From Candidatus Lokiarchaeum ossiferum (lineage in GTDB: Archaea > Asgardarchaeota > Lokiarchaeia > Sigyniarchaeales > Promethearchaeaceae): a stretch of DNA of 64,000 nt. Both the position numbers and the translations under genes were made by a program. The DNA is taken from assembly GCA_025839675.1 (NCBI GenBank), contig CP104013.1, forward strand, positions 3,233,121 through 3,297,120, in the 5' to 3' direction. Shown here piece by piece: positions 1 through 64,000 of this stretch. The notes under the pieces were generated by a model that worked only from the letters and a program-made list of their open reading frames with translations, was not told the origin of the DNA and did not search any database. Positions within the stretch are counted from its first letter, which is position 1. Each line of letters opens with the position of its first letter.

Positions 1-1387
1 TTTTACACGTATAATAAGATAATCCTGGAACTTTGATACCATCTTGCTTACAGCAAGGGCAATTTAAGGTTTCAGGAGAAACATTATAAAAAACCATCAA
101 GCTAGGATACATTGACGTGAAATCGAGTTCAGCAACCCGATCAAACATCCCAACTTGAGGGTTTAAAATGTGTCCCCCTCGATCTGAAAGCAAAAGATTC
201 CATCCATTTCGGAAGATTTCTGCATTCTTTTTTTCCTCTGGAATTAAAATTCCTTGCTTAAAAGCGTGATAAAACTGAATTGACTGAAGAGCTCCCCCAA
301 TAGTTATACGTGTAAGTCTCTGGAGAGTGATATATGAAATACGCGCGATCTCAACGATTCCATTAATATTTCCATCATCGAAATGCAAAGATCCCATGAT
401 GCTAGAATTAATGTGAAGCCTTCCATTCAAATAGAACTGATTTTTGCTTCGATGGATGATTTGTCCGTAAGAAAAATAGCTATCAGCACCATTCATCCTG
501 AACCGGGTTGATTTTAAAGGAGTCGAATCCCGAGAAAGTGTGAATGAATTGATAAGATCCAAAAAAGAACAACGAGATAACAAGTAAGGAAAAATAGTTT
601 CATCACCCTTATGTGTAAAAATGACATCTGGATCGATACGCTTTATTGCAACTTGCAAGAATTCAAGAGTTTCATATTCTGAAGATTCTTGAATAATTAT
701 TTGTTGAGCACCATGTTCATCCTGGAAAATCATATCACGCGAAAATCTTAGAGAAAGATCGATAGGTGAACTATCGGGATCTAATGTTAATTTTATACTA
801 TGGAGAGAATCAGAAGTGCTAGTCACAAAATTATGTGATTTCGATTGAATTTCCATCCAAATAATTCGTAATGGAGGAAGATCATAGTCAATAGCTTCAT
901 TTGAATCAGCTAATTGTATAGAAGAAATAAACAATTGTGAGTTTTTTTTCTTGAAACCAACCCTGACTTTTCCAAATGGAAACAAATCTGTTGAATAAAA
1001 GAAGATCTGTACAAGAGGCAAATCTACATTGAACAGTTCAAAAATGTTCAACCTTCGAATCGTTTCTACTGTTTTTTTAAACTTAAAAGGAGATTGAACA
1101 ACTATTTTTAGACAAGGGGAGGGAATAATTGCTTCAGCTCTAATTCTGCGATCACATATATTAACTTCACAAATATCAGGATGTGATCTGATCTGAGCTA
1201 TTTTTTCTTGATATTTTTGTTCAGAAGATGGAGAAATACTAAAAGGAAAAGAAGCATAGAAAAAAGGATGAAAGGAACGAATTCCTGCAATTACATCACC
1301 TGAAGGAAGTTTAAGCCAAATCTTAATTCCTTCTTTGTGGATTTGGGCATCCAAAATCCATGCATCATATAATTTTGAAGATTTCAT
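1..1387 (-). CDS. polB: Family-B DNA polymerase, N-terminal about 460 aa. The gene runs off the window start; its C-terminus is outside.
   Basis: Hand translation of the minus strand from the ATG at 1387..1385 gives MKSSKLYDAWILD... and ends ...SDRGGHILNPQVGMFDRVAELDFTSMYPSLMVFYNVSPETLNC. This matches the archaeal/eukaryotic B-family motif A (DFxSLYPSII...NVSPDTL). An exonuclease-domain-like region lies upstream (DPDVIFTHKGDETIFPYL versus DPDIIVTYNGDSFDFPYL in Pfu-type enzymes). The ORF is absent from the supplied track because no stop falls inside the window. Confidence 0.7.
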   Translation of the reverse strand, partial: MKSSKLYDAWILDAQIHKEGIKIWLKLPSGDVIAGIRSFHPFFYASFPFSISPSSEQKYQEKIAQIRSHPDICEVNICDRRIRAEAIIPSPCLKIVVQSPFKFKKTVETIRRLNIFELFNVDLPLVQIFFYSTDLFPFGKVRVGFKKKNSQLFISSIQLADSNEAIDYDLPPLRIIWMEIQSKSHNFVTSTSDSLHSIKLTLDPDSSPIDLSLRFSRDMIFQDEHGAQQIIIQESSEYETLEFLQVAIKRIDPDVIFTHKGDETIFPYLLSRCSFLDLINSFTLSRDSTPLKSTRFRMNGADSYFSYGQIIHRSKNQFYLNGRLHINSSIMGSLHFDDGNINGIVEIARISYITLQRLTRITIGGALQSIQFYHAFKQGILIPEEKKNAEIFRNGWNLLLSDRGGHILNPQVGMFDRVAELDFTSMYPSLMVFYNVSPETLNCPCCKQDGIKVPGLSYYTCK

Positions 1388-1458
1388 AATGTCACTTCAT
1401 CTCAAATCATTTTACTTCTTCAAGTAAACAGTAACTTTCTAGTTTTGTTTTTCTTGCT

Positions 1459-2283
1459 TTATCGCATCAATTTTTTTGTAAAAAATGAATCCAAAGTAGT
1501 TGTTTGAGATTTAACACCACCCCGTGATGAATTTAACCTCCCCTTTTTTATTTCAGCAGGTTTCCAAGATCTTTGCACATTATATGAATAAAAAGGATGT
1601 TGATCTAAAGAATATTCAATAAAACGTGGAAATTCTCGAACTCCAATTATAATATTGCTGAAATGTGAAAGTAATTTTCCTCCAGCAGGCCGATAATTTG
1701 ACTTAGAATGACGAGGTCCTGTTAAAACGATGATTGGATTAGAATGCTGGGTAATACGTTTCAATCCCAAAAAAATCCGATTTAAATCGTTATATGTTTT
1801 GATATTCAACAAATTTATCTGTGAGGATGAAACATTTTGAGAGAGATTTTCTTCGAACATCGATGTTAATCCAGCAACTAAGATTAAATCAATCTTTTCG
1901 TCAGTCTGAAGTATCAACTTCTCCTCCATCAATTCAACCATTTGATTCCAAGTAAAAGCCCGAGCAACGAGGATTTGCTGGAGAACAAATTCAGGATTAA
2001 GACCATTTGATATGGCCATCTTTGAAATCCAATATGGATTGAAACGGTTTTCTCCATCAACATATAATACACGATTCGAAGCTAATCCACCATCAACAGA
2101 AGATTTGAATGAATTCACAGCCGTTTTCATCAATATTACAGAAAGGTGTTGTTTGGCCCCATGTAGAAAATGAACCAGCCCTGGAAGAAATCCTCCTCCT
2201 AACAGTTTATTCAAAAAAATATCACCGCTGGACAATGAATGTTGTTTATTAATTTGGCTTAAATATTCAGATGCAGAAATCAT
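1459..2283 (-). CDS. RecA/RadA-fold paralog (RadB/KaiC-like) with a degenerate Walker A
   Basis: LNKLLGGGFLPGLVHFLHG resembles the RadA/RadB LLGGG...G P-loop lead-in, but the GKT is replaced (HGAKQHLS). Size is 274 aa, adjacent to polB. Confidence 0.3.
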   Translation of the reverse strand: MISASEYLSQINKQHSLSSGDIFLNKLLGGGFLPGLVHFLHGAKQHLSVILMKTAVNSFKSSVDGGLASNRVLYVDGENRFNPYWISKMAISNGLNPEFVLQQILVARAFTWNQMVELMEEKLILQTDEKIDLILVAGLTSMFEENLSQNVSSSQINLLNIKTYNDLNRIFLGLKRITQHSNPIIVLTGPRHSKSNYRPAGGKLLSHFSNIIIGVREFPRFIEYSLDQHPFYSYNVQRSWKPAEIKKGRLNSSRGGVKSQTTTLDSFFTKKLMR

Positions 2284-2643
2284 ATTGAGGAAACACTATC
2301 CAACTATAATCTATGTTATATCATCAAGAAGGGTCTGTGAAATATTAAATATGGTGAGCCGACAGAATTTTTTATTTACTTAAAATCCGTCAATTTCTCC
2401 CCATCAATTTGAAATAGCCTAAAAAACAAATTATTTAGCTACAAACATTCATAGGGGTTCGTTAAATGCAAGAGAGAGATAACAATGGAAGTAGAAAAAA
2501 ATATATGCGATTTCAAAAGAATAAATGTCCGACAAAAAATAGACAAGCCATTTGAGAATTAAAAATTCAATATATTCCAAATAGATTAACAAAAAATTAT
2601 TGTCCATTTTTTTTTTTCCATCAAGTGTTCACAAATCTAAATT

Positions 2644-4116
2644 TTGAAATCCGAAAGTGCATTGTTCATTCATATGAAATCAAATTTTGCGTTTATTGGT
2701 TTTATGGGGACAGGAAAATCGACCGTAGCAAAATTATTCTCTCAACAATTTAACCTAAAATTTGTGGAAATTGATGCAGTGATTGAAAAAAAGGCAAAAA
2801 GAACAATTCCTGAAATTTTTCATGAAGGAGAAGAGATATTTCGGAAATATGAATCAGAAGTTATTATTGAAAGCACAAGTTTAAGCAATACTTGTATATC
2901 TTGCGGCGGTGGAGCCATATTAGATAAAATCAATAGAGAGTATTTATCAAAATCATCCATAATCATATTGTTAGAAGCGACACCCTCCACAATTTTTCAA
3001 CGAATAAAAGAAGAAGGGATTAAAAAGAGACCCCTTCTTAATAAAGAAGATCCGATTAAAGAAATTACAAATTTACTCATTTCACGACAAGAATTATATC
3101 ATGAAGTGGCAGATATAATAATTAGTACAGATGACAAGACTTTAGAACAAATTATCAATGAAATTGTCGAAAATCTTGAAAAAAATGATGATGAAAACTT
3201 GGTTGATGTGGATTTGGAAGTAGCATTTAATCAAATTAAAGAAGAAATCTCTCAAAAAAAAGAGACTAATAAAAAAACGATCAATTATTATTGCAAAATC
3301 TGTGGAAAAAAGCAGGAAATGAAGAAAACTAAATTTTGTAAGGTTTGCAAAATTCCTGTATGCAAAAAATGTCGGAATGGTCAATTTTGTATTAATTGTT
3401 GGGTAAATTTCAAAGAAGATCCTCGAAAAACAATCAAATTAACTCAAACTTTGGCATTATTTATTCCCTTTATTACTGTTTTTATTTTGTTAAGTGATGT
3501 AATTCGATATTTTATTACAAATATAGTAATTATTTCTATTTTACTCCTGATTTCCTTTGTTGCAAGGTTTCAGATAATTAAAAATCCAACAAAGTTCATT
3601 GAACTGAGCTGGTGGCAAAATACTCAAACTGAAAAATATCAAGAAATTTTGAATCCTTTGACACCTGAACGTTATATAAATAAAGAATTGATCCAAAATT
3701 ATCAAGATCAAAAACAAAAAAAAATCAAGAAACTAAAAAATTGGATTGAAATGGGTGATCAATTAGCAAATATTCCAATCCCAGCCCATTATGAAGATAA
3801 AAAACTGCATAAGGGAGATATTTCAGAATATTCAGAAGCTGAATTAGTTTCGACAATTGAAAATCTTGACAAAAATGCAGATAGAAAGAAATGGGAATAT
3901 TTGTTAATTGACAAACCTTGTCCAAAGTGCCAATCTATTATTAAATTTGCAGATTTTTGTATTGAGTGTAATGAGAGATATTGCCCTAAATGTGGAGAAA
4001 ATTCCGATTCGTATTCTTTGAAATGTATTTGTGGATATAATTTCGAACCACTCCCTAGCGAGTTCATGAAATGGACTAATACAAATGAAGTTTTATTCCA
4101 AAAAAAAAAAGATTGA
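2644..4116 (+). CDS. P-loop shikimate-kinase/NMP-kinase-like domain fused to multiple zinc ribbons and a two-helix membrane segment
   Basis: N-terminus FIGFMGTGKSTVAK...EIDAVIE...CGGGAIL is AroK-like. The middle has CKICGKK..CKVCKIPVCKKCRNGQFCINC. Hydrophobic helices follow (LALFIPFITVFILL..IVIISILLLISFVA). The C-terminus has CPKCQ..CIECNERYCPKCG. Confidence 0.45.
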   Translation: MKSESALFIHMKSNFAFIGFMGTGKSTVAKLFSQQFNLKFVEIDAVIEKKAKRTIPEIFHEGEEIFRKYESEVIIESTSLSNTCISCGGGAILDKINREYLSKSSIIILLEATPSTIFQRIKEEGIKKRPLLNKEDPIKEITNLLISRQELYHEVADIIISTDDKTLEQIINEIVENLEKNDDENLVDVDLEVAFNQIKEEISQKKETNKKTINYYCKICGKKQEMKKTKFCKVCKIPVCKKCRNGQFCINCWVNFKEDPRKTIKLTQTLALFIPFITVFILLSDVIRYFITNIVIISILLLISFVARFQIIKNPTKFIELSWWQNTQTEKYQEILNPLTPERYINKELIQNYQDQKQKKIKKLKNWIEMGDQLANIPIPAHYEDKKLHKGDISEYSEAELVSTIENLDKNADRKKWEYLLIDKPCPKCQSIIKFADFCIECNERYCPKCGENSDSYSLKCICGYNFEPLPSEFMKWTNTNEVLFQKKKD

Positions 4117-4214
4117 TATGATAATAATAAAAAATGGAATATTAGAGAATTTGAATTATAAAATTTCAGTTGAGGAAAAAATTAAAACCTCAAAAAAACC
4201 TATGTAATTAATGG

Positions 4215-4640
4215 GTGAAGAATTTGTCAGAAATACAACTTGATAAAGATTTGCAAATAGATTTACATCGAATGTTGGAGTTACTTGAAAGTTCGACGGA
4301 TTTAGAGGGAACGGCTTTAGTAACAAAAACAGGCCTTAGAATAGCGAGTTCTACTCACGCTTCTACAGATGTTGATCAACACAGTGCAAGTCCAGCAACT
4401 TTAGTCTCTTTGGCAAATAAAGTATCTCAAGGATTGGATTTTGGAAATTTAAAACAGTTAGTAGTAACGGGCGAAAATGGCTACACAATAATTACAACTA
4501 CTGAAGAAAGCAAATTTATGTTACTTTCCCATAGCAAACGCGCATCTACATTGGGATATTACTTTCATCGCTTGTCAAAAGCTTTTGGAAAATTAGTTGC
4601 CCTCTTGGTTGATATCCAAATCGGGGAAGCGACTTATTAA
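4215..4640 (+). CDS. Roadblock/LC7 (MglB-like) domain protein
   Basis: 141 aa. The GTALVTKTGLRIAS...GENGYTIITTTEESKFMLL pattern is typical of Roadblock/LC7 alpha-beta proteins. Confidence 0.4.
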   Translation: MKNLSEIQLDKDLQIDLHRMLELLESSTDLEGTALVTKTGLRIASSTHASTDVDQHSASPATLVSLANKVSQGLDFGNLKQLVVTGENGYTIITTTEESKFMLLSHSKRASTLGYYFHRLSKAFGKLVALLVDIQIGEATY

Positions 4641-4660
4641 AGATGCTCAAAAAACTCTTA

Positions 4661-6127
4661 TTATTGAGGAATTATTTTTTCGTAGGATTTTGAATAATCC
4701 AGTTTGATATCTTTAAATAATTGTAATTCTACTTCATTTTGACCGGATGAAAGCAAATTTAGTTGAGTTTTATTTACTCTAACTTCAACATTACCTTTTT
4801 GACCAAATGAAGAGACAATTTTATCATATGGAGGTTCAGCATTCAAATTGAGAATGCTTTGAGCACCTTTCAAAGATGCAGCTAATCCTTCAACGATTAC
4901 TGTATTTGGAGAGTAATTTAGTTTAGTTACAATTCCATGCTTCATTTTAATCTTATTCAATAGAGGGGGATTAAAATGCACTTTTTTGATTTTTGCTGAT
5001 CCCATAATTCTCAGAGCTTTAGGTGATAAATCTAATCTACTCAGAAGAAAAACATCAGAGTCTCGAATATATTCTTCAGTAGCCAACCATAAAATGGCAC
5101 GATACTTCTTTTTTGATCGCGGAGGGTGGAAAGCCACGGGATAGCGTTGTCCTGATTTTTGAAGTGTATAAAAAGGAAAAATTCGAGCATTCAATGCCAT
5201 CATGCCATGATTTACATTTATGGATTGACCAAATTTGCACCCCAATTGAAATAATGCTAATTCTTCAACTTGAATCTCAAAAATTTGAGCTTTCTTATAT
5301 TTATCACCTTCATTTGTAGCAAAACATCCTCGATATATTCGATTTGAATCAATTTGAGTAACAGCAATTCCACATCGATCTCCCGCAACAACAAATTGGG
5401 CATTTTCTTTCCATTTTTGAATGGATTTGATGCGTGTAGATATTTTTGGAGGTAAAATTAGTAATTCATCACCAATCTTAACTTGACCACTAATTGCAGT
5501 TCCAGTTAAAATGGTTCCGAATCCTTTTTTGTTAAAATGATGATCAAATAGAAAATGCAGAGGAGTTTCCGAAACACGCTTAATTTTCATGCTTTTAATT
5601 GTTGTTAATAAATAATCTTTAACTACACCAAATCCCCTATTTTGTTTGGCCGAAACATTAAATGTCTTATATTGTGTTTTATATCGAGTTGCTTGCATAA
5701 TTTGCTTCATTTGACCTTCCAAGATAGAAATCTGCTCAGGATTAACCATTTCAATTTTATTAAATAGAACGACAACTTCCTTAATTTCGAGAATATCCAA
5801 AATTAATAAATGTTCACCAGTTTGAACTTGAGGTCCTTGAACTGCATCCACGACAAGAATTGCAAGATCAATGATATTTGCACAACTAACTACACTACGA
5901 ATTAAATCTGCATGACCTGGAGCATCCACCAAAGTAATCATATACTCATCAAGAGGAAAAAAAGTGAAACCCAAATCAATGGTGATTCCGCGTTTTTTAG
6001 ATTGAGGATGTTTATCCAAACCCGCGGTTGAGACAACTTCACTTAAGCATCTGGCGATCGCAGTTTTTCCGGCATCTATATGTCCTAGAAGACCGATGTG
6101 TATAGGAGTGTACTCATTTCTTGTCAT
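4661..6127 (-). CDS. selB: Selenocysteine-specific translation elongation factor SelB-like GTPase
   Basis: HIGLLGHIDAGKTAIA (G1), STAGLDKHPQSKKRGITIDLGF, DAPGHADLIRSVVS (G3) and LFNKIEM (NKxD-like). The 488-aa size and the motif block right after G1 match archaeal SelB rather than EF1A or aIF2-gamma (no zinc ribbon). Confidence 0.55.
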   Translation of the reverse strand: MTRNEYTPIHIGLLGHIDAGKTAIARCLSEVVSTAGLDKHPQSKKRGITIDLGFTFFPLDEYMITLVDAPGHADLIRSVVSCANIIDLAILVVDAVQGPQVQTGEHLLILDILEIKEVVVLFNKIEMVNPEQISILEGQMKQIMQATRYKTQYKTFNVSAKQNRGFGVVKDYLLTTIKSMKIKRVSETPLHFLFDHHFNKKGFGTILTGTAISGQVKIGDELLILPPKISTRIKSIQKWKENAQFVVAGDRCGIAVTQIDSNRIYRGCFATNEGDKYKKAQIFEIQVEELALFQLGCKFGQSINVNHGMMALNARIFPFYTLQKSGQRYPVAFHPPRSKKKYRAILWLATEEYIRDSDVFLLSRLDLSPKALRIMGSAKIKKVHFNPPLLNKIKMKHGIVTKLNYSPNTVIVEGLAASLKGAQSILNLNAEPPYDKIVSSFGQKGNVEVRVNKTQLNLLSSGQNEVELQLFKDIKLDYSKSYEKIIPQ

Positions 6128-6235
6128 ACAAAAAACCCAAGTTTACTAATCATTGGCTCCTAAAAATATTTTAAATCAATTCCCCTAATTAAGCATATAG
6201 CAATTTAGTATCGAAAAAAAAAACAGTGAAATCTA

Positions 6236-7198
6236 ATGGCAAAATTTAAAGAAGTCCAATGTAACTTTTGTGGTCGAATGATAAGAGATTCGGACAAATT
6301 CTGCATTTTTTGTGGATCAAAAGTAGGTCAGACACCCCAAAAACCATCAATATCAAAAGAAGAGAGAGACGAAATTGATAAGGAGCTAGGAACTGGAATG
6401 ATCCAAGGATTGGACAAGAATGATGGAGACTCTAATCATGAAAATGCACCCTTCTTAGTTACTGAAGGTTCTCAAGATCAATTGGATGATAGAATTCTTT
6501 CAGCGGATGAAATTGATGAGAAAAAGAAGACAAAGAAAAAAGATAAGGAGGAAGTTAGTTCTACGGTTGATCTTCCTGAAGAAATTCGAGATCAGCTCAA
6601 AACAAAAATGAAACTTGCAATTGTCGAAAATAAGAAAAAATTGCTTAAGAAAAAGTTAAAAAATCTCACCGATGGATTGGATTCAGAGCGTTATGAATAT
6701 GATATCGAATATGCTCAAGGTATGAATGCAAAATTAAATGCATTTAAAAGTGTAAAAGAAGAGTTAAAACAAGAAGAAGATGATTTACGTGATGAATTAG
6801 GACCATCTGGCCAATTTAGAGTTGATGAATTGGATTCAGAGATGGATGTGTTAAGAGGACAATTGGTTGAGTTAAAAAGATCATTCAAACATCACAAAAT
6901 TAAACGTGATATTTATGAACAATTGAAAATGGAATATTCTACCGCCTTTAGAAAATATGAAGATGAAGTCCAAGGGTTGCGAGTTAATATTATTCGATGG
7001 CTCTCCCAAGAAAAAACAGAAAAAAACAAACTAGAAGGCCGTATCAGATTACTCCAGGCACGATTTAAAACCCATGAAATTGATCAGGACGATTTTGATT
7101 CACAAAAATCCGATTTATCCAAGGAAATTGAACAAATCACTCAGAAAATTAAGATTCTTGAACTTTATTCTAGACCCAAAAGATCAAAATGGTTTTAA
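6236..7198 (+). CDS. Zinc-ribbon plus coiled-coil protein
   Basis: N-terminal CNFCGRMIRDSDKFCIFCG, followed by a long charged heptad-like region. Confidence 0.4.
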   Translation: MAKFKEVQCNFCGRMIRDSDKFCIFCGSKVGQTPQKPSISKEERDEIDKELGTGMIQGLDKNDGDSNHENAPFLVTEGSQDQLDDRILSADEIDEKKKTKKKDKEEVSSTVDLPEEIRDQLKTKMKLAIVENKKKLLKKKLKNLTDGLDSERYEYDIEYAQGMNAKLNAFKSVKEELKQEEDDLRDELGPSGQFRVDELDSEMDVLRGQLVELKRSFKHHKIKRDIYEQLKMEYSTAFRKYEDEVQGLRVNIIRWLSQEKTEKNKLEGRIRLLQARFKTHEIDQDDFDSQKSDLSKEIEQITQKIKILELYSRPKRSKWF

Positions 7199-7447
7199 CA
7201 AAAAAATTGAAATCAAGGGATCGTCACGAAATTTTTTAAAATTTTTTTTGCTTATCAAACTTGTTATGCGCAAAGTAATGATCTCAATTATAGCTTTATT
7301 GGCAGTTTTGACCCTTGTTGCTGTAGGTTTAAATTTAAATCAACATGAATCGATCTCATCTTTCTTTTCACAAATGTCTTATTCATCATAATCGAACTAT
7401 TTGAGATTTAAGGATTTTTAAAAACTGTATAAAAAAAGATTTTTTAT

Positions 7448-7774
7448 TTATTCTAAGAAATTATGTGATTTTTCTCGTTTGGGTGCACTTTTATTTCCGA
7501 AATCTCGAAACTTCGTGTATTTTTCATCTTTATTTTTCAATTTCTTATATTCTTTATAATGTTTTTTACACAAAGCTGCACGTTTTGACTTTTTTTTATC
7601 AATGTCTAAGGTCCATTTTAGTTTTGTCATATAACCATCTAGATTAGATGCTGCTAAATGATGGGACCCTTCTAGTGAACATCCACTAACTGAACACGAA
7701 TCGTTAGTTTTTTTTATTCCCATGTCTCTCGATTGAGTAATTTTTTTTCGATGTTTAGGATTCGAACTTGGCAT
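7448..7774 (-). CDS. Small basic Cys/His-containing protein (putative zinc-binding)
   Basis: 108 aa, K/R-rich, with CSVSGC...H and CKKH motifs. Confidence 0.25.
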   Translation of the reverse strand: MPSSNPKHRKKITQSRDMGIKKTNDSCSVSGCSLEGSHHLAASNLDGYMTKLKWTLDIDKKKSKRAALCKKHYKEYKKLKNKDEKYTKFRDFGNKSAPKREKSHNFLE

Positions 7775-8541
7775 TTATAATCAATTACAATAAATCAAAT
7801 AAGGTAAAATATTTTTTGTTGCTATATATGAAAGAAAGAAAAAATGTTCTAAATAAAAAAGTAATTATTAAAAAAATAACTCAGAATTTGAAAATTGATC
7901 CCCCTGATGAATTTGAAAGTCCTTATCTTAAAAAATCCGCCATTCTAATTTTATTGGTTGAGAAAGATTCTCAGCTTAAGATAATCATGACTTCACGATC
8001 ATCCAAATTAAACAATCATACGGGTGAAATGAGTTTTCCAGGTGGAAAATTTGATGTTTATCTTGATTACGACTTGAAGCATACTGCAATACGTGAAACT
8101 GTCGAGGAAATTGGAATAGAAAAAAATAAAATTTCTATTTTGGGAAGGTTAAACGATCTACCTACAATAACAGGATATTTAATAAGACCCTTTATTGGAA
8201 TATTGGACTGGAATGATTCAGATAATTTCGCGATTAATCATCAAGAAGTGGCCCATTTGGTAGAAATTCCATTAAACTATCTGTTAAGAAAAAACTTATT
8301 CACTGAAACTCCAATGAAAATTTTTGAAGGGACAACAATTCCATTATTAAGCTTCGATTTTAAAGATCCTAATATTAACAAAATATTCCATATTTGGGGT
8401 GCTTCAGCTCACATACTTGCAGAATTCTTAAAAAAAATTTTTGAAATTGATAATATTAGCAATAAGTATAAACGCCCAAACATTTCTGAAATAAATGACT
8501 ATTTTAAAAAAAAATTAAAGGGTAAAAACTTGCCCCATTAA
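7768..8541 (+). CDS. Nudix hydrolase (CoA-pyrophosphatase-like Nudix box)
   Basis: FPGGKFDVYLDYDLKHTAIRETVEEIGI fits the Nudix box Gx5Ex7REuxEExGu in its NudL/CoAse-like variant. Confidence 0.5.
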   Translation: MAFIINYNKSNKVKYFLLLYMKERKNVLNKKVIIKKITQNLKIDPPDEFESPYLKKSAILILLVEKDSQLKIIMTSRSSKLNNHTGEMSFPGGKFDVYLDYDLKHTAIRETVEEIGIEKNKISILGRLNDLPTITGYLIRPFIGILDWNDSDNFAINHQEVAHLVEIPLNYLLRKNLFTETPMKIFEGTTIPLLSFDFKDPNINKIFHIWGASAHILAEFLKKIFEIDNISNKYKRPNISEINDYFKKKLKGKNLPH

Positions 8542-9807
8542 TGGAGTCTCAGTAGTGTAACCTAACTCTTGAATTTCTTTGGCAAAAGCCAATAGAACCT
8601 CGGATTCTCCATGAACACAAAATACTTTTTTCTCACCAGTAAATTTCAACTGATTTAAATAGGCTATCAAATCTGATTTTCCAGAATGAGAACTAAAATC
8701 AAAATGATTCACTTTGGCTTGCACATCTATTGCATCTTCGGGTGAATTTTTGATAAATTTACCATGATCTAATAGATATCTTCCAGGAGTATCTTCAGCT
8801 TGATATGATACAAGATTGAAAGAATTTTTTGGATCCTCGATAATATTTTCCGCATAATAACGGGCAGTTCCACCTTTTAACATTCCGGAAGGAGCTACAA
8901 TCACACCAGGAGAAGTTGCTGCTTTTTTCCTTTCAAAATCTCTTCTTCGTTGATTAATCATATGAGATGCTCGAATAGCTTGATCTAAAGCAGTTCCATC
9001 ACGGAACATTTTTTGATGACGCTGATAAATCGTGGCGATTTTTCTTGCCATTCCATCAACAGTGACATGGAATGAAGAAGAACCATCTCTATTTAACACC
9101 ATTAACATTTCTTGAGATCTAGATACCCCAAAAGCTGGAACAAGAGCAATACCTTTAATTTCCATCACCCGATGAATTTCTTCCATAAATTTATCTTCAA
9201 TTTCAGCTCTGGAAGAATGATCCGTAGTTCCATAAGTCGTTTCAGTAATAATTGCATCAAGAGGTGGAATTTCTTCGGGATTCGCTGGATTCAATAATTG
9301 AGTTTTTATTGTGTTAATATCTCCAGTATACAAGATTTTCTTTCCATCCATCTCTATCAAAATCAAAGCACTTCCAGGAATATGACCAGCATTAAAAAGA
9401 GTGATAAATGACTTCTTCCCAACTCGACGACGTTTTCCATAATCCAAATAATTTACATATTTGCGCATTTTATACAATTCATTTCTTCCGAAAGGAAGAT
9501 AATCTTGACTGATTTTAAACATATCTTGCAAGAGAATTTCCGATACTTGATAAGTTAGCTCGGTGCAAAATAGAGGAACTGAGCCAGAAATATAAAATAG
9601 TGGAATACCACCACAATGATCTATGTGAGAATGCGTTAATACAATTGCAGACAAATCTTTTCCACTTACATGTTCGGGGAAAAGTTGAGTATAATCAGTT
9701 TTGGTCCCATAATCACAGAGAATAGAATCGCCGGTTTCTTCAGATTCAATTAAGACACCACTCCGCCCGACTTCTTGACAAGCCCCTAAAAATCTTATTT
9801 TTACCAT
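8515..9807 (-). CDS. Beta-CASP metallo-beta-lactamase-fold ribonuclease (aCPSF2/RNase J-like)
   Basis: VLTHSHIDHCGG is the HxHxDH motif. The C-terminal beta-CASP-like region contains FSSHSG. Size is 430 aa. Confidence 0.65.
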   Translation of the reverse strand: MVKIRFLGACQEVGRSGVLIESEETGDSILCDYGTKTDYTQLFPEHVSGKDLSAIVLTHSHIDHCGGIPLFYISGSVPLFCTELTYQVSEILLQDMFKISQDYLPFGRNELYKMRKYVNYLDYGKRRRVGKKSFITLFNAGHIPGSALILIEMDGKKILYTGDINTIKTQLLNPANPEEIPPLDAIITETTYGTTDHSSRAEIEDKFMEEIHRVMEIKGIALVPAFGVSRSQEMLMVLNRDGSSSFHVTVDGMARKIATIYQRHQKMFRDGTALDQAIRASHMINQRRRDFERKKAATSPGVIVAPSGMLKGGTARYYAENIIEDPKNSFNLVSYQAEDTPGRYLLDHGKFIKNSPEDAIDVQAKVNHFDFSSHSGKSDLIAYLNQLKFTGEKKVFCVHGESEVLLAFAKEIQELGYTTETPLMGQVFTL

Positions 9808-9969
9808 TTATTGTTCGACCAGATTTATATATACAATAAATCAATCTCACAAAATTTAAGATTTTTTTGAATTATTGAAGTATACAAAATTTTTTTTGGG
9901 AACAAAAGTAAAAATAAAACGTTGTTGAAATAAATTCAAACATTTAGCTTTAGTGGGAAAGAATGAAAT

Positions 9970-10833
9970 ATGACATATGAGAAAAAAGATGTAGAAATTG
10001 GAATAATTGGAGGTACTGGCGCAGATATAGCCTTAGAAAATGTTGAATCATATAAAATATATACACCTTATGGAGCACCTTCAGATGAGGTAAAGATCGG
10101 AACATTTAATGGAAAAAAAGTGGCATTTTTAGAACGACATGGTCCAGGGCATTCACAGCCACCTCATGCATTAAACTATCGAGCAAATATATGGGCTATG
10201 AAAGAAATTGGAGTAAAAAGGATCTTTTCACCATGTGCTGTTGGCGGATTAACTCCTAAGACGGGTAAAGGAGTATTTGTAATTGTTGATCAATATATCG
10301 ACCGCACGAAGGGGCGAAAAGAAACATTTTATGATGGAGGGCAAGTGTGTCACTTGGCTCAAGCTGATCCTTTCTGCCCTGAAATGAATAAGGTCTTCTA
10401 TGAAACTGGAAAAGAATTAGGATTGAACATTATTAAAGGTGGAACTTATGTTTGTATCAATGGACCACGCTTTTCAACACGTGCTGAATCTCGTATGTAT
10501 GCAAATTGGGGGGGAGATGTGATAGGAATGACCGTTTATCCTGAAATTGTGCTTGCCGGTGAATTGAATATGTGCTATAGCTCTATTGCCACGGTCACGG
10601 ATCTGGACGCTTGGGCGTGTGAATGTAAGAAATGTGGAATCGTGATGTATGGAGAAAAATGCCCTTCTTGTGGAGGAAAAATTATACCTTTGTCAGTGTC
10701 TGTTGAAGAAATACTGGAAACTATGGCAAAAAATACTGATAACTTAAGAAAATTATTAGAAACCGCTATTCCTAAAATCCCATCTGATCAGGAATGTCCA
10801 TGCCCACACGCTCGTGATGGTGCAGTTATGTAA
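9970..10833 (+). CDS. mtnP: 5'-methylthioadenosine/purine nucleoside phosphorylase (PNP/MTAP family) with a C-terminal Cys-rich extension
   Basis: IGIIGGTG N-terminus, PNP-fold motifs (FSPCAVGGL, GMTVYPE). C-terminal CECKKCG...CPSCGG...CPCPH zinc-ribbon-like tail. Confidence 0.65.
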   Translation: MTYEKKDVEIGIIGGTGADIALENVESYKIYTPYGAPSDEVKIGTFNGKKVAFLERHGPGHSQPPHALNYRANIWAMKEIGVKRIFSPCAVGGLTPKTGKGVFVIVDQYIDRTKGRKETFYDGGQVCHLAQADPFCPEMNKVFYETGKELGLNIIKGGTYVCINGPRFSTRAESRMYANWGGDVIGMTVYPEIVLAGELNMCYSSIATVTDLDAWACECKKCGIVMYGEKCPSCGGKIIPLSVSVEEILETMAKNTDNLRKLLETAIPKIPSDQECPCPHARDGAVM

Positions 10834-11410
10834 AATGATCTTTTTTTTTATGAACTCAGAAGTGAAAAATAAAATGGTAGACCTATTAAAACTTATAAGA
10901 AATGTGCCAGATTTTCCAATCCCTGGAATACAATTTAAAGATATTACAACTTTAGTCCATGATAAAGAGGGTTTCAAAGAATCTTGTGATAAACTTGCAG
11001 AAATATATAAAAATCGGGGAATCACAAAAGTAGTTGGAATCGAAGCCCGAGGTTATATATTTGGATCCGTCGTGGCATACTTGATTGGAGCGGGATTTGT
11101 ATTAATTCGCAAACCGGGCAAATTACCAGCAGAGACGTATGAAATGGAATATTCTTTAGAATACGGCACGAATAAAATTGAAATTCATAAAGATTCTATA
11201 GCAAAAGGAGAAAAGGTACTCATCGTGGACGATCTTTTAGCTACAGGTGGAACTGCTATCGCTTCAGCACGCTTAATTGAAAAAGCAGGGGGGATTGTTG
11301 AAGAAATGGCCTTTGTTATTGAATTATCTGGATCTCTTAAAGGTCGAGAAGCGATTACTAAAGCAGGGTATAAATTCTCAAGTTTGCTTGAAATTCCTGT
11401 CGATGAATAA
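10814..11410 (+). CDS. apt: Adenine phosphoribosyltransferase
   Basis: VVGIEARGYIFG plus the PRPP-binding motif VLIVDDLLATGGT. Confidence 0.75.
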   Translation: MMVQLCKMIFFFMNSEVKNKMVDLLKLIRNVPDFPIPGIQFKDITTLVHDKEGFKESCDKLAEIYKNRGITKVVGIEARGYIFGSVVAYLIGAGFVLIRKPGKLPAETYEMEYSLEYGTNKIEIHKDSIAKGEKVLIVDDLLATGGTAIASARLIEKAGGIVEEMAFVIELSGSLKGREAITKAGYKFSSLLEIPVDE

Positions 11411-11450
11411 TTGTAATTATAAATTCTTAAAATGAATCGGAGAGAAAACA

Positions 11451-12032
11451 ATGAGCAAAGATGAAAAAAAACCATCAAGTATAAGTGATTCTGAAGAAAT
11501 TTTCTTAAGAAAATTAGCACGAAGGACAGTATTACGACGAACTGGTATTCAAATACATGGAACAGCATATGTTTTCGTCAATGTAATTCTACTGATAATA
11601 AATTATTTGACACCCCCAACATATTTATGGAGTTTATGGGCAATTGTAGGTTGGGGCGCAGGATTAGCATTTCACGGCTTTGCATATTTCAATCCTAAAG
11701 GTAGTGGAATGTCATGGCATGCATTTTCATTTGTAGTTGTTAATTGTTTGCTCTTTTTCATCTTCGTTTTCACTAAAGCTACGACTTACCCATGGTTTCT
11801 ATGGCCTTTCGGAGCATGGTCGGTTGGATTATTGAGTCACTTTATTGTATGGAAAGTACGAAAACCACGAGATGGAGAAGATCCTTCTAAATCTTGGATC
11901 GAACGGAAAATCGATAAAGAACTAAGAAAAGTATCACACACGGATGAAATTCATGGTCGAAAGTGTTCAAAATGTGGAACTGAAGATTTAGAAGGAGCGT
12001 CTTTTTGTGCTCGTTGCGGAAATCAACTTTAA
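11451..12032 (+). CDS. Polytopic membrane protein with a C-terminal zinc ribbon
   Basis: Four hydrophobic helices, then RKCSKCGTEDLEGASFCARCGNQL. Confidence 0.4.
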   Translation: MSKDEKKPSSISDSEEIFLRKLARRTVLRRTGIQIHGTAYVFVNVILLIINYLTPPTYLWSLWAIVGWGAGLAFHGFAYFNPKGSGMSWHAFSFVVVNCLLFFIFVFTKATTYPWFLWPFGAWSVGLLSHFIVWKVRKPRDGEDPSKSWIERKIDKELRKVSHTDEIHGRKCSKCGTEDLEGASFCARCGNQL

Positions 12033-12093
12033 GTTTCATATATCATCCTTTTTTTTGCTTAAATTTTAAAGATCTATCATATTTTATTAAAGT

Positions 12094-12675
12094 ATGTTTG
12101 AAAATATTGAGCATGTAGCAGATACGATTACTGAAAAAGAGCTTAAAAACCTTCTTCTACACAGAAATCGACAGTGGATATATAAAAAAGATGGATCTTC
12201 TTCGGTGAATGGTTCACTAAAAACTGTGGTACTCTCTTGTATAGATTCGCGAGTTCCAGTGGAAAAAATATTTCAGGCTAAGCCAGGAGAATTATTGGTT
12301 TTAAAAAATGCAGGAAATTTGATGACTGATGACATGTTTCGATCCGCCCTTGTTGCTTCGGTTGAATTAGGTGCAAAATTTTTCATTGTATTGGGCCATA
12401 CTCGATGTGGAATGGCCATTAAAAATAATCCTGCAAAAATCGATCACATAGCAACCAAAATAAGTCAAGAGTCGCTTAACAAACTCGCTTCGCGGTCAAA
12501 AAAGGATGTAATAGAGTGGTTTGGATTCTTCAACCAAAATGAATGGAATGAAAATGCAACAACTCAAGCCGAAAAACTTCAAAAGCTGCTAGACGAAACA
12601 GTTTCAAAAGATTTACAGCCCACAATTCTAAAAGCTATTTATGATTTGGACTCTGGAGAAGTAACTTTCATATAG
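12094..12675 (+). CDS. Beta-class carbonic anhydrase
   Basis: SCIDSRVP and HTRCGM zinc-ligand motifs. Confidence 0.6.
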   Translation: MFENIEHVADTITEKELKNLLLHRNRQWIYKKDGSSSVNGSLKTVVLSCIDSRVPVEKIFQAKPGELLVLKNAGNLMTDDMFRSALVASVELGAKFFIVLGHTRCGMAIKNNPAKIDHIATKISQESLNKLASRSKKDVIEWFGFFNQNEWNENATTQAEKLQKLLDETVSKDLQPTILKAIYDLDSGEVTFI

Positions 12676-12972
12676 AATTGAAACTTGTTTTGGTTTTTTT
12701 TTTCTAAATTTTAAAACTCTTTTGATAAGTATAACAGCTTTACCTTATGGCAGTACTTGTGACGATTAATCATGCAGATGGTTATATTGGATTTACTATA
12801 ATTGAATTGTTGTATTATTGTAAATTATTGAAGAAGTGAATGAAATGAATGAAAAAACCAGAAATAAAGTAATAATCACCACCATTTTTGTGTTGAGTTT
12901 TGCAGTTGGGTTGCTTTTTGCATTCGCTAACGGCCACATCCGATCAATAACTGGTTAAGGAAGTTTTAAGAA

Positions 12973-14151
12973 ATGACTCAAAAAAAAGGTTCTAAAAACT
13001 ATTTAAAACAAAAAATCAGTGCTACCATTTTTTTAGCATGGATTTTATTCGGATTTTTTAGTGGATCCGCTCTTGGATACTTAATATTTCAAAATTCTGA
13101 TGATGATGTAATAAAACTTTCAATGGTTTATTCCAGCGAAAAATCAACTTGGATTTCGGAAACTGCAATACTTTTTCAAGAATTTTGGGAAGAAAAACGC
13201 GTGCAGGACAGTTCTTTAAAGAAAATTTCTTTGGATTTTCAGCCATATGGCTCGGGTGATTCATTAATTGCTTTATTGAATGGAGAAACAAAACCCACGA
13301 TCTGGTCCCCTGCATCTAACATATGGGTTCCATTACTGAACACCAAATGGAGCCAATATACATTAACTGATGATTTAATAGTACCAAATTTCACCCGTTT
13401 AATATATTCTCCTGTTGTAATTGCGACATGGGAAGATTTTTATGCAGAGCATTCATTTAATGGCCTAAATGATTTACACGATTTGATTGTGGATAACCCC
13501 GGTCTTATAAACATGGCTCATACTGATCCTCGATCATCAAATAGTGGTTTTATGGCAACCACCATGATGGTTAGTAGCTTTTTAAATATGGATCCTGAGC
13601 TAATGTCTGTTAATAACTTAACTCAAGAACCTTTACAAACTTGGATGTCAGAATTAGAGAGCGCCGCCATTTTTTATGGAAAATCTACAGGATTTTTAGG
13701 GAAATATATGCGAGATCAAGGGCCTGAAGCTCTTCAGGTTGCAATTCTTTATGAAAATCTTGTTCAAGATTATGGTCAGGAAGCCGAAGAACGATATGGA
13801 CAAAAAATTGTAGCGGTTTATCCTGAAGAAGGGGCTTTATTTAGCGATCATCCTTTTTGCATTCTGAATGCTGAATGGGTCTCGGAAGATCAAAGAATGG
13901 TTGCAGAAGAATATCTAAAGTTCATTAGTCAAAAAGAAATAATCACGAAAGCAATTGCCACTGGATTTCGTCCAATTAACACTGAATTTTTGAATGATCC
14001 AATCGTTCAAGAAGTATATAGCCAGTCTTTTAATGCAAACCATGGGGTAACCGCAGATCCAAGTATTATTATTGAATTACAACCCCCTGCTGATGGAACC
14101 GTAATTGGAAGAATTCCAGATTTATGGCTTTTAACTCGGAATTCAGTGTGA
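12973..14151 (+). CDS. ABC importer substrate-binding protein (N-terminal membrane anchor)
   Basis: N-terminal hydrophobic helix, size typical of an SBP, position directly upstream of the permease and ATPases. Substrate unknown. Confidence 0.45.
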   Translation: MTQKKGSKNYLKQKISATIFLAWILFGFFSGSALGYLIFQNSDDDVIKLSMVYSSEKSTWISETAILFQEFWEEKRVQDSSLKKISLDFQPYGSGDSLIALLNGETKPTIWSPASNIWVPLLNTKWSQYTLTDDLIVPNFTRLIYSPVVIATWEDFYAEHSFNGLNDLHDLIVDNPGLINMAHTDPRSSNSGFMATTMMVSSFLNMDPELMSVNNLTQEPLQTWMSELESAAIFYGKSTGFLGKYMRDQGPEALQVAILYENLVQDYGQEAEERYGQKIVAVYPEEGALFSDHPFCILNAEWVSEDQRMVAEEYLKFISQKEIITKAIATGFRPINTEFLNDPIVQEVYSQSFNANHGVTADPSIIIELQPPADGTVIGRIPDLWLLTRNSV

Positions 14152-15830
14152 TTATTATGGGAGAAAGAGAAAAAATGGAGAAAATTTTAATTAAACCAGA
14201 AAAATCTAATTCCTTATTATTGAAAACAGAAACAGAACTTTCGAAAAAGAAGTATAAAATTTTGTTAGAAGTTCTGGTTATCGGCTTTTTTATGATGATC
14301 ATTGCGGCCCCCATCATCAATATCATCAGCAATGTCATTGATAATATTGGTGAGATTCGGATCCGTTTATTTACCGACGAGTTACTCGGAGATTCTCAAT
14401 GGCAAATGATGAAATCAGCACTATGGGAATCGTTTTCAATAGCTTTTATCGCAGTCGGAATTGATCTTATAATAGGTTTCCCCATAGCAGTAATATTAAC
14501 CAGAGGAGAATTCAAAGGGAAAAAAATAGTTGATTTTCTCGTCGATTTACCAATGGCGGTTCCGACCTCAGCTCTTGGATTCTCAGTGATGCTTTTTTGG
14601 ACTATTTTTAATATCTTACCCGGAAGGACCCTAATTATTTTTGTTCATGTTGCCTTTACATATCCCTATATTGTTCGTAATCTAAAAATTGCAATTGAAA
14701 AAGTAAATCCTCTATTAGAAAAGGCAGCCATGACATTATCGGCTTCAAAATTAACCGTGCTGCGTACAATTTCGTTTCCGCTCATTCGAGAAGGGCTTAT
14801 TGCTGGCTCGATTCTTGCATTTACCCGTTCTTTAGGTGAAACGGGAGCGACCATGATTTGTGCAGGATTAGTTGAAACAGCCCCTATTTTGGTGGTAGGA
14901 TTACGCAAGCAATTGCAATTACCAACGGCATCCTTTTTATCTTTAGTACTTATTATAATTTCGTTGAGTTTGCTCTTAATTGTGAAATTGATTGCTCGTC
15001 GAGATACCACTACCAGAAAATTCTGGCAAATTCATTTTGATTGGGAAAAATATCTTTCCAAACCGGTTTTTTCACGAGGGGTCAAAATATTAGCAGTTAT
15101 TCTCATGATCATATTTGTATTAGTCCCTTCCTTCTATATCGTGTCCCAAATCAATCTAGCTAAAGTTCACGAAGAGTTATTTGATGTAGATAATAAATGG
15201 GCCTATCTTTGGGAATCGGTGGTAAATTCATTTCAAGTTGGATTTATAGTCATTGCGATTGATGTAGTCTTTGCAATTGCTTTTGCTTTCATTTTAACGC
15301 GCGAAAAATGGGGAAAAGCGAATGAAATCCTTGATGCAATTTTAGATATTCCATTAACCATACCAAGTGCAGCCTTAGGATTTGCAGTATTTATGTTTTG
15401 GGGTCCCGCAGGTATTAATATCGCAGAACCGGGACTTGGAATGATAATCTTTACACATCTTACATTTACTTTCCCTTATGTTGTTCGACCAATTGCGGCT
15501 CAGATTAAAAATGTAGATGTAGGACACGAAGAAGCCAGTGCAACTCTTGGAGCGGCCCCTTTGACAACTTTTAGAAGAATAACATTTCCAGCCATTAAAA
15601 ATGGAGTTATTGCGGGTATGATTGCGGCCTTTACCCGTTCTCTTGGTGAAACAGGTGCCACCCTCATTGTAATGGGAGCTGATCGGACAGTACCGGTCTT
15701 GATTGTTGATTGGGTTGAAGAGAATGCGTTTATTTCAGCCGCTTTCGCAAGTGTATTGGTAATCATTATCAGTGCCTTCTTACTTGCTCTCGTTCGGATG
15801 TTCACTCCCACCATAAAACAACGATTATAA
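14124..15830 (+). CDS. ABC importer permease with fused duplicated transmembrane domains (FbpB/ThiP-type)
   Basis: Two EAA-loop copies (FTRSLGETGATMICAG and FTRSLGETGATLIVMG) and about 12 predicted helices. Confidence 0.65.
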   Translation: MAFNSEFSVIIMGEREKMEKILIKPEKSNSLLLKTETELSKKKYKILLEVLVIGFFMMIIAAPIINIISNVIDNIGEIRIRLFTDELLGDSQWQMMKSALWESFSIAFIAVGIDLIIGFPIAVILTRGEFKGKKIVDFLVDLPMAVPTSALGFSVMLFWTIFNILPGRTLIIFVHVAFTYPYIVRNLKIAIEKVNPLLEKAAMTLSASKLTVLRTISFPLIREGLIAGSILAFTRSLGETGATMICAGLVETAPILVVGLRKQLQLPTASFLSLVLIIISLSLLLIVKLIARRDTTTRKFWQIHFDWEKYLSKPVFSRGVKILAVILMIIFVLVPSFYIVSQINLAKVHEELFDVDNKWAYLWESVVNSFQVGFIVIAIDVVFAIAFAFILTREKWGKANEILDAILDIPLTIPSAALGFAVFMFWGPAGINIAEPGLGMIIFTHLTFTFPYVVRPIAAQIKNVDVGHEEASATLGAAPLTTFRRITFPAIKNGVIAGMIAAFTRSLGETGATLIVMGADRTVPVLIVDWVEENAFISAAFASVLVIIISAFLLALVRMFTPTIKQRL

Positions 15831-15851
15831 TTAAAATAAAAATGATATAAC

Positions 15852-16991
15852 ATGCCAGATATAGTATTAGAAAAAGTCAGAAAAACCTTTGATCACGGGA
15901 AAGTAGTAGCCGTATCGGATGTGGATTTAGTGATTCATGAAGGGGATTTTGTATTCTTATTGGGTCCTAGCGGTTGTGGTAAAACAACCTTACTCCGGAC
16001 GATATCAGGACTAATTCAACCTACCATTGGAAATGTCCTAATAGATGGACAAGATGTAACCTTAGCCCCTCCTCAAACGCGAGGAATTGCATTTGTTTTT
16101 CAAAATTTCAACATTTTCCCCATTTCAGTCTTTGATAATTGTACTTATGCTTTAAATGTTCAAGGTTTTTCTAGAGAGTATATTATTCAACAAGGAGAAA
16201 AAGCATTACGTGTAGTTGGTTTAGAAGAACGTGGTGATGAAATCCCCATTGGATGGGGAAATGGAGATTTACAAAGATTAGGCATTGCTCGGGCAATTTG
16301 TAGCGGCGCAAAAATTTTAATTATGGATGAGCCATTGGGATCGTTAGATCCCAAAATAGGGGCAGAATTTCGCTGGGAACTTCGAAATATTATTAAAGAT
16401 CAACACTTAACTGCGATTCAAGTTACACACAATCAAGAAGAAGCCATGGCTATAGGTGATAATATTATTATTATGCGTGATGGTAAACTATTACAACAGG
16501 ATACCCCCGAACGTCTGTATAAATTTCCATCATCGATCTTTGTTGGCAACTTTTTGGGTGGACTTAATATTTTGGAAGGATATGTATCCCATATAGAGGG
16601 GAATAACTACTCAGTGAAAGTTCGATTAGGGGGTCCAAAATACATAGTATTTTCAAAAAACACGCAATTTCGATTGGATGAAAATGTGGTAATAGCAAGC
16701 CGTCCTGAAGATATTTACCTTTTTTCAGAAGACTATGACTATAAGGCATCCCAAGCCAATTGGGAGGGTATTTTTCTGGCGGATGCTGTCATAATAGAAA
16801 AATACTTGACTGGAAAGGAACGCCGATTTATCGTAGAATTAGATAATAGCGACACTTTGGATGTTGCTAAACCAGAAGTATTCAAATATGATTTTGAAAT
16901 CGGTGATGAAGTTAAAGTTGGAATTTTTGGTGAAGATCTTCGTATTTTCAAGTATCCTAAAAATCTCCAAAAAGAAATGGATTTACAATAG
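15852..16991 (+). CDS. ABC transporter ATP-binding protein (PotA/MalK-like, with a TOBE-like C-terminal domain)
   Basis: Walker A GPSGCGKTT, signature-like region and Walker B ILIMDEP. Confidence 0.7.
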   Translation: MPDIVLEKVRKTFDHGKVVAVSDVDLVIHEGDFVFLLGPSGCGKTTLLRTISGLIQPTIGNVLIDGQDVTLAPPQTRGIAFVFQNFNIFPISVFDNCTYALNVQGFSREYIIQQGEKALRVVGLEERGDEIPIGWGNGDLQRLGIARAICSGAKILIMDEPLGSLDPKIGAEFRWELRNIIKDQHLTAIQVTHNQEEAMAIGDNIIIMRDGKLLQQDTPERLYKFPSSIFVGNFLGGLNILEGYVSHIEGNNYSVKVRLGGPKYIVFSKNTQFRLDENVVIASRPEDIYLFSEDYDYKASQANWEGIFLADAVIIEKYLTGKERRFIVELDNSDTLDVAKPEVFKYDFEIGDEVKVGIFGEDLRIFKYPKNLQKEMDLQ

Positions 16992-17006
16992 GCTGATGAG
17001 AAAATC

Positions 17007-18248
17007 ATGGTAAAAATACGACTCGAAAATTTAAATTTCAAGAAGGATGGTGTCCAGATCCTTTCTAATGTAAATCTTACAATTGAAGATAAAGAATATG
17101 CAATTTTAGTTGGTCCCACAGGCGCAGGAAAAACGAGTTTGATTGGGCTTATCAGTGGTCTTTATACTCCAACATCGGGAAAGATTTATTTTGATGAAAA
17201 AGATGTGACTAAATTACCATCGAGTGAACGTCATTGCGGAGTAATGTTTGAATCATACGCGTTATTTCCTCATCTTCATATTTTGGATAATGTGAGCTAT
17301 GCTCGCCATATGCACGAATCGAATCACCAAGAGACTTATTCAATTTCCCAGGCAGTGTTGAACTTGGTTAGGTTATCAGACCGCGATTTTGCTTTGCCGA
17401 AGGAATGTTCGGGAGGTATGCAACAGAGAGTGGCACTAGCTCGAGCTATAATGGCATTGGAAGAAGGAGGAGTACTCATTTTGGATGAACCCTTCAAAGC
17501 TTTGGACGCGGGACTTCGTCTAAACCTTCGAAGAGAAGTAAAATCTATTGCAAAAAGCACTCAACTCAATCTTACCACGATCCATGTCACCAACGACATG
17601 CAAGAAGCGATGTTAGCAGATAAAATTATAGTTCTTGATCACGGTAAGATTCGCCAAATTGGGGCTCCAATGGAAATTATGTATTCTCCCATTGACCTCT
17701 TCGTTACCAATTTCTTTAGCACGGAATTAAATCACTTCTCAGGTAAAATTATCCAGAAAGAACCTGTACTTGAAAAAGGTTTTAAAAATGTTTCTCTGGA
17801 GAAGATCATTATCCAATCCGAAGAGGGGTATTTTCTCTATGCTAAAACAGAAAAAAATTTCGAGGTGGGAGATGAAGTCACTTTTCTTATCCGATCTCAA
17901 TATTTCAAATCGCGCCATAAAAGGCGAGATGACAAAGCGAATAAAATTGTCGGTAAAGTCAAACGAGCCAAATTTATGGGTGCTTGGCTTCGATTGGAGA
18001 TCGAAGCAAAATTTAAATATGAAAATTTCCCAGAATATGAAAAATCTTCTTCCCAAGCAGTTGTTTCAGCCAAAATAAAACTTGAAGCACCCAAGAAATT
18101 GATCAAAGTTGAAGTACCCACAACTCGGGTCGCCATACATAATTTTAAGGTAAATGAAACAGTCACGATTTACTTCCCAAGCGAGTATGTGATAGTATTC
18201 CCCCGAATTGCTTCGACCATTCTTGACTCCACACTCCGAATAAATTAA
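17007..18248 (+). CDS. Second ABC transporter ATP-binding protein
   Basis: GPTGAGKTS Walker A, LSGGMQQR signature and LILDEP Walker B. Sits in tandem with the first ATPase. Confidence 0.7.
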   Translation: MVKIRLENLNFKKDGVQILSNVNLTIEDKEYAILVGPTGAGKTSLIGLISGLYTPTSGKIYFDEKDVTKLPSSERHCGVMFESYALFPHLHILDNVSYARHMHESNHQETYSISQAVLNLVRLSDRDFALPKECSGGMQQRVALARAIMALEEGGVLILDEPFKALDAGLRLNLRREVKSIAKSTQLNLTTIHVTNDMQEAMLADKIIVLDHGKIRQIGAPMEIMYSPIDLFVTNFFSTELNHFSGKIIQKEPVLEKGFKNVSLEKIIIQSEEGYFLYAKTEKNFEVGDEVTFLIRSQYFKSRHKRRDDKANKIVGKVKRAKFMGAWLRLEIEAKFKYENFPEYEKSSSQAVVSAKIKLEAPKKLIKVEVPTTRVAIHNFKVNETVTIYFPSEYVIVFPRIASTILDSTLRIN

Positions 18249-18361
18249 CCCAAGATGTCAACTTTTTTAAAATTTAATTATATTATAAAATAAACTACCA
18301 GGTGATATGAATTTCACTCAAAAATTTCCTACAAGACCGAAATAATGCAAATACTTTAGAA

Positions 18362-18991
18362 ATGGCTATTGCCCATATGCAAAAAACCCTTGAAACCGTG
18401 GTTGAATTTGAACGTGGATTTACCATTTATGTCGAAGAAAAAAACCCGACACTTGCCTTAGAGATTTTTCAACGAGTAGACCAATTAGAAAATGAAGCAG
18501 ACACTTTGCGTCGGGATATTTTAATGCATATTGCACAAAGTGAACTTTCTCCTCAAATGCGAGAGGATTTATCTCATTTAGTAAAACGTATTGATCGAAT
18601 TGCAAATACAACGGATGGAGCGGCACGAAGAATATCTGGAATAAATCATGAACACTTTGCAGCTCTTGGAGATAATATATTAGCTAAGATGGTTGAAATC
18701 ATCCGCTTATCGGTTGAAGCCACAAAAATTCTGTTCAATCTAATTAAGAAAATGGATGATATGTTGAATCGCGAAACCTTTCGTGTGTGCGAAAAAATTC
18801 AACACATCGAACATAAATGCGATCAGTTGCATTCCACTATCTATGAAATGTTAAATAAACTTGAACTCGCGCCATTCAATCACTTTGTAGCGATTCAAAT
18901 TTCCAATTTCGTCGATATGATCGAAACAATTTCCGACAAAGTAGAAGATGTCTCCGATTATATTGAAGTTTTAAAAACAGCTAAACGGTAA
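18362..18991 (+). CDS. DUF47/PhoU-like helical regulator
   Basis: About 205 aa, all-helical, with paired repeats typical of PhoU-like/DUF47 proteins. Adjacent to a transporter. Confidence 0.35.
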   Translation: MAIAHMQKTLETVVEFERGFTIYVEEKNPTLALEIFQRVDQLENEADTLRRDILMHIAQSELSPQMREDLSHLVKRIDRIANTTDGAARRISGINHEHFAALGDNILAKMVEIIRLSVEATKILFNLIKKMDDMLNRETFRVCEKIQHIEHKCDQLHSTIYEMLNKLELAPFNHFVAIQISNFVDMIETISDKVEDVSDYIEVLKTAKR

Positions 18992-19008
18992 CAAAGGTTA
19001 GTTCATCA

Positions 19009-19938
19009 ATGGTCAAGCGCAGCAACAAGATTTTTTCTTTTTTCCTTATATTCATTTTTGTTCTATCAACAACAGGTTTGGGTTATTATTACTTCATCTA
19101 TGAAGCGGAACCAAATACAATATCGAAGCCTAAGCAATATTTTGGATTGGGTGGATGGAGCTATGAGTTTGATGAAAATACGTCGCAAGAAATCATTAGT
19201 TCCTGCTTGGCGAAGAATTGGACATTTCTACTAATATCTATCAATACTCATGAATTAAACCAATCTCACTCCCAATATTCCTCGCAATCAGAAACTAAAG
19301 CGCTTGATCTTATTAAACAAGCTCATGAGGAAAATATTTCCATTCATATCATGACTTTAGAAGACCCGGTCTTTTGTGAACGCGCTTTTCATGATAATGC
19401 CCTTCAACGTATTAGTGAAATTTTGGCCTTCAACACAAAATATCCGCGCACGCCCTTTGATGGGATCCATCTTGATGTGGAACCCCATGGTCATCCAAAC
19501 TGGAATAGTACCGCGTCTTGGACTGAAAAAAATTTAATTTTTGAGCACTGGTTGGAATTACTTTCAAAAATTCGAGTTTTACTAGATGATTATAAAGCGG
19601 ATTATGAATGTGTGCCAGTATTGTCTGCTGCTGTCGCCTATTGGTACAATGAACGAACTATAAATAATTCCCTTGAACGAGGAGACCCCACAACATTGCA
19701 CTCTTACTTAGACGTTATTATCCCAATGGTCTACGGAGGAATTGGAAAGACTGCTGAAGATATTTATGCCAAGATTGAGGATGAACTTCCTTATTCACCC
19801 ATGGTCATTGGTATTGGGTATGAGGAATTTTCTTCGCACTCCGCTATGTTGGAGACCATTGCAGCATTTTCGTTGAAATGCGAAAATTCCACGAATTTTA
19901 TAGGAATTTCAATCTATCACGCATCTTTGATTGAATAG
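19009..19938 (+). CDS. Membrane-anchored hypothetical protein, possibly a TIM-barrel glycosidase-like fold
   Basis: N-terminal TM helix. GIHLDVEPHGHP-type acid motif. No secure family match by eye. Confidence 0.2.
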   Translation: MVKRSNKIFSFFLIFIFVLSTTGLGYYYFIYEAEPNTISKPKQYFGLGGWSYEFDENTSQEIISSCLAKNWTFLLISINTHELNQSHSQYSSQSETKALDLIKQAHEENISIHIMTLEDPVFCERAFHDNALQRISEILAFNTKYPRTPFDGIHLDVEPHGHPNWNSTASWTEKNLIFEHWLELLSKIRVLLDDYKADYECVPVLSAAVAYWYNERTINNSLERGDPTTLHSYLDVIIPMVYGGIGKTAEDIYAKIEDELPYSPMVIGIGYEEFSSHSAMLETIAAFSLKCENSTNFIGISIYHASLIE

Positions 19939-20043
19939 TCGTTAAAATGAAATTATCAGATGAAAATGCCTCCTTAATAGATTTAATTCCCTAAAACCGT
20001 CAATAAAACCATCTGTAAAATATGCAGTCAAAATAAATGAAAG

Positions 20044-20094
20044 AGACCATTTCCGACAAGGCTGAAGATGTCTCAGATAATGGTGAAGATTTTT
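20044..20094 (+). pseudogene. Decayed duplicate of the 3' end of the DUF47/PhoU-like gene
   Basis: The stretch atttccgacaaggctgaagatgtctcagataatggtgaag (20047..) matches atttccgacaaagtagaagatgtctccgattatattgaag (18937..). The fragment translates to TISDKAEDVSDNGEDF*, versus the intact gene's ETISDKVEDVSDYIEVL. Confidence 0.45.
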
Positions 20095-20202
20095 AAACTG
20101 CTATAAGGTAATAACAGAGAATAATAAGAATGCAACAAAAAACTGAATCTGATCTAGTGAATCCTTATTATCAAAGCTCATCTAATGTATTCATATTTTT
20201 CA

Positions 20203-23200
20203 TTATTTTTTTCCATTCAAAATTTTCCAGAGATTTTTATAATCTTCTCCTTTCATTTTACTTTTTTTCTTGGGATCTATCCACTTAGAAGATTCTAGAT
20301 CACTTAACCAATTTACTACCTCGTATGAATTAACATCATATATTTTTTTATTGCTCTTACAATATATTTTACCTATTCTATTTGCAATAGTTCGCGGTAC
20401 ATTATTAATTCTCATCAGTATTCCTTCGTCAGTATTCACACCATAGTATATCATTGCTGGTAAATTGCTAAGTTTTCTTTGCTCATCGATAGACATCAAC
20501 TGCCTATCTTTATCATTATAGGTTAACTTTTGAATTGAGGATAAACCCCAAGTTGATAAATTAATAATCTTACTATATATTACAGAAATACATTTTGTTA
20601 TTGAATTTATATCTATACCACTGAAATGTAAATTAGAAATCTCATCAATTTTTTTACCACCTACCCAATCATTTATTATACTTGCAATATATGAGCCTTG
20701 TCGAAACTCATCAGCTTTTATAGAGTTCAAATCTTGACTAATTTCAGGAATTTTATCAATCATTATACCAACCATATCTGCTAAAACTCCACTCTCACTT
20801 GAAAAAATATGACTACTTGTCCAGTCTATCTCCTTTAGGTTTTTATCTTTTACTGATTTTAATGTCTTCTTAATTGTTTCTGGACAAAAACCTGTTAAAT
20901 CCGATAATTTTGCTATTCCTTTGTTTTTATCTAATTTCATTACATATTTTTCAACTGCTTCTAATAATACTTCTTTTTTCTCTTCCTCAAGTTGTCTATA
21001 TCCATACGTAGAATTTAAAGTAATTTCAAGATTTGAAAGAAAATTGCTTAAAGAATCAGCTTGATTATACATATGGGAAATATATTGAGCAAATGTTGAC
21101 CATTCCGGAAGGTAAGTAAAATCTTGTAATTCTTTGTTTTCGCCTAAAGCAATGAATTCATTTACCATTTTTACCAAAATGGATATTATTGCTTTGATGG
21201 ATTCATGAATAAATTTTGATGCTTTAATTTTCTCCTTATCATTTGTTACTATTATACCGACTGTACCTATAATACTTTGATATATTCGACCAACTCTACC
21301 AGTTAAATTCATGAAATCTGACGCAGGCATTGTTTTATATGGGTAAGAATAAGATGCCATGATTATGGATGAAACAGGAAAATTTATTCCTGCTACTATT
21401 GTCGTGGTTGATATGAGTATACTCAAATCATTATTTTTCATTAACCATTCCATTAAATATCTTATTTCATCTGGAAGACCAGCATGATGAATCCCAATCC
21501 CTTTTTCAAGAAGTTTTATTAATGGAAATTTTTCACTTATCTCATCACTTATATAGTTCATTACAAGAGATGTGTTCGCGGAATTTTTTTTCTTTTTAGG
21601 TAAAACTTGATAAAGCTCTTCAGCAAGCTTCCATGTACTATCTTTAGTTTTTACCGTAATTATAATATTCTCATTGTTTTTCTTCTTCTCTATGACTTTC
21701 TGAGCGATATATGAACTCAAAATATATTTTGTATTTTTATATTTTGAAAAAGGGTATTTTGAATGAGTTTCTTCACTTAATTTTATTTTACTCTTTATTT
21801 TTATCTTTTTATCGCTAGTTATTTTTGGTTCAAAATAGCTACTTACATTACGTTTTGATCCTTCAATACTATATAAACCAATTATACTCTGATTTGGTTG
21901 CCAATCCATTTGAATTTTTATTGAACGAGGGTTTTGTGGATCAAGCCATTCGGCAATCTGATGATTATTTGGGATAAAAGGTGTTAGAAGTAGAAATCTA
22001 TTTTTTGGGCAATCCCTCATTATCACAGATAAGAGTAACTCCAAGTTCAGCCCCCTTGTTTCATCTCCAATATTATGAGCTTCATCGATAATAGTTAATA
22101 CAAGATTTCTCTGTAGATTTTTCTCAATATCCTGTCTTACCAACAAACTAAATTTTTCTGGGGTTGTCACTAAAATATCAAAGAAATTTCTTTGATTGAT
22201 TAAATTATCTTCAAAAGAATCAATTTCCAAAGCCCCACTCATCTTTTCAACCTTTATTGAGAGTGGTTCAATACTTAAATCTCGTCTTAAATCATTTGTT
22301 ACTTGATTAACGAGAGTTCTTGTAGGTACAATATATGCAATCCAGCCCTTTTCTTCCGCAAATTGATTTAAAGCTTGGAGAATTCTAAACTTCGCAATTA
22401 AAGTTTTTCCACTCGAAGTTGGCAGATTAACAACAATTGCTTTGCTAACTGGGTTTAATAGTCCTTGTTCTAATAATGCAATTCTCTGAGGATACATGAA
22501 TTCATAAATTGGTTTAGAGGATTCTGGATTTGTTAGGATATTCGCATATTTTGAAAAACGTGAATTAATTCTATTTGCTGTATACCAAATTGAATTGAAA
22601 ATCATTTTTTTATATGTTAAATGGATTAACCTTTGAAGATAATTAAGATCTTGAAGTTGTCCTTTTTCACTATGAATTAGAGAATTTTTTTTATGAAACT
22701 CTAGTGTTTCGATAATATTTGGAGGTTTACCATGTGTCAAATATAAGGAAATTAATTCCGTTGATTTAGCAAGATGATATAGTGATGCTAGCTCATGCGC
22801 AGATTGGAATTTTTGATTTTCTGGCTTGTTATCAAGATAATTTCTTTCAAACTCGTGTTGATTTTTTCTGAGTTCAACTATCATATCAATTGATTTGCTT
22901 AAATCTTCCCATGTGTTTTTTTTAATTAAATAAAAAAAAGAATGAAAAATAGTATAAAATAATTTTTTATCCCATTTCTCCTCTTCATCTAAGTTAAAAA
23001 TAATTTTTGATTCATTTTTTGTTAGGTATCTTTGAATATCTTCCCATTTTTCCCCTAAATATGCGTATGAGGCAAGTTTAATAATAAATTTAATCTTTCT
23101 TAATGGTTTTTCTGGTATTGGCAATGTTTCCATTAATTTAAATTGATCAAAACATAATTTGGAGAATTTCTCTTTTTCAACATTTCTCTCATCTTTAGTT

Positions 23201-23418
23201 TCAAAAGCAAAATTCCAATTTTCTATAATGGCAAATTCATTTATAAAGATTAAGTTCTCAATTGATTTCAATTCTGATATGGAAAGTTGTTTTTGTTCAT
23301 TAAAATTATTGTAAATTTGCTTTTCTTTAATTATCTGGAACATTTTTATTTCTTCAGACTCATTTTTCAAATTTAAAATTTTAAAATTTTCAGCTTCCAT
23401 CTGGATTTTCTCCATCAT
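20203..23418 (-). CDS. SF2 DExH helicase (Ski2/Hel308-like core), HamB-like candidate
   Basis: Motif I LPTSSGKTLIA, Ia IVPTRTLVNQ, II IIDEAHNIG (DEAH), V ISTTTIVAGINFP and VI NLTGRVGR. An N-terminal region of about 330 aa and a C-terminal region of about 330 aa lack recognisable helicase motifs. The start overlaps the upstream gene's stop by 29 nt. Confidence 0.6.
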   Translation of the reverse strand: MMEKIQMEAENFKILNLKNESEEIKMFQIIKEKQIYNNFNEQKQLSISELKSIENLIFINEFAIIENWNFAFETKDERNVEKEKFSKLCFDQFKLMETLPIPEKPLRKIKFIIKLASYAYLGEKWEDIQRYLTKNESKIIFNLDEEEKWDKKLFYTIFHSFFYLIKKNTWEDLSKSIDMIVELRKNQHEFERNYLDNKPENQKFQSAHELASLYHLAKSTELISLYLTHGKPPNIIETLEFHKKNSLIHSEKGQLQDLNYLQRLIHLTYKKMIFNSIWYTANRINSRFSKYANILTNPESSKPIYEFMYPQRIALLEQGLLNPVSKAIVVNLPTSSGKTLIAKFRILQALNQFAEEKGWIAYIVPTRTLVNQVTNDLRRDLSIEPLSIKVEKMSGALEIDSFEDNLINQRNFFDILVTTPEKFSLLVRQDIEKNLQRNLVLTIIDEAHNIGDETRGLNLELLLSVIMRDCPKNRFLLLTPFIPNNHQIAEWLDPQNPRSIKIQMDWQPNQSIIGLYSIEGSKRNVSSYFEPKITSDKKIKIKSKIKLSEETHSKYPFSKYKNTKYILSSYIAQKVIEKKKNNENIIITVKTKDSTWKLAEELYQVLPKKKKNSANTSLVMNYISDEISEKFPLIKLLEKGIGIHHAGLPDEIRYLMEWLMKNNDLSILISTTTIVAGINFPVSSIIMASYSYPYKTMPASDFMNLTGRVGRIYQSIIGTVGIIVTNDKEKIKASKFIHESIKAIISILVKMVNEFIALGENKELQDFTYLPEWSTFAQYISHMYNQADSLSNFLSNLEITLNSTYGYRQLEEEKKEVLLEAVEKYVMKLDKNKGIAKLSDLTGFCPETIKKTLKSVKDKNLKEIDWTSSHIFSSESGVLADMVGIMIDKIPEISQDLNSIKADEFRQGSYIASIINDWVGGKKIDEISNLHFSGIDINSITKCISVIYSKIINLSTWGLSSIQKLTYNDKDRQLMSIDEQRKLSNLPAMIYYGVNTDEGILMRINNVPRTIANRIGKIYCKSNKKIYDVNSYEVVNWLSDLESSKWIDPKKKSKMKGEDYKNLWKILNGKK

Positions 23419-24232
23419 CCATTATTATTTGTTCTAGGCTTTTAATACTAAAAGGCAAGTAACAACCAATTAATTCAAGAACCATTTTTTTTTTTATAAT
23501 GCTATTTAATTTTTTAAATCGTTTTTCCAAATCCATTTTATTTGGATTGACATCTCTTATTAAAATTCCGACTATTTTATATCCACATTTGTCTGTTTCT
23601 AAGAAATATTTTAAAGCTCGAAAATAATTTTTTTTTAACTCATTATTAATGTTCAAATTAGTTGTTTTTATCGCTATGGTTCTAATTAAGTTATTTACAA
23701 CTTCTTTTTCCTCTATCAAATCTGTAAGCTGACCTTCCAATCCAGATTTTCCATAAACTACATTAGGAGGATATTTATCTGAAGAAGATGTTTTAACTTC
23801 ACCAAATAGAAACATAATAGATGATTTACCATGATTATGAAAGCCTACAATATCTGCACCTTGAATATTTGCATTTATATTCCTTGCATCATCTATATTG
23901 TCATAATAGAACTTGGCATTTCTTTCCTCTTCTAAAAAGCATTTTGCCAATGTTTCACCAATTTTCCAGTCTTTAGGTTTAAGATTGCTTGTAAATATAT
24001 CGGAAAGATTATTAACAGAAAAACCTGTTGAATCTAGCCCAAATTCAATCCAATTTTCTTCATGATCTTGTATAATTTCATTAGTACTTTCCACCGAAAA
24101 ATATTTTTCTTTTACGGTTGTTTTAACATAATCTAAAATATCATTCTCTTCAAATTCTACTCCAAAATATAATGAATCATTATTCTTTTCTTGATATACA
24201 ATCTTATAATTATTTAATCCATTAGTTACCAT
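23390..24232 (-). CDS. HamA-like (DUF1837-type) protein with a PD-(D/E)xK-like nuclease motif
   Basis: GADIVGF followed 17 residues later by LFGEVKT, i.e. D...(E)xK spacing. 280 aa, translationally coupled to the downstream helicase. Confidence 0.4.
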   Translation of the reverse strand: MVTNGLNNYKIVYQEKNNDSLYFGVEFEENDILDYVKTTVKEKYFSVESTNEIIQDHEENWIEFGLDSTGFSVNNLSDIFTSNLKPKDWKIGETLAKCFLEEERNAKFYYDNIDDARNINANIQGADIVGFHNHGKSSIMFLFGEVKTSSSDKYPPNVVYGKSGLEGQLTDLIEEKEVVNNLIRTIAIKTTNLNINNELKKNYFRALKYFLETDKCGYKIVGILIRDVNPNKMDLEKRFKKLNSIIKKKMVLELIGCYLPFSIKSLEQIIMDDGENPDGS

Positions 24233-24583
24233 AATAATTCCACATTTTTCTGCCTTTTCTAATAAATAATCTTAGAGTTATCTTTAATTAAAAGAACTTT
24301 TTCGTTTTTAGTAAAAAGATATTTATCTAAACTTTGAGTCAATTTAATATATATTCATATCTTGATACTTATAAACATACATGTAAGTATGAGAATTCAA
24401 CTTTTTTCTTGAAATACTGTATAATCATTTTTTATTCGGATGATTATCGATTGATTTAAGGATTCTATCTTATGAATTGTAATTGATCTGAAATTCCTGT
24501 TTTATTTTTAAAATTTGATACTAACTTAATTTAAATTTTCTATAAGATGGTAAGGCTCAATTTTGGTTTATTTTAATAAATGA

Positions 24584-24790
24584 AAAAAAAATAAGATTTA
24601 TAGTTTCCTAAATGCTCAATTTAAGAGTTTTAGCGAAGAAAAAACCTATTTGGAACAATTTAAAAAAATATTAGCAATTTCAAATAAGATCTCTCAAACA
24701 CAAATAGCAGATATGATGAATATATCTGAAAAACAATTGTTGTCTCTGCTAATGAACTGGAGTGATACCATTTCGTTCAAAAGTAAGTGA
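24584..24790 (+). pseudogene. Start-less gene fragment encoding an HTH-like C-terminus
   Basis: An open frame with no initiator runs from the stop codon at 24581-24583 to the stop at 24788-24790. It reads ...EEKTYLEQFKKILAISNKISQTQIADMMNISEKQLLSLLMNWSD... and contains the 39-bp repeat. Confidence 0.3.
24635..24673. repeat. 39-bp perfect direct repeat, left copy (gaagaaaaaacctatttggaacaatttaaaaaaatatta)
   Basis: Identical to 29135..29173, exactly 4500 bp away. Confidence 0.9.
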
Positions 24791-24889
24791 AAGAAAATTT
24801 TTTCAATATATTTTGAAAGGAAGGATGGCAAGATGAATTTCAACTCTCACTTCGAAAATTATTTATAGGTATTCATTAGATACTCTCCC

Positions 24890-25759
24890 ATGAAACCCAT
24901 TAAAAAAATATGGGGAATTGCATTTCTCGTACTGGGGATTGCTTCTGGAATCCCATTGGGAGAGTGCGAGGTAACCGAAGTTCCTTTGATTGCTGACACA
25001 TTTATTTCCATATCTAGCTCCTCTGGAACGGATGTTATTGCCAACTATGGCCTTTCCGAATATTTATACATAGGAGATGGATTTAACGGAGTGAGTATCA
25101 CTGCCTTACGCTTTGGTTTTTCAGGCATTAGCACCCAAGATTTGAAGTTCTCTTTTTCTGCGAAGTGCACTGTTTATGGGGATCATACTCGGAAAGTGAA
25201 GGTGTTTCAAATCCAAGATGTGTCTTGGGATGAAATTAATGTTACAGGAATCGAGAACCCTTGGGATCTTGTGGATTTATGGACAGCTAATGAAACTCAA
25301 GCAAATTTGACCTCACTTGTGGTGGGGGGAAGTACGGATTCTTTAGAATTTAATTTCACCACTGCTTTTCGCGGGGAATTAACTTTGATCCTCTGCACAG
25401 ATCCATTAGATACGAGCTGGATCACATTGAATGCTAAGGAGAATGAATATTCTTGGATGTCCCCTGCAAGCATCACCTATGAAGCATCGGCATCTACATC
25501 AACAACTTCAAGTAGTTCCCCAAATGGTTCTTCAGATGATGATTTCTCCTGGAGTGTTTTATTAGTCCCTGCTGTGATTATAGGAGGGGTGGTTCTGATT
25601 GTAAAGCTAGGAAAGAAAAAAACTGTTTCTGCCCCGAAGGCGCGCAATTTTCCCTCAAGCCCAACAGCTGCAACCTATTCAAGTAAGACGTGTATCCATT
25701 GCGGGAAATTTCTCGAAGGGACCAGTAGATTTTGTAAATATTGCGGGAAAGAATCTTAA
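24890..25759 (+). CDS. Type-I membrane/secreted protein with a C-terminal cytoplasmic zinc ribbon
   Basis: Signal peptide, Ser/Thr-rich stalk, TM helix LLVPAVIIGGVVLIV, then CIHCGKF...FCKYCGK. Confidence 0.45.
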   Translation: MKPIKKIWGIAFLVLGIASGIPLGECEVTEVPLIADTFISISSSSGTDVIANYGLSEYLYIGDGFNGVSITALRFGFSGISTQDLKFSFSAKCTVYGDHTRKVKVFQIQDVSWDEINVTGIENPWDLVDLWTANETQANLTSLVVGGSTDSLEFNFTTAFRGELTLILCTDPLDTSWITLNAKENEYSWMSPASITYEASASTSTTSSSSPNGSSDDDFSWSVLLVPAVIIGGVVLIVKLGKKKTVSAPKARNFPSSPTAATYSSKTCIHCGKFLEGTSRFCKYCGKES

Positions 25760-25854
25760 ACCCCTTTTTTATCAAAAGAAAAACTTAATCAATTTGCCCA
25801 AAAATATCAAAACAAGTACTCAGATAAAAATGCAAATTTAGAGAGTGATAACCT

Positions 25855-26928
25855 ATGAACATCTTCGAACAATATATTCAGTTTTATACCATGCATCAAA
25901 CTTGTGAACCCTTGGGATTGAACATTTGTCGCCAGTTCAGTAAATTCAGACCAGAAACCATATATCCGTTTCTAGAAGACAGTATCAAATTGTTCATCCA
26001 AATGACTCGAGATTCTAAAGAAAATTTGGTCCGATTCCGCAAATTATACAACACGTTTACTAAAAAAAATAAAATTAATGATTTAATCTATAATAATGAC
26101 TTATTACGGGCGATCTCCGAAGACATCAAATATCACCACACTCAAGTGGGCAAGATTCTTAACGCAGATATTGATTTATCCAAAGAAATGAAATATGTCG
26201 GTGTTTCAGATGATGAAATATCGATCAAAGTTAAAAAAATGCAATCCTTAGTAGAAAAAACCATACAAATGGGGAAACAAGGAGATCAAATCCCTGCAGA
26301 ACAGAATAAAAAATTCAAGGAATTAGTTTTCGAGGCCCGAGAAGATCCCCTTCATATTGAGAGAGATGTGGATCAGGTTATGCAAGACATTAAGAATCGC
26401 TATGAAAGTTTTCGGTATATTATTGGTTTTTATTTGGCTGTGTTTGATACCATCGATTCCAAATTCAAAAAAAATATTAATAAATGCTATTTCAACCCCA
26501 AACTTTCGGGATTTAGTAATATGTATCGGTATCCTGATAAATACAAATATAGTAAGTATAATCCGAGACGTGAATTACCGTGTTTAAGAACATATTTAAG
26601 AAATCCGCATAATCCCTATCCAAATATTGAACAAATTTTCAATTGGGTGTATCACAAGCAAAAAGTCAAGATGTTTCGTTTAACTGAAGCCCATAATATG
26701 CGAGATGTCAAGCAAGATCGATTGGATGAAAAGTTGTATGCAATCTATACTGGAAAAACTTTCAAGTATATTCATTTTGAGGAGATCTATACCATTCAAA
26801 ATGATCTGAGCGTGCTTTCTCAACTCATAAATTGGAATATCTTGATGGTGGGGTTGAAAATGAATTTGAGAGCGTTACATAAAGCTATTTTTGGGGTTGA
26901 TGTTTTGAAGAAAGAAAAAAAGGACTAA
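25855..26928 (+). CDS. Hypothetical protein
   Basis: Complete 357-aa ORF with no recognisable motif. Confidence 0.35.
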   Translation: MNIFEQYIQFYTMHQTCEPLGLNICRQFSKFRPETIYPFLEDSIKLFIQMTRDSKENLVRFRKLYNTFTKKNKINDLIYNNDLLRAISEDIKYHHTQVGKILNADIDLSKEMKYVGVSDDEISIKVKKMQSLVEKTIQMGKQGDQIPAEQNKKFKELVFEAREDPLHIERDVDQVMQDIKNRYESFRYIIGFYLAVFDTIDSKFKKNINKCYFNPKLSGFSNMYRYPDKYKYSKYNPRRELPCLRTYLRNPHNPYPNIEQIFNWVYHKQKVKMFRLTEAHNMRDVKQDRLDEKLYAIYTGKTFKYIHFEEIYTIQNDLSVLSQLINWNILMVGLKMNLRALHKAIFGVDVLKKEKKD

Positions 26929-26968
26929 ATTCTCTTTGCTATAGTTCATCGGAACCACAATCAATAGT

Positions 26969-27844
26969 TTATTTGATATTCTTAATGAACGATGAAGAGA
27001 AGTCTAAGATTATTCCTATGAGTGCTCCGATAATAAAAACGATGACTTCCAACCAGATTTTCTCCCATAATGATCGTATTTTTCCTGAGGGATTCACCTT
27101 TCGATGAGGCGGGAATTGATCAAAAAAAGGATCTCGGGAATATTTTTTTGGTAAATCATAATCATGGAGAACTTGATTTCCGAGTGTTTTATCCATGTCA
27201 AAACTAAACACACGAGACCGTCTACGGATTCCATGGGCCCCAATATAGATATCCTTCCATTTATCATCTGGTTGCTTCTCTTCTTTACCCTCTGGTTCAA
27301 TTTGAACCTGAAGTAAATGCGCAGTTTTTGATATCAGGAACCCTATTTGCTTGAGGTAACCGGAGGGAATTTTAATATATGGCGCCCATTTACGATTATT
27401 AACATATGGATTTATATCAGCGGCATCGAATCGTGCTTGAATAGTTTTTGGGAGATAGTTGGCTATAAAGAGATCATGCCCAAATTTTTGCTTCAACCTC
27501 CACTCTTTCTTCTTTTTTCGTGGAAACTTTGAAACCATATTCCCTTTTACTTTGGTGCTATCAGCATTAGTGTCAATCAATAAAATACGTTTATCAGGCG
27601 AATCTGTTGGAAAAAGTGTTTGATCCGATTTGTCGTCCAATTTTATTTGGATATTTGATTTCATATCTTGAATTTCAAACTCAGAAAACGATTTAGATTC
27701 CTCTTCTGTAATTTGCAGTTTTGATGATTGGGGTATAGTAAATTTTAGTTGGTTATTTTTATCACAAATCTTTAAATCCCACTTTGAAAAATTGAAGATC
27801 CAAAAATGAGAGGCATTCGTTTTATTTTCGTTTTTTCTTAACAT
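26969..27844 (-). CDS. Hypothetical protein with a C-terminal TM helix
   Basis: 291-aa ORF with a C-terminal hydrophobic segment IWLEVIVFIIGALIGIIL. Confidence 0.35.
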   Translation of the reverse strand: MLRKNENKTNASHFWIFNFSKWDLKICDKNNQLKFTIPQSSKLQITEEESKSFSEFEIQDMKSNIQIKLDDKSDQTLFPTDSPDKRILLIDTNADSTKVKGNMVSKFPRKKKKEWRLKQKFGHDLFIANYLPKTIQARFDAADINPYVNNRKWAPYIKIPSGYLKQIGFLISKTAHLLQVQIEPEGKEEKQPDDKWKDIYIGAHGIRRRSRVFSFDMDKTLGNQVLHDYDLPKKYSRDPFFDQFPPHRKVNPSGKIRSLWEKIWLEVIVFIIGALIGIILDFSSSFIKNIK

Positions 27845-28149
27845 CAGAAAGTCTCCTTGCAGTATAAATTTGGATATTTAGTTATTTTTGAGATATAGTA
27901 TTTAAACTTTTATTATTAGGGAGATAAGAAAAGAACTCGGGAGAGGGACCAATATCATTTCTGGCTATAATTTAATAGACAAGACACAATGCAAAATGAA
28001 ATCATGATAGGTTTTAAGGGGTATTACCCCCGTAACATCTGTATTTGCCCTTCATGAGGGCAAACCATATAGACATAAACTTTAACCAGCGATATGAGTA
28101 AATTTATCATTATACTAAAATTAACATGAGAATTATTCCTATATCTTCA

Positions 28150-28407
28150 TACTCTCTCTAATAATATTTTATCAAAAACTCCGAATTTTTTACTGCTGAA
28201 TATATCCAATATCATTTTCATTAATTTCTTTATTATACTTGTATTTGGAGTGAACATACCATGATAGTCCCGTTTGAGCGAGATCCCAAAAAAAAATCTC
28301 GCATTAGGCGATACTAAGGCCCAGTATCCCTCATCTGGCCAATTGGCATATATTTTAGCTTCAGTATCAGCATCATTTTTTTTTCCAAATATTCATTATT
28401 CACCTAG
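28150..28407 (-). CDS. Possible unannotated small ORF (GTG start?) or gene fragment
   Basis: Minus-strand frame open for about 85 codons (VNNEYLEKKNDADTEAKIYANWPDEGYWALVSPNARFFFGISLKRDYHGMFTPNTSIIKK...ILLERV*). No ATG at the 5' end, and the composition is non-random. Confidence 0.2.
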
Positions 28408-28506
28408 AAGAATAGGGCTGTTTACACTTTAAAACGGGAAAGGCTAAAATTTTTTATGGGAAGTAGAAGATAACTTCAAAAGGAGTTAACCGAGCAAATA
28501 GGAAAA

Positions 28507-29127
28507 ATGACAATGGAAAAAAAATTCGGAGAAGTATTCGGGAAATATAGAATTACAGACAAAGAATTTTGGTTTAAAACCAATGAGAAGGAATATCGAT
28601 TTCCCGTAAAGGATGTGAGGATTGAAATTCAAAGACCCAAATATTCAGGACCCTTCTATTTTGTTCAATATAACGACAAATCCATTGATTTGGAGGATCT
28701 GAGGACTTATTGCTCAGAAATAAACAAAAGTCTTTTGAAATATCATGTATTCATGAAAAAAAAGAAGTATATCCGGATCATCAAAGAATTAGTCTCTGAA
28801 TTAAAAGAAGGGGATGAAGTAAAACTCGAGGAAGCCCTTAGTGTGGTTAAGGAAGAATATAAAATTTTACATGCAAAGGAGATTCGGGGAGTGTCCAAAA
28901 AAGTTTGGTCTAAACATCCTCAACGAACAATCTTAATTCCCGATTCCTTTCTTGAAAATTTCTTTCGTTTAATAGGGGAACATATTTCAGGGTTTGAATT
29001 CGTGAGGTTGAAAAAAACTATTCGCATGAAGTCTGATATCTCCACTTCCCTCGATCAGATCGATGTGTTATTTGCAGACTGGGATTCGAATCCCCAAAAA
29101 TATAAAAAAAGAACACTGGTTGATTGA
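28507..29127 (+). CDS. Hypothetical protein, paralog of the C-terminal half of 32104..32856
   Basis: GFEFVRLKKTIRMKSDISTSLDQIDVLFADWD aligns with GFQYIRLKESIRYSKEILPLSANLAQLDNLFIEWD. Confidence 0.4.
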   Translation: MTMEKKFGEVFGKYRITDKEFWFKTNEKEYRFPVKDVRIEIQRPKYSGPFYFVQYNDKSIDLEDLRTYCSEINKSLLKYHVFMKKKKYIRIIKELVSELKEGDEVKLEEALSVVKEEYKILHAKEIRGVSKKVWSKHPQRTILIPDSFLENFFRLIGEHISGFEFVRLKKTIRMKSDISTSLDQIDVLFADWDSNPQKYKKRTLVD

Positions 29128-29134
29128 AACGGAA

Positions 29135-29173
29135 GAAGAAAAAACCTATTTGGAACAATTTAAAAAAATATTA
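29135..29173. repeat. 39-bp perfect direct repeat, right copy
   Basis: Identical to 24635..24673. Confidence 0.9.
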
Positions 29174-31322
29174 ATCTCTTTCTGTTTTTCCCACAATCTC
29201 TCTTCTAATTCTTCATATATATCTTTACTCAGTTTTAAGTTCAACTTCTCCGACACATTCTTGTTGTGCCGAAGGGTTTAAAAAAAATAAGTAAGTCCCA
29301 TTATTTATTTTTGATGTAAATAGAAAAGTTCAATATCTAAAGATTAAAGTGAAATTAAGTGAATTAACTTAGCTGAAAAGTAAACATTAAAATAGGGAGG
29401 TTTCCTTATTATTGTTTCGGGTAATTTTAGCATAGTTTTAAATAGGCGTCGTGTTTTTAGTAACTTGTAAAAATGATTTCTATAGATTATGTCCAAATCA
29501 CGTAAATTCTGGAAGAGATGTGCCTCATGGGTGAAGGAGAACATCTTTGATTTGATATTTTTATCTCTTGTAATCTACGAACTCTTCATTAAGTAGGTTT
29601 TCTAAGAGATTAGTCACCCACCATTTTTTTTCTCTTTAGACTAATTTATTGGTCCACCAACATCATTGCTTTTAAATAATTATTCTCTCTGGAAGTGTAC
29701 GATGACTCCTAAAAGAGTGAAAGCTGGTGCTGGTCCTTTTTCCTTTGAATGGGAAAATTGGATGAAAGATGATAATGCAGATATCAAACGAATTAAAAGA
29801 ATCGTTGATTCGTGGATTATCGCAATTGATATGGGTGGAGCAAGTATAACTGATGCAGAAATGACAAGTTTTTTTAAAATAATGCGTAGTTATGGACATC
29901 TTGTGAAATTGAAGGATGATAAGGATTACTTAGAAAAATACAAAAAACTAAATGATTACTATAAAGAAAATTTCGAGTTCGGTGCGATTACCGTACGTAG
30001 AAGGCGGTAGTTATTTAAGATATTGTTTGTTTCGCCTTCCAGCAATTACTATACCATTTTTACAGTAATTACAAATACACTGCTTATGGTATTCATGTCC
30101 CACTGTAGTATAACATCCACAGGCATCACATATTACAGGGTCATCATAGTGTTTTTCTTCAATCATATTTCCATAGGCAAAGGGGAAAACATATGCAAGG
30201 AAATGACAGCGTTTACAGAGGCGTTCAAAATAAATGGAGATTTCATTGTTGTATCAGATATTGAAGAATTTACAAAAAATTTAGACTCGATTGAGGAAAT
30301 TGTTCGATTGGTTTCGAATTGATTCTAAAAGTACTAAAAAAGAAAATGAACATCCAAATGTTGCCAAGATCTTTCAAACTCCTTCAATCGATCTAAATGT
30401 AATTCTTTTCAAGTGGTTCTATTACATGACTCAACATGATTGGAAAAATGTGATTAAATTTTGTAGAAATTTGACATACAAAAATATTATTCTAAATTTC
30501 TTTGAGGGAAATTCACACAATCCAGGGATTGCTACTGGTGCTGATAGAGTTCGGTTTTATTCTGGAACTTTCAATTTTATTTGTAACATGAAAAATTCCA
30601 CAACTTTGCTACCAAATTCTATGGGGAGAGAGATTGACGAGGTGAGAGATATCAAAAGCTTCAATATTGTACTACAAGAAAAATTAAGTTAATTTAAGGA
30701 AATTTATTCTCCTTTGCATCTTGTCGATCTAATTAAAGAAATTGAAGAATTTCGGGACAATTTGATTCTAAATAACTATCACTATGCTTTTATACCCGAA
30801 AATCGTTCTAAATTAGAAACAATTTGCAAATTAATCGATTTTACATGCGTAATAAAAAAAAATAGAATAAATATTGATCAAGGAAGAAGTCATATACATA
30901 TCTCTAGAAATGAATTGAATGAATTTGATCTTCATTTAATTTTCTTTTCAAGAGAAATAAACGTTGTATGTGTGAGAAAATTAAATTTAGACACTGGAAA
31001 CTATTTGATCATAATGCAGCTTCTGCTCCTTCTCAAAAAATAATCGCTTCCTTTTGTAATTTGATGATAAATAAAATCAAGGAACTTTTTTTTTCTGATT
31101 AAGGAAATACAAAATAATAAAGAGCAAAATTATTAATTTAAAATGTCTGTAGATAAAAAACGTGATAATTTATGAACATCTTTGAACAATAAATTCAGTT
31201 CTATACTATATTTAACTATGATCATAAGTCTGAATTCATAAACTAGGACATTTTTGGGAGAATTACAAAAAAATTAGCTGAAATAATCTAAACAAGACAG
31301 AACAAGATGAAAAAAGAATTTT

Positions 31323-31541
31323 TTAAAAAGTATTATTATTGACTATCATAAAAAAAATGAAAATGACAATTATTATCACACAAATGCTAGTGTATGTCGA
31401 CTTAATTCCAGGCGAGGATGAATCGTCACTATCTTCATCTGGGCCATGTTCCCAAAAATCAAAAAGATCACCGTCATCATGATCAACGTCATTATCAAAA
31501 CTATCTGGGATACCATCCCCATCTCTGTCCCAACTTGTCAT
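31323..31541 (-). CDS. Small acidic Ca-binding-motif protein with a C-terminal TM anchor, possibly a remnant of a surface-protein gene
   Basis: DRDGDGIPDSFDNDVDHDDGD (DxDxDG-type) followed by ICVIIIVIFIFFMIV. Confidence 0.25.
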   Translation of the reverse strand: MTSWDRDGDGIPDSFDNDVDHDDGDLFDFWEHGPDEDSDDSSSPGIKSTYTSICVIIIVIFIFFMIVNNNTF

Positions 31542-31693
31542 TACTTCTTTCCCTTGTGGTATTTTGATTTAATTAAAATATAAATTAGTATTACATTTCA
31601 GTATATACTAGGTGGACTAAATGGCCATCGATCAAATCGCTTATTGTGATTTAGATACTTAATATTCCAATTCCTTTTTTTTAGTCATTATGT

Positions 31694-31792
31694 TTATTCC
31701 AAGGAAAAGACCAATGTGGTAGGATGATGAGCCAAAGGTTCCAGTATGGAACAATGCTCAAGGTAGAAGGGGAAATAGGAGGGATTGGGCAT
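31694..31792 (-). pseudogene. 5' stub of the PIN-like cassette gene (MPNPSYFPFYLEHCSILEPLAHHPTT...*)
   Basis: The first 25 residues align with MPPFAEFPFCLENCHVLEPLPHHPKV of 36374..37102. The frame stops after 32 codons. Confidence 0.4.
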
Positions 31793-31870
31793 GAATCACC
31801 ACTTTATTTTAAAGGATTATAAAAAGATCACCATTGTGACAGTTATTCTTCCATTTTGAGATCCTTAAAT
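31787..31870. promoter_or_regulatory. Conserved divergent promoter/leader module, copy A (partial)
   Basis: gggcatgaatca...attataaaaagatcaccattgtgacag, the same block as at 37098, 41036 and 45001. Confidence 0.5.
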
Positions 31871-32103
31871 GAGCAACAGTTATTCTTCCATTTTGAGCAT
31901 CATTATATTGAGAGTCAGTTGACTCGTACCATCCCACCTTCGGCTATTTTATCGATCACTTCGCAAGGGATTGAGTTTTTGCAAATTCATGAAATTAATT
32001 TTGATCGAATTAGGGACTTTTTTATCCTAATTGATAAAGAAAAATCTGACTGTCGATTATTAATTCACAACTTTTATTTTCTTCTTCAACAGAGTTAATT
32101 TTC

Positions 32104-32856
32104 ATGGGAAAAAATGCACTCTTTGATGCTCTTCACACCTACTGGAAAACAGAAAGTAAAAAATATAACGGAAATGTACAAAGTAGGCAAAGTTTTGAAG
32201 ATTATCAAAAAGAAACTTTTTCTCGAATTTTAGGAGTTAACATGTTGCAAGAAAACATTTTTACGTCCGATGGAGTAAATCTTGCATGGGAAAAACGGAG
32301 TTCTAAAGAGTTGATGGAATATCAGTATCGATATCAGCCCATCCAAATTAAGAAAGGGCCAAATGTTAAAATATGGCAAGACCAACTGACTTTTTCTGGA
32401 GAAAGAGGAACTCATACCCATCCTTTACTGGGTTTAAATAAAATCCCCGAGATAATTCAGAATGGTGCATTTGATCGTATTCCAGATCATTATATGAAGA
32501 AAATTCAAAACTTTCTAACACCCAAATTATTAGCTGCTGAAAAACAAAAACTAATCAAGTTAATAAGTGAATTATTTGGAGAACTCATGCCGGGCGATGA
32601 AATTCCGCTCGTTCAAGCTGAAAAAATCATAAGACAAGAATTTTCATTCAATACTCTGACATCCAAGGATATTCTTGGATTTTTAAAAGAAATCGGAACA
32701 AAACTCAATGGATTTCAGTATATACGATTGAAAGAATCTATTCGGTATAGCAAAGAAATCCTTCCATTATCAGCCAATCTTGCTCAATTGGATAATTTGT
32801 TCATTGAATGGGATCAAGCAATACAAACTAACAATCACAATAAGAAGAAGAAATAG
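32104..32856 (+). CDS. Hypothetical protein (paralog family with 28507..29127)
   Basis: See the paralog alignment above. Sits directly upstream of the stand-alone peptidase-domain gene. Confidence 0.4.
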   Translation: MGKNALFDALHTYWKTESKKYNGNVQSRQSFEDYQKETFSRILGVNMLQENIFTSDGVNLAWEKRSSKELMEYQYRYQPIQIKKGPNVKIWQDQLTFSGERGTHTHPLLGLNKIPEIIQNGAFDRIPDHYMKKIQNFLTPKLLAAEKQKLIKLISELFGELMPGDEIPLVQAEKIIRQEFSFNTLTSKDILGFLKEIGTKLNGFQYIRLKESIRYSKEILPLSANLAQLDNLFIEWDQAIQTNNHNKKKK

Positions 32857-32861
32857 TTGAA

Positions 32862-33530
32862 TTGGAAACATTCACCCCAAGTTGGGAAAATTATTACTAT
32901 CGATTTTTCGATGGCTTAGGATATGATGTTGTTCATGTATATACAGGATATACTCGAAATCAGTTTTATAATGAACTTTATCAATGGACACCTCTCATTC
33001 AATGGGATGATGAATTGTTTATTATGATCCAAGGGCACGGGCTTGTGATGGATGATGAAGAAGAGACACCTTTACCGTATTTTACTCTCTATGATGGAGA
33101 TACTTTATATAATGGAGATAATGGTGAAATTTCAGGACAAGACTTCATAAATCGATTGATGTTATTTAGTGCTTTGAGGAAATGTGTATTTTTTGATACT
33201 TGCTATGCTGGAAAAGTGTTAGAAAGTTTTAATTCCGAAATTACCAAAGTTTTTCAAACTACTGATGCTACTCATGCAGCTGTGATGACATGCACTTATT
33301 ATGATGAAGCAATCGAAAATGCAAAATGGGAGAAAAGAAATACTCGGTTGGCAATTTTTTTTTTCCAAACTTTGAGTGCAACAACTTTAAGTGAGGATGG
33401 AATCTTCAATTATTTTCAGTTAGAACTAGCTTTAGAATCGTTATTACCATGGAATGATTTTTGTTACCAAGGAGGCACAATTCTGAATCCAGGTTGGAAT
33501 TTTTTGACTAAATATGGAATGTTATCATAA
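32862..33530 (+). CDS. Stand-alone caspase-like (clan CD-type His/Cys dyad) peptidase-domain protein
   Basis: A hydrophobic strand plus QGHG (LFIMIQGHG), then about 57 aa later a hydrophobic strand plus DxCxAG (KCVFFDTCYAG). About 80% identical to the C-terminal 220 aa of 41250..44498. Confidence 0.5.
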   Translation: METFTPSWENYYYRFFDGLGYDVVHVYTGYTRNQFYNELYQWTPLIQWDDELFIMIQGHGLVMDDEEETPLPYFTLYDGDTLYNGDNGEISGQDFINRLMLFSALRKCVFFDTCYAGKVLESFNSEITKVFQTTDATHAAVMTCTYYDEAIENAKWEKRNTRLAIFFFQTLSATTLSEDGIFNYFQLELALESLLPWNDFCYQGGTILNPGWNFLTKYGMLS

Positions 33531-33558
33531 TATTTGGGATATTAAACAATATTTCCCT

Positions 33559-33891
33559 CTATTTTTTTTTTTTAATAGCATTTTTTAATTCCCCAAAGGA
33601 GGTTTCTTTTCGCTTGTTATCATACCAACGTAAACTCCCAGTAAATCTTGACCCATGGTACCAAGTATCTAATAACTTTTTTCCTCCCAGTAAGTGGTCC
33701 CATGATTTTAGTATTTTTAATTCTTTTACGGTTCTTTTAGCAATGCATGAGTTACAGAAATAGATAGGAAGCGAAAAATAAGGGGTGTTTTCCGATGTTT
33801 GTTCGTTTACCGTGATAAATGGGTCCATATCAGTATACCATCTATGGCAAAAGTAGCATAGATTTTTGGAAGGTTCCTCATTTTTGACCAT
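33559..33891 (-). CDS. Small CxxC...CxxC zinc-binding protein. The start is probably the internal Met (MVKNEEPSKN), not the track's 33984.
   Basis: Aligns with paralog 44526..44864 from MMAKNKVPSKNLCYICQQW. The track's N-terminal 31 aa overlap the decayed PIN-like stub. Confidence 0.4.
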   Translation of the reverse strand: MVKNEEPSKNLCYFCHRWYTDMDPFITVNEQTSENTPYFSLPIYFCNSCIAKRTVKELKILKSWDHLLGGKKLLDTWYHGSRFTGSLRWYDNKRKETSFGELKNAIKKKK

Positions 33892-33959
33892 CAATACTAA
33901 TAAGATGGGTTGACAATTGAATTTTTTGGAGAATTTAGGATGCTCAAATAGGCATGAAC

Positions 33960-34187
33960 CTAAAAGATGTTGTTCATGAAACACCCGTAGTGTTGTTCAT
34001 CGAGAGCAAACTTCGCCGACGGGACCGAAAGGGTAAAAAGTTCCTGGAATGTGGATGGGAGGACATTCAATCCATGAAGAAAATCCACGGTGGTCGGATG
34101 GTGATCTAAGGATTCCAGCATGTGACAATTCTCGCTGTCCGTTAAATGTTCTGTGGGGCAGGAGCCACCGTGATCTACCTGTGGCAA
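33960..34187 (-). pseudogene. Decayed N-terminal fragment of the PIN-like cassette gene
   Basis: DSENCHMLESLDHHPTTVDFLHGLNVLPSTFQELFTLSVPSAKFALDEQHYG aligns with LENCHVLEPLPHHPKVVDFLRGLNVPPRILPDLYTLSVPAAKLALYEQHYG. The stretch is GC-rich like the intact gene and is truncated at 75 aa. Confidence 0.45.
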
Positions 34188-34563
34188 GCCGATTTCTTCA
34201 TGTAGTGGTATCCGACGATGCCGATCTTGATCGAAAGAAATCGTTTCCCTATCATCGCATCAAGAGTCCTTCTTCTCTTCAAGCGAGAAATACTATGAAA
34301 GCGGTTTCATTACCCCGATCGACCCTTATTGGTTTTTTTGAATCCGTCCACAATCGATCAATCAAACTTCCGTTTCCCTTATCGGTAAGCTATCTTCCGT
34401 GATTGCAATAATGCCATCATGGGAGCAGTTTTTTTTATTTTATAATTCAATGTATTTTTTATACAGAAAATTCTGGTTAATTGTATTTTTGATTCAGTTA
34501 ATTTAAATATTTAGTGTATAATATAGTCATAAGAAAGGGGTTGAAGGGAATCTCCCCCTTTTT

Positions 34564-35442
34564 TTGAAGGTATACAAAATGAACGAAAACCGATTGAAAA
34601 CTAAAAATACAATAACGCCTTTGCTAGGCTTTGTATTTTTATTTCTCCTGCTTGCAGGACAATTTTCCGAAGGAAATGCCGCCTATCAACCTCCGGTGGA
34701 ACCTCCTGAAGTAAATTTGAATGCGCCGTCTACCGTCATCGCGGGAACCTCCTTTACTGCCTCTATCTATATCCAAAATTATCCCGGAAGCAGTTATGGG
34801 TATGTTCAATGTTATGAAAATGGTGTATGGCAAAATGTCAAACGAGTTACGATCTCCTCGTCCCATGTGAGTGTGAGTCTTCCGACGAGCCCATACTATG
34901 AAAGATCAGTTTTATATCGCGTAAGGTATCGGGCTCCTTCTCGTTGGATTTACAGTAATACGGATAGCGTCAAAATTAATTTTGGTAGAACAATGTATCT
35001 TGAAGGACGAACTTGGGAAAAACAAATTCGTGATCAAAGCGGATTAAATGATTATTATGCGAGTGAATCCCATCACTACACTTGGGCTGCAAATACCAAT
35101 GAAATTTCGGTGAGTACTACTGGGATAAATTATAACAGGTTTATTGGAATGTCCACAACTTTTGTCGCTCAAAGCACGAGTATTCGAATTGACTTCGATT
35201 CCAAAGAATCGACGAACAAATATAGCGGAGTAGGCCAATATTCAATTATTTATGATCTCGATTGGGAAGTTGTTGGTTGGCTCTACTTTAGCGATTCCAC
35301 TTCCTATACTCATCACACTCACTTGTTTACAGAATTAGATGTAGGACAATCCTACTACTATTTTCATGCAAGTCGCGATAATTCCGTTTATCAAGGGTTC
35401 ACAATTACTTCCAAGAATTTTGTGTTGGATTTAACCCCTTAA
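34564..35442 (+). CDS. Secreted beta-rich protein, tandem paralog 1
   Basis: Signal peptide. AAYQPPVEPPEVNLNA...IQNYPGSSYG...RWIYSNTDSV...FVAQSTSI is shared with the next gene. Confidence 0.45.
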   Translation: MKVYKMNENRLKTKNTITPLLGFVFLFLLLAGQFSEGNAAYQPPVEPPEVNLNAPSTVIAGTSFTASIYIQNYPGSSYGYVQCYENGVWQNVKRVTISSSHVSVSLPTSPYYERSVLYRVRYRAPSRWIYSNTDSVKINFGRTMYLEGRTWEKQIRDQSGLNDYYASESHHYTWAANTNEISVSTTGINYNRFIGMSTTFVAQSTSIRIDFDSKESTNKYSGVGQYSIIYDLDWEVVGWLYFSDSTSYTHHTHLFTELDVGQSYYYFHASRDNSVYQGFTITSKNFVLDLTP

Positions 35443-35446
35443 ATAA

Positions 35447-36349
35447 TTGGAGGAACAAACAATGACAAAAACAAATTTAAGCAAATCAAAAACGATGATT
35501 CGTGTCCTAGGAACTTTAGTGGTGTTCATGACTCTATTTGGGGAAATGTCGGGGGTTTTAGCTGCCTACCAACCTCCCGAAGAACCTCCGGAAGTGAATT
35601 TTAATGCTGCATCCTCCGTCGAAGCGGGAAAGACTTTTTCCGCAACCGTAGCAATTCAGAATTATCCTGGAAGTAGTTATGGAAATGTTCAACGATATGA
35701 GAGTGGGACCTGGCGAAATGTAAAAAGTGTGAGTTTTTCATCCTCCTACATGACTATCAGTGGAATCCCAAGTCATACTTTTCAAGGATCCGCTTCCTAT
35801 CGATTAAAATATCGTCATAATGGACGATGGATTTATAGTAATTCTGACAGTGTGAATGCCTATTTCGGAAGAATTATGTATGTGGATGGAATTGCTTGGA
35901 CCAAAGAAGTACGGGATCTTTGGGGTTGTTTTGATTATTATGCGACTGATGCTTCCAAGGTAGATTGGACCGTGTCGGGGAATGAAATACGAGTCGAACA
36001 AGTCTCCTATTCTGGTAGAACTTTTGGAATGTCCACGAATTTTGTTGCCCAAAGTACAAGTGTCAAAATCAGCGTTGATGAGCGAAGTACCTGCTATCCA
36101 GGGTATGCATTGACCCCGGCGGTTCGTGTATATAAATCAAATTGGGGCTATCCCATCGTTAACAATGAACATCCTATTATCGATAAAGAATATTTCACCC
36201 AGTCAAGTAATTACGTCTACTCAGAAAAAATCCTTTCAGGTTTAACAGTAGGTGAAACATACAATATCTATCTTTGTTATCAAGATACTCATGGGTACGT
36301 GGATTTTACCATGTATTTCAAGAACATAGTGATTGACACTACGCCCTAA
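35447..36349 (+). CDS. Secreted beta-rich protein, tandem paralog 2
   Basis: AAYQPPEEPPEVNFNA...IQNYPGSSYG...RWIYSNSDSV...FVAQSTSV. Confidence 0.45.
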   Translation: MEEQTMTKTNLSKSKTMIRVLGTLVVFMTLFGEMSGVLAAYQPPEEPPEVNFNAASSVEAGKTFSATVAIQNYPGSSYGNVQRYESGTWRNVKSVSFSSSYMTISGIPSHTFQGSASYRLKYRHNGRWIYSNSDSVNAYFGRIMYVDGIAWTKEVRDLWGCFDYYATDASKVDWTVSGNEIRVEQVSYSGRTFGMSTNFVAQSTSVKISVDERSTCYPGYALTPAVRVYKSNWGYPIVNNEHPIIDKEYFTQSSNYVYSEKILSGLTVGETYNIYLCYQDTHGYVDFTMYFKNIVIDTTP

Positions 36350-36373
36350 GAGAAATTCTTACTTTCCCTTTTT

Positions 36374-37102
36374 TTAATAATTTTCGACCATGCGTTCCCA
36401 CTTCGTTTTCCTAGGATATTTGGATTGTATTAGAGTCTTTTGGCGCGCTTTTCGTTTCCGACGTGCCTTTCCACTTTCAAAACGACCAAAATCTTCCACA
36501 AACACGGCGATGTCCGTTTCCTTTACCTGATAGGAAGGAGTTTTAAGCGAGGACGGAAGAGCCGATCGATCAAATTTCCGATGATAGACCCGCCCCATCT
36601 CCTCTAAAATATTCGCTGAGAGAATGAAGGTCACACTCGGATTGGATGTAAACATCTGTCGAATCCGCTCCCGTTGTGATCGCTGGTGATCACAAAAATG
36701 CAGCAGGATATTGGAATCGATCAAAACCATTGCATCCGCGGGTAAGTTGGCAATGTCTTCGGGCCAATAGGCTTCATAGTCCAAAAATTCCCGGAGGTTG
36801 ATCAACAGATGATGATCCAAAGACGCCACCCCCCATTGGTTTTCGGCGGCCAGATAGGCCACGATCCAATCATCCACCCCAAAGGCCAAGGGACGATAAG
36901 GATGTTGTTCTTGAATAACCCCGTAATGTTGCTCATAGAGGGCTAACTTTGCGGCAGGCACCGAGAGCGTATAGAGGTCAGGAAGAATTCGTGGAGGTAC
37001 ATTTAAACCTCGGAGAAAATCTACAACCTTCGGATGATGGGGGAGAGGCTCCAACACATGACAATTTTCGAGACAGAAGGGAAACTCGGCAAAGGGGGGC
37101 AT
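36374..37102 (-). CDS. PIN-like nuclease-domain protein with an unknown N-terminal domain and a basic tail. This is the intact copy of the cassette gene.
   Basis: The C-terminal half has the PIN-like acidic quartet: VLIDSNILL (D), ILEEMG (E), ETDIAVF (D), VEDFGRF (D). The tail is RRKRKARQK. The gene looks markedly GC-richer by eye than its surroundings. Confidence 0.35.
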   Translation of the reverse strand: MPPFAEFPFCLENCHVLEPLPHHPKVVDFLRGLNVPPRILPDLYTLSVPAAKLALYEQHYGVIQEQHPYRPLAFGVDDWIVAYLAAENQWGVASLDHHLLINLREFLDYEAYWPEDIANLPADAMVLIDSNILLHFCDHQRSQRERIRQMFTSNPSVTFILSANILEEMGRVYHRKFDRSALPSSLKTPSYQVKETDIAVFVEDFGRFESGKARRKRKARQKTLIQSKYPRKTKWERMVENY

Positions 37103-37270
37103 GAATCATCTTTTGGTTTCTAAGAAACTATAAAAAGATCACGATTGTGACAGAATTGAGATTTGCGAGTGGTTTTTATAGATCAAAAGCAGTAGTATGG
37201 ATGTAACCATTTGAATACAAAAGGATGAAATGACAAAAGTGGCATTCAAACTTTAGTCCACATCTCTTTA
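37098..37270. promoter_or_regulatory. Conserved divergent promoter/leader module, copy B
   Basis: A TATA-like ctataaaaag (37128) abuts the dyad tcacgattgtga. An oppositely oriented ggtttttatag (37171) follows. The conserved leader ends about 85 bp before the ATG at 37356. Confidence 0.5.
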
Positions 37271-37355
37271 AGACCTAAGGATAATTTTCAGAAAATGTAT
37301 TCGAAACTGGAAACATGAAATTACTAATAACGCAAAACCAAAAAGTGAAAAAAAT

Positions 37356-40300
37356 ATGAAACCAAAAAAATTAATCTTCATCTTTTTTGTAGGAATCCTC
37401 ATGGTCCCCATCTTCCCCCAAGCGCAACTTTCCTTCGCAAGTGCAACGGTGGGTCAAAGTAATGGAGTCTGGGAAATAACCTATAATACTGATGATAGTG
37501 CAAATGTTGGTCCACTCTATGATGCCAACGGATATACTGCAATTTCCGAGTTAGATCCTGCAAGTTCAACCAATACATGGTACGATTATTCCCCATTAGA
37601 AGCAGGACATCAAGAATTAGACTTTGAATGCAATATCAAATTTGAAAATGGAGGTCGGAAACACATTTATCTGTATTTGGATAACGATCCCTCCCAATAT
37701 TTCCTACTGCAATATGAAAATGGGGATGTGTTTTCATACACTACAGATAATTGGGTAAAACAAAGCCAAAATATGGATTATAGTTATAATACTTGGCTGT
37801 CGTTTCAGTTAGAACTGATTCAAACCAGCTCCACCACAAAATTATTAACCGTAACTTTAGGAACCGATTCTTTTTCGATCGAACTGGATAGTGACAGTAC
37901 TGTTGACGCACTCAAAATGCGCACAATGACGGCCGGAAGTTCCGTCTTCTTTTCTGACGTCGAAGTGTCTTATTTGGAGGAATCCTGGCAAAGAATTTAT
38001 CCTGCGGAAAGCTCTGCATCTGCAATACCCCTTAATGATGAAACGGACGATGGACAGCTGTATTCAGATATTTATGAATTGGAGATGGACGTGGGACTGA
38101 ATACGTGGTATGAATATACCAAATCGGGAATTGAATACAATTTCTTGCATTTTGATTGCAATTTGAAATTTCTGGATGGAGGAGCTAGAAAATGGTATTT
38201 TTATTTTGATGATGGGGCTTATTTCATTATCAACTTCGAAAATCAATGGATCAGATCATATGTTTCGAATGCTGACGTGCCAAACTGGGTTTCTCAGAGG
38301 TCTTACGGCTATGGGGATTGGAATCATATCGAATTTGATATCGTTCAAAAGAATTCTGTAACGAAAGAATTAAAAATGAGCATAAATGGGCTCCCATTTA
38401 CTTATCCTGTCCTTATGTCTAGTGGATTCAATGTGAAAATTGAATACTTAAGAGTGCGTCTTCAAACTAGCGGAAGTCTTTTGATTTCCGATATGGCAGT
38501 CGATAATGATCAGGATGGATTGGATGAGGTTGAGGAAGCTATGCTAGGGTCTGATCCTCTCCTTAAAGATACTGATGGCGATTTTGCTTATGATGGGGAA
38601 GAAGCCTCTATCTATGGAACGGATCCAACGGTTCCCGATGAGGCAAATGGTTTTACACTGATCTATCCAGAAGGTGGTCCAGGCAGAGTTGATATTTCCA
38701 CAGATTCATCTACCGGTTCAAAGATATATCAGCTAAATTCGGAAGGTTCATCTAATACTTGGTTTCAACATCGATTGAATGGCCTAAGAGCTCAATCTGT
38801 CGGATTTCATTGTAAAATAAAAGTGCATGATTCTCAAGAAAAATACTTGTACTTCTATTTTGACGATGGTGATTATTTCATAGTTCGATTTATTAATCTA
38901 CATCTCTATACCACCTATATTCATAATGGGGTTGGCAACGGGTGGAGGGATCAGTATATTTATTATGGGGACCAGGATTGGTTGGATTTATCAATCACTA
39001 TTACTGGAGGACCCAATATCAAAACATTAGATGGATCTTTAGATGGAAATCCCTTTGATGATTCCGAATTCATGTATTCGAAAGGTGTTTTTGACAAGCT
39101 TAAAACCCGCCAAACTGGAACGGATAATTTGTGGAGTTTCACGGAGTTTATGATTGATTCGGATTTGGATGAGTTATCTGATGTAGAGGAACTTGATTTA
39201 GGCACCGACCCGACGGATGCGGATTCGGATGGGGATGGGTTAACCGATGGAGAAGAAGTCAATAATCATGGCACTAACCCTCTAGTGGCGGATTCGGATG
39301 GTGATAAATTTTCTGATCTCCTCGAAATTCGTGGGAAATTAAATCCTATGGATCCCAGCGATGTATTTACAGATGAATGCACCCTTGGAGGTTATGTTCC
39401 AAGCGAATGGGTGATTCCAAGCTCAGATGTGGGCATCCAAGCAATACCAAATGATTGGGATGATACTAGTTATTTAAGCGACAATTTTATGCTCTCTATC
39501 AGTCCCACATATCGGCACGATTCTCGCAGTATAGAAATTCCATTACAACAACTAGATGTCATGGAAAATTTTGCATTTTCATGTTATGTTGGGCAAAATT
39601 GGTTAGGAGGTGAAGAATCATGGCAAATTTATATTAAAGATACTTCAGGAAAAGGTTTTGCTTTGAACTATAAAGGTGATCAATTCTACATTAGTGATAC
39701 TACACTTCTTTCTTTCAGCTCGGATATTATTCAAGTACCTAATCCAAATAAAATTATGCATGAAATGAGGATAACCTTAAAATTTGTTGGCGATCATACC
39801 GATATTTTCCTATATTTTGCAGATACTTCAATGGGTAACTACTCCATCGAGATGGGAAAAATGTTATCCAAAATCATTGTTACTCGAACAACGACTTTTA
39901 ATACTCCTGAGATACCCTCCTTTGGATTTGATAATTTTAAAATAATCCAATGGAAATGGCCTTATTATAAATTGATGGAAACTTATCCTTCTAATGAAGG
40001 GAGAGATGGGCATTTAACCATTAATAACGTCCAAAAAGGCGTTGGTAAAGGACCTGGGTTCTATGAAATAATGTCCTCTGTCGATTTTGATCGGAATTGG
40101 AATGATGATGGTTTGGAAGGGATGCACTTGGATGGTTCTTTTTGTGATACAGGTTCCTTCAATTTTGTTTCTCATGCAAAATTATTTGATATATTCGGGA
40201 CTGGAATTACCCAACCTCAATCAAGTATAACTAAAATGGAACTTGATTTAAAGATCAATGGTCCTGATGGTCCTATCGATTTATCTACAGCAAATGGAAT

Positions 40301-40841
40301 CAGTAATCTAATAGATCCATACTTAATTAACATGATTGAAAATTTGGACACTATTACAGATTTAAATGAGGTTACTGAAATTCTTGAAGGAGTTGGGACA
40401 CTCTACCAAGTAACAGAACAATTATTAGATATGTATGATACCGTACCTGAATCACTTCAAGATGTTTTGGGACCAATTTCCCTGGTTATGGATCTTGTGG
40501 GTTTTTATTCTGAGGAAAATACACCACATCCCGAGTGGACTTGTGATACATTAGATAATGATCCTTATACCTATCAAGTCAAATATGACTTTGATTTCGT
40601 ATCTGGAGTTTCTTGGGGTAGTACAAATTTTGCTATGGGATTTAATTTAAATTTTTACGAAGTAATTGAACATCTTGAAGAAACAATGGATATTGGTGAC
40701 AGATACACTTTTACGATAACTCAAAGAACATTCTTGACTGGGATTTCCTATAATTGGATCTTTGGAAGATGGGAAGAATCCACAGAAATTATGGTTGAAG
40801 ATACTTTTAAATTTGAACTCACATCCACCGATTCTTTTTAG
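37356..40841 (+). CDS. Giant secreted protein with three roughly 190-aa jelly-roll/LamG-like repeats separated by Ca-binding DxDxDG (TSP3-like) linkers
   Basis: Signal peptide MKPKKLIFIFFVGILMVPIF. Internal repeats carry NTWY.Y...FDCNLKF..GG.K.Y.YFDDG.YF. DTDGDF, DSDGDGLTDGEE and DSDGDKFSD motifs. Confidence 0.55.
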   Translation: MKPKKLIFIFFVGILMVPIFPQAQLSFASATVGQSNGVWEITYNTDDSANVGPLYDANGYTAISELDPASSTNTWYDYSPLEAGHQELDFECNIKFENGGRKHIYLYLDNDPSQYFLLQYENGDVFSYTTDNWVKQSQNMDYSYNTWLSFQLELIQTSSTTKLLTVTLGTDSFSIELDSDSTVDALKMRTMTAGSSVFFSDVEVSYLEESWQRIYPAESSASAIPLNDETDDGQLYSDIYELEMDVGLNTWYEYTKSGIEYNFLHFDCNLKFLDGGARKWYFYFDDGAYFIINFENQWIRSYVSNADVPNWVSQRSYGYGDWNHIEFDIVQKNSVTKELKMSINGLPFTYPVLMSSGFNVKIEYLRVRLQTSGSLLISDMAVDNDQDGLDEVEEAMLGSDPLLKDTDGDFAYDGEEASIYGTDPTVPDEANGFTLIYPEGGPGRVDISTDSSTGSKIYQLNSEGSSNTWFQHRLNGLRAQSVGFHCKIKVHDSQEKYLYFYFDDGDYFIVRFINLHLYTTYIHNGVGNGWRDQYIYYGDQDWLDLSITITGGPNIKTLDGSLDGNPFDDSEFMYSKGVFDKLKTRQTGTDNLWSFTEFMIDSDLDELSDVEELDLGTDPTDADSDGDGLTDGEEVNNHGTNPLVADSDGDKFSDLLEIRGKLNPMDPSDVFTDECTLGGYVPSEWVIPSSDVGIQAIPNDWDDTSYLSDNFMLSISPTYRHDSRSIEIPLQQLDVMENFAFSCYVGQNWLGGEESWQIYIKDTSGKGFALNYKGDQFYISDTTLLSFSSDIIQVPNPNKIMHEMRITLKFVGDHTDIFLYFADTSMGNYSIEMGKMLSKIIVTRTTTFNTPEIPSFGFDNFKIIQWKWPYYKLMETYPSNEGRDGHLTINNVQKGVGKGPGFYEIMSSVDFDRNWNDDGLEGMHLDGSFCDTGSFNFVSHAKLFDIFGTGITQPQSSITKMELDLKINGPDGPIDLSTANGISNLIDPYLINMIENLDTITDLNEVTEILEGVGTLYQVTEQLLDMYDTVPESLQDVLGPISLVMDLVGFYSEENTPHPEWTCDTLDNDPYTYQVKYDFDFVSGVSWGSTNFAMGFNLNFYEVIEHLEETMDIGDRYTFTITQRTFLTGISYNWIFGRWEESTEIMVEDTFKFELTSTDSF

Positions 40842-41035
40842 ATTTTTATTGCTTTTTTTTTCTCAGGCTATAAGTATATTTTTTTTCTCATTTTTGATAA
40901 TATTTTCTTGATTTAAACGGAGAAAATATGAGTTATGAAATTTTGATGAAAATCAAGAAATTCTTTTCATTATGAAAACCCGAAAAATAAGAAGAAAAAC
41001 ATCTTTCCGAAACATCCATTGATATCTCATCAAGC

Positions 41036-41190
41036 ACCTATAAAAAGATCACGATTGTGATAGTTGTGCAAATTGCGAGTGGTTTTTATAGATCAAAAGC
41101 AGTATTATGGATGTAACCATTTGAATACAAAAGGATAAATGGACAAAAGTGAGAAACCGATTTTTGTTCCACATCTCCTTAATAGTAATT
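41036..41190. promoter_or_regulatory. Conserved promoter/leader module, copy C (lacks the minus-gene stub)
   Basis: cctataaaaagatcacgattgtgatag...ggtttttatagatcaaaagcagtattatggatgtaaccatttgaatacaaaaggat. Confidence 0.5.
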
Positions 41191-41249
41191 TTTCAATATC
41201 CTTTTTGTATTCTACTTGAACAATATTTAAAAGAAAAAAGGTAAACATA

Positions 41250-44200
41250 ATGAATCAAAAAAAAAGACTGCTATCGTTATATGCGTTGCTTCTTTTGACC
41301 TGTTCCGCCTTAATATATACTAATATGGGAACTGGGGTCGCAGAAATCAATATTTCAGAATGGACAAATGTGCCAAATTATGGTCCTTCGGAATTATCCA
41401 ATTTCATGGATGAAGATCGAGGGGAGGTAATGAAAATATATGATGCCGGATGGGGATTAGTCCAAAAGGATATAATTCCGCAATATATTGCAGGAAACAA
41501 AATTTGGTATTCCTATTGCGTGAAAGTAACTGGTGGGGAATCGAATGATTATGGGGGGGTGAATTTAAGCCCATCTACCATCAACACTGGGGCCGTAGGA
41601 ATGCGAATTCATGCGGGAACGAGTTTAAAATATTGGCTTGGAGATGGACAAGAGCATGATACATTCATTGACGTAGAAACAGATCAATGGTACCACATAG
41701 GATGTTCATATGAGTCTGATGGTCAATTCGAAGCATATTTGGATGGGGAGATGATCCTTTCAGAACAAGCCAAGCCTATCAGCAATTTAAATTATGTTTA
41801 TGCTGCAACATGCTCCCAATCAACTTTTCTGGATGATATCTATGTTGGAGTTTCTAAGGATGAAGCATTTAATAGTTTCCAAGATGAAGTAACTACCATA
41901 CTAATTGATGATTTTTCGGAAGATTCGATTGGGTTTTTACCCTTAGATTGGGAACTAACTGCAGGCGGATATTCATCTTTTAGAACTGTAGAACTAGCCG
42001 AATCTCCATATGATCAGGTTTTAAGAATCTATGATTATGGACAAATTCCCACCGTATACTCAAAAGTGGAAAAAAAAATTCCCGCTGGTTTTGGATCTAT
42101 TGAATGGGATTTAAAAACAGATTCACCAGGAAATAATAATGGTTATTTCGGATTGATGGAAGGGGATAATTGGTTGATATCGATTGGGATAATAAATAAT
42201 CAATTCAGAGTTTATTACCACAATGATCATGCTTCGTATAGTGTCTACGACACAAACGTTGTTGCTTCAAATCAATGGACCCACCTTAAAATGGAGTATG
42301 ATGGCGAGCAAGATGATTGTCGAATATTTGTTAATGGGGTTGAGGTAAGAAGTACACCATTCAATACAAAATATGCCTCTTTTGTTGATGGTCTATATTT
42401 ACACTCAGGAGAAACTGGATCTGGAAAAAGTTATTATGACAACATTCAAGTGAACTGGGTAAAACAGCGTGTGGATTCTTTTATGGAATATGCTGGCATT
42501 ATCAATTTTGATGATAGTTACAATCAAGATCCTCTAGCAAGCTGTCAAGAATGGTCTTCCGATGTTAATTCGGGCTATCAAATCCTAGATGCAGTGACCA
42601 CACACTCAAGTGTATTGGCAATAACCGATTTAGTTTCTTCTTCGAGCTGCTTTACAAAACTAAACATTAATACTCCTTTAGGGGTTGGAGGCTGTGTAGA
42701 AGGATGGATATCTGGATCGAGTATCATAAATAATGCGTATATGGGCATTAATTTTGGGGATAATTACTGGTTATTGTCCGTGGGGATCAATAATGGTCAT
42801 TTTAAAGTTTATCATCGAACGAGCTATTCAACATATAGTACCGCTGTTTCTACCATAGAAGCAAATCCAAATCAATGGTATTTTGTTTGTTTATATTATG
42901 ATGGTATGTCTGATATTTGTACTGTATCGATAAATGGTGTTACTATTGGACAATATAGTCTTTATGACGTTGCTGGAATTACATCAATATATCTCCATTC
43001 GGGAGAAAATGGGGGGGGTACAAGTTACTATGACTCAATTTCGTATGATTGGGCAAATGAATATGATGCAGGAGATGCAAGAATAATAGACTTCGATAGG
43101 GACCATTTAAGCCACAAGTATGAAGAGACCCATATTTATGAATCTGGATTAAAAACTTCTCCTTGGAAATGTGATTCTGATAATGATAGGGTAAATGATT
43201 GGGATGAAATCTGTGGTATCTACGGATATATTACTGATCCAACTCGGATTGACTCTGAACCGATTGGATCTGAAGATGGGCTGAATGATTATTTAGAATT
43301 ATTTAGATATCATACCGATCCAACTCACTATGATTCTGACCGTGATGGGCTGACTGATGGAGATGAAGTCAACTTATATGGCACCGACCCGACCACGGCG
43401 GATTCGGATGGGGATGGGTTGACCGATGGGGAAGAAATAAATGGGTATGATATGATGTATCTAGACGAGCTTTATCATGAACATAAATATGCAACATATT
43501 ATACAAATCCGCTTCTTGTTGATTCAGATAATGATAATTGGAGTGATAAGCAAGAACTTGATTTGATACAAGCTGATTTAGATCAAATTCATGAACCTAA
43601 TCCTGCGGTAGATAACTATCGGTATTTAGATCCAATGTGCCGAGATAGTGATTTAGATTTTCTTCCCGATGGATGGGAAGAATATTATGGACTCGATCCT
43701 TGTGAATATAATTCAGAGCTGGAATTAATCGAAAACAATGTTCCTGATATATATTATTTCTTTGCGCCAATTCAAGAACCAGATCAAGAACGGGTCTCGG
43801 GATTGCGAATTGCCTTGATATTCATTAATCCAGACATAGTTTCGCCAAGTTGGGCAAATTATTACTCTCGAGTCTTCGATAAGCTAAATTATGATGTAGT
43901 GCATGTTTATACAGGTTACACCCGAAATCAGTTTTATAATGAATTGTATCAGTGGACACCCCTTATTCAAGCGGATGATGAATTATTTATAATGATCCAA
44001 GGACATGGGCTGGTGGAGGACAATGAAGAAGAAACTCCGTTGGCGTATTTCACTCTTTATGATGACGATGAGGTGTTTGACCAGGATGTTGGTGAAATTT
44101 CGGGACAAGAGTTTTTAAATCGATTGAAGTTATTTAGTGCCTACAGGAAATGTGTGTTTTTTGATACCTGTTTCGCTGGAAAAGTGCTTGAAAATTTCGA

Positions 44201-44498
44201 TTCGGAAATAACTAAAGTCTTTCAAACTACTGATGCCACCCACGCACAGTATAGAACAGTCAGCAAATTTGATAAGATTATGCAGAATGCTAAGTGGGAG
44301 AAAAGAAATACTTATGTTGCATCATTTTTCTGGGATACTTTAGGTGCAACCACTCTAAGTGAAGATCCAATTTTCAAATATATTCAGGCGGATTTGGCAT
44401 TTGGTTCTCTTTTACCGTGGAGTCGAACGGGTTATCAAGGAGGAACTATTTTGAATCCGGGCTGGAATTATTTGGAACGTTATAATATATTTGTCTAA
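41250..44498 (+). CDS. Giant secreted LamG/jelly-roll protein with TSP3-like Ca-binding repeats and a C-terminal caspase-like peptidase domain
   Basis: Signal peptide. WYHIGCSYESDG.FEAYLDGEMI is LamG_3-like. DSDGDGLTDGEE is present. The C-terminus has LFIMIQGHG ... KCVFFDTCFAG. Confidence 0.55.
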   Translation: MNQKKRLLSLYALLLLTCSALIYTNMGTGVAEINISEWTNVPNYGPSELSNFMDEDRGEVMKIYDAGWGLVQKDIIPQYIAGNKIWYSYCVKVTGGESNDYGGVNLSPSTINTGAVGMRIHAGTSLKYWLGDGQEHDTFIDVETDQWYHIGCSYESDGQFEAYLDGEMILSEQAKPISNLNYVYAATCSQSTFLDDIYVGVSKDEAFNSFQDEVTTILIDDFSEDSIGFLPLDWELTAGGYSSFRTVELAESPYDQVLRIYDYGQIPTVYSKVEKKIPAGFGSIEWDLKTDSPGNNNGYFGLMEGDNWLISIGIINNQFRVYYHNDHASYSVYDTNVVASNQWTHLKMEYDGEQDDCRIFVNGVEVRSTPFNTKYASFVDGLYLHSGETGSGKSYYDNIQVNWVKQRVDSFMEYAGIINFDDSYNQDPLASCQEWSSDVNSGYQILDAVTTHSSVLAITDLVSSSSCFTKLNINTPLGVGGCVEGWISGSSIINNAYMGINFGDNYWLLSVGINNGHFKVYHRTSYSTYSTAVSTIEANPNQWYFVCLYYDGMSDICTVSINGVTIGQYSLYDVAGITSIYLHSGENGGGTSYYDSISYDWANEYDAGDARIIDFDRDHLSHKYEETHIYESGLKTSPWKCDSDNDRVNDWDEICGIYGYITDPTRIDSEPIGSEDGLNDYLELFRYHTDPTHYDSDRDGLTDGDEVNLYGTDPTTADSDGDGLTDGEEINGYDMMYLDELYHEHKYATYYTNPLLVDSDNDNWSDKQELDLIQADLDQIHEPNPAVDNYRYLDPMCRDSDLDFLPDGWEEYYGLDPCEYNSELELIENNVPDIYYFFAPIQEPDQERVSGLRIALIFINPDIVSPSWANYYSRVFDKLNYDVVHVYTGYTRNQFYNELYQWTPLIQADDELFIMIQGHGLVEDNEEETPLAYFTLYDDDEVFDQDVGEISGQEFLNRLKLFSAYRKCVFFDTCFAGKVLENFDSEITKVFQTTDATHAQYRTVSKFDKIMQNAKWEKRNTYVASFFWDTLGATTLSEDPIFKYIQADLAFGSLLPWSRTGYQGGTILNPGWNYLERYNIFV

Positions 44499-44525
44499 AT
44501 TTCGGGATAGTGAGTAGTTTTGCTC

Positions 44526-44864
44526 TCACTTTTTTTTTATTTCTTCTGCATTTAATGAATCCCCAAAAATGATTTCCTTACGCTTTCTATCAACCAACCG
44601 CAAATTTCCCGTAAATAAGGGCATATGAAGCCACGTATTTAATAATTTTTCCCCTCCCAGTACATGATCCCATGATTTTAATATTGTTCTTTCGTTTTTC
44701 GATATTTTCGCAAGGCACGAGCTACAAAAAAAAATAGGTAATGGATATGGAATGGAATTATTGGGTCTTTTTTCGGTTACCGTAATAAATGGGGACATAT
44801 CAGCACGCCACTGTTGACATATGTAACATAAGTTTTTGGAAGGTACTTTGTTTTTGGCCATCAA
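44526..44864 (-). CDS. Small CxxC...CxxC zinc-binding protein (cassette partner)
   Basis: LCYICQQW...FFCSSCLAK. Paralog of 33559..33891. Confidence 0.45.
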   Translation of the reverse strand: MMAKNKVPSKNLCYICQQWRADMSPFITVTEKRPNNSIPYPLPIFFCSSCLAKISKNERTILKSWDHVLGGEKLLNTWLHMPLFTGNLRLVDRKRKEIIFGDSLNAEEIKKK

Positions 44865-44934
44865 TGTTAGCTATGAAGGGCAGACTATTGAAATTTTTGG
44901 CGAACTTCTACTCCTTGGTCTTTCTGAAATTCAC

Positions 44935-45006
44935 TTAGTTTATATTGATGATGAGCCGTAAATTCCAATTCTCGAGATCGAAGGGGACCTCGGAGGGGAG
45001 GGGCAT
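44935..45006 (-). pseudogene. 23-codon stub of the PIN-like cassette gene (MPLPSEVPFDLENWNLRLIININ*)
   Basis: Starts at the conserved gggcatgaatc position of module D. Aligns with MPPFAEFPFCLENCH. Confidence 0.35.
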
Positions 45007-45165
45007 GAATCGCCCTATGTTTTTGGGATGCTATAAAAAAAACTCGCTTGTGACAGAAGTGTAAATTTCGTGTGGTTTTTATAGATCAAAGTCAATATTA
45101 AGCATGTAGCCATTTGAATGCAAAAGGATGAAATGACAAAACTGGAATTCAAGCTATCGTCTTTG
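45001..45165. promoter_or_regulatory. Conserved divergent promoter/leader module, copy D (more diverged)
   Basis: gggcatgaatcgcc...gctataaaaaaaactcgcttgtgacag...gtggtttttatagatcaaag...catttgaatgcaaaaggatgaaatgacaaaa. Confidence 0.45.
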
Positions 45166-45230
45166 CCTCTTCCATTCCTCACCTTGATTTTCTGCCAAAA
45201 GTTCTTCAATGGGATACAGTGTGATAAAAA

Positions 45231-48029
45231 ATGTTGGATAAAAATAAAAAAGGCAAGAAGAAATTGTCCTTGGGATCTAAAATCGGAATGTGCCTCTTCA
45301 TTGTTGCGATGATCTCTACCAATAGCCCAAATCTGATAAAAAGCGCTTCAGCAATTTCCGTGAATGATTGGGAATTAAATCCTGAATGGGAAGGGTGGGA
45401 AGAGGATTCTACTCTTGGAAATCAATATACACGCGTCGCTGAATATTCAGATTTAGGCTCACGAGATCCGGTGTTGGGACTCCGCGATGGTTCCTATTAT
45501 GGAGAAGCGAAAATAAAGAATGAATTTCCCAACCAACCTGCGGGGGCTTTTTCCACCGAATTGAAAATCGTTGAAACCTCTTATGGAAATGAGGATTGTT
45601 CTTTTATTCGATTTTATTCAGGAACAACAATTGCTGCTGCTTTAATTATTGATAATAATTTTAGATATGCTCCTGACCAAGGAGTATCCGATGCCCCTAT
45701 AAGATCGATCAATGTGGAATTGGAGACGTGGTACCACTTTGCTGCTGAATGGAATAGTCAAGCAACTGGAACTAATGAGTGGACATTTTACATTAACGGT
45801 CAAATTATTGCTCAGTTCGATTCGACCAATCCGTTTTCAGGAATTAATAATATCACAATTAGTACATATCTTGGCGATATAACTCATAATCTGACCTTAC
45901 ATAACCTACGACATATGGATGATTCTTCCACAATTAACCAAATTTGGGAAGAAGATAAATTTTTTGAATGGACTAGCGGTGGGACGAATCAATGGTGTCA
46001 TATTTCGACTAACATTTTTGAAGATCGAAACGTGTTAAAACTAAACGATGGTTCATGGGTCGGGGAAGCAATCGCAACAGCGAACTTTGATTTATCCGAA
46101 AAGGGATCGTTTTCTACAAATATTCGAATTGTTGATTCTGGTTATGGAGAAACAGATTGTTTCCTAATTAGATTTCTCTCAGGATCGACTGTGAGCAGCT
46201 ATATGACCATGTGGGAAGATCAAGGTGTAAATACGATCAGATTTTGTGGATCTGACGGCAATTCTTACCCCACAGGATCAACATACTCTACTAATGTGTG
46301 GAATGATGATTTCAAAGCCGAATGGGATTGCTCAGGAAGTGGTAAAGACCAATGGGTTTTTTCTCTGGGAGGCACAGTAATAAAGACATTTGAATCTGAA
46401 AAATACACTTCAGGAATTAATCAAATTTCGATTCGCTCTTTATATAGCAAACCAACCAATTATGTCTATTTTAATGATATTCAAATCGATTCGGATGATG
46501 ATGGTCTATCACGTAAAGAAGAATTGCTCTTTGGCACCGACCCGACCACGGCGGATTCGGATGGGGATGGGCGCGAGGACGGGGTGGAGATTAGATATAT
46601 GACAAATCCTATAATAAATGAAGTCTTTTGGGAAGATTTTGAAGAAATTTCTTTACCAAGTGGATATATTGATAATGGAGATACTATCGGAGAGTGGCAA
46701 GTGGCTAAAGATAATGATGATTTTTGTGATCTATATGTCGATCAGAGTCCAAGCTATTGGGGAGAATCTTCTCAAGTTTTATGGCTTCATACTACTGATG
46801 AAAGTCTCATTGATATTTATAAAAATGATATCGCTTCATCTGGAGATAATTTGGTTTATTTTCGCTCCTCTATTAGTATAGGACAGCTTCAGTATCAACA
46901 GTTTTATGTTGATTTTACCTATGGAACTTCTTCACGCTTGCATTTTCTGTTTTCTAGTGGAGAATTATTTTTCTGGGATTCCTATTATATATATGGGAAA
47001 CACCTTACTGCTTATAAACCTGTATATGATGCAGCGAGCAATGTTGTTGTTTATAGTGAAGATCAAAAAATTGATTTCGAAGTATTCATTGATAAGGACC
47101 AATCCACTTGGACTCTGAAATGGAATGGACAAGCAATAATGAAGCAATATGATCTTGATTTTGGTAATACTTTTAATCGAGTGATTTTAGGCACACCATC
47201 AACATCTTCTGGACGAGTTTTTCTTGATGATCTCGTTTTTGAACATGGGAAAATCACTAAAGATGATTCGAAGACCTTATACAATAAAATAGTTCCGAAT
47301 ATAGTCGCCTGTTTACCTGGGTTCAATGAGGAATTCTCTGAAGATTCTATTGGCGATACTAGCCTTGTAGGATTAGAAATATCATCAATCGTTTCTCGAG
47401 ATACTGAGTATTCCTTCAATTTTCCTTTTGTTTCAGTTAGTTATGATGATGAAATTGAAACGGGTCCACATCATGATGAGGTTCGAACAATTGGTCAAGA
47501 ACATTGGTATTGGTACTATAAAATTTATGGAGATATTGAATTTTACTCAATCGACTTAACAGAGTATTCATATTCTGCTTCCTTTTTGGCATTTTATTCA
47601 TTTGACCCATATTCAACTCAAAACACCGTACTTACCAATCATCCCTATTCAGATCTCCGCGATGATTGCTCGTATTTAAATCAGGAAACATTTGATTATT
47701 GGGTCCAGCCATCATATACTTCTGAATACTCTTGTCCTCAACAATACACGGATTCTGGGAGTCAAACTCAAAAAGGATGGGATTACACCATTAGTAAACA
47801 AACCACATTAGGATTGAATTTTGAGTTATCCTTTGCCACACCAGTCCAATCAATTTCTCTTCCCCTTGGCATATCTTTTGCATTCAATGTTGAACGAGAT
47901 TTAGATTTCTGGTACTATCTGATATTGAAAGATACCCATACTTCTACTAAATCAGTAACTTATAATATGAATGCCAATGTAGCTAAAGGTTTTTATACTT
48001 TTTTTATTAGTGATTTTAAGATTCACTAA
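45231..48029 (+). CDS. Giant secreted LamG/jelly-roll surface protein with one TSP3-like Ca-binding motif
   Basis: Signal/anchor region (KIGMCLFIVAMISTNSP). Repeated ETDCFLIRF..G motifs. DSDDDG...DSDGDGREDG. Confidence 0.55.
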   Translation: MLDKNKKGKKKLSLGSKIGMCLFIVAMISTNSPNLIKSASAISVNDWELNPEWEGWEEDSTLGNQYTRVAEYSDLGSRDPVLGLRDGSYYGEAKIKNEFPNQPAGAFSTELKIVETSYGNEDCSFIRFYSGTTIAAALIIDNNFRYAPDQGVSDAPIRSINVELETWYHFAAEWNSQATGTNEWTFYINGQIIAQFDSTNPFSGINNITISTYLGDITHNLTLHNLRHMDDSSTINQIWEEDKFFEWTSGGTNQWCHISTNIFEDRNVLKLNDGSWVGEAIATANFDLSEKGSFSTNIRIVDSGYGETDCFLIRFLSGSTVSSYMTMWEDQGVNTIRFCGSDGNSYPTGSTYSTNVWNDDFKAEWDCSGSGKDQWVFSLGGTVIKTFESEKYTSGINQISIRSLYSKPTNYVYFNDIQIDSDDDGLSRKEELLFGTDPTTADSDGDGREDGVEIRYMTNPIINEVFWEDFEEISLPSGYIDNGDTIGEWQVAKDNDDFCDLYVDQSPSYWGESSQVLWLHTTDESLIDIYKNDIASSGDNLVYFRSSISIGQLQYQQFYVDFTYGTSSRLHFLFSSGELFFWDSYYIYGKHLTAYKPVYDAASNVVVYSEDQKIDFEVFIDKDQSTWTLKWNGQAIMKQYDLDFGNTFNRVILGTPSTSSGRVFLDDLVFEHGKITKDDSKTLYNKIVPNIVACLPGFNEEFSEDSIGDTSLVGLEISSIVSRDTEYSFNFPFVSVSYDDEIETGPHHDEVRTIGQEHWYWYYKIYGDIEFYSIDLTEYSYSASFLAFYSFDPYSTQNTVLTNHPYSDLRDDCSYLNQETFDYWVQPSYTSEYSCPQQYTDSGSQTQKGWDYTISKQTTLGLNFELSFATPVQSISLPLGISFAFNVERDLDFWYYLILKDTHTSTKSVTYNMNANVAKGFYTFFISDFKIH

Positions 48030-48593
48030 TATTTTTTTTTAACCTAGCCAAATTTTTAGTATATTTTGAAGCCCTAGAGAAAAAGAATAGTCCTGAATTT
48101 CTTAACTCGAAAAAAAACTTTATAGGAAAAACTTGCCAAAGGGGTTAAAAAAAGATTTTGATCCCAAAGGGGAAGAAAACTGACAGGTGTGGAATTGGAA
48201 GCGATTTTGTGACTGTTTCATCGGTTTTGATCAAATGATAAAAGATCAGTTATTAGGAAGGGATGAATGACTATCTGAAAAATCACTTTTGGGACTGAAT
48301 TAAGCGGAGTATTAGATAATATAGAAAGTGTATAGAGGTTGAAAAAGATTCGAGGAAGCATAGCGAACCAACAGGATTTGCAAAAGAAAGGACCGCCAAC
48401 ATGAGAAATCAAGGTTATGAGACTACCACCATCCAAAATGACTACATGAAATTCATATCGCGTCTATAATTGAAGATATTTTTTGGTGTGAATCTTTATC
48501 CTAAGAAAAGTCAAACCTAGCAAAATAAAGCGGTTTTTTTTAATACTTCTACTTTACATTTCAATCCGATAGGAAAAGTAGTGGATGGATGCT

Positions 48594-48752
48594 TTACTCG
48601 TTCTCTGGTATTAAAGCAGCCTTCAATTTCCGAACCGCTTCCTTGATCACTTCTGCCCGTGAACTATACCCAAATTTGGGATTCTCGAGGATTTTATCAA
48701 TATATTCTTCCACAAAAGGTTCAGGCAACGAAATCGAAGCAAATTTTCCCAT
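48594..48752 (-). CDS. CopG/Arc/MetJ-type ribbon-helix-helix protein (52 aa). Missed by the ORF track because it is under 60 aa.
   Basis: Hand translation gives MGKFASISLPEPFVEEYIDKILENPKFGYSSRAEVIKEAVRKLKAALIPENE*. The strand SISLP...Y, the FGYSSRAEVIREA helix and its length are the classic RHH signature. Confidence 0.55.
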   Translation of the reverse strand: MGKFASISLPEPFVEEYIDKILENPKFGYSSRAEVIKEAVRKLKAALIPENE

Positions 48753-49435
48753 ATTTGCTCTAGAGATGCCCTACTATTTATGTTTGTTGCTTGGTTTAAG
48801 TTCAATTATGTATCCATGATATATAAGTGAAGTATGATAGATCGATAAATTATATTTATAAGGATGCGTTTCATACAATTATGTATCAAACACAGATCAA
48901 GCACGAGTAATGCTGATTCTTTTTGAACATGTCTTCCGAGTTTATAAGTTTCAAAAAGTAATTACAGTATCATAAATCTGGAAAAACAGATCTGTTTGGT
49001 AACCTATAGATTAGCGACAAACGTCCCAAGAGGTCTCATTATGTCTCAAAAACCTAGAATATCAATAACAACAGGGCAAAGGTCAACATCCTGTGTCAAT
49101 CCTACCAAGTCTCCGTCAGAACCGCACGGATCTCCCATATCTGCCATCAATCCATTGGCAGATCAATCGCTTTCTCCTTCTGGATCTAAATTTTATTATC
49201 AGTATTTTAACGATCAAAATCATATTGAATGTTTTTGAACGTGAGCGATTATTATGGGAAAGCACTCATGAGGAACTCAGCTACTTACTTTTACATGTAT
49301 CCAATAAAAATGACCTTATATCATCTCTATCAACAAAAAAGAGCTTCAAAATTAAAGGATCAGATAATCTTACCTTATGCTAGATTTCAATAAAAAATCA
49401 TGATCAGATTTAATTTTGGAATATTAGAAAAAGAT

Positions 49436-49541
49436 TGGTGGGAAAGGTGGGCTTCGGACCCACGACCTCTGCCTTATCAGGGCAGCGCTCGATTGCCTTC
49501 ATATGAAGAGATACATACAATCCAGGCTAAGCTACTCTCCC
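49436..49541 (-). tRNA. tRNA-Ile(GAU) candidate with a roughly 28-nt non-canonical (D-loop) intron and a genomically encoded 3' CCA
   Basis: Minus strand: GGGAGAG-TA-GCTT-AGCCTGGAtt[GTATGTATCTCTTCATATGAAGGCAA]TC-GAGC-G-CTGCC-CTGATAA-GGCAG-AGGTC-GTGGG-TCCGAAG-CCCAC-CTTTCCC-A-CCA. The acceptor stem is 7 bp with one G-U. The anticodon loop CUGAUAA gives GAU. The T-loop reads TCCGAAG, which is atypical (no U55). About 30 extra nt lie between the D-loop and the D-stem 3' strand, flanked by GATTG/CAATC pairing. Confidence 0.55.
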
Positions 49542-50124
49542 GTTTCTGTTTTTACAAAACTGTCTGATATTTAACAATTTTATAATAGTCGGGATAAACA
49601 GACTATAATTGTCACTCATGATGGAACAATTAAAAAATTTCCGATTTTCATTCCATAAAAAGTTCTCTGTTTCAATCCGAACAGTGGTTTGACAGTTTTA
49701 GGGGATTCAATTTACATGGGTGGCATTTGCTTCGTGGGGGGGAATTGTCGAAAGTATATAAGAATCTAGGATCTAAAAAAAAAGTCGAGTTGTGCGAAAA
49801 AAACCAAGAAATCGCAATGTGAGAAGGACAATTTTTTACAACAACTGAGCAAAGAAAAACCATAGAATACTAGGAATTATAAAATGGATTTCAGAGATTT
49901 GAGTGAAGAAGGGGTAAAGTTTTAAAAAAAATTGAAAGAAATAGTTTTTTGAAAGAAAGTGGGAAGATTCCACATAATTCTTCAAGTAATTTATTATTTA
50001 CAAGCGTCTCAAGTTCTACATCGGTGGAGGATTTTAAAATCAAAGAGATTTTTTCATTTGTCATGGATCTTTTTTGATCGAATCTTTTTTAATTATTTAT
50101 GACTAAATATAAATTAAGATAAAA

Positions 50125-50589
50125 ATGAAAGACAAACAAAATGTAGGAAATTCTGGAGAATATTATATTGCAGCTTTCCTTTCTGCACGAAATTTTATAG
50201 TAACCATCACCCTAGGAAGAGCTATTGGCTATGATTTATTAGCGGTCAATCCAAGCGGAAAGTTAATCAAAATATCTGTAAAAACTCGCGATTCAAACTC
50301 AACTCATAGATTTGTGTTATCAGAAAAATCTGAGTCATTAAAATCCGAGGATCTGTTCTATGCATTTGTTAGAACGAATAAATTTGAATCTCTACCCGAT
50401 TTTTGGATGATTCCATCAAAAATTGTTGCTGAGCAAACATATAATAGCCATAAGAAATGGCTTCAAGAAGATAGCAATCACAAGGATAATACAATGCGAA
50501 CATTTTGGGTGAAAAATCATGATCTTTTCCCAAAGAATTGGGGAGAAACAATGGAGCAATATCATAATAGTTATTCTAGTTTGCTATAG
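50125..50589 (+). CDS. PD-(D/E)xK restriction-endonuclease-fold protein, Hjc-like
   Basis: GEYYIAAFLSARNFIV...GYDLLAVNPSGKLIKISVKTRD follows the Hjc pattern E...(P)DLIA...K.IEVKS, with S in place of the second acid. Confidence 0.35.
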   Translation: MKDKQNVGNSGEYYIAAFLSARNFIVTITLGRAIGYDLLAVNPSGKLIKISVKTRDSNSTHRFVLSEKSESLKSEDLFYAFVRTNKFESLPDFWMIPSKIVAEQTYNSHKKWLQEDSNHKDNTMRTFWVKNHDLFPKNWGETMEQYHNSYSSLL

Positions 50590-50840
50590 TTTTTTTTTAA
50601 GAATATTATCTCAGATAATGTTTTTTCATATTGATCATTCATAGAATGCAAGAAGAAATTGGATTTTTCCAAAGATAAAGAGGTCTGGAAAAAAAGTTGG
50701 ACTTCTTTTTTAGAATTTTTTCTCATTTTGAGGAAAAATTTCTTTCAGGGAAAATCTCAGTTCATCCTTTTGCATTCAATATTTGAACACTATTCATAGG
50801 GTGATATTTCTATTTAAACACCGTGGTAATAGCAAAATAA

Positions 50841-51107
50841 TCACTCATGTGATCTTTTTATATTTATCCATTGTTTCAAATCGAGCATATCTTCCTCGTA
50901 TTTTTCAACGAGAGTCCGATATTTCTTTTGATAGATGCGTTCGGGAAGCAAGCCAACACTCCGGAACAACAACATCATATTCAAAAATTCCAGTTTCATT
51001 TCAAACGGCCAACTATCGATGGGGTCATCCTTATAAACGGAGACTCGAGAGATCCCCGCCGATCCCAAGTTGATTTCAAAATGGCACTTTTTATGCGGTT
51101 TGTTCAC
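50841..51107 (-). CDS. Hypothetical protein. One of three mutually overlapping ORFs; the minus-strand one looks most protein-like.
   Basis: Balanced composition (MNKPHKKCHFEINLGSAG...KYRTLVEKYEEDMLDLKQW). The two overlapping plus-strand frames are low-complexity. Confidence 0.2.
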   Translation of the reverse strand: MNKPHKKCHFEINLGSAGISRVSVYKDDPIDSWPFEMKLEFLNMMLLFRSVGLLPERIYQKKYRTLVEKYEEDMLDLKQWINIKRSHE

Positions 51108-51489
51108 TTTTTTCCCTCTTGCCCATCCAAAATGTTCTTATAGTATTTATTAGATCCCCACCTTTTAAAATAGATTTTGAAAAGAAAATAAGGAAAAAAA
51201 AATCCAGCAAAAAGATAGAAAGATATAAATAAATTATCGGTAACTTGCTACGGTAGTATAAACATAGTGAAATGTTGCCCCAGCATTGATACATTTGGGG
51301 TAGATTTCTTTAGGAATTGTATTAATCGAAGATATTATTTCCGTTAACGCTAAAACGAAACTTTTATACCGTCAAACTCCCGTATGAGAGTAAAAGTGCA
51401 GCCAAACCAGATAGGAATAAAATGGAGTTGAATGATGTAATAAAAAAAAATTTGTAATAAAAGGGGTTTTGGGAAATTGAAAGGGAGTT

Positions 51490-51762
51490 TTATTTCTTCA
51501 TTTTATTCCCAGAGGGTTTGTTGTTCTTTAAACGACGATTCTCAATAGAATTTGCTTGAGCTCGAGTTTTTGTAGTCTTCACAGATACTTTTGAAAAGTG
51601 TTTACTTGGATCCTGATGATGTTCTTTGATCCTTCTGTTAAGATTATTCGTCATCCCAGTATAAGCGGTTTTTCCTGATTTAGACTTTAAATTATATACA
51701 CCAGGGGATTTTGGAATTTTAGAACGACTTTTTTTTGTGTTAGAATATGTTTTCGATGTCAT
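51490..51762 (-). CDS. Small stand-alone GIY-YIG nuclease-domain protein (YhbQ/UPF0213-like)
   Basis: GVYNLKSKSGKTAYTGMTNNLNRRIKEH matches GIY-x10-YIG...N...R...H. 90 aa. Confidence 0.6.
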   Translation of the reverse strand: MTSKTYSNTKKSRSKIPKSPGVYNLKSKSGKTAYTGMTNNLNRRIKEHHQDPSKHFSKVSVKTTKTRAQANSIENRRLKNNKPSGNKMKK

Positions 51763-51876
51763 ATTAATTATTTCCTATTTTTTTTTACATTTATTGTGAG
51801 TGTCAAGGGGCATTAGCCGATTCCTCGCCTCAAATAAAGATTCAATTTAAATTTCTGCGAGATAAGGAATGTCAAA

Positions 51877-52014
51877 TCACTTGTATTCATAAGATTTTTT
51901 TGCATCCTTTCTCTTCTTACGCCATGAACCATCTTTGTTTCGGGTTCGGGGTTCCATTCCACCTTTTGAAGGTACATGAGGTCCAGAACGTTTTCCAGCG
52001 CGTCTATCTACCAA
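51877..52014 (-). CDS. Possible 45-aa highly basic protein with a TTG start
   Basis: aggtga lies 7 nt upstream of the TTG. The frame reads VDRRAGKRSGPHVPSKGGMEPRTRNKDGSWRKKRKDAKKSYEYK*. Confidence 0.2.
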   Translation of the reverse strand: MVDRRAGKRSGPHVPSKGGMEPRTRNKDGSWRKKRKDAKKSYEYK

Positions 52015-52384
52015 ATTTTAATTCACCTGAAAGTTGTGGTAACAATAAGTTGATGTATTGAAAGCTTTTCGCTGTAATCAATCTCAAACATTATTGATGT
52101 TATTTTGTGAATATTATACTTCACCAGAGATCTAGGGGAGATGTTCCAAGTAATTTCGGTGAGGTTTCAATGTAACCGAAGTCCGAACTTCCTTGAATTG
52201 AGTTTTCCTTCCAATCTCTAAATATATTATAACGTACCTCTTTTTAAAACTAAGTAAGATTTTGTCAAATATTTTTGTCAGTTATTGTCGATTTTGAATT
52301 TAATTAAGTTCTTTCATTGTGTTCAATAGAAAAATCATAATTTATATATACATATAAAAACAATAAACACGCTAGAGTGTTTAT

Positions 52385-53179
52385 ATGAATAATATAATTC
52401 CTCAAGAACGAAATATTTTAATTGTACCAATTGGATTAGAAATAGACCGCGTAATTGCAGGATGCAAACTATATCCAATTAATGTTATATATCTCTTACA
52501 TAATCCGCTTGTGGATTCAACCAAATTTGCAGTAGAACGATATTCAAGTTATTTTGCAAAAGAAGTTAAGAATAGGATAGGGAGTTCTTTCAATAAAATA
52601 GAAGAAGAAATTACAAATTTAGGTTCTTTTCATGATTCATTAACATGTTTGAACAGAATAATGAAATTGGAAGAAAAAATAGAAAGATTGGGACATATCT
52701 ACATAAATATATCGACAGCATCAAAAACCTTCGCAATGGCAGCTTATTTATTTGCAAGTAGAAAACCAGAACTTTTCACCTTATTCTATTTACAATCAAA
52801 CAAATACATCCTACTAGAGCATTTTAATAAAGAAAATTCTTCTTTGGATAAACTGGAAGAAGAATTTAGAAAATCTGGTTTAACTCAAGGCGATTTTGAA
52901 GTAGAAGAAATTCCAATTTTGAAAACAGAATGGTTCAATAAAGAGGAAGCAGAAATTTTACGTATTTTCGATGGAAATAGATCTTTTGATTCATTATTGG
53001 AGTTGATAGCTAATCTGAAACAGGAAAATAATCCAAAAAACAGAATGAAGATCAGAAGAATACTTAACAAATTTGAAGATCTTGGAATCATTCAGATGAA
53101 AAAACGTGGAAAAAATTTAATTATAACTCCTACAAAAAAACACAGCAGTATTTCAAATATGACTGGAGTTTTTTACTAA
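52385..53179 (+). CDS. Putative regulator with an N-terminal Rossmann-like (CARF/Csa3-like or DUF6293-like) domain and a C-terminal winged helix
   Basis: ILIVPIGLEIDRVIAG...INISTASKTFAMAAYLFA is the Rossmann-like core. The C-terminal EAEILRIFDGNRSFDSLLELIANL...LNKFEDLGIIQMKKRGKNLIITPT is wHTH-like. Confidence 0.3.
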   Translation: MNNIIPQERNILIVPIGLEIDRVIAGCKLYPINVIYLLHNPLVDSTKFAVERYSSYFAKEVKNRIGSSFNKIEEEITNLGSFHDSLTCLNRIMKLEEKIERLGHIYINISTASKTFAMAAYLFASRKPELFTLFYLQSNKYILLEHFNKENSSLDKLEEEFRKSGLTQGDFEVEEIPILKTEWFNKEEAEILRIFDGNRSFDSLLELIANLKQENNPKNRMKIRRILNKFEDLGIIQMKKRGKNLIITPTKKHSSISNMTGVFY

Positions 53180-53464
53180 TCCTCACATTTTTAGATAGAA
53201 AAAAACCCCCCTTGATGTTATTTGTGCTGATGCAGTCTCAACAGCATAAGGTTTCAAAAGGTGTGCATTAGCTAGTATTAGATTTTTAATGCATTACACT
53301 CAATGAATTAGCCCATTAATCGAATCTCAAATTTCATAATTATTTTGGAGTAAAAATGCAATATCACGAGCTCGAGTAGAGATTGAGTAAAATAAATTGC
53401 CTTCCAACTGAAAATATAAAAGAATAAATTTCAAATTAAATATGTCCATTTTTTGATTGATCGT

Positions 53465-53572
53465 ATATTGAATGCCTACTCATAAAAAATAAAACCATAA
53501 ATACTTCCTCAGCGAAGTAATCACATACTTTTTTGATGGAATAGATACTTAAGTATGACCCCATGGACCAAT
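53465..53572. repeat. Direct repeat of about 108 bp, copy 1, at the 3' flank of the giant minus-strand gene
   Basis: atattgaatgcctactcataaaaaataaaaccataaatacttcct...gtaatcacatac...ttgatggaa...tacttaagtatgac is about 93% identical to 57597..57712. Confidence 0.85.
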
Positions 53573-53668
53573 TTTCTCTCATTTCAAATTTCGAATTAGG
53601 ATCTTTGCTCCTTTAAATATTTTTCATAGATACTGGAAAGAAAGAAAAAAGAAAAGAAAAAAGAATAA

Positions 53669-56600
53669 TTAGCCTCGTATTGTTGAAATAGTCATGAAAT
53701 TTGAAGTAAATCTTCCATCTAATGGTTGGTTCGTACCATCAATGCTCATATAGAAACCTGTAGTTATTTCGAAATTAACAATATAGGAAATTGCACTAGA
53801 TTCAGAAACTAGATCAGTAAAGAAATGCTTCATTGTTATTTCTCCATTAAAATATTTCGCTGGATTCATTGTCAAATATCGTGAACCTAAATCAAAATCC
53901 CAAGAAAAATAGTTCCCTTGAATTGATTTTGTTAGAAAATTTGGTTGAAAAGCAGAAACCATCCCACCTCCAACATTTAATGCGCCAACTAACTCGTCTA
54001 ATGGCCCTAAGGGACCATCTGCTATATTACTACCGAATAGTAATAATAATTCAAAAATTGCATAGGCCTCTGTTCCGACGCTTGCATCATATTCATCACC
54101 AAGATTGATACCATCGGTCTCATAATTGATTTCAGCATCCCCTGAACTGGTCCTGGACACATCAAGGTCCAATGGATGTACTGGAACACCATCAATAAGA
54201 ATTCCCATTGATATGGTTAATCCTTGAAGATATGCCCACACATCGAAACCATTATAGTCTGGATGATTGATCTTCGTAGATTCAACACCAGTTTGGAACC
54301 TTAAATCAACTTCTCCATTTGTAGCACTAAAATCATGAAAACCTCCATCTTCTTCAAGCAAACCCCAATCATATTGGAGACCAAAATGACCTCCCAAATA
54401 TCCAGAGCGAGGATCTGAACTGGAAAATTCGTGTTTGGGTCCAGCCGTCATATCATCATGTAAATTATAATAATTATTATCAAGAAATTGATAGGTTGTT
54501 GGATTAGAATAGCAATTTTCATAATAATTAGAGATTTTTCCAAATTTGATGTTATCTACAAGAATATCTTGGGTTCCTTTAAAATAGAAACTTAAATAAC
54601 TATACGAACTATCAGGAAGAACAGCTATCATAGGATAAGACACACGGCTTACCCCATCAATTCGAAAATCATAAGTATTGGTGTATCCATTCATTTCGAC
54701 TTGAATGTTGTATAATGAATTCGGAGACAACTCTATTTGCTGAATTTTCTCACCTGTAGGAGTGAAAAAACCGATACTGTATCCATAAAACTTTATAAAT
54801 AGATTATAGTTCGTCTGAGGAATCATATTTGACCAGCCTAATTGTAACCACATTTCATCTATTCGAGTGCTTGTAAATAAATCAAAGCTAATTACATTAT
54901 TCTCAAAATTCTTTGAAGGATACACTTTTTTATTGAATCCCATAAATCCTTCAGACACATGGACCTTTAAGGCTTTTGAAGATTCTGTACCAAAGCCAAC
55001 AGAATCTGCAACTACTTCAGTATATTGGTTTGAATTTTCTGAGAAACTAATTTCCCATCCATCTGGATTTGATCCGATGCTATCATATTCAAAATGTCCA
55101 ATATTCCAGCTTAAATCACCTCTGTCGTACCCATTTTTAGGATCTGTTTTAAAAATTTTCACTTCTAATCCATCATTGAACCCATCCTCATCCGAATCAG
55201 CATCCATCGGGTCGGTACCCAAGGCAATTTCTTCCCCATCTAAAAGTCCGTCATCATCCGAATCAGAATCTAAAGGATCCAATCTATTTGATGAAATAAT
55301 CACATTATCTAGGTAAGTACTATATCCAGAATAACTGTTATAAGTTTCAAAAACAACACGTGAAATATAGGAAGCAGGTGAATAAAAAGCAAGATTTGAA
55401 CCTATAGAGGAGGAACCTAGGAAAACCGAAAATGTATCCGTTGCAGTATCCCAACTGATTTTGAGATCTTTTTTCCATTCATTACTCGCAATATTTTCCA
55501 ACAAATGCCAAGAAGATCCGTCGTGATACTGCAGCCCATTATGGCCTCCATAACTTACAATTGCCATTAGAATTGCATTTGAACTACCTTGCCGTAAGAG
55601 TATATAAGTTATTTTCGCAGTATCAGTGGACATAATATCAAAAATCATTGATCCTTTTGTAGTATATTCAAAATTTTCATAAATACCTGCAGAACCTGTT
55701 CCATGATCATACAATATAGCAGTATCATCATTCGGCCATGCTCCTGATCCAACGATGCATCCAGACCCTTGAATTTTCGTCCATCCTCCAAAAGGATTTT
55801 CATTCGCAGGGAATTCCCAAGAATTTAACTCGCGATTTCCATTTATATATGAAAATTCCACACAATCGCTTAATCCATCGTTGTCAGAATCAGAATTTGT
55901 TGGATCAGTATGTTCTCTAATTATAACATCGTCCACGTAGGCAGAATAACCGGTTTGGCTACTATAGGTTTGGAACTGCATTCGAGAAATGGAGCTGACA
56001 GGATTATAGAAATCAAGGTTTTCAAATTTTTCTCCCGAATCTGGAAAATATATATTACAGGTGTCTGATAAGGTGTTCCATGATATCTTGATAGATAACC
56101 AATCAGTATAGCTACATTCTTTCAACAAATTCCATTGGGTACCATCATGATATTGTATGCCATCTCCTTCTGCTGTACGATAATTTGCCATTAATATCGC
56201 ATTTGTGCTTCCTTGCTTCAAGAGAATATAGGTTAATTTAAAATTCGCATCAGTCCTGAATTCGAACTCCGCTGAACCAGAAATTAAGGAAGAATCAAAA
56301 TTAGCATAAATTCCAGCGGTTCCCGTGCCATAATCATAAAGGCGAACGGCATTTGGATACGGCGTATTAACGCTATCTACCACTGCACAACCGGATCCTG
56401 TAACGATGTTCCAATCCATCCCTAAGTCATCATCTACGCCATTATCTGTAAAATCCCAATCATAGAGTAAATTACTTCCTCCGATTCCACACATCTCATC
56501 AAAATCGGTCAATCCATCCCCGTCAGTATCGAAATCCTGTTCATAAAGAATTTCCATTTCCTCTTCAGAGAATGCTCTATTAAACAAACCAATTTCATCA

Positions 56601-57295
56601 ATTTTTCCATCAAACCATCGATTATCAGCTGATCGATAGGTTCCGATATTCATGCTAGTAATCGGTTCTAAAGATCCACCTGTGGAGACTTGTCCTTCCA
56701 ATTGACCGTTTAAATATAATTTAAATCCATTGGTAGTATCTTTCTGATAAGTTGCCGCTAATTGATACCACTGGTTTGGAACAATTATTGTGGTTCCTGA
56801 AGCGACTCGCGTACTTGAATCTCTAAGATATCCTTTTGCAATGGGTGTTGGACCTTTTTCGATGCATATCGAAATGGACCACAATGGGGTTGTTTCTAAT
56901 ATAAAGCGCCTACCTTCTAATCCCCCTCCTCCTCCATCCCATTTAAACCATGCGGAGATTGTATATTCTGTAGAACCATCGGGAAGAGTCTTATGTGGCA
57001 CCGAAACATAATCATTGGAACCATCAAAATTATAACAAGAACTTGATCTTCCCAACCGATCGGTGGCAGGGGTTGCACCATGAAAAACACCATTAAAATC
57101 GTTTACAGGCTCATTAGCATTTCCATCCAAATCCCACCGCGCATATAGATCATCAGCATAAGATAGAAGAGCGGAACTTGGTTGTAGAAATTGTTGAATA
57201 GTTAAGGGTAAGCACAAACATATCAACAAAGTGGCAGTAATTTTTGTTTTATATTTCATTTTTCTCATTTTTGAGTTGTTTTCTATTCTTATCAA
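53669..57295 (-). CDS. Giant secreted LamG-domain surface protein with duplicated internal modules and a TSP3-like Ca-binding motif
   Basis: Signal peptide. Textbook LamG_3-like region (ATDRLGRSSSCYNFDGSNDYVSVPH...NQWYQLAATY...LYLNG). Internal repeats (ILL(K/R)QGSTNAILMA). DADSDEDGFNDG. Confidence 0.55.
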   Translation of the reverse strand: MIRIENNSKMRKMKYKTKITATLLICLCLPLTIQQFLQPSSALLSYADDLYARWDLDGNANEPVNDFNGVFHGATPATDRLGRSSSCYNFDGSNDYVSVPHKTLPDGSTEYTISAWFKWDGGGGGLEGRRFILETTPLWSISICIEKGPTPIAKGYLRDSSTRVASGTTIIVPNQWYQLAATYQKDTTNGFKLYLNGQLEGQVSTGGSLEPITSMNIGTYRSADNRWFDGKIDEIGLFNRAFSEEEMEILYEQDFDTDGDGLTDFDEMCGIGGSNLLYDWDFTDNGVDDDLGMDWNIVTGSGCAVVDSVNTPYPNAVRLYDYGTGTAGIYANFDSSLISGSAEFEFRTDANFKLTYILLKQGSTNAILMANYRTAEGDGIQYHDGTQWNLLKECSYTDWLSIKISWNTLSDTCNIYFPDSGEKFENLDFYNPVSSISRMQFQTYSSQTGYSAYVDDVIIREHTDPTNSDSDNDGLSDCVEFSYINGNRELNSWEFPANENPFGGWTKIQGSGCIVGSGAWPNDDTAILYDHGTGSAGIYENFEYTTKGSMIFDIMSTDTAKITYILLRQGSSNAILMAIVSYGGHNGLQYHDGSSWHLLENIASNEWKKDLKISWDTATDTFSVFLGSSSIGSNLAFYSPASYISRVVFETYNSYSGYSTYLDNVIISSNRLDPLDSDSDDDGLLDGEEIALGTDPMDADSDEDGFNDGLEVKIFKTDPKNGYDRGDLSWNIGHFEYDSIGSNPDGWEISFSENSNQYTEVVADSVGFGTESSKALKVHVSEGFMGFNKKVYPSKNFENNVISFDLFTSTRIDEMWLQLGWSNMIPQTNYNLFIKFYGYSIGFFTPTGEKIQQIELSPNSLYNIQVEMNGYTNTYDFRIDGVSRVSYPMIAVLPDSSYSYLSFYFKGTQDILVDNIKFGKISNYYENCYSNPTTYQFLDNNYYNLHDDMTAGPKHEFSSSDPRSGYLGGHFGLQYDWGLLEEDGGFHDFSATNGEVDLRFQTGVESTKINHPDYNGFDVWAYLQGLTISMGILIDGVPVHPLDLDVSRTSSGDAEINYETDGINLGDEYDASVGTEAYAIFELLLLFGSNIADGPLGPLDELVGALNVGGGMVSAFQPNFLTKSIQGNYFSWDFDLGSRYLTMNPAKYFNGEITMKHFFTDLVSESSAISYIVNFEITTGFYMSIDGTNQPLDGRFTSNFMTISTIRG

Positions 57296-57455
57296 AATGT
57301 AGTCAACATATTTTTCTAAGATTCTTGCAAATTTTGAGAAAAAATATACTTCTTTTAATCATGTAGGCTTCAAAAATTAGTGACTACTTTGCATTTTGGT
57401 TTTGAACATATATATTATAGAAAAAAATCTATTTAAACTCGGTGGTGTTAGCAAA

Positions 57456-57488
57456 ACTGACACAATCATGATCTTTTTATAGATTCCT
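57456..57488 (-). promoter_or_regulatory. Cassette promoter motif on the minus strand (ggaatctataaaaagatcatgattgtgtcag)
   Basis: Reverse complement of the TATA-plus-dyad motif seen upstream of the plus-strand giant genes. Lies about 160 bp upstream of the ATG at 57295. Confidence 0.5.
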
Positions 57489-57596
57489 AGAACACAAAAT
57501 ACGCAAGAAGTTATATTACAAGATGAAAAAAATAGAAAATTTCATAGATATAATGGATGGAGAATGGAAAAATCGGTTTTAACGATTTTTTTTGAA

Positions 57597-57712
57597 ATAT
57601 TGAATGCCTACTCATAAAAAATAAAACCATAAATACTTCCTTATCGAAGTAATCACATACATTTTTGATGGAAAAGTTACTTAAGTATGACACCGTATGG
57701 TGGGTTGACCAA
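57597..57712. repeat. Direct repeat of about 116 bp, copy 2, beyond the promoter of the giant minus-strand gene
   Basis: See copy 1. It ends at the ATG of 57712..58035. Confidence 0.85.
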
Positions 57713-58035
57713 TGAAAATAAATCGATTCATAGATAGAAACGTTTCACGCATTAGCATCTTTGAAGAAATGGTGCGAAACATCAGTAAAGAGACAAATCT
57801 AAGCCGGGATTCTATCAGTTCGGTGGGAGAGGAGGCTTTAAGATCATGGGAAGAAGCGACAAATCGAGATCCTCAACGATTATTTTTTCAAAGCAAAGAA
57901 GTAATTTTGGTAGAGATTGATAAGATGATTCAGGAATTTAGAGAGAAAATTACTCCGATGATAGATTCTGATGTTTCTATCAAAAAAAGTGTAGATCTTT
58001 TCCAAGATTCGTTGGGTAAAATGTTTGAAATCTAA
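57712..58035 (+). CDS. Hypothetical small helical protein
   Basis: 107-aa charged ORF. Confidence 0.3.
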   Translation: MKINRFIDRNVSRISIFEEMVRNISKETNLSRDSISSVGEEALRSWEEATNRDPQRLFFQSKEVILVEIDKMIQEFREKITPMIDSDVSIKKSVDLFQDSLGKMFEI

Positions 58036-58048
58036 TTTTTTAATTTCT

Positions 58049-58786
58049 TCAATTAATTTTACCCTTAGTATCTTTATCGTTTGAATAAAACGCTGGTATA
58101 ATAAAACCCAATCCAATTATGATAAGAGTTCCGAATTCTATAAGTTCTCCAATCCATGTAAGACCCCATACTCCAGATCCAAGGTCTTGCCAAAAATTGC
58201 GAAGAAACTGTGAAACAGCAAATAAAAACCACCCAATCGACAGAAGGAGTGAATTAATCTGCGGAAATCGCTTATTATAATTTATTATTGCGAAAGATAT
58301 GATTGAAAGAATAATCACAGGAAACGCAACAATTTGATTTATCAGAAGCATATGTGCATAAGTTTTTGCAACCATTACTGATGTGATACTCACAATGAAC
58401 CAAAGAGAACTCAAAATTACCCTGAGCCTAGGTTTTTCATTTAACCAAATAATTGTCATTAGTATAAGATAAGGAAGAACAACTAAAATTGGGCTAACGA
58501 TGAACCGAATCCTAAAAAGTATCTCAATATAAATATCTTGAGTATAAATTTCATTAAGATTACTTACATTTTGGTACTTAACATAAACATACATGTCAAT
58601 CCCTTTTCCGATTGCGTAAATAATAAATGTAATTGCATTGAGGAAAGGAAAGTCTGAATAATAACGTTTTTCTTGGTGCAACCAGTTAAAAAATAAATAT
58701 CCAGAGATACAAAGAAGGGTTATTATTTTTAACCCGGTACAAAATAATAAAATGAAGAGATTAGATTCCATATAATATTTCACCAA
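58049..58786 (-). CDS. Polytopic membrane protein (about 7 helices)
   Basis: Repeated hydrophobic stretches throughout. Confidence 0.4.
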   Translation of the reverse strand: MVKYYMESNLFILLFCTGLKIITLLCISGYLFFNWLHQEKRYYSDFPFLNAITFIIYAIGKGIDMYVYVKYQNVSNLNEIYTQDIYIEILFRIRFIVSPILVVLPYLILMTIIWLNEKPRLRVILSSLWFIVSITSVMVAKTYAHMLLINQIVAFPVIILSIISFAIINYNKRFPQINSLLLSIGWFLFAVSQFLRNFWQDLGSGVWGLTWIGELIEFGTLIIIGLGFIIPAFYSNDKDTKGKIN

Positions 58787-58919
58787 TCACTTTCTCTACC
58801 AGAATATATAATCTTCTTGGATCTTGCTTTTTTCTAGACAGAAAATATTAAACATAAAATGAATTAAGATAAATATATTAAAAGCGCTTGATTCAAAAGC
58901 AAAAAAATGAGGGAAAACT

Positions 58920-59543
58920 ATGGCAATACTAGGCTTAATGGGAGCAATGAACGTAGGAAAAACCGCCGTCTTGAAAATGTTTGTCGATTATGTGGAAAAA
59001 AATAAAATTGGCAAAATAAAGGGTGGAATGGATTGTCAAATTGAGAAACAAGATTTTAAAGGAGAATCTGAGATTGAAGTTGATGGTGATGATGGATATT
59101 CTAAAACGATAACCCCTAATAAAGTCGTATTTACCGAAAATAAATCGGGAGCATCTCATACTTTGTTCGCACCAGGTGGTGACCGGGATCGAGCAGTCAT
59201 TCGAATGGGAATTATTACAATTTCGCGAATAGCACGCCAAATTGTGGGATTATTTGCCTTAGATCAGCCATTAAAAGAGCAATTTAAGTTATATGATTTA
59301 ATCCGTTATATGCCCAAAACAATCTATGTGTGTTTAAATAAATATGATTTGTTAGAAGGATCTGAAGATGACAAAGTGAAAAAAGTGGAAAGTATTAAAT
59401 CAGAAATTGAAGCTTATTTCAAGAAACGAAGAATCACTGTCAAAGGCTTTTTCCAAACCTGTGCTATTGATAAACCCGATTTTATCGATTATAATGATAA
59501 TACTGCCCGAATGATTTTAGATTTAGCTCTAGGTCGAATTTAA
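58920..59543 (+). CDS. Small P-loop GTPase (Ras/Arf-like superfamily)
   Basis: GAMNVGKTAVL is the P-loop. CLNKYDL is the NKxD motif. About 200 aa. Confidence 0.45.
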   Translation: MAILGLMGAMNVGKTAVLKMFVDYVEKNKIGKIKGGMDCQIEKQDFKGESEIEVDGDDGYSKTITPNKVVFTENKSGASHTLFAPGGDRDRAVIRMGIITISRIARQIVGLFALDQPLKEQFKLYDLIRYMPKTIYVCLNKYDLLEGSEDDKVKKVESIKSEIEAYFKKRRITVKGFFQTCAIDKPDFIDYNDNTARMILDLALGRI

Positions 59544-59602
59544 TTTTTTCATTCTTTATTGTTTTTTTCAAATTACCTATTAATGATTCTGGTTGAAATC
59601 CA

Positions 59603-60355
59603 ATGTCAGAAGAGATATCTCCACGTATAAATGAATTAAATAGTCTAAATGAGCAATTTTTCTTCTTAGGAACAATGCACATCGCTCAATCCAGTTCTGA
59701 AGCAGTCCAAAAAACCATTGAAGAATTGGATCTTGATTGTGTAATGATTGAACTAGATCAAATGCGATACCAAAGCCTAATCGATGCATCTCAAAATGTA
59801 GAAAGCAATCCTTCTATATTAGAAGGAAAAAACATTTCAGATTCGAACAATTCTCATAAAAAAAAGGATTTTATGGAAAGTCTAAAAGAAATTCAAGAAA
59901 GTATTGGTAAGTTACTTGGAATTACACCGGGAATAGAAATGATCTCAGCGATTGAGACAGTGAAAAAACTTCAAATTCCCCTCCGTTTTATTGATCGCCC
60001 AATTCTAGATACTTTTCAAAGGATGCAAGATATTCACGAGGATGTGCAAAAGGAACAAGAAGATTTGCTTGAAAGTTTAGAAGAAAATTCAATTGATTCT
60101 AATTCATCTGAAATACAAGACTTGATGGAAGAAATGCAAAAACCAGGATTTTTGGCCGAACTGATCGAAGATTTTAAGAAAAATTATCCCAATATTGCAA
60201 CTGTCTTATTGACCGAGCGAAATGAATATATGGTGGATCAAATAATGGAATATTATCAAAACCACCCAAATCATCGCATTTTAATTGTGACAGGAGCAGG
60301 ACACACCCAAGAAATGTTTTTGATGGTTCAAAAAAATCTTCCTGTCAAACCTTGA
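59603..60355 (+). CDS. TraB/GumN-family-like protein
   Basis: FFLGTMHIAQSS...LDCVMIELDQMRY at the N-terminus and ILIVTGAGHTQEM at the C-terminus. Confidence 0.4.
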   Translation: MSEEISPRINELNSLNEQFFFLGTMHIAQSSSEAVQKTIEELDLDCVMIELDQMRYQSLIDASQNVESNPSILEGKNISDSNNSHKKKDFMESLKEIQESIGKLLGITPGIEMISAIETVKKLQIPLRFIDRPILDTFQRMQDIHEDVQKEQEDLLESLEENSIDSNSSEIQDLMEEMQKPGFLAELIEDFKKNYPNIATVLLTERNEYMVDQIMEYYQNHPNHRILIVTGAGHTQEMFLMVQKNLPVKP

Positions 60356-60413
60356 TAAACACGTAAAATTTTATTTCCTATCCCATCACATTAAATTAAT
60401 TAAGTGACGAAAA

Positions 60414-60839
60414 ATGGGAAAATTAAGTTTTAATATTGTAGGGTTACAAGAATTTATCATTTCTTTTGAAGATTATTGTGTGACTTGTGAATATCAAGCA
60501 AAATGCAAGTATGGAAAAGCAGCCCCCTTTCAAGTAAGTATCGATTGTAAAGAAATAACAACTGCTTTAGATTTCAAGAAAGCGGAAGCGATGGAAAAGC
60601 TGGGGAAAAAGCATCCAGAATGGGATTGGGATAAACGCGAACAAAAAGCAAAAGTATCTAAAGCGCAAATCTTCTCGAAATTGTGGAACGATAAAGTAAA
60701 AAATTTAAAAGACGATATTTTATGCATGGATAGCCGAAAATTGGATAGTATGCTTACAAGTCAAAGGGGAGAAGAATGGTGGAGTGACTTTCGAGAAGTT
60801 ATGACAGAAATCGATCAAGAATGTTCTAAAATCTGTTAG
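60414..60839 (+). CDS. Hypothetical Cys-containing protein
   Basis: 141-aa ORF with CVTCEYQAKCKYG. Confidence 0.3.
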   Translation: MGKLSFNIVGLQEFIISFEDYCVTCEYQAKCKYGKAAPFQVSIDCKEITTALDFKKAEAMEKLGKKHPEWDWDKREQKAKVSKAQIFSKLWNDKVKNLKDDILCMDSRKLDSMLTSQRGEEWWSDFREVMTEIDQECSKIC

Positions 60840-60856
60840 GAGAAAGAGAATCTATC

Positions 60857-62164
60857 ATGTGTGATACAATCGTAGCAACTCCAAAAGCCACAAAAGAAGG
60901 TGTAATGTTATTCGGAAAGAATTCTGATAGAGAAGCCGATGAAGCACAGAATATAGATATACGGGAACGTCAGAAATATGAATTAAATTCAACAGTAAAA
61001 TGCACTTACATTGAGATCCCACAAGTAAAGGAAACTAATCGCATCTTATTATCTAAACCATACTGGATGTTTGGTGCAGAAATTGGCATGAATGAACATG
61101 GCGTCACTATTGGAAATGAAGCGTTAATGACTCGAGTGAAGCCCGCCAAAACAGGATTAACTGGAATGGATCTACTGCGATTAGCATTGGAACGGAGCAG
61201 TAACGCGATTGAAGCTCGAGATGTAATAATAAATTTATTGGAAACTTATGGTCAAGGAGGCAATTGTGGATATCGGGATAAACTCTATTATATGAACGGA
61301 TTTATTATCGCCGATTATCAACAAGCAATTGTTTTAGAAACCGTTGAAAAAAATTGGGCTTGGAAAGAAATTAAAGGAGTGTGGAGCATTTCCAATAAAA
61401 TCTCTTTGGAACATGATTATGACGCCAGATCTGAAGGATTAATTACGCACGCCATTAATAACGGATGGTGTAAATCAGAGGATGACTTTAACTTTACAAA
61501 AAACTATTCCAACAAACTCATAACTTGGGGAGCTGCGGGAAAAAAGCGAGAACAGACAAATCGGTGTCATTTACAAGAAAAGAAGGGCCGTCTAACAATT
61601 CAGGATTTGATGCAAATGTTACGTTTCCATACCAATGACTCTAATTGGAGACCTTATCAAGGATTGCGTATGACCGTCTGTGCTCATGCAGCGAATAATC
61701 TTACCAAACACACTCAAACAACAAATAGTTTGGTTTCACAGATGAGCAGTACAAATTTCAGCGGTTTCACCACAGGATCTGCAAATCCTTGCATGAGTCC
61801 ATTCTTTCCCATTTTTGCACCAGGTACAACACTTCCTTCGGGATACAAACCAAGTGGAGAATTTTATAATCAAGAACATTTCTGGTGGTTTGCTGAAAAA
61901 ATTCATCGACAAGTAGTCCTTAATTATCTCCCAATGATGAATCTTTTATACAACCCGATGGCAAAATATGAAAGGGAAATGATTTCTGAGATCGAATCTG
62001 AGAATTTTATTTTAGATCAAAAGGAAATTAATAACTATTTTGAAAAAGCAAGAATATTAATTAAGAACTGGGGGGAAAACATCCCCACTAACCCTGTATT
62101 GAAAACTCCTATATTATTTCGTAGATTTTGGAGAAAATATAATAAATTAAATAAAATAGATTAA
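60857..62164 (+). CDS. Secernin/peptidase C69-family Ntn-hydrolase
   Basis: MCDTIVATPKATKEGVMLFGKNSDREADEAQ. Cys2 is the nucleophile, and the FGKNSDR..DE.Q block matches the C69/secernin family. Confidence 0.6.
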   Translation: MCDTIVATPKATKEGVMLFGKNSDREADEAQNIDIRERQKYELNSTVKCTYIEIPQVKETNRILLSKPYWMFGAEIGMNEHGVTIGNEALMTRVKPAKTGLTGMDLLRLALERSSNAIEARDVIINLLETYGQGGNCGYRDKLYYMNGFIIADYQQAIVLETVEKNWAWKEIKGVWSISNKISLEHDYDARSEGLITHAINNGWCKSEDDFNFTKNYSNKLITWGAAGKKREQTNRCHLQEKKGRLTIQDLMQMLRFHTNDSNWRPYQGLRMTVCAHAANNLTKHTQTTNSLVSQMSSTNFSGFTTGSANPCMSPFFPIFAPGTTLPSGYKPSGEFYNQEHFWWFAEKIHRQVVLNYLPMMNLLYNPMAKYEREMISEIESENFILDQKEINNYFEKARILIKNWGENIPTNPVLKTPILFRRFWRKYNKLNKID

Positions 62165-62234
62165 TTTTTTTACAGTGTAATGGACTTTGAATGTGAAAGT
62201 TCAGAAAAAGATAAAAAATAACACGAAAAACATC

Positions 62235-63581
62235 CTATTCATTCATTTTTTCCAAAGCTTTATTCCGTTCTTTTGAGAAACTTCGGATTTTGCCTTTATC
62301 TTCCGCGATTTCAGCCAATTCGACACTTCTATCGTATAATTTATAAGCTTCTTCATAATTTTTGGCTTTATAAAGTTCATCCCCTTCAGCATTAATATTT
62401 TTTGCAAGATTGAGACAGGCTTTATGGTATTCTGCTGTGAAATTTTTAATTTTTCCAGCATTTCCAGAACGGGTGACGATATTGACAGATCTCTTGTATT
62501 TATCCATAGCTTTTTCAAATTCTTTGGCTTTCATAAATTGGTCTCCAAGTTTATTTTCTTCTACGGCATATTTTTCAAGGCATTTCTCGTATTCCTTTTG
62601 GAAATTTTTAATCAGTCCTTTATTTTTTGATTCTTTTGCCACTTCCACGCTATTCTCATAAATTTTCGCAGCTTCTTCATAATTTTTGGCTTTATAAAGT
62701 TCATCCCCTTTATCATTTATCATCTGAGCAAATTTTTCAAACGCTTTATTCATTTCTTTAGTATAATTATCAATTAACTTTTGATTCCCCGCTTCGGTGG
62801 CAATATTGACACTTTGAGCGTATAATTCGGAAGCTTTCATATACTCTTTTTCCTTCATCAATTTATCACCCAATGCGTTAATTTCCTCGGCGTGTTCCGT
62901 GAAAGCTTTTGAAAGCTCCTTTTTAAAAGATTTCTTCTTCTTTTCATTATCCGATTTTTCAATTAACCGGACTGCTTCAGAATAAAGCTGAATAGCATCC
63001 TCGAAATTTTTCTCCTTATAGAGGGCATCCCCTTTATCGTTGACCTCTTGAGCCCATCGTTCATAAACCGTCATTTGATCATGAACCATAGATTTATTCA
63101 TTTTTTCATCCACTTCGGGAGTAACGATTGATAATACATTTCGATAAATTTTGTTTGCCTCTTCCCAATTATGATTTTTCACATGATCTTCGGCTGTTTC
63201 TTGGACCTGTTTAGCAAAAGCTACTTTTGATTTATTTAACTCTTTTAAAAACTCTTTTCCACGCTTTTTGATCCATTTATCACCCGCTTTTTGCAGAAAA
63301 TCATAAGCATGCTGATATTTGGCGATGGCTTCTTCATAAAGCTTTTGTTTATACAAATCATCGGCTTCATTATTCAAGATTTCACTTTGTTTTCCCACTG
63401 CAGCATCTAATTCTTCTTGATATTTACTGGCTTTCTTTTCTTCCCCTGCCATTTGCATGAGTTTGACTGATTCAACATATAATTTTATTGCTTCAGTATA
63501 TTGCTTGTTTTTATAGAATTTATCGCCTTGCTTATTGACAGCTTTTGCTTCTTTAATCATTTCATTTCCCATTGTTCTCAC
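62235..63581 (-). CDS. TPR-like helical-repeat protein
   Basis: Units of about 40 aa repeated many times (G(D/E).(L/F)YK.KNYEEA(I/A)KLY..SV). Confidence 0.5.
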   Translation of the reverse strand: MRTMGNEMIKEAKAVNKQGDKFYKNKQYTEAIKLYVESVKLMQMAGEEKKASKYQEELDAAVGKQSEILNNEADDLYKQKLYEEAIAKYQHAYDFLQKAGDKWIKKRGKEFLKELNKSKVAFAKQVQETAEDHVKNHNWEEANKIYRNVLSIVTPEVDEKMNKSMVHDQMTVYERWAQEVNDKGDALYKEKNFEDAIQLYSEAVRLIEKSDNEKKKKSFKKELSKAFTEHAEEINALGDKLMKEKEYMKASELYAQSVNIATEAGNQKLIDNYTKEMNKAFEKFAQMINDKGDELYKAKNYEEAAKIYENSVEVAKESKNKGLIKNFQKEYEKCLEKYAVEENKLGDQFMKAKEFEKAMDKYKRSVNIVTRSGNAGKIKNFTAEYHKACLNLAKNINAEGDELYKAKNYEEAYKLYDRSVELAEIAEDKGKIRSFSKERNKALEKMNE

Positions 63582-64000
63582 CTATTTTATTCTTGTTACT
63601 TGTTAAACGTATGAATTTTTATTTTTTCCCTTTACTAAAAATTTTTGAAACTGGGGAATATATTAATATTAAATCATGGAACAAAATTCGAATACTCAAC
63701 CAGATGGAACAAATGAAGATTACACAACAACAGATCCTCAAAAAGAAGAAAAAAAAAAAATTAAGAAATCCTACGTTGAAAGAGCTCTTTATAATTTTGT
63801 AGAAAATCAATTACTGGGGGGGTATAAAGTCTTATCAACCAAAAAATATCTCCCTTATTTCATTTATGTTATTGCATTAACTTGTTCTTCAATTGGTTTT
63901 GTAGTTTTAGAATTTTTTAAAGTTCCAATACCAACCGAAATTTTACAATTATTGCTTATTTTGGGACTTTTTAGCGGACTATCCCTTATTTTAGGCGGGA

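Follow-up and report, generated by a model that had tools for sequence, protein, structure and literature searches.

In the window examined here, a 64,000-nucleotide stretch of contig CP104013.1 from Candidatus Lokiarchaeum ossiferum, two overlapping open reading frames (ORFs) were read on the minus strand, gene A at 23390..24232 and gene B at 20203..23418; an earlier note made from the sequence alone had placed both of them correctly, with lengths of 280 and 1071 amino acids (aa), respectively. The pair and its surroundings comprise the following features, given in window coordinates.

20037..20114, plus strand: decayed duplicate of the end of the DUF47 gene (last 24 codons and stop), a copy of 18917-18994
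20115..24889, no strand: segment of deviant composition, with GC 0.273 compared with 0.341 for the window on average, and with A and B as its only genes; probable unit of horizontal acquisition
20203..23418, minus strand: gene B (NEF87_002760), HamB-like Ski2-type SF2 DExH helicase; PADLOC family PDC-M23B
23390..23418, minus strand: overlap of A and B, 29 nt with B read from its first ATG, 11 nt (23390-23400) with M7 as the start
23390..24232, minus strand: gene A (NEF87_002761), HamA-like PD-(D/E)xK nuclease of 280 aa; PADLOC family PDC-M23A; predicted catalytic residues E93, D127, E145 and K147
24233..24889, no strand: AT-rich intergenic region upstream of A (GC 0.24), forming the right end of the low-GC segment and presumably including the A-B operon promoter
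24650-24790, plus strand: 46-aa ORF with a helix-turn-helix look by eye and no Pfam match

The earlier note had reported an overlap of 29 nt, which is correct if gene B is read from its first ATG as the longest ORF. However, the NCBI annotation calls a B protein of 1065 aa that starts at M7 (23400), a GGAG lies 9 nt upstream of this codon, and the overlap is likewise 11 nt in archaeal relatives from Methanofastidiosia and Nitrosotalea (L086 and L088), so that M7 is more likely to be the true start and 11 nt the true overlap; in another relative (L001) the overlap is 1 nt. With either start, the overlap implies that A and B are co-transcribed and probably translationally coupled, and this part of the proposal holds. 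The motifs described in the note are also in place: A has GADIVGF at aa 125 and GEVKT at aa 144, and B has GKT at 337, DEAH at 445 and GRVGR at 707, the last three being invariant in the family. In gene A, E93, D127, E145 and K147 are invariant across 46 aligned sequences, and D127, E145 and K147 appear to match the published D-E(x)K motif of HamA, in which the E138A/K140A substitution abolishes defense (PMC12278908). Both ORFs are uninterrupted and keep all of the invariant catalytic residues.

Family assignment and structural models

Gene A matched the PADLOC profile PDC-M23A (PDLC04527) with an E value of 5.3e-70, aa 9-272 aligning to positions 6-260 of 263, and gene B matched PDC-M23B (PDLC04531) with an E value of 0 and 1167 bits, aa 19-1069 aligning to positions 12-1059 of 1060. 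Gene B also matched more than 20 HamB profiles in PADLOC, the best being HamB1 (E 2e-63, 212 bits), and a PDB sequence search returned HamB (8vx9_B, E 6.6e-28) together with Ski2-like/Hel308 proteins (matches to E 2.5e-42). By contrast, the HamA profiles were marginal for gene A, which gave no Pfam match at E<=1 with PF08878.16 (HamA/DUF1837) and a weak match to PADLOC HamA1 (E 0.027) over aa 74-149. Sub-threshold Pfam HamA matches were found in 8 of the 46 gene A family members (best 6.6e-5), a precomputed PF08878.17 match and the UniRef name 'HamA' are on record for the exact gene A protein, and 'HamA (weak)' is recorded for the relatives L086 and L088. The profile check proposed in the earlier note therefore came out positive for PDC-M23A/B and HamB and remained marginal for HamA/DUF1837. 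In a large profile search, the family comprised 638 clusters at 50% identity, of which the best 150 were listed.

In the predicted structures, A superposes on HamA and B on HamB over nearly their whole lengths, HamB-specific extensions included, and structure comparison showed the three-dimensional fold of HamA in the gene A model. The B model contains the HamB-specific N-terminal α-helical bundle, which is the HamA-binding domain and is absent from other Ski2-like helicases. The N-terminal ~300 aa of this model are all-helical, strands and helices alternate at ~aa 325-725, where the helicase motifs lie, and the C-terminal region is again all-helical; the OB-like barrel of E. coli HamB was not seen in its secondary-structure string. 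A Foldseek search of gene A against the PDB returned no match and the gene A family profile gave chance matches only against PDB sequences; the structural check suggested for A came out in its favor through the superposition on HamA.

Taken at the level of homology, the pair almost certainly belongs to PDC-M23/HamAB, and the Hachiman-type two-gene module postulated by the earlier note, a small A gene followed by an overlapping SF2 helicase gene, is borne out by the full-length PDC-M23A/B matches and the HamB profiles. Because the HamA (DUF1837) sequence profiles are only marginal, we regard the pair, as judged from its sequence, as an intact copy of a divergent Hachiman-like subtype with a predicted defense function. 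The structural models argue that PDC-M23 as a whole may be a divergent Hachiman (HamAB) subtype. The note's second option, an unclassified nuclease-helicase system, holds in part and in nomenclature only; PADLOC files the family apart from Hachiman. PDC-M23 was described by Payne et al. (bioRxiv 10.1101/2024.01.29.577857; cassette CAS_00096, FAM_02460>>FAM_00699) and was defined from pairs lying within type I restriction-modification operons. In Lokiarchaeum the two genes stand next to each other in the same order and orientation, whereas the pair there lies outside other defense systems; the family itself is a prediction, PDC denoting a 'candidate', and we found no experimental test of any of its members in the literature.

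The solved Hachiman system of E. coli ECOR31 (HamAB; PDB 8vx9, 8vxy) likewise places the small nuclease gene ahead of that for the large Ski2-like helicase, but identity to it is only ~11% for A and 16% for B, and helicase motif II reads DEAH in gene B and DEGH in E. coli HamB (PMC12278908). AbpAB of E. coli (PDB 8zue) is a Hachiman variant whose AbpA protein, of 531 aa, joins a Cap4-like nuclease at its N-terminus to a HamA-like domain in which the catalytic residues are inactive (PMC12278908). Gene A does not have this build, being a single HamA-like domain of 280 aa with no fusion and with its catalytic residues kept. Archaeal Hel308/Hjm and eukaryotic ASCC3, Slh1 and Brr2 share with B the helicase core and adjoining domains, over which ~550-600 residues align, but these housekeeping, vertically inherited helicases have neither the ~300-aa N-terminal helical bundle, nor most of the C-terminal extension, nor a partner nuclease. 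Type IIS cleavage domains (FokI, PaqCI, N.BspD6I) have only the catalytic core in common with A, which possesses extra HamA-specific elements and no DNA-recognition domain.

Relatives and their neighborhoods

Pairing of the two genes is strict: of 81 related loci, 77 have B directly after A and in the same orientation, and the other four lay at or within ~1.5 kb of a contig end. The genomic associations are of the defense type. Fourteen of the 77 loci showed the arrangement hsdM-hsdS-A-B-hsdR, a type I restriction-modification operon, thereby recovering the embedding by which PDC-M23 had been defined, and in Nitrosotalea the neighbors of the pair are an OLD-family ATPase and a restriction-modification system of type I. 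Apart from the restriction-modification subunits, which occur in a minority of loci, no third gene was conserved across loci. The phyletic spread is patchy, taking in many bacterial phyla and several archaeal lineages. Identity of the Lokiarchaeum copy to any other member is at most 40% for A and 49% for B, and the best 120 B homologues listed, the nearest of which is 49% identical, included no named Asgard relative. A single match was found in 2.9 million viral contigs and none in the PLSDB plasmids; there is no evidence that the module travels on known mobile elements. Leao et al. 2024 (PMC11291487) count Hachiman as such among the systems found more often in Asgard genomes than elsewhere among prokaryotes, contrary to the remark in the earlier note that an archaeal locus would be uncommon.

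Composition and setting of the locus

Among the 28 ORFs of the window whose composition was measured, gene A (GC 0.267, GC3 0.164) and gene B (GC 0.283, GC3 0.210) rank lowest in GC and close to the bottom in GC3, and the gene at 52385-53179 alone comes close to them in GC (0.286) or equals B in GC3 (0.208). A scan for bacterial promoters and terminators gave 39 sites against 32 +/- 4.8 expected and 0 terminators, but was uninformative because the consensus is bacterial and the host archaeal. The left flank consists of an ABC-transporter operon and the DUF47 gene, which are syntenic in related genomes, so that the earlier description of the pair as having no neighboring housekeeping context has to be withdrawn. 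In the related Promethearchaeota contigs L082, L083 and L084 the flanking genes are present, and A and B are absent. The neighbors of the pair are proteins of no known function or surface proteins. In the island at 19-49 kb, no integrase or recombinase was found among the tested ORFs of at least 120 aa, and there was no other PADLOC match; the module does not lie in a defense island in this genome. Absence from the syntenic relatives, the lowest GC in the window and the lack of any relative above 49% identity are in keeping with horizontal acquisition, which is probable, and not with a housekeeping operon.

The duplicate of the DUF47 3′ end, which the earlier note had placed beyond the 3′ end of the helicase gene, was confirmed. 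Over 78 nt it shares 77% identity with 18917-18994 (blastn E 2e-11; a local score of 66, compared with 21 +/- 2.4 for shuffled sequences), and it carries an in-frame stop. The duplicate is separated from the helicase stop by 88 nt and sits where the low-GC segment has its left edge. It records an earlier rearrangement or insertion at the 3′ end of DUF47 and lies outside the defense system. The whole window contained no third copy of the DUF47 end and no partial copy of tRNA-Ile. As to which of the two DUF47 3′ ends came first, the intergenic flanks were too diverged from those of L082 and L083 to tell.

Proposed mechanism and competing readings

From E. coli HamAB (Tuck et al. 2024, PMC12278908) we infer, by analogy, complex formation, the trigger, DNA degradation and an antiviral function in this host. 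A would be a DNA nuclease of the HamA-fold PD-(D/E)xK type, acting as the effector, and B a HamB-type Ski2-like DExH helicase, acting as the sensor. The two would associate as a 1:1 complex, the nuclease being kept inactive by the N-terminal helical bundle of B while intact double-stranded DNA is surveyed. Aberrant DNA arising from infection or damage, for example free 3′ single-stranded ends, would enter the helicase, and ATP-driven helicase activity would then switch on the nuclease, leading to indiscriminate DNA degradation and abortion of the infection. The module probably entered the L. ossiferum chromosome by horizontal transfer as the ~4.8-kb low-GC segment; downstream of DUF47, a more extensive region specific to the lineage encloses it.

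We put the probability that the pair has a Hachiman-like defense function at roughly 0.7. It is conceivable, though rather unlikely, that it is a nuclease-helicase defense system of Hachiman ancestry and fold with another trigger, substrate or outcome, PDC-M23 then remaining separate; invading DNA might be targeted without abortive infection, or the pair might cooperate with type I restriction-modification. PADLOC keeps PDC-M23 as a candidate family of its own, B scores 1167 bits on PDC-M23B against 212 bits on the best HamB profile, the HamA sequence profiles are marginal for A, and identity to the solved proteins is as low as 11% (A) and 16% (B), all of which would fit a separate system, as would the recurrent embedding in type I restriction-modification operons and the finding that type I and type III Hachiman differ in defense behavior (PMC13064477). 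A Hachiman-like function is favored by the near full-length superposition of both proteins on HamA and HamB, HamB-specific extensions included, by the conservation of the catalytic motifs of both A and B, and by the lack of a third gene conserved across loci.

Considering that Hachiman itself responds to DNA damage (PMC12278908), the pair could also be imagined as a housekeeping DNA-repair unit, a Hel308/Hjm-like paralogue with a dedicated nuclease acting at stalled forks or damaged DNA. This is the least probable reading, and we rejected it on synteny (three related Promethearchaeota contigs lack the pair at the syntenic position), distribution (which is patchy; no named Asgard relative figures in the list of the 120 best B homologues, the closest of which is 49% identical), composition (GC and GC3 deviate) and partial alignment (Hel308-type proteins cover only ~590 of the 1071 residues of B); in other genomes, moreover, the pair sits within restriction-modification operons. 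The same syntenic contigs exclude the case that the earlier note had set against its own proposal, a Hel308 paralogue conserved as a housekeeping gene beside a syntenic partner. A horizontally acquired relic, no longer functional or expressed in this host, is very improbable. In favor of this reading, the GC of the pair is very low relative to the host, a decayed gene fragment adjoins it, and the module goes unmentioned in the searchable text and supplements of the PADLOC-based defense inventory of strain B35, whose published list, for which proteome detection was reported, lacks it as far as those parts show. Decay is at odds, however, with uninterrupted ORFs that align end to end with the family profiles (6-260 of 263 for A and 12-1059 of 1060 for B), with the retention of all invariant catalytic residues and with the conserved 11-nt overlap.

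A Hachiman-like module would add one probable defense system to the short list for L. ossiferum B35, which is among the very few cultured Asgard archaea, and PDC-M23 as a Hachiman subtype would give the family a mechanistic hypothesis at once, along with a set of point mutants. Beyond that the find changes little: Hachiman is already well characterized and reported as enriched in Asgard genomes, and the gene A protein already carries an automatic HamA-domain label. More speculatively, and we consider this doubtful, PDC-M23 might be a distinct, hitherto unrecognized Hachiman type with an archaeal sub-lineage (Lokiarchaeum, Methanofastidiosia, Nitrosotalea, Woesearchaeota and Thermococci) marked by the 11-nt overlap, and might be active in its Asgard host, surveying the host genome. 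If so, the trigger or outcome of archaeal PDC-M23 could differ from that of the E. coli systems, and, as L. ossiferum is in culture and a sister strain now has an available virus, no Hachiman-type system might be studied earlier than this one in a close relative of eukaryotes.

Profile matches and arrangement of the gene pair

The nuclease gene A and the helicase gene B of Candidatus Lokiarchaeum ossiferum, together the A-B pair, lie on the same strand.

23390..24232, minus strand: gene A, 280 aa, product 100% identical to NEF87_002761
20203..23418, minus strand: gene B, helicase, NEF87_002760, 1065 aa from M7 in the NCBI annotation

Both ORFs reported in the earlier note are present, and their motifs stand where it placed them, with GADIVGF at aa 125 and GEVKT at aa 144 of A, and GKT at 337, DEAH at 445 and GRVGR at 707 of B. 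The 29-nt overlap that it described applies only if B starts at its first ATG; from M7 the overlap is 11 nt. The shorter overlap is more likely, because M7 is the start in the NCBI annotation, our reading of the sequence places a GGAG 9 nt upstream of M7, and the overlap is exactly 11 nt in the Methanofastidiosia and Nitrosotalea relatives. A and B are coupled under either start.

Searches with the PADLOC profiles matched A to PDC-M23A (E 5.3e-70, profile positions 6-260 of 263) and B to PDC-M23B (1167 bits, positions 12-1059 of 1060), in both cases essentially over the full length. More than 20 HamB profiles also matched B, the best with an E value of 2e-63 over aa 187-998, a span that extends far past the helicase core. 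For the nuclease, the profile match to HamA (DUF1837) was marginal: A matched PADLOC HamA1 with an E value of only 0.027 (aa 74-149) and had no match in a Pfam scan. Weak matches to Pfam HamA (best 6.6e-5) and to PADLOC HamA1 were found in 8 and 7, respectively, of 46 members of the A family, and NEF87_002761 already carries a precomputed PF08878 match and the UniRef name "Anti-bacteriophage protein A/HamA". We regard the pair as a PDC-M23/HamAB homologue, with a probability of about 0.95. The family is small: 1.84 billion representatives contain 638 clusters of it at 50% identity. It is nearly missing from viral contigs, where it gave one match, and gave none in plasmids.

PADLOC includes the PDC systems as "phage defence candidates", a set predicted via guilt-by-embedding (Payne et al., bioRxiv 10.1101/2024.01.29.577857) in which cassette CAS_00096 was "assigned as candidate PDC-M23"; a literature search found no experimental test of PDC-M23. 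A-B resembles Hachiman in structure and architecture, and a Hachiman-like mode of working can be proposed for it by homology, whereas by DUF1837 sequence profile A fails or is marginal and PADLOC files the pair separately, as PDC-M23. It belongs to a known, catalogued kind of system. Hachiman systems are diverse, with three types (PMC13064477), and their frequency in Asgardarchaeota is reported to exceed that in other prokaryotes (PMC11291487). This contradicts the view that an archaeal host is uncommon for Hachiman, and an archaeal Hachiman-like locus is therefore unsurprising. A recent inventory of the defence systems of strain B35 gives viperin, RM/DrmD, two Pycsar, Gabija, RM IIG and "Prometheus"; A-B is not mentioned in its text or in the supplements searched. 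Because such loci are unsurprising in archaea and the pair goes unmentioned there, the locus adds slightly to what is known of a cultured Asgard archaeon.

Genomic associations and a possible mode of action

One genome per species was scanned, which yielded 199 loci with relatives of A; the best 80 of these were retained and joined by one further contig. A full-length B homologue directly follows A on the same strand in 77 of these 81 loci; the other four are at a contig end or within about 1.5 kb of one. Among the best 80 of 199, the hosts include many bacterial phyla (Bacteroidota, Proteobacteria, Myxococcota, Verrucomicrobiota, Planctomycetota, Cyanobacteria, Chloroflexota and Acidobacteriota, among others) and one Methanosarcinales MAG. 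No conserved third gene accompanies A-B across these loci. At 14 of the 77 loci with both genes, the pair is enclosed by a type I restriction-modification operon in the order hsdM, hsdS, A, B, hsdR (bacterial loci L005, L011, L016, L017, L018, L024, L033, L036, L041, L045, L047 and others), which independently reproduces the embedding by which candidate PDC-M23 was defined. In a Nitrosotalea MAG the pair adjoins an OLD-family ATPase and a type I restriction-modification system, and on another contig a Fic gene lies just downstream of B. In L018, hsdS is fused to a nucleotidyltransferase domain.

The PADLOC profiles, the pairing and these defence-type associations support the interpretation as a Hachiman-type module, and a Hachiman-like defence function is likely. 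If A-B acted like E. coli HamAB, the two proteins would bind each other in a complex, with B holding A in check; damaged DNA or DNA with free 3' ssDNA, arising from viral infection, would engage helicase B; and A, switched on by ATP hydrolysis, would degrade DNA and abort the infection. We infer complex, trigger and outcome from homology with E. coli HamAB; the evidence from A-B itself consists of homology, fold, motif conservation and genomic associations.

Setting and origin of the locus in Lokiarchaeum

The surroundings of A-B contain the following features.

12973-18248: ABC-transporter operon, left flank of A-B
18362-18991: DUF47/PhoU-like gene, left flank of A-B
20037-20114: decayed copy of 18917-18994 (last 24 codons and stop of the DUF47 gene)
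37356-40841, 41250-44498 and 45231-48029: three giant TSP3-repeat proteins, the second also with Laminin_G_3

The block of ABC-transporter operon and DUF47 gene is syntenic in contigs of related Promethearchaeota. In L083 and L084 (DUF47 72% identical), the genes within about 1.2 kb after DUF47 correspond to 58920-63587 of the window; in L082 (76% identical), an element corresponding to 49432-49548 follows about 0.46 kb after DUF47, and then genes corresponding to 51472-53170. Compared with the window, L082 lacks about 30 kb (18995-49430) and L083 about 40 kb (to 58919), so this stretch, between the DUF47 gene and the tRNA-Ile / 207-aa gene, is lineage-specific, with A-B at its left end. Its remainder consists mostly of unknown ORFs and the three TSP3-repeat proteins; neither a recombinase nor a further PADLOC match was found among the ORFs tested, and no att-like repeats were found in it.

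Of 28 ORFs measured, A (GC 0.267, GC3 0.164) and B (0.283, 0.210) have the lowest GC; the sole gene near them in GC (0.286) or equal to B in GC3 (0.208) is the one at 52385-53179. In the segment 20115-24889 the GC is 0.273, against 0.341 for the window. The nearest relatives are 37-40% (A) and 45-49% (B) identical; those named include Woesearchaeota, Methanofastidiosia, Nitrosotalea and Thermococci MAGs, and also Firmicutes, with no named Asgard among the best 120 listed. Absent from the syntenic contigs, deviant in composition and distant from its nearest listed relatives, A-B fits a separate horizontal acquisition from a low-GC donor, possibly another archaeon, and a conserved housekeeping operon is excluded.

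The decayed DUF47 3' duplicate noted beside the helicase was borne out (77% identity over 78 nt, blastn E 2e-11, in-frame stop). It sits at the junction of host-like DNA with the low-GC A-B segment and is probably what an insertion or rearrangement left behind at the 3' end of the DUF47 gene. Between the two 3' copies lies only a 309-aa ORF (19009-19938) of host-like GC, with no Pfam match.

Further observations on the window

A conserved DUF47 N-terminal extension (SLKNFLQDRNNANTLE) lies in frame upstream of the called ATG, at 18311-18361, with an Ile codon right after a stop codon where orthologues have Met. Orthologues are about 226-230 aa long, and the called product is 209 aa in both the window and L082; either translation begins at a non-canonical start codon or the N-terminal part is gone.

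Oriented divergently to A, a 46-aa ORF with a TTG start (24650-24790, plus strand; containing ISQTQIADMMNISEKQLLSLL) lies in the AT-rich region upstream of that gene. It looks helix-turn-helix-like by eye and has no Pfam match, and it could be regulatory, a remnant of a gene, or a chance ORF.

An unannotated tRNA-Ile(GAU) gene (49434-49541, minus strand), with an encoded 3' CCA and a D-arm interrupted by a non-canonical intron of about 26-37 nt, bounds on the right the stretch that L082 lacks. Neither ARAGORN nor Rfam at the gathering threshold called it; after in silico deletion of the intron, ARAGORN calls tRNA-Ile(gat). Its exons are nearly identical to L082 8016-8132, and the intron is variable. 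Just past it, a gene for a small GIY-YIG protein (51472-51765) and the gene at 52385-53179, which has an HFX_2341_N domain, are kept in L082.

Follow-up and report, generated by a model that had tools for sequence, protein, structure and literature searches.

A perfect 39-bp direct repeat brackets a 4.5-kb block of orphan genes beside a diverged relative in a strain-specific island of Candidatus Lokiarchaeum ossiferum

In the genome of Candidatus Lokiarchaeum ossiferum B35 (6.04 Mb), a 39-bp sequence occurs twice on either side of a four-gene block, and the right copy opens a second, heavily diverged block in which the same order of genes can be followed. Our best explanation, which we put forward tentatively, is that the repeat is a recombination joint between these two tandem related cassettes, formed by a single crossover within an island that is specific to B35. 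What was observed in the 64-kb stretch of B35 DNA that was analysed (the window) is the perfect repeat, its sharp edges, the gene order shared by the two blocks, a break in composition at the repeat and the lack of any recognisable recombinase.

The repeat and its setting

The repeat, R, has the sequence GAAGAAAAAACCTATTTGGAACAATTTAAAAAAATATTA and lies on the plus strand at 24635-24673 (R-left) and 29135-29173 (R-right). As the initial annotation had stated, the two copies are identical, their starts are exactly 4500 bp apart, both translate in the same frame to EEKTYLEQFKKIL, and R-right begins 7 nt past the stop codon of a 206-aa gene (28507-29127). When the window was searched with up to three mismatches allowed, only these two copies were found. 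None of 100 dinucleotide shuffles produced a matching repeat, which rules out a chance origin. At an offset of 4500 nt, identity outside R stood at 21% in the 117 nt that follow it and at 31% in the 100 nt that precede it, against a background of 27.5%, and gapped local alignment of the flanks gave nothing significant. Because the flanks are at background identity, R is short, perfect and sharp-edged, and a decayed longer duplication around it can be discarded.

R-left has a GC content of 18%, and the 3′ half of R, TTTAAAAAAATATTA, resembles an archaeal TATA box. Neither a hairpin nor an inverted repeat was found in R, and no tRNA or Rfam family was found to overlap it. With 20-nt flanks, neither copy folded more stably than its shuffled versions (z = +1.1 and +1.3), and no attC-like or otherwise structured site was found. 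A weak R-like stretch (21 of 29 nt; 32844-32872, plus strand) covers the stop codon of the 250-aa gene p250 and the TTG start of p222, so placed after p250 as R is after the 206-aa gene; it was kept as no more than a hint of a third copy, since an equally good match exists at 47058 inside an unrelated gene. The core of R had no match in public genome, metagenome and viral collections; in the genome-contig collection a flanking protein was also without a match and L. ossiferum is apparently absent, so that the negative result there carries little weight.

The arrangement of the repeat in the assembly is real. The B35 genome was closed with long reads, using Flye on Nanopore reads of at least 1 kb followed by Pilon polishing (PMC9834061), and each of the four R junction k-mers was recovered from independent Illumina unitigs. 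The short-read k=31 unitigs end inside R at both ends of the bracketed block. Because R (39 bp) exceeds k-1 (30), this graph is uninformative on a circle versus an integrated form, and it fits the integrated form and an episome plus an empty site alike.

Both blocks lie within a 29.4-kb island (19962-49409) that is present in B35, adjoins a tRNA-Ile gene and is bounded by a 7-bp ATCAGAT at 19955-19961 and 49403-49409. In the related genome that was compared, strain B36 (CP163304), the whole island is missing at this locus, and B36 therefore offers neither an empty-site allele for the bracketed block nor an uninterrupted form of the HTH gene. Segmental duplications and gene fragments are numerous in the window. 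It also holds other repeat-bracketed modules, such as a 1208-aa gene between two ∼100-bp repeats, a repeat present in one copy only in B36, and conserved upstream blocks of 150-200 bp with 78-85% identity before three large surface-protein genes and p250. To the left of R, and outside the repeat-bracketed block, there is a Hachiman system, with HamA at 23390-24232 on the minus strand (PDC-M23A, E=5e-70; a weak precomputed Pfam match to HamA, DUF1837) followed by the HamB DEAD/DEAH helicase at 20203-23418, also on the minus strand (PDC-M23B, E=0; HamB, 2e-63).

Two blocks with a shared gene order

The bracketed block, E1, spans 24674-29134 (4461 bp; GC 0.348) and carries four genes together with a small unannotated HTH-like ORF. 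The description of these genes in the initial annotation held: a 289-aa membrane protein that weakly matches a Zn-ribbon, two hypotheticals of 357 aa and 291 aa (the latter on the minus strand), and a 206-aa paralogue of a 250-aa protein. The first, p289 (NEF87_002762; 24890-25759, plus strand), has a C-terminal Zn-ribbon with weak Pfam matches, a Ser/Thr-rich linker, and hydrophobic N-terminal and internal segments that, read by eye, look like a putative signal or transmembrane segment and a transmembrane helix. The second, p357 (NEF87_002763; 25855-26928, plus strand), is an orphan whose sole database match is itself. The third, p291 (NEF87_002764; 26969-27844, minus strand), is another orphan, with a hydrophobic C-terminal segment read from its sequence; no real homologue was found among 1.84 billion representative proteins, the one weak partial match (E=1.3e-4) being to a 3067-aa protein. 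The fourth, p206 (NEF87_002765; 28507-29127, plus strand; 204 aa in the annotation), is paralogous to p250, with which it shares 30% identity in the C-terminal part (tblastn E=1e-13). A winged helix is modelled for its C-terminal half with a pLDDT of about 90, and the model found no match in the PDB reaching E<0.001. One metagenomic (JGI) homologue of p206 was found, with 42% identity; the contig that carries it has no R-like sequence, and a scan of metagenomes with the p206 family alignment confirmed nothing further. Read in the +1 frame, the sequence at 28514 had suggested a relic of the N-terminus of p250; this was rejected, since the N-terminus of the metagenomic homologue aligns with p206 in its own frame.

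Overall, the four E1 genes are essentially without homologues among billions of proteins. Protein searches with the HTH-like ORF, p357, p291 and p206 returned only the queries themselves, the JGI protein and the weak p291 match, and none of the four E1 proteins had viral relatives among viral contigs and PHROGs. The GC3 of the four genes is 0.32-0.37, compared with 0.16-0.28 in all seven flanking island genes (Mann-Whitney p=0.011). As E1 lies above both flanks, its history differs from that of both neighbours, with the change occurring at R.

The small HTH-like ORF (24584-24790, plus strand) spans R-left, which encodes its first helix. It had been described as a start-less fragment of an HTH gene, which is only partly right. 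No ATG occurs in its frame, which stays open for 68 codons, but the TTG at 24650, within R, is a candidate start that would give a product of 46 aa. The HTH assignment comes from weak matches alone (Pfam HTH_23, E=0.09; PHROG repressor families, E about 0.03), and the ORF had no homologue in a large protein database. The assembly index records no called gene with the 46-aa product, and the numbering of the B35 locus tags has no place for it. At the other end of E1, 24 codons in the frame of R begin at an ATG and overlap the 3′ end of p206 (29063-29134, plus strand). In a hypothetical circular form of E1, these codons would be joined to R and to 24674-24790, creating an ATG-initiated HTH ORF of 75 aa.

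The block to the right of R-right, E2 (29174-32856, plus strand), looks like an older cassette that follows the order of E1 and is heavily diverged. It comprises a decayed HTH-like tail (29174-29281), small ORFs at 29702-30010 (a 102-aa gene), 30300-30692 and 30714-31043, a relic of the 5′ end of p357, and p250 (NEF87_002770; 32104-32856, plus strand; 250 aa), a p206 paralogue that occupies the right end of E2 as p206 does that of E1. The p357 relic (31119-31209, plus strand) retains the region upstream of p357 and the first 13 codons, with 70% identity over 91 nt and 87.5% over 48 nt; codon 7 is a stop, and the homology breaks off abruptly. Three anchors thus occur in the same order and orientation in E1 and E2, namely R (100%), the 5′ end of p357 (87.5%, 48 nt) and p206/p250 (E=1e-13), and the chance probability of their falling in shared order is roughly 0.04. 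Weaker tblastx matches between the blocks were chained in the same order. The tails that continue the frame of R are weakly alike in E1 and E2 (NISEKQLLSLLMNWSDT against NSSYISLLSFKFNFSDT; 3 of 5000 shuffles scored as high), a likeness that is invisible at the DNA level. Along the blocks the similarity is uneven, from 100% to 87% and then to about 30% at the amino acid level, which points to a mosaic of related elements rather than to one in-place duplication that drifted.

The initial annotation had also stated that no integrase is present, and this held for the bracketed segment against Pfam, PHROGs, PADLOC and NCBIfam. Neither an integrase nor a transposase was found in the 64-kb window by Pfam, with ORFs of at least 90 aa scanned or covered by precomputed Pfam matches, and E1, E2 and the window showed neither a recombinase nor a replication protein nor any other hallmark of a mobile element. 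For p357 this negative is profile-based and leaves room for a very divergent fold, as its AF2 model (pLDDT 34) was unusable for seeking a hidden recombinase. Iterons or an origin were not found in E1. There were no inverted repeats at its ends and no transposase, so that E1 does not qualify as a transposon or insertion sequence; to our knowledge, all target-site duplications are far shorter than 39 bp.

Origin of the repeat

A perfect 39-bp match with background flanks is the product expected from a crossover in a short block common to otherwise unrelated or saturated sequences. We propose that the cassettes may share a layout in which R, at the head, opens a small HTH-like ORF and is followed by a p357-type gene and then by a winged-helix gene of the p206/p250 type. 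E2 would be the old, decayed representative, and E1 an intact one of different composition. A circular or circularised copy of E1 whose 39-bp head matched that of the resident E2 could have undergone a Campbell-type single crossover in this shared head, which would have set E1 to the left of E2 and left two identical joints whose edges mark the limits of the sequence common to both partners. Such a crossover might have been homologous (RadA-type) or carried out by a recombinase encoded elsewhere. Today the two copies of R are a substrate for the loss of exactly 4500 bp, as recombination between them would free a circle of that length and keep a single R in the chromosome. We infer, rather than observe, the circular intermediate, the direction of the event and any present-day excision. 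Several observations speak against this explanation: R occurs in two copies alone, the far end of E2 lacking a perfect third one; R has no hairpin or inverted repeat, nor are there iterons or any mobile-element hallmark; the shared order hangs on three strong anchors, for which the chance probability is roughly 0.04; and the likeness of the HTH-like tails does not extend to the DNA. The initial annotation had hedged between an att-like substrate and a scar of a cassette family; the shared order of E1 and E2 and the distinct composition of E1 favour the cassette family, and no evidence of mobility was found, with no recombinase detected and R lacking a hairpin or inverted repeat.

A less probable origin, though one deserving some credence, is that R-right is what remains of a local duplication without any element, either a 4500-bp tandem copy that was deleted except for its first 39 bp or the result of break-repair copying. 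The structure does amount to 1.009 copies of a 4500-bp unit, no recombinase is present, and the richness of the window in segmental duplications and gene fragments indicates that sloppy duplication and deletion occur here. However, such a duplication must have started precisely at the cassette head and finished 7 nt past the stop codon of p206, and the deletion must have stopped precisely where a diverged cassette of the same order begins, one in which the decayed HTH-like tail lies at nearly the same distance past R as the intact tail in E1 (12 nt closer). Neither does it explain why the GC3 of E1 differs from that of both flanks.

It is improbable that R is instead a functional sequence, such as a promoter (in view of the TATA-like 3′ half), a translation start or a site bound by a regulator, for instance the HTH or winged-helix protein, kept identical at the heads of paralogous cassettes, in which case the bracketing would be trivial. 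R does head both cassettes and holds a possible TTG start, and conserved heads before diverged bodies recur in the window, with that of p357 at 87%. These other heads, unlike R, are imperfect and fade at their edges, and selection for a binding site or a peptide does not hold 39 consecutive bases, synonymous positions included, identical beside fully randomised sequence. In E2 the ORF after R is decayed, which leaves nothing obvious there to regulate. Contigs that are apparently RNA-derived put the beginning of the p289 transcript no later than position 24867 and leave out R.

Equally doubtful is the view that E1 is an active mini-element without an integrase that excises and re-integrates at R through a recombinase encoded elsewhere. 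A perfect repeat of att size on both sides would suit it, the short-read graph accommodates a circle, and there is an Asgard precedent in Atabeyarchaeia with integrated and circular forms (PMC11529989). Circularisation would, in addition, bring p206, R and the HTH-like ORF into a compact layout with an ATG start and 75 codons. Against it, R shows no visible recombinase-binding architecture, no recombinase lies within 64 kb, no E1 protein is related to viral contigs or PHROGs, and R is missing from the genome, metagenome and viral collections that were scanned. In its full form, a live element whose 4,500-bp circle rebuilds the 75-aa ATG-initiated HTH gene downstream of the winged-helix gene, with the recombinase elsewhere, we consider it a long shot, and the mobility of E1 is unproven. 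Finally, an assembly artefact, in which a free 4.5-kb circle sharing R was threaded wrongly into the chromosome, is very improbable: the Illumina unitigs, which end inside R, would fit equally well a 4500-bp circle next to a chromosome carrying a single R, but a 39-bp repeat cannot mis-join a Flye assembly of Nanopore reads of at least 1 kb (PMC9834061).

Known systems and biological meaning

The ICESt1/CIME arrays of Streptococcus thermophilus arise by tandem accretion of integrative and cis-mobilisable elements. E1 resembles them as an integrase-less block between identical att-sized direct repeats that adjoins a related decayed block with what may be the same site, where the flanking copies could allow precise excision; it is thus an att-flanked block without a recombinase, as CIME-like or mini-elements are. 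The candidate for a site shared with the adjacent related element is R-right, at which E2 starts, the far-end counterpart (21 of 29 nt) not being significant. Unlike those arrays, E1 has no known cognate integrase-bearing element, no architecture for recombinase binding is seen in R, and conservation does not extend to the third site; all of the genes are orphans, in an Asgard host.

Archaeal proviruses and integrated plasmids of the SSV and pNOB8 types, which have tyrosine integrases, likewise have direct repeats of att length (about 40-60 bp) at both ends, and in the SSV type the gene across attP is split on integration, which recalls the hypothetical 75-aa HTH ORF across R. E1 has the end repeats, but it differs from these elements in having neither a tyrosine integrase of its own nor a tRNA or conserved-gene target, and its split ORF is hypothetical and does not encode a recombinase. 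R is also unlike an integron attC, which forms an imperfect palindromic single-stranded fold.

Within the Asgard archaea, mini-Yucahu-i of Atabeyarchaeia is a 2644-bp element with no integrase listed, whose integrated and circular forms coexist (Valentin-Alvarado et al. 2024, PMC11529989). Like E1, it is small (2.6 kb), is nested in a larger integrated element of an Asgard genome and uses an AT-rich attachment sequence outside a tRNA (PMC11529989). It differs in that both of its forms were seen directly in reads, in that its attachment motif is 11 bp against 39 bp, and in that it carries ParG and RuvB-like genes, no recognisable counterparts of which are present in E1 (PMC11529989).

Repeats left by Campbell-type insertion or segmental duplication show no essential difference from those described here: they are short, perfect and sharp-edged, bracket accessory genes in a strain-variable region, and make the segment between them prone to deletion with no dedicated machinery needed. 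This is the ordinary reading of the locus, and our best explanation, a joint formed by recombination of E1 with E2, is one particular form of it.

Ca. L. ossiferum is among the very few cultured Asgard archaea, and we know of no genetic tools for it. Were R to prove a short defined site through which 4.5 kb of DNA can join or leave the chromosome, it would become a candidate for use in integration or as a vector backbone. Should E1 prove to be a live mini-element, Lokiarchaeum would have its first small natural replicon or integrating cassette, and the design of a genetic vector could obviously begin from it. Should R be only a scar, what remains is 4.5 kb of orphan genes that are prone to deletion. 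The locus illustrates the build-up of accessory DNA in this organism, as a strain-specific 29.4-kb island of small modules joined at short shared heads, and this assembly from modules bears on the growth of Asgard genomes by duplication and horizontal gain.

A perfect repeat and the genes between its copies

The initial annotation reported perfect 39-bp direct repeats exactly 4500 bp apart. Our searches bore this out: the sequence GAAGAAAAAACCTATTTGGAACAATTTAAAAAAATATTA, hereafter R, occurs on the + strand of the window in exactly two copies, at 24635-24673 (R-left) and 29135-29173 (R-right); tolerating up to three mismatches added no further site in the window, and shuffles of the window gave no match. 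The round number of the spacing was given no meaning. With a background of 27.5%, identity at an offset of 4500 was 31% over the 100 nt upstream of R and 21% over the 117 nt that follow it, and gapped local alignment of the flanks was not significant. Therefore, R is a real, perfect and sharp-edged repeat. As the annotation had also proposed, the two copies encode the same peptide, read in one frame as EEKTYLEQFKKIL, and the right copy lies shortly past the end of p206 (28507-29127, 206 aa), 7 nt behind its stop codon. No foldable attC-like site was found at R.

The 4461-bp block between the copies (E1, 24674-29134) carries four genes. The product of p289 (24890-25759, + strand) showed hydrophobic N-terminal and internal segments, read from sequence, and weak Zn-ribbon matches. 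For p357 of Ca. Lokiarchaeum ossiferum (25855-26928, + strand, NEF87_002763), the only match was to itself, and its structure model failed, with a pLDDT not usable for fold reading. Among 1.84 billion representatives, p291 (26969-27844, - strand) matched only itself at E<1e-10, with one weak partial match at E=1.3e-4. The model of p206 (+ strand, NEF87_002765) predicts a C-terminal winged helix at a pLDDT of about 90 and had no significant neighbour in the PDB; this protein has a single foreign homologue, at 42% identity, and a paralogue in the window, p250 (E=1e-13). The four proteins had no relatives among viral contigs and no meaningful match in PHROGs, PADLOC or NCBIfam. The claim that no integrase is present held for the segment, where neither an integrase nor a transposase domain was found, and, by Pfam, for the other window ORFs of at least 90 aa that were scanned or had precomputed hits.

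R-left lies within a small frame, 24584-24790, which had been described as a start-less HTH gene fragment. The frame is open for 68 codons and indeed contains no ATG; however, a TTG is present within R, and the HTH character rests on weak matches (E=0.03-0.09). No homologue of this ORF was found in any of the searches made, no gene is on record for its 46-aa TTG-start product, and locus tags run consecutively from HamA (002761) to p289 (002762), leaving none for it.

Directly left of R-left we observed a Hachiman-like two-gene defence module (20203-24232, - strand) that strain B36 lacks at the corresponding locus and that has a very low GC3 (0.16-0.21). It comprises HamA (280 aa; PADLOC PDC-M23A, E=5e-70) and HamB, a 1071-aa DEAD/DEAH helicase (PDC-M23B, E=0; HamB, 2e-63). 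Four Logan contigs from SRR32148620-23 were 100% identical to window 9940-24259, 24867-27862 and 24971-27845, and contig ends (9940, 24259, 24867 and 27862) lay 18-30 nt upstream of outward-facing start codons. These contigs resemble assembled transcripts. On that reading there is transcription of HamAB, p289-p357 and p291, and R is not where the p289 transcript begins.

The arrangement in strain B35 and the corresponding locus of strain B36

The B35 genome (CP104013) is a Flye assembly of Nanopore reads no shorter than 1 kb with Pilon polishing (PMC9834061), and a repeat of 39 bp is too short to create a mis-join there. Independent Illumina k=31 contigs (SRR22273277) matched the window at 100% and ended exactly inside R: the left contig stops at 24664 within R-left, the middle one (4521 bp) spans 24644-29164, and the right one starts at 29144 within R-right. 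All four R junctions are thus present in raw reads. R exceeds k-1 in length, so the k=31 graph fits equally well the integrated form and a free 4500-bp circle alongside a chromosome that keeps a single R.

The protein collection also contains another L. ossiferum genome, CP163304, which was taken as strain B36 on the basis of its species name and of a bioRxiv preprint on that strain (97.2% ANI). The B36 locus (L013) aligned to the window in three blocks: L013 1-10953 to 9014-19961 (90.5% identity), 10982-11299 to 49426-49743 (92%) and 15550-20930 to 57595-62975 (98.9%). Since these blocks skip window 19962-49409, a 29.4-kb island is missing from B36, comprising the Hachiman-like HamAB pair, E1, the diverged cassette E2 and three large surface-protein genes. 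With the whole island lacking, neither a single-R allele nor the same two-R arrangement is present in B36. The 7-bp sequence ATCAGAT bounds the island on both sides in B35 (19955-19961 and 49403-49409), and B36 carries one ATCAAAT at the corresponding position (L013 10953-10982). None of the island proteins checked had a cluster mate in B36 at 90% identity or more, and neither p206 nor p357 had any homologue there.

A distance of 26 nt separates the right boundary of the island from the 3′ end of a tRNA-Ile(GAU) gene (49436-49541, - strand), which has an encoded CCA end and a D-loop insert of about 30 nt, a non-canonical intron. The gene was missed by ARAGORN and scored 23.6 bits in Rfam, below the gathering threshold of 29; on removal of 26-36 nt, ARAGORN calls tRNA-Ile(GAU). 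The strain-variable stretch to its right contains two small nuclease-like ORFs, at 50125-50589 (+ strand; PD-(D/E)XK family, E=2e-5) and 51490-51762 (- strand; GIY-YIG family, E=1e-7). Further on, direct repeats of about 100 bp (53465-53562 and 57597-57694, 93.9% identical, 4132 bp apart) flank a minus-strand gene for a 1208-aa Laminin_G/TSP3 protein; B36 has a single copy (L013 15550-15651) with a different 1107-aa gene to its left.

Conserved non-coding heads, which are 100-200 bp long and 71-85% identical, precede the three tandem surface-protein genes (37062-37271, 41032-41182 and 44966-45161), with further copies upstream of p250 (31722-31842) and at 57450-57499 on the minus strand; the gene bodies behind them are far more diverged. 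A perfect 40-bp repeat (43379-43418 and 46532-46571, 3153 bp apart) is, unlike R, embedded in 76%-identical paralogous sequence, the TSP3-repeat region of the large genes, and is therefore probably a gene-conversion tract. A 222-aa caspase-like ORF and the next minus-strand ORF (32862-33936) are 73% identical to 43845-44907, a stretch holding the 3′ end of the gene for a 1082-aa surface protein together with its neighbour. Because its first five codons, including the TTG start, do not come from the 1082-aa gene, the 222-aa ORF is a chimera formed at a recombination breakpoint immediately behind p250.

Two tandem cassettes and the origin of R

The idea of a cassette family gained support, since E2 (29174-32856), right of R-right, is laid out like E1, with its parts in matching order and orientation. 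The anchors are R itself (100% identity), a relic of p357 comprising its upstream region and first 13 codons (87.5% over 48 nt), with a stop at codon 7 and an abrupt end of homology, and p250 (32104-32856), the paralogue of p206. tblastx recovered these as a same-order chain together with several weaker matches. The peptide tail of the R frame in E2 is weakly like the HTH tail, a score reached in 3 of 5000 shuffles. Three strong anchors would share order and orientation by chance with a probability of roughly 0.04, which is supportive of related tandem cassettes, not proof. We also noted that HLVKLKDDKDYLEKYKKL (29900-29950), within the first E2 ORF (29702-30010, 102 aa), resembles the R-right-frame peptide HWLIETEEEKTYLEQFKKI (tblastn E=0.06); the likeness may be a further relic or a coincidence between Lys/Glu-rich sequences.

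Divergence between the cassettes is extremely uneven, falling from 100% through 87% to about 30% at the amino-acid level. GC3 is 0.32-0.37 in the four E1 genes, similar to core genes, and 0.16-0.28 in HamA, HamB and five E2-side genes (p=0.011), and the shift falls at R-left and R-right. A perfect, sharp-edged 39-bp block heading two otherwise saturated cassettes of the same order points, tentatively, to R as the joint of a single crossover that placed E1 beside E2. A circular or circularised E1 and a resident E2 sharing only the 39-bp block would yield the products X-R-E1 and E1-R-E2, identical exactly over the partners' common sequence. The crossover may have been homologous, or a recombinase encoded elsewhere may have catalysed it; either way, R-E1-R as it stands offers a substrate from which 4500 bp could be lost precisely. 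Circularisation of E1 would place R between p206 and the HTH ORF, which would gain an ATG and 24 codons to reach 75 aa. This hypothetical ORF is suggestive; a random open frame of such length has a chance of roughly 10-15% in this base composition, by our estimate.

A tandem duplication of E1 followed by loss of nearly all of the second copy would need no special site, but we find it doubtful, as both breakpoints must coincide with cassette boundaries and the composition break is left unexplained. Since all cassette genes are orphans, homology cannot tell which junctions are ancestral. Conserved heads before diverged gene bodies recur in the window, and R could be such a functional head (a promoter, start codon or binding site); this is improbable, given that the other heads are 78-94% identical with fading edges and that selection would not freeze 39 consecutive bases beside randomised sequence. 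Similarly slim is the chance that E1 might be an active mini-element mobilised in trans, for which mini-Yucahu-i offers an Asgard precedent (PMC11529989), but E1 itself no positive evidence. That the repeat arrangement is an assembly artefact is scarcely credible, the long-read assembly making a mis-join unlikely.

Relation to known systems

E1 differs from self-sufficient integrative elements in lacking a recognisable integrase and a tRNA target, from transposons in lacking terminal inverted repeats, the 39-bp duplication being far too long, and from integron cassettes in lacking a foldable site. In form, it is similar to the integrase-less att-flanked blocks of CIME-like tandem arrays and to the ordinary scars that Campbell-type insertion or segmental duplication leaves in variable islands. 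The interest of the locus would rise only if excision of E1 were demonstrated, since its host belongs to the cultured Asgard archaea and has no genetic tools.

Follow-up and report, generated by a model that had tools for sequence, protein, structure and literature searches.

A segmentally duplicated cluster of predicted surface-protein genes in Candidatus Lokiarchaeum ossiferum with a probable common bidirectional promoter and operator

Why does one short non-coding block recur before very different genes within a single region of an archaeal chromosome? Two scenarios may be considered. First, the block could belong to a repeated four-part cassette, as a sequence-only reading had proposed: a PIN-like gene, a divergent promoter with leader, a giant secreted protein, and a small CxxC protein, together forming a possible surface-antigen system. 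Alternatively, the block itself may be the element that was copied and retained. The locus lies in a 64-kb window of the genome of Candidatus Lokiarchaeum ossiferum, an Asgard archaeon, in which a lineage-specific island spans approximately 28 to 58 kb. According to its published description, this organism lacks an S-layer and has numerous complex surface proteins (PMC9834061). Our searches found no homologous cassette or orthologous locus, and all copies come from this single genome. On balance, we favor the reading that surface-protein genes here form a cluster grown by segmental duplication, with a common bidirectional promoter and operator under selection; we consider this reading probable.

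Copies and conservation of the control block

The motif TATAAAAAGATCAC-N4-GTGA, with up to three mismatches, has six occurrences in the window, where 0.18 would be expected: at 31818, 37129, 41039, and 45032 on the plus strand and at 50841 and 57460 on the minus strand. All six copies fall within 31.8–57.5 kb, with none in the window's first 28 kb. A leader motif of 19 nt, TTGAATRCAAAAGGATGAA, was counted four times (0.19 expected). The block consists of a TATA box (TATA1), a TCAC-N4-GTGA palindrome, a second, opposed TATA box (TATA2), and a leader of about 50 nt; the shared divergent promoter and leader described earlier are indeed present. The copies are as follows:

31818..31839, plus: copy U0, TATA1 and palindrome, lacking the second TATA box and the leader
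37103..37271, plus: copy U2, the reference block; TATA1 37129-37136, palindrome TCACGATTGTGA 37139-37150, TATA2 TTTTTATA 37173-37180, conserved part of the leader ~37197-37250, 19-nt motif 37211-37229
41032..41182, plus: copy U3, no PIN remnant
45007..45161, plus: copy U4; TATA2 45076, leader motif 45114-45132
50761..50862, minus: copy U6, an orphan block; TATA1 and palindrome 50841-50862, TTTAAATA ~50811-50818, leader motif 50761-50779 (repeat family D10)
57428..57499, minus: copy U5, upstream of a gene for a 1208-aa protein; TATA1 and palindrome 57460-57481 with two mismatches, TTTAAATA ~57430-57437, no PIN remnant (inverted pair I2, repeat family D10)

Five copies of about 170 bp had been claimed. 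The recurrence holds, the orphan copy at 50761-50862 (minus strand) had been missed, and the full block (~150–200 bp) is found only at 37.1, 41.0, and 45.0 kb; the 31.8-kb copy is reduced to a stub, TATA box, and palindrome, and the match at 57.5 kb is limited to ~50–70 bp. When the region was compared with itself by blastn, 37122-37271 matched 41032-41182 at 85% identity, 37062-37258 matched 44966-45161 at 78%, 31722-31842 matched 37032-37153 at 71%, and 37111-37153 matched 57499-57457 at 86%. Copy U0 shares 21 of 22 TATA1 and palindrome positions with U2, and the palindrome of U4 is degenerate (three mismatches). A 21-nt direct duplication follows U0 at 31840-31897. The ATG of the PIN-like gene on the minus strand lies ~26–30 nt downstream of TATA1, and TATA2 (TTTTTATAG or TTTAAATAG), 44 bp from TATA1, faces the plus-strand gene. 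The leader shows no stable structure (z-scores of −1.1 to +2.0) and no Rfam match.

Identity between copies is graded. TATA1 with the palindrome, the stretch from TATA2 to the putative start, and leader positions +1 to +50 are 81–90% identical, compared with ~62–64% for decayed stubs, spacer, and distal leader, where ~62% is about the value that global alignment of unrelated AT-rich DNA gives. The difference between elements and background is significant (Fisher p = 5e-6 to 4e-3), with element boundaries that were set post hoc, after the alignment had been seen, and with three to six copies from one genome. When U2 is compared with U3, the two elements match at 22 of 22 and 27 of 28 positions and the 22-nt spacer between them at 15 of 22, a contrast that points to selection acting at separate sites and not to a tract of gene conversion. 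TATA1 and the palindrome are also kept in the copies that have no minus-strand gene (U3, U5, and U6). The cis-elements have diverged by at most 19%; neighboring duplicated genes have a dS of ~0.9–1.2. This graded pattern fits selection on a common control region, and part of the high block identity could instead reflect younger duplication or recombination. Co-regulation through the block is plausible, since its cis-elements are conserved above background; like promoter polarity, it is read from the geometry of the block.

Genes adjoining the blocks

The PIN-like genes and remnants on the minus strand are the following:

36374..37102, minus: the sole intact PIN-like gene, 242 aa, GC content 47.6%
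31694..31792, minus: stub C, a decayed PIN-like 5' end of 32 codons (MPNPSYFPFYLEHCSILEPLAHHPTTLVFSLE*), ORF traced
33960..34187, minus: stub A, a 75-codon ORF with the PIN-like N-terminal region only (codons 12-62)
44935..45006, minus: stub B, a decayed PIN-like 5' end of 23 codons

The single intact copy and the decayed stubs of 23 to 75 codons are as first described. The intact protein has a conserved N-terminal domain, a weak match to the N-terminal half of PIN, and a basic tail; the best E value of the PIN match is 4e-4, below curated cut-offs and covering half the domain. With this protein as the tblastn query, stub C is 55% identical over 29 aa. Stub A, which no conserved promoter block adjoins, shows identities of 0.78, 0.80, and 0.37 at the three codon positions. 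A PIN-like gene or stub adjoins three of the six blocks and is absent at 41039, 50841, and 57460, so the block does not lie beside one each time. The intact gene and stub A have 47–48% GC (48% for stub A; GC3 48–57%) in a window of 34%. Conserved PIN-like paralogs have 34–36% GC; one of them, syntenic and elsewhere in the genome, lacks the motif and sits in an unrelated, housekeeping-like neighborhood. In another metagenome, the nearest relative is likewise GC rich and sits in an unrelated context. The PIN-like gene is an additional, GC-rich paralog of a gene conserved in Lokiarchaea and not a recurrent cassette component; most likely, it is a passenger marking the edges of duplications.

On the other side of the blocks lie genes for large proteins with predicted export:

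37356..40841, plus: 1161-aa secreted protein with signal peptide and TSP3 calcium repeats
41250..44498, plus: secreted protein of 1082 aa; Laminin_G_3 in three stretches, plus TSP3 repeats; caspase-like domain at the C-terminus (~43800-44495)
45231..48029, plus: 932-aa secreted protein with TSP3 repeats
53669..57295, minus: secreted protein of 1208 aa; Laminin_G_3 and TSP3 repeats, together with repeated modules

These had been described as LamG-repeat giants with calcium-binding linkers. The Sec-type signal peptides and the calcium repeats hold for all four (TSP3_bac is above the curated cut-off in two and just below it in two), whereas in Pfam Laminin_G_3 reaches significance in just two, those of 1082 and 1208 aa. 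The 1161-aa protein is built of three internal ~175-aa modules and a unique C-terminal region. A single repeat family was considered for the four giants and rejected, as signal peptides and TSP3 repeats are all that they have in common; for the same reason, these genes are less well conserved than the block upstream of them. Their products are probably located at the cell surface. On both sides, the cassette of the 1208-aa gene is flanked by a sharp direct repeat of 98 nt.

A giant gene does not follow every block directly: U0 precedes a 250-aa protein that lacks a signal peptide, and only a 51-aa ORF lies downstream of U6. Other genes of the island include these:

32104..32856, plus: 250-aa protein, first gene after U0, without family match; a paralog of its C-terminal third lies at 28786-29097
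34564-35442 and 35447-36349, plus: tandem pair of paralogous secreted proteins, 292 and 300 aa long and 41–43% identical
52385..53179, plus: predicted CARF/HFX_2341-type regulator (Pfam HFX_2341_N, E=7e-15; PADLOC CARF3, E=2e-15)

Nuclease genes of the PD-(D/E)XK and GIY-YIG types are present in the island as well, as is a gene-poor stretch. One short ORF appears ribbon-helix-helix-like by eye; it has no Pfam match and belongs to one PHROG of unknown function.

Two sites combine a caspase-like region with a convergent small protein:

32862..33530, plus: stand-alone caspase-like ORF NEF87_002771, 222 aa, TTG start
33559..33894, minus: CxxC copy A, ~111 aa, two conserved CxxC pairs, converging on the caspase ORF
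44526..44864, minus: CxxC copy B, NEF87_002779, 111-112 aa

Here, the earlier description was borne out, since the caspase-like region and the CxxC gene were duplicated as a pair (32877-33936 versus 43845-44907, 73% identity by blastn). The CxxC copies are 58% identical, and dN/dS between copies is 0.18 for the caspase-like region and 0.32 for the CxxC gene, indicating purifying selection. Duplication as a pair under purifying selection suggests that the caspase-like domain and the four-cysteine protein may work together. The domain has no significant Pfam match, staying under every curated family threshold, and among billions of proteins no homolog is closer than marginal C14 matches; for the CxxC protein, an equally large search gave no homolog and no family match. 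Given that its only remote relatives are C14 proteins and that the His-Gly and Asp-x-Cys-x-x-Gly dyad context is kept, we take the His/Cys domain to be a genuine, very divergent caspase (clan CD, C14-like) domain with putative protease activity. Its structure model is poor (pLDDT 41), with C14 sequences in the input alignment. Unlike the fused copy, the stand-alone ORF lacks beta-strand 1 and a signal peptide and may be inactive.

Alternative explanations for the repeats

The block might mark one end of a selfish or mobile element centered on the GC-rich PIN-like gene, for instance a toxin-like gene with an outward promoter; such an element would have inserted several times and then decayed, the secreted genes being chance neighbors. 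The base composition of the PIN-like gene, stub A, and the metagenome relative, set against the conserved paralogs of 34–36% GC, would suit such a unit, as would one intact and three decayed copies within 14 kb, the nuclease genes, ribbon-helix-helix-like ORF, and gene-poor stretch of the island, and the direct repeat around the 1208-aa cassette. Yet the 64 kb contain no transposase, integrase, or recombinase gene, the blocks lack terminal inverted repeats and short target duplications, no copies occur in the first 28 kb, and searches of viral contigs, PHROGs, and PADLOC matched none of the PIN-like, caspase, and CxxC proteins. Moreover, the three blocks without a PIN remnant keep TATA1, palindrome, and leader, and conservation reaches ~50 nt into the plus-strand leader, a side that a PIN-centered element would not need. 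We regard this explanation as unlikely.

A post-transcriptional circuit, in which the PIN-like protein (a putative endoribonuclease), the four-cysteine protein, or both act on the leader RNA, appears more doubtful still. The first ~50 nt of the leader are conserved like the promoter (80–90%), and an unstructured, conserved leader would fit a single-stranded site for protein binding or cleavage. The PIN-like gene is transcribed divergently from the same control region, and stub A, whose substitution pattern is of the coding type, retains the N-terminal domain alone. Against this stand the weakness of the half-domain PIN similarity, the single intact gene, and the paralog in a housekeeping-like neighborhood; no comparative link connects either protein with the leader, and a DNA-level role, as operator or initiator region, explains leader conservation equally.

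Slightly less probable again is that the blocks serve as recombination substrates, with exchange or inversion (45.0 kb, plus strand, versus 50.8 and 57.5 kb, minus strand) shuffling the expressed secreted protein, much as in the Campylobacter fetus sap genes, with their conserved 5' regions, or in other loci of antigenic variation. Copies do occur in both orientations, including inverted pair I2, highly divergent coding regions lie behind the conserved 5' block, and the orphan copy without a gene and the copy without TATA2 could be products of past recombination. But a complete promoter copy stands before each large gene, and therefore rearrangement would not switch expression. Inverted copies have only ~48–54 nt in common at 76–86% identity, a poor substrate for homologous recombination, no site-specific recombinase lies nearby, and assemblies from two sequencing runs give one arrangement at 43.4–46.6 kb. 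The suggestion of a variable surface-antigen system is accordingly unsupported, in a window that lacks a recombinase and where every gene has its own promoter copy.

Finally, although repeats trouble short-read assembly and the contig over 29144-37192 ends inside the 37.1-kb block, a collapsed or mis-joined assembly has a negligible chance of explaining the blocks, because the copies differ by 15–30%, which mis-assembly cannot produce, ORFs are intact across junctions, and Logan short-read contigs from two independently assembled runs are 100% identical to the window over 29144-37192, 43389-46561, and 43389-44983, crossing U0, spanning U4, and reaching U2. The repeat blocks are real sequence.

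A probable copied promoter before dissimilar secreted proteins

The preferred reading, a duplicated surface-protein cluster with a common control region, has partial parallels. Borrelia burgdorferi has surface-protein multigene families (erp/ospE-F and mlp) with a conserved "upstream homology" promoter/operator region; there too, a block of 100–200 bp is far better conserved than the divergent exported-protein genes behind it, and the copies, products of duplication, are proposed to be co-regulated via common DNA-binding proteins. The L. ossiferum block differs in being an archaeal TATA/BRE-type bidirectional promoter, in having its copies together in a single chromosomal island, not on plasmid or prophage replicons, and in preceding very large multi-domain TSP3/LamG proteins rather than lipoproteins. 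Archaeal promoters with a palindromic operator beside or overlapping BRE/TATA are known, as are bidirectional archaeal promoters. The TATA boxes ~26–30 nt before the putative start, the short perfect palindrome directly beside the TATA box, and the very compact divergent arrangement agree with these; what sets L. ossiferum apart is that one control region recurs in six copies that have diverged, along with a leader conserved over 50 nt. In Campylobacter fetus, the conserved 5' regions of the sap (S-layer) genes serve recombinational switching from a single promoter. Both loci cluster several large surface-protein genes in both orientations, with a conserved 5' block and divergent bodies, but the sap block includes coding sequence whereas the L. 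ossiferum block is non-coding on the gene side, and here the genes each keep a promoter copy and no rearrangement was seen. Prokaryotic caspase homologs (orthocaspases/metacaspases, Peptidase_C14) share the dyad context, and one remote C14 relative, P0009, is likewise a long, beta-rich, multi-domain protein with a C-terminal caspase domain. The L. ossiferum domain differs in falling under curated thresholds, being found in one genome only, residing on a Sec-exported LamG/TSP3 protein, being paired with a convergent four-cysteine ORFan, and having an N-terminally truncated stand-alone second copy.

In sum, copies of a single, compact control region of archaeal type would serve six transcription units. 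TATA1 would drive the PIN-like gene, whose mRNA, given the short distance to its ATG, is expected to be nearly leaderless. The adjacent palindrome probably serves as operator for a dimeric transcription factor, for which the CARF/HFX_2341-type regulator is a candidate, and TATA2 would serve the plus-strand gene, followed by the conserved, unstructured 5' leader with its 19-nt motif; start sites and operator function are predictions from sequence. The control region spread by segmental duplication, a history borne out by the stubs and repeated blocks: duplications carried along 5' fragments of the neighboring PIN-like gene, which decayed into stubs, and the cis-elements were probably retained by selection.

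The four components do not constitute a recurrent cassette or system, an idea we rejected because the PIN-like gene is intact only once, the giants are dissimilar, and no homologous cassette was found; co-regulation, also part of the earlier proposal, is plausible. One compact promoter copied before very different secreted proteins suggests a lineage-specific, probably co-regulated cluster rather than a new multi-protein system. Its large, Sec-exported, calcium-binding (TSP3-repeat) multi-domain products, otherwise dissimilar, would probably be switched together by one regulator.

Anatomy and conservation of the control block

The core motif of the control block, TATAAAAAGATCAC-N4-GTGA, occurs six times in the window, against 0.18 occurrences expected by chance. 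The sequence-only reading had correctly noted that the block recurs, but its list of copies was incomplete, missing the one at 50841.

Copies of the control block. Core motifs come from a motif scan; the full copies (about 150-200 bp) come from self-comparison and alignment.
31722-31842; plus strand, core motif at 31818; partial copy with the 5' end of the PIN-like gene, a TATA box and the palindrome only
37062-37271; plus strand, core motif at 37129; full copy, used as reference
41032-41182; plus strand, core motif at 41039; full copy
44966-45161; plus strand, core motif at 45032; full copy
50761-50862; minus strand, core motif at 50841; partial copy with TATA box, palindrome, second TATA box and leader motif
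57428-57499; minus strand, core motif at 57460; partial copy with TATA box, palindrome and second TATA box

The three full copies are 78-85% identical in pairwise comparisons, and four block copies contain the 19-nt leader motif TTGAATRCAAAAGGATGAA (0.19 expected). In the reference copy, the first TATA box (TTTTTATAG, minus strand) is followed after 25 nt by the ATG of the PIN-like gene, and this spacing is unchanged in both stubs of the gene that retain an ATG. From general knowledge of archaeal promoters, we infer that this geometry is that of a promoter whose mRNA would be nearly leaderless. Two bases separate the palindrome, TCACGATTGTGA, from this box; a second TTTTTATAG, 44 bp from the first, is directed at the plus-strand gene, and the leader beyond it runs for about 155 nt, with conservation over its first ~50 nt. 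At the 31.8-kb copy, a 21-nt direct duplication, CAGTTATTCTTCCATTTTGAG (31840-31860 and 31877-31897), directly abuts the palindrome, in the place where other copies have the second TATA box.

Pairwise identity reaches 82-100% in the first TATA box plus palindrome, 79-96% from the second TATA box to the putative start, and 80-90% in positions +1 to +50 of the leader, against 58-73% in the distal leader, in the PIN stubs and in the 22 nt that separate the palindrome from the second TATA box. After pooling, identity is 81-90% for the elements and 62-64% for this background (p = 5e-6 to 4e-3, values that are optimistic because the boundaries were drawn once the alignment had been seen). The copies at 37.1 and 41.0 kb agree at 22/22 and 27/28 positions of the two elements but at only 15/22 of the spacer between them; near-perfect elements around a variable spacer argue for selection on discrete sites and against a recent conversion tract. 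The first TATA box and palindrome are also kept where there is no minus-strand gene to drive (copies at 41039, 50841 and 57460), a retention suggesting that they probably serve the plus-strand gene as well. Since the large genes downstream are only loosely related to each other, the noncoding block is better conserved than the genes it precedes.

Taken together, we think it probable, with moderate confidence, that the locus is an island specific to this lineage that encodes exported calcium-binding proteins and whose units share a duplicated, selectively maintained bidirectional promoter/operator/leader. The stubs of the PIN-like gene would then be scars of the duplications, and the caspase-type domain with its CxxC partner would be a duplicated submodule. 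A scan for TATAAAAAGATCAC-N4-GTGA gave 9 matches in genome_contigs, 20 in metagenome_contigs and 1 in viral_contigs, all single and none extending past the pattern; genome_contigs evidently lacks the L. ossiferum genome, so that the scan is not a count for that genome. The control element was not found in the genome or metagenome collection scanned, and literature searches returned no description of the locus or the motif.

Proteins encoded beside the block

Principal genes of the island.
31694-31792, 33960-34187, 44935-45006; stubs of the PIN-like gene
36374..37102; minus strand, intact PIN-like gene
32862..33530; stand-alone caspase-like ORF
33559..33894; CxxC protein, first copy
37356..40841; plus strand, 1161-aa protein
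41250..44498; plus strand, 1082-aa protein with caspase-like C terminus
44526..44864; CxxC protein, second copy
45231..48029; plus strand, 932-aa protein
53669..57295; minus strand, 1208-aa protein

All four large proteins carry N-terminal hydrophobic signal sequences, and the DxDxDG calcium-binding motifs previously noted in them proved to be TSP3-type repeats common to the set. The TSP3 model PF18884 (cut-off, 25 bits) scores 47 bits in the 1161-aa and 50.7 bits in the 1208-aa protein, and falls just under the cut-off in the 1082-aa (24.5 bits) and 932-aa (22.5 bits) proteins. That the giant proteins are built from LamG repeats was confirmed for only two of them: Laminin_G_3 exceeds the Pfam gathering score in the 1082-aa (69.4 bits, three stretches) and 1208-aa (78.9 bits) proteins, and Pfam gave no such match in the 1161-aa and 932-aa proteins. 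BLASTP among the four detected little beyond the TSP3 repeats, apart from the 1208-aa and 932-aa pair, which is about 25% identical. Comparison of their repeat modules with hhalign, LamG modules included, was weak or null, with no convincing common module family; their C-terminal regions are unrelated to each other, and the 1161-aa and 932-aa proteins had no useful match in PDB sequence searches. Within the 1082-aa gene, tandem 69-nt repeats at 43314-43484 encode TSP3 units, and two independent short-read contigs stop inside them, at 43389.

Other block copies precede different genes. The copy at 31818 precedes the gene for a 250-aa protein (32104-32856) that lacks a signal peptide; its C-terminal third has a paralog at 28786-29097, within a 206-aa ORF (28507-29127; 31% identity, E = 2e-10). 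Only a 51-codon ORF lies downstream of the copy at 50841. A pair of smaller secreted paralogs, of 292 and 300 aa, follows a PIN stub but has no block. Downstream of the stub at 31694-31792, a 72-aa ORF (31323-31541, minus strand) combines TSP3-like DxDxDG acidic motifs with a C-terminal hydrophobic helix; it could encode a small membrane-anchored calcium-binding protein transcribed from the minus-strand promoter, or be the tail of a lost larger gene.

The caspase-like character that had been attributed to a His/Cys domain is borne out by remote homology. A profile of the two window copies, compared with 1.84e9 representative proteins, recovered three matches besides the query ORF (E = 6.5e-5 to 6.7e-4), each with a Pfam Peptidase_C14 domain exactly at the matched region. 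In an alignment with these three Pfam-verified C14 domains, H77-G78 and D130-x-C132-x-x-G135 are invariant, and both window copies keep them. Pfam has no match on the window sequences at E<=0.01; the NCBIfam model caspase_w_EACC1 matches weakly (24.8 bits; cut-off, 140), and structure predictions, with a pLDDT of 34 from a 2-sequence and 41 from a 5-sequence alignment, give a rough topology only. We accept the region as a divergent clan-CD, C14-like domain of predicted activity. One copy is the C terminus of a predicted exported LamG/TSP3 protein, and the stand-alone copy begins past beta-strand 1 and has no signal peptide.

The caspase domain and the convergent CxxC gene were duplicated together as one 1.06-kb unit, and both are under purifying selection (dN/dS of 0.18 and 0.32, respectively; dS of ~0.9-1.2). 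Joint duplication and purifying selection suggest, although they do not prove, that the two are functionally paired. Both copies of the CxxC protein have four cysteines, in C-Y-[IF]-C and C-[SN]-S-C. The protein has no match, to a zinc-ribbon model or any other, in Pfam (even at E<=10), NCBIfam, PADLOC or PHROG, and a PDB search gave nothing useful; its UniRef label, DUF448 (YlxR), was not reproduced by the Pfam scan. When the caspase ORF and the CxxC protein were used as queries in word-indexed homolog searches, nothing but the queries came back. The 1082-aa protein and the first CxxC copy, both intact ORFs in the window, have no exact record in the protein collections searched, nor were they returned as homologs of their 58-73% identical paralogs; the absence of homologs is therefore weak evidence and not exhaustive for this genome.

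The PIN-like gene and alternative explanations

The 242-aa PIN-like protein belongs to a small Lokiarchaeal family, of which five relatives were found, with a conserved N-terminal domain, a segment LIDSNILLHF...NILEE and a basic tail. PIN models (including PF01850, PIN_3 and PIN_12; Fcf1-like) give weak matches, confined to the N-terminal half of the domain. Namely, the window protein matches positions 2-61 of 115 of PIN_3 (E = 0.016, 16.5 bits; cut-off, 27), the best match among the five relatives (E = 4e-4) is below cut-offs, and no significant match covered the whole domain; a PDB sequence search gave nothing better than E = 0.17. The acidic residues conserved in the family are the D of LIDSNILL and the E of NILEE; distal ones (ETD, VEDF) are present in the protein but aligned to no model. 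"PIN-like" is thus acceptable as a descriptive label rather than as a demonstrated PIN domain. In VapBC-type toxin-antitoxin loci, a PIN toxin is paired with a small DNA-binding antitoxin in a two-gene operon, with autoregulation at a palindromic operator; here only the promoter-side palindrome is alike. We rejected this assignment because no antitoxin gene is adjacent and the protein, 242 aa long, has two domains and a conserved syntenic paralog.

The sequence-only reading took the PIN-like gene for a constant component of the cassette, which it is not: most copies are decayed stubs, and its paralog and closest relative occur in block-free contexts. The full-length L. ossiferum paralog, NEF87_000089 (56% identity), has acetyltransferases, RidA and a CoA ligase as neighbors; this neighborhood lacks the motif and is conserved in another Lokiarchaeal assembly. 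The closest relative, from another metagenome (L004 861-1586; 65% identity), is flanked by unrelated cytoplasmic and LRR proteins and has no such block. The GC content of the window gene is 47.6% (GC3, 48%) and that of the stub at 33960-34187 is 48% (GC3, 57%), against 34% for the window; the closest relative has 45.6%, and host sequences and the conserved syntenic paralogs together span 32-36%, the paralogs alone 34-36%. The gene may have been acquired, or its subfamily may be under unusual constraint. Two of the stubs, 31694-31792 and 44935-45006, have decayed. In the third, of 75 codons (33960-34187), codons 12-62 remain and show a coding-type substitution pattern (identity of 0.78, 0.80 and 0.37 at the first, second and third codon positions); this stub may still be translated or may have lost its 3' part only recently. 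Overall, the gene behaves as an extra, possibly acquired paralog whose 5' end was carried along with the duplicated control region.

A mobile unit centered on the PIN-like gene is the alternative that survives best, and we consider it unlikely. No transposase, integrase or recombinase was found among the ORFs scanned in the window, and the cassette proteins have no relatives in viral contigs; an insertion sequence, transposon or integrated element is disfavored on these grounds. A defense-system or viral origin was rejected, since PADLOC has no match for the PIN-like, caspase, CxxC or 250-aa proteins (its only matches in the island are the nearby CARF regulator and small nucleases) and a PHROG scan of the cassette proteins was empty. 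The sole att-like repeat is a 98-nt direct repeat around the 1208-aa gene. Its copies (53465-53562 and 57597-57694), 4132 bp apart, are 94% identical, with sharp bounds and unrelated flanks, and they enclose both the gene and its promoter block; the minus-strand reading of the repeat contains a terminator-like hairpin, UACUUC-GCUGAG-GAAGUA, followed by a T-run. This arrangement suggests that the 1208-aa cassette may have been inserted or duplicated as a whole, at a later date than the other copies. The stretch at 48030-52380 is gene-poor and looks degraded:

Features between 48030 and 52380.
48594-48752; minus strand, 52-aa ORF, ribbon-helix-helix-like by eye, no Pfam match
49439-49497; minus strand, tRNA-like fragment (23.6 bits, E = 0.84, below the Rfam threshold)
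50125-50589; PD-(D/E)XK endonuclease ORF
51490-51762; minus strand, GIY-YIG ORF of 90 aa

Rfam (E<=1, over 30-60 kb) has no match at the blocks, and five leaders fold with z-scores of -1.1 to +2.0, with no stable RNA structure; a structured RNA or riboswitch in the leader was rejected on these results. Two coding explanations, an upstream ORF from a leader ATG and a minus-strand ORF of 23-32 codons over the second TATA box, were also rejected on inspection, as in each case the lengths differ among copies and the substitutions are nearly all nonsynonymous.

Recombinational surface variation is very improbable: an invertible promoter, a shufflon or cassette switching was rejected given the lack of a recombinase domain in the scanned ORFs and the identity of independent assemblies over the stretches they cover. 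We give next to no weight to an assembly artifact, which the sequence-only reading had named among the things that would overturn it. Logan short-read contigs from two sequencing runs match the window with 100% identity at 29144-37192, 43389-46561 and 43389-44983, and the repeat copies diverge from one another by 15-30%; together these exclude an artifact in the covered parts. The stand-alone caspase-like ORF (NEF87_002771) and one CxxC ORF (NEF87_002779) are both on the 6.03-Mb L. ossiferum chromosome, and the island is flanked by archaeal housekeeping genes (an aSelB-like GTPase, a beta-CASP nuclease, ABC transporters and a PhoU-like protein). Also on the flank are a 448-aa TPR protein (62235-63581, minus strand), which matches an MIT domain at its N terminus and has internal DNA repeats of 162-nt period, and a small GTPase-like protein (58920-59543) with a weak Gtr1/RagA match, both typical of Asgard "eukaryotic signature" genes. 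Post-transcriptional control by the PIN-like or CxxC proteins is quite improbable. The mobile, post-transcriptional, recombinational and artifact explanations are all less well supported than an island with a shared promoter.

A candidate regulator and the meaning of the locus

Between two minus-strand promoter copies sits the gene for a predicted 264-aa CARF/HFX_2341-type regulator (52385-53179; Pfam HFX_2341_N, E = 7e-15; PADLOC CARF3, E = 2e-15). CARF domains are ligand sensing, and among the ORFs scanned none was a CRISPR-Cas gene; the protein is a reasonable candidate for the factor that binds the palindrome. A bolder reading, which we regard as doubtful, is that three parts act as one portable control module kept by selection: the 22-bp TATA-palindrome element, the second TATA box facing the other way, and the 50-nt leader. 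Placed in front of otherwise unrelated, fast-diverging exported proteins, the module would put the whole set under one regulator, possibly this island-encoded CARF-domain factor. If so, the unusual surface proteins of Lokiarchaea would have their first defined operator and regulon, and the regulated set would include an extracellular caspase-type protease and its four-cysteine partner.

Duplicated surface-protein clusters that retain a shared upstream region are well known in bacteria, and such multigene families, in which a conserved promoter/operator box is kept, are the closest known analogs of the locus. By this analogy, the locus would be an archaeal variant of those clusters and not a categorically new system.

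Ca. L. ossiferum is among the very few cultured Asgard archaea, and we know of no account of how its surface proteins are regulated. The organism has no S-layer but "numerous complex surface proteins," proposed to mediate cell-cell contacts relevant to eukaryogenesis (PMC9834061). The island proteins are consistent with these published proteins, without being identified as such. The locus offers a short list of candidate surface proteins, a cis-regulatory element repeated six times (TATA, TCAC-N4-GTGA, TATA and the 19-nt leader motif), and a very divergent caspase-type domain on a predicted exported LamG/TSP3 scaffold. Since the phenomenon is known in bacteria and the elements are, as far as searchable, confined to one genome, its value is for Asgard biology rather than as a new concept.

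Follow-up and report, generated by a model that had tools for sequence, protein, structure and literature searches.

Caspase-family (C14) proteins are uncommon in archaea: among 11,208 prokaryotic p20 proteins 93 are archaeal, and archaeal members with extra N- or C-terminal domains have been documented (PMC6426788). Metacaspases are defined by a p10 domain with a conserved calcium-binding Asp (PMC6426788). Prokaryotic orthocaspases and type I metacaspases (family C14, PF00656), such as MaOC1 of Microcystis and GSU0716 (3bij), are the only sequence relatives that we found for the domain described here, which occurs in two copies in a 64,000-nucleotide stretch of the Candidatus Lokiarchaeum ossiferum genome (hereafter the window). 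With these proteins it has in common a p20-like strand order, the His-Gly and Asp-x-Cys signatures and a Trp/Glu segment past the Cys strand. Unlike the orthocaspases, it falls below the Pfam and NCBIfam thresholds, it ends a giant protein made of LamG and TSP3 parts, and one of its copies lacks strand β1. It appears to differ from the eukaryotic metacaspases (AtMC4, 6w8r; AtMC9, 8a53; Yca1, 4f6p; TbMCA2, 4af8) and from MALT1 in having neither a recognisable p10 calcium-binding signature nor an N-terminal prodomain; compared with metacaspases, the calcium-binding motifs of the Lokiarchaeum giant instead sit ahead of the domain, in TSP3 repeats of their own.

Two further groups of described systems are relevant for comparison. 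The CPD of MARTX and TcdB (C80) and the gingipains (C25) belong to the same clan, CD, and here too a protease module within a large exported protein could process itself. In bacterial defence, caspase-like proteases are paired with small effectors (PMC12642450). The EACC1-associated caspase model NF047832 is the best curated-model match of the Lokiarchaeum domain, far below the cutoff. In contrast to the conflict-system caspases (EACC1, CHAT/Craspase), the Lokiarchaeum locus has no NTPase or sensor domain, the ORF upstream of one copy matches no EACC1 model, and no defining part of the bacterial caspase-effector defence systems was found at the locus. We considered an EACC1-type protease-effector defence module and rejected it, as neither an EACC1 nor a sensor domain turned up in NCBIfam and PADLOC. 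In the literature searched we found nothing that links Lokiarchaeum or Asgard archaea to orthocaspases or to these proteins, and a C14 protein had not previously been described there for this cultured Asgard archaeon.

A divergent caspase-type domain in two copies

The two copies of the domain and the four giant genes, one of which carries it, are as follows.

32862..33530, + strand: stand-alone gene NEF87_002771, 222 aa, predicted TTG start
33036–33038 and 33201–33203: codons of His59 and Cys114 of the stand-alone protein
41250..44498, + strand: giant gene NEF87_002778, 1082 aa, with a signal-like N-terminus, LamG-like (Laminin_G_3) domains, TSP3-type repeats and a C-terminal C14-like domain
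43806..44498, + strand: complete C14-like domain of the giant, from β1 (RIALIFI, residues 853–859) to the stop
44004–44006 and 44169–44171: codons of His919 and Cys974 of the giant
37356..40841, 41250..44498 and 45231..48029 (+ strand) and 53669..57295 (− strand): four giants with signal-like N-termini and LamG-like and/or TSP3 parts

In UniRef the 222-aa protein is named 'Caspase family protein' (exact look-up, NEF87_002771 of strain B-35) and the 1082-aa protein 'LamG-like jellyroll fold domain-containing protein'. The BLASTP match of the 222-aa protein to residues 862–1080 of the giant is ungapped, with 159 of 219 positions identical (73%, E 6e-111). A sequence-only reading of the window had given this identity as about 80%, which is slightly too high; it had correctly listed LFIMIQGHG and KCVFFDTC(F/Y)AG as motifs of both proteins, and both copies do carry both. 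Its statement that the giants at 37356, 45231 and 53669 are devoid of the domain agrees with our tblastn search and with hmmsearch using three profiles on all 199 six-frame ORFs, which detected no caspase-like domain in any window ORF beyond the two copies. The same reading had placed a C-terminal clan-CD-like domain on a calcium-binding protein. Such an arrangement is what we see, with the signal-like N-terminus, the LamG-like domains and TSP3-type calcium-binding DxDxDG repeats (DSDRDGLTDGDE at residue 695 and DSDGDGLTDGEE at residue 718) all upstream of the domain. Canonical DxDxDGxxDxxD/E motifs are found at both of these positions, and TSP3_bac scored 24.5 bits on the 1082-aa protein against a cutoff of 25. 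Judged from these motifs, the link of the protease domain to calcium would be an indirect one.

Both proteins fall below the Pfam PF00656 gathering threshold, and a Pfam hmmscan of both copies returned no Peptidase_C14 match even at E ≤ 10. PADLOC and PHROGs scans of both copies and a PDB sequence search with the domain (E ≤ 10) gave no matches, and the match to NCBIfam NF047832 (caspase, EACC1-associated type) was weak (E 1.3e-5, 24.8 bits versus a 140-bit cutoff). At the profile level, however, the homology to C14 is significant. When 1.84 billion cluster representatives were searched exhaustively by HMMER with a two-sequence profile, three proteins besides the protein itself were retrieved at E < 1e-3 (6.5e-5 to 6.7e-4). 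All three are Pfam Peptidase_C14 proteins (E 1e-13 to 5e-18), and they align over two strands, that of the His (F-S-G-H-G versus I-Q-G-H-G) and that of the Cys (D-[AT]-C-x-[SA]-G). When the pair was compared by hhalign with an alignment consisting of 15 C14 proteins only, the probability was 97.6% (E 2.8e-12, 147 columns); past the Cys strand, in the part modelled by AlphaFold2 with a pLDDT below 50, the aligned region extended only up to the W-E segment. Finally, an HMM made from these C14 proteins alone and run with filters off on the 199 six-frame ORFs singled out the two copies, with 45.3 bits (E 5.7e-14) for the stand-alone protein and 42.3 bits (E 4.5e-13) for the giant, the next best ORF having an E-value of 0.47.

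The pair is isolated within this family, with an identity of about 15–25% to any C14 protein. A word-indexed search of a 5.8-billion-protein set with the domain alone recovered only the protein itself, and the same set yielded 14 ordinary C14 proteins once bridging sequences had been added to the domain query. DNA-pattern scans of genome and metagenome contig collections detected no relatives of the domain, and the protein and DNA collections searched contained no closer relative or ortholog beyond the two paralogs. The His and Cys on which the caspase-like reading turned are conserved in homologs: in the two alignments with C14 homologs (A4 and A8) His-Gly is invariant in both, while Asp-x-Cys is invariant in A8 and nearly so (at least 90%) in A4. 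The catalytic His (after β3) and Cys (after β4) are in register with those of the homologs, the copies reading QGHG and DTC(F/Y)AG at these positions. The acidic S1-pocket residue that metacaspases carry after β1 has no clear counterpart in A4.

For the predicted fold we used an AlphaFold2 model of giant residues 830–1082, built on a 16-sequence alignment (mean pLDDT 55.9, pTM 0.60; 65–86 in the N-terminal half, below 50 in the half past the Cys strand). The order of elements in the N-terminal half of the model is β1 (RIALIFI)-α1-β2-α2-β3 (GHG)-hairpin-α3-β4 (CVFFDTC), which corresponds to a clan CD α/β/α sandwich with a caspase-type sheet from β1. The model of the stand-alone protein (mean pLDDT 54.4) matched the same families, with β2 no longer predicted as a strand. 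Fold comparison of the giant domain model gave the following scores.

Metacaspase-4: 12.1
Caspase-1: 12.0
MALT1: 11.9
Metacaspase-9: 11.3
Yca1: 11.2
GSU0716: 11.0
Legumain-type ligase (OaAEP1), legumain and GPI8: about 10
SAVED-CHAT: 9.8
Gingipain: 8.5 and 7.3
Clostripain: 7.1
Separase: 6.7

The fold result is to some extent circular, as the alignment supplied to AlphaFold2 was made up of C14 proteins. A clan-CD fold was nevertheless what these low-confidence models, with their C14-based alignment, returned, and the fold prediction agrees with the independent sequence evidence for this clan. The likeness to MARTX CPD or gingipains that had been suggested holds as far as the clan but not beyond it: C80 CPD is absent among the top 60 fold matches, the gingipain scores are 8.5 and 7.3, and none of C80, C25, C11 and C13 came closer than C14 in sequence or in structure. 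Taken together, the sequence profiles, the conservation of the motifs in homologs and the predicted fold bear out a clan-CD, caspase-like His/Cys domain. In the explanation that we prefer, and which we grade as a whole further below, both sequences would be highly divergent members of the caspase-hemoglobinase fold that are closest to C14 (orthocaspase/metacaspase type).

A truncated copy in a duplicated segment

The C14-like domain of the 222-aa protein lacks both strand β1 and a signal sequence. Homology begins at stand-alone residue 2, which corresponds to giant residue 862 and thus lies three residues past β1 (853–859), the strand that opens the domain in all full-length C14 homologs. In the frame of the stand-alone gene a stop at 32841–32843 is followed by GAA GAA GAA ATA GTT GAA TTG, so the TTG at 32862 is the earliest start possible; upstream of 32862 there is no homology to the giant. 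The protein does not contain a complete core sheet, as it begins after β1 and has no alternative upstream start. In the caspase-hemoglobinase fold β1 is located inside the sheet, between β2 and β3, and the 222-aa protein is therefore missing a core element. A normal caspase-type sheet would not be expected from a domain without β1, and β2 is no longer a strand in its model, so that catalytic activity of the 222-aa protein is doubtful. The 15-residue Kyte-Doolittle maximum at its N-terminus is 0.49, as against 2.0–3.0 for the four giants; lacking a hydrophobic N-terminus, the protein would stay in the cytoplasm. Three assemblies of independent public read sets match the window with 100% identity across the locus, which rules out an assembly error as the source of the ORF structure.

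The truncated copy is part of a larger repeat, which has the following components.

32877..33936: duplicated segment, copy 1, with the truncated domain and a convergent small gene
43845..44907: duplicated segment, copy 2, 73% identical to copy 1
33559..33894, − strand: small Cys-rich gene (CxxC...CxxC), convergent with the stand-alone copy
44526..44864, − strand: paralog of the preceding gene, convergent with the giant gene

At the DNA level the identity of 73% between 32877–33936 and 43845–44907 extends over 1070 bp. The repeat starts abruptly and ends about 40 bp past the start of the opposite-strand small gene, the duplicated unit (1.07 kb) being composed of the 3′ end of the giant gene and the convergent small Cys-rich gene. 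The mechanically defined ORF of the small gene next to the stand-alone copy extends as far as 33984, and the coordinates that we use follow from homology and from a likely TTG/ATG start at 33894/33891. The two small Cys-rich proteins have an amino acid identity of 58% (dN/dS 0.31). They show no significant family match and nothing in PADLOC, PHROGs or PDB, and a DNA-pattern scan of the genome contig collection found no homologs elsewhere.

Domain shuffling between cassettes, as proposed in the sequence-only reading, describes this situation in part. The domain does occur both fused and stand-alone, but it was not moved as a discrete, clean unit, the breakpoint lying inside the domain just after β1. 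Because the duplicated unit includes the neighbouring gene, the event is better described as a segmental duplication of a 3′ gene end together with its neighbour than as the shuffling of a discrete domain. The 222-aa gene would be a 3′ part preserved from an old segmental duplication that comprised the end of the giant and the convergent Cys-rich gene, a component of the same preferred explanation.

Adjoining the duplicated segment, at 33965–34135 (− strand), is a 170-bp relic of the PIN-like gene 36374..37102 (− strand). It encodes residues ~12–62 of a 242-aa weakly PIN-like protein (68% amino acid identity) and is a sign of repeated rearrangement here. The duplicated segment and this relic together make the region a patchwork of duplicated cassettes.

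Upstream ORF, promoter-like motif and neighbourhood

The following elements precede the stand-alone gene and the giants.

32104..32856, + strand: 250-aa ORF directly upstream of the stand-alone gene, with a 5-nt gap, outside the duplication
31817..31842, + strand: promoter-like motif upstream of the pair of 250-aa ORF and stand-alone gene
37128–37153, + strand: promoter-like motif upstream of giant 37356
41038..41063, + strand: promoter-like motif upstream of the 1082-aa giant
near 45030, + strand: promoter-like motif, degenerate, before giant 45231
57457–57482, − strand: promoter-like motif upstream of giant 53669..57295

The arrangement of the 250-aa ORF and the stand-alone gene suggests that the former is a probable operon partner of the latter. 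Searches with the 250-aa ORF gave no significant match to family models (including NCBIfam, PADLOC and PHROGs) or to PDB. Its C-terminal third resembles the C-terminus of a 206-aa ORF located 3 kb upstream (28507..29127, + strand; 31% identity), for which no family match was found either. We also considered a −1 frameshift at the AAG AAG AAG AAA run that would fuse the 250-aa ORF to the stand-alone copy. This was judged unsupported and set aside, since the heptamer is non-canonical, the three assemblies are concordant and the end of the 250-aa ORF has no β1-like stretch.

The promoter-like motif, CTATAAAAAGATCACGATTGTGACAG, is 26 nt long, with a TATA-like box ahead of the palindrome TCAC-N4-GTGA. 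Copies with at most two mismatches are located ~160–290 nt upstream of giants 37356, 41250 and 53669..57295, and at up to three mismatches four matches were observed versus none expected. The motif looks like a shared promoter and operator of a small regulon, and the truncated gene pair appears to be placed behind the promoter/operator type of the giant genes.

Several further features were observed around these sites. The 5′ leaders of three giants (37154–37290, 41064–41200 and 45057–45190) are conserved for about 130 nt past the motif and contain a second exact block, GTGGTTTTTATAGATCAAA, at 37169, 41079 and 45072. This block could be a second TATA-like element or part of a conserved leader RNA; the leaders have no Rfam match. 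Right behind the motif that precedes the 250-aa ORF and the stand-alone gene, the 19-nt sequence GTTATTCTTCCATTTTGAG occurs as an exact direct repeat at 31842–31860 and 31879–31897, 18 nt apart. In runs SRR32148622 and SRR32148623 this region is represented only by short contigs of 1.6–1.7 kb that start at 32150/32151 (stretch 32150–33884) and take in the 250-aa ORF together with the stand-alone caspase gene and a portion of the convergent small gene. Possibly these contigs were assembled from transcripts, in which case they would demonstrate co-transcription.

The C-terminal 300–500 residues of the giants have no mutual similarity (blastp, E < 0.01), a sign that their C-terminal domains are modular and variable. 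Two tandem paralogous ORFs without a family match (34564..35442 and 35447..36349, + strand; 292 and 300 aa, 41% identical, signal-like N-termini) separate the stand-alone cassette from the first giant. The 264-aa protein encoded at 52385..53179 (+ strand) is matched by PADLOC CARF-domain models (best E 2e-15) and is by this criterion a predicted CARF-type sensor or regulator that stands alone, with neither a CRISPR array nor cas genes noticed in its vicinity. About 2 kb behind the 932-aa giant (48030–50120) contain short ORFs only, on either strand, the longest being 49093..49383 (96 aa); this stretch could be non-coding or degraded. Scans of the whole window for tRNAs and Rfam families returned nothing.

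Proposed roles, alternatives and significance

The explanation that we consider best, and to which we give somewhat better than even chances as a whole, combines a divergent C14-type domain, a giant that would act as an exported protease and a truncated copy that is maintained. Given its signal-peptide-like N-terminus, the giant is most likely exported, and its complete domain would form the C-terminal end of a calcium-binding surface protein built from LamG and TSP3 parts, where it most likely works outside the cell as a cysteine endopeptidase with His919 and Cys974 as catalytic residues. An Asp two residues before the Cys (DTC) is typical of the Arg/Lys-specific meta-, para- and orthocaspases, and a Gln (QAC) of the Asp-specific caspases. 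The DTC Asp of the giant suggests cleavage after Arg or Lys; since the acidic S1-pocket residue is without a clear counterpart in A4, the P1 preference is uncertain. The target would be either the giant's own polypeptide or other extracellular or surface proteins, and autoprocessing is plausible by analogy with the family. The 222-aa protein would probably be the product of a second cistron that follows the 250-aa ORF and is transcribed from the promoter element common to the giants.

Divergence between the copies bears on whether the truncated gene is still in use. The Nei-Gojobori dN/dS is 0.18 (pS 0.59, pN 0.185), identity falls from 80% and 83% at the first and second codon positions to 57% at the third, and there is no indel in 219 codons; if branch lengths are equal, ω of the stand-alone branch is at most ~0.36. 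These values indicate that the stand-alone copy is kept under purifying selection and so must have some role. They also argue against the alternative that the ORF is a non-functional relic, that is, the still-open 3′ remnant of a destroyed giant gene. Several features would fit a relic well: the missing β1 and signal sequence, the TTG start right behind an in-frame stop, other scars nearby such as the 170-bp PIN-like relic at 33965–34135, and the promoter-like motif of the giants upstream, as if a giant gene had formerly been there. However, a relic would not be expected to display such a low dN/dS, an excess of third-position divergence, an uninterrupted frame without indels and a capped stand-alone ω; in neutral simulations the ORF was still open in just 0.5% of runs after 90 substitutions, and the adjacent small gene is constrained as well (ω 0.31). 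We therefore regard a relic as unlikely and place a maintained, possibly non-catalytic or partner-dependent protein above it.

The constraint on both genes of the duplicated unit, a 5′-truncated C-terminal domain plus an adjacent small gene, would also suit a polymorphic-effector-like cassette. Here the giants would be exported carriers with exchangeable C-terminal effectors, the caspase-like domain being one of them, the small Cys-rich protein would be a cytoplasmic inhibitor or immunity protein, and the truncated copy with its small gene would be an orphan cassette as at CDI/Rhs loci. The four giants do share a signal-like N-terminus and LamG/TSP3 parts and have mutually unrelated C-termini, and the small protein has a very weak, non-significant Pfam match to PoNi_C (immunity protein; E 0.049). 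Such a role is improbable in our view, since the small gene is convergent whereas immunity genes are normally co-directional with the domain, no such small gene is found downstream of the other giants, the DNA of the copies has diverged by 27%, which is more than homologous exchange could efficiently bridge, the breakpoint falls within the domain and not at a conserved pre-toxin junction, and the small protein has no PADLOC, PHROGs or PDB matches and no homologs elsewhere in the genome contigs scanned. A more far-reaching proposal takes the truncated gene and its Cys-rich partner for an orphan effector/inhibitor cassette belonging to a polymorphic surface-protein system of an Asgard archaeon, in which giant LamG/TSP3 carriers under one shared promoter-operator would display exchangeable C-terminal effectors, an exported caspase-type protease among them, for use in cell-cell interaction or antagonism; it has a very slim chance of being correct. 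A different possibility concerns the chemistry of the domain, which could be a catalytically silent or non-proteolytic clan-CD module that attaches or assembles the surface protein, either as a transpeptidase or ligase (legumain, GPI8) or as a scaffold (Raptor). The profiles link the domain to C14 only, and neither copy has lost the His-Gly or the Asp-x-Cys signature, as pseudo-enzymes have; we give this possibility little credence.

Under the preferred reading of an exported C14-type protease with a maintained truncated paralog, the locus holds an unusual, very divergent member of a known protease family with an odd truncated copy, and not a new kind of system. Being nearest to bacterial-type orthocaspases and without close relatives, the domain says little about the origin of eukaryotic caspases and metacaspases, and the case amounts to an annotation refinement and a curiosity. 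Should the domain of the giant be active as a protease and exported, it would be a candidate for a part in maturing surface proteins or in breaking down proteins outside the cell. The second of these roles would matter if Lokiarchaeum ossiferum lives on peptides. The truncated yet maintained copy, for its part, raises the question of what a caspase-type domain can do without its first core strand.
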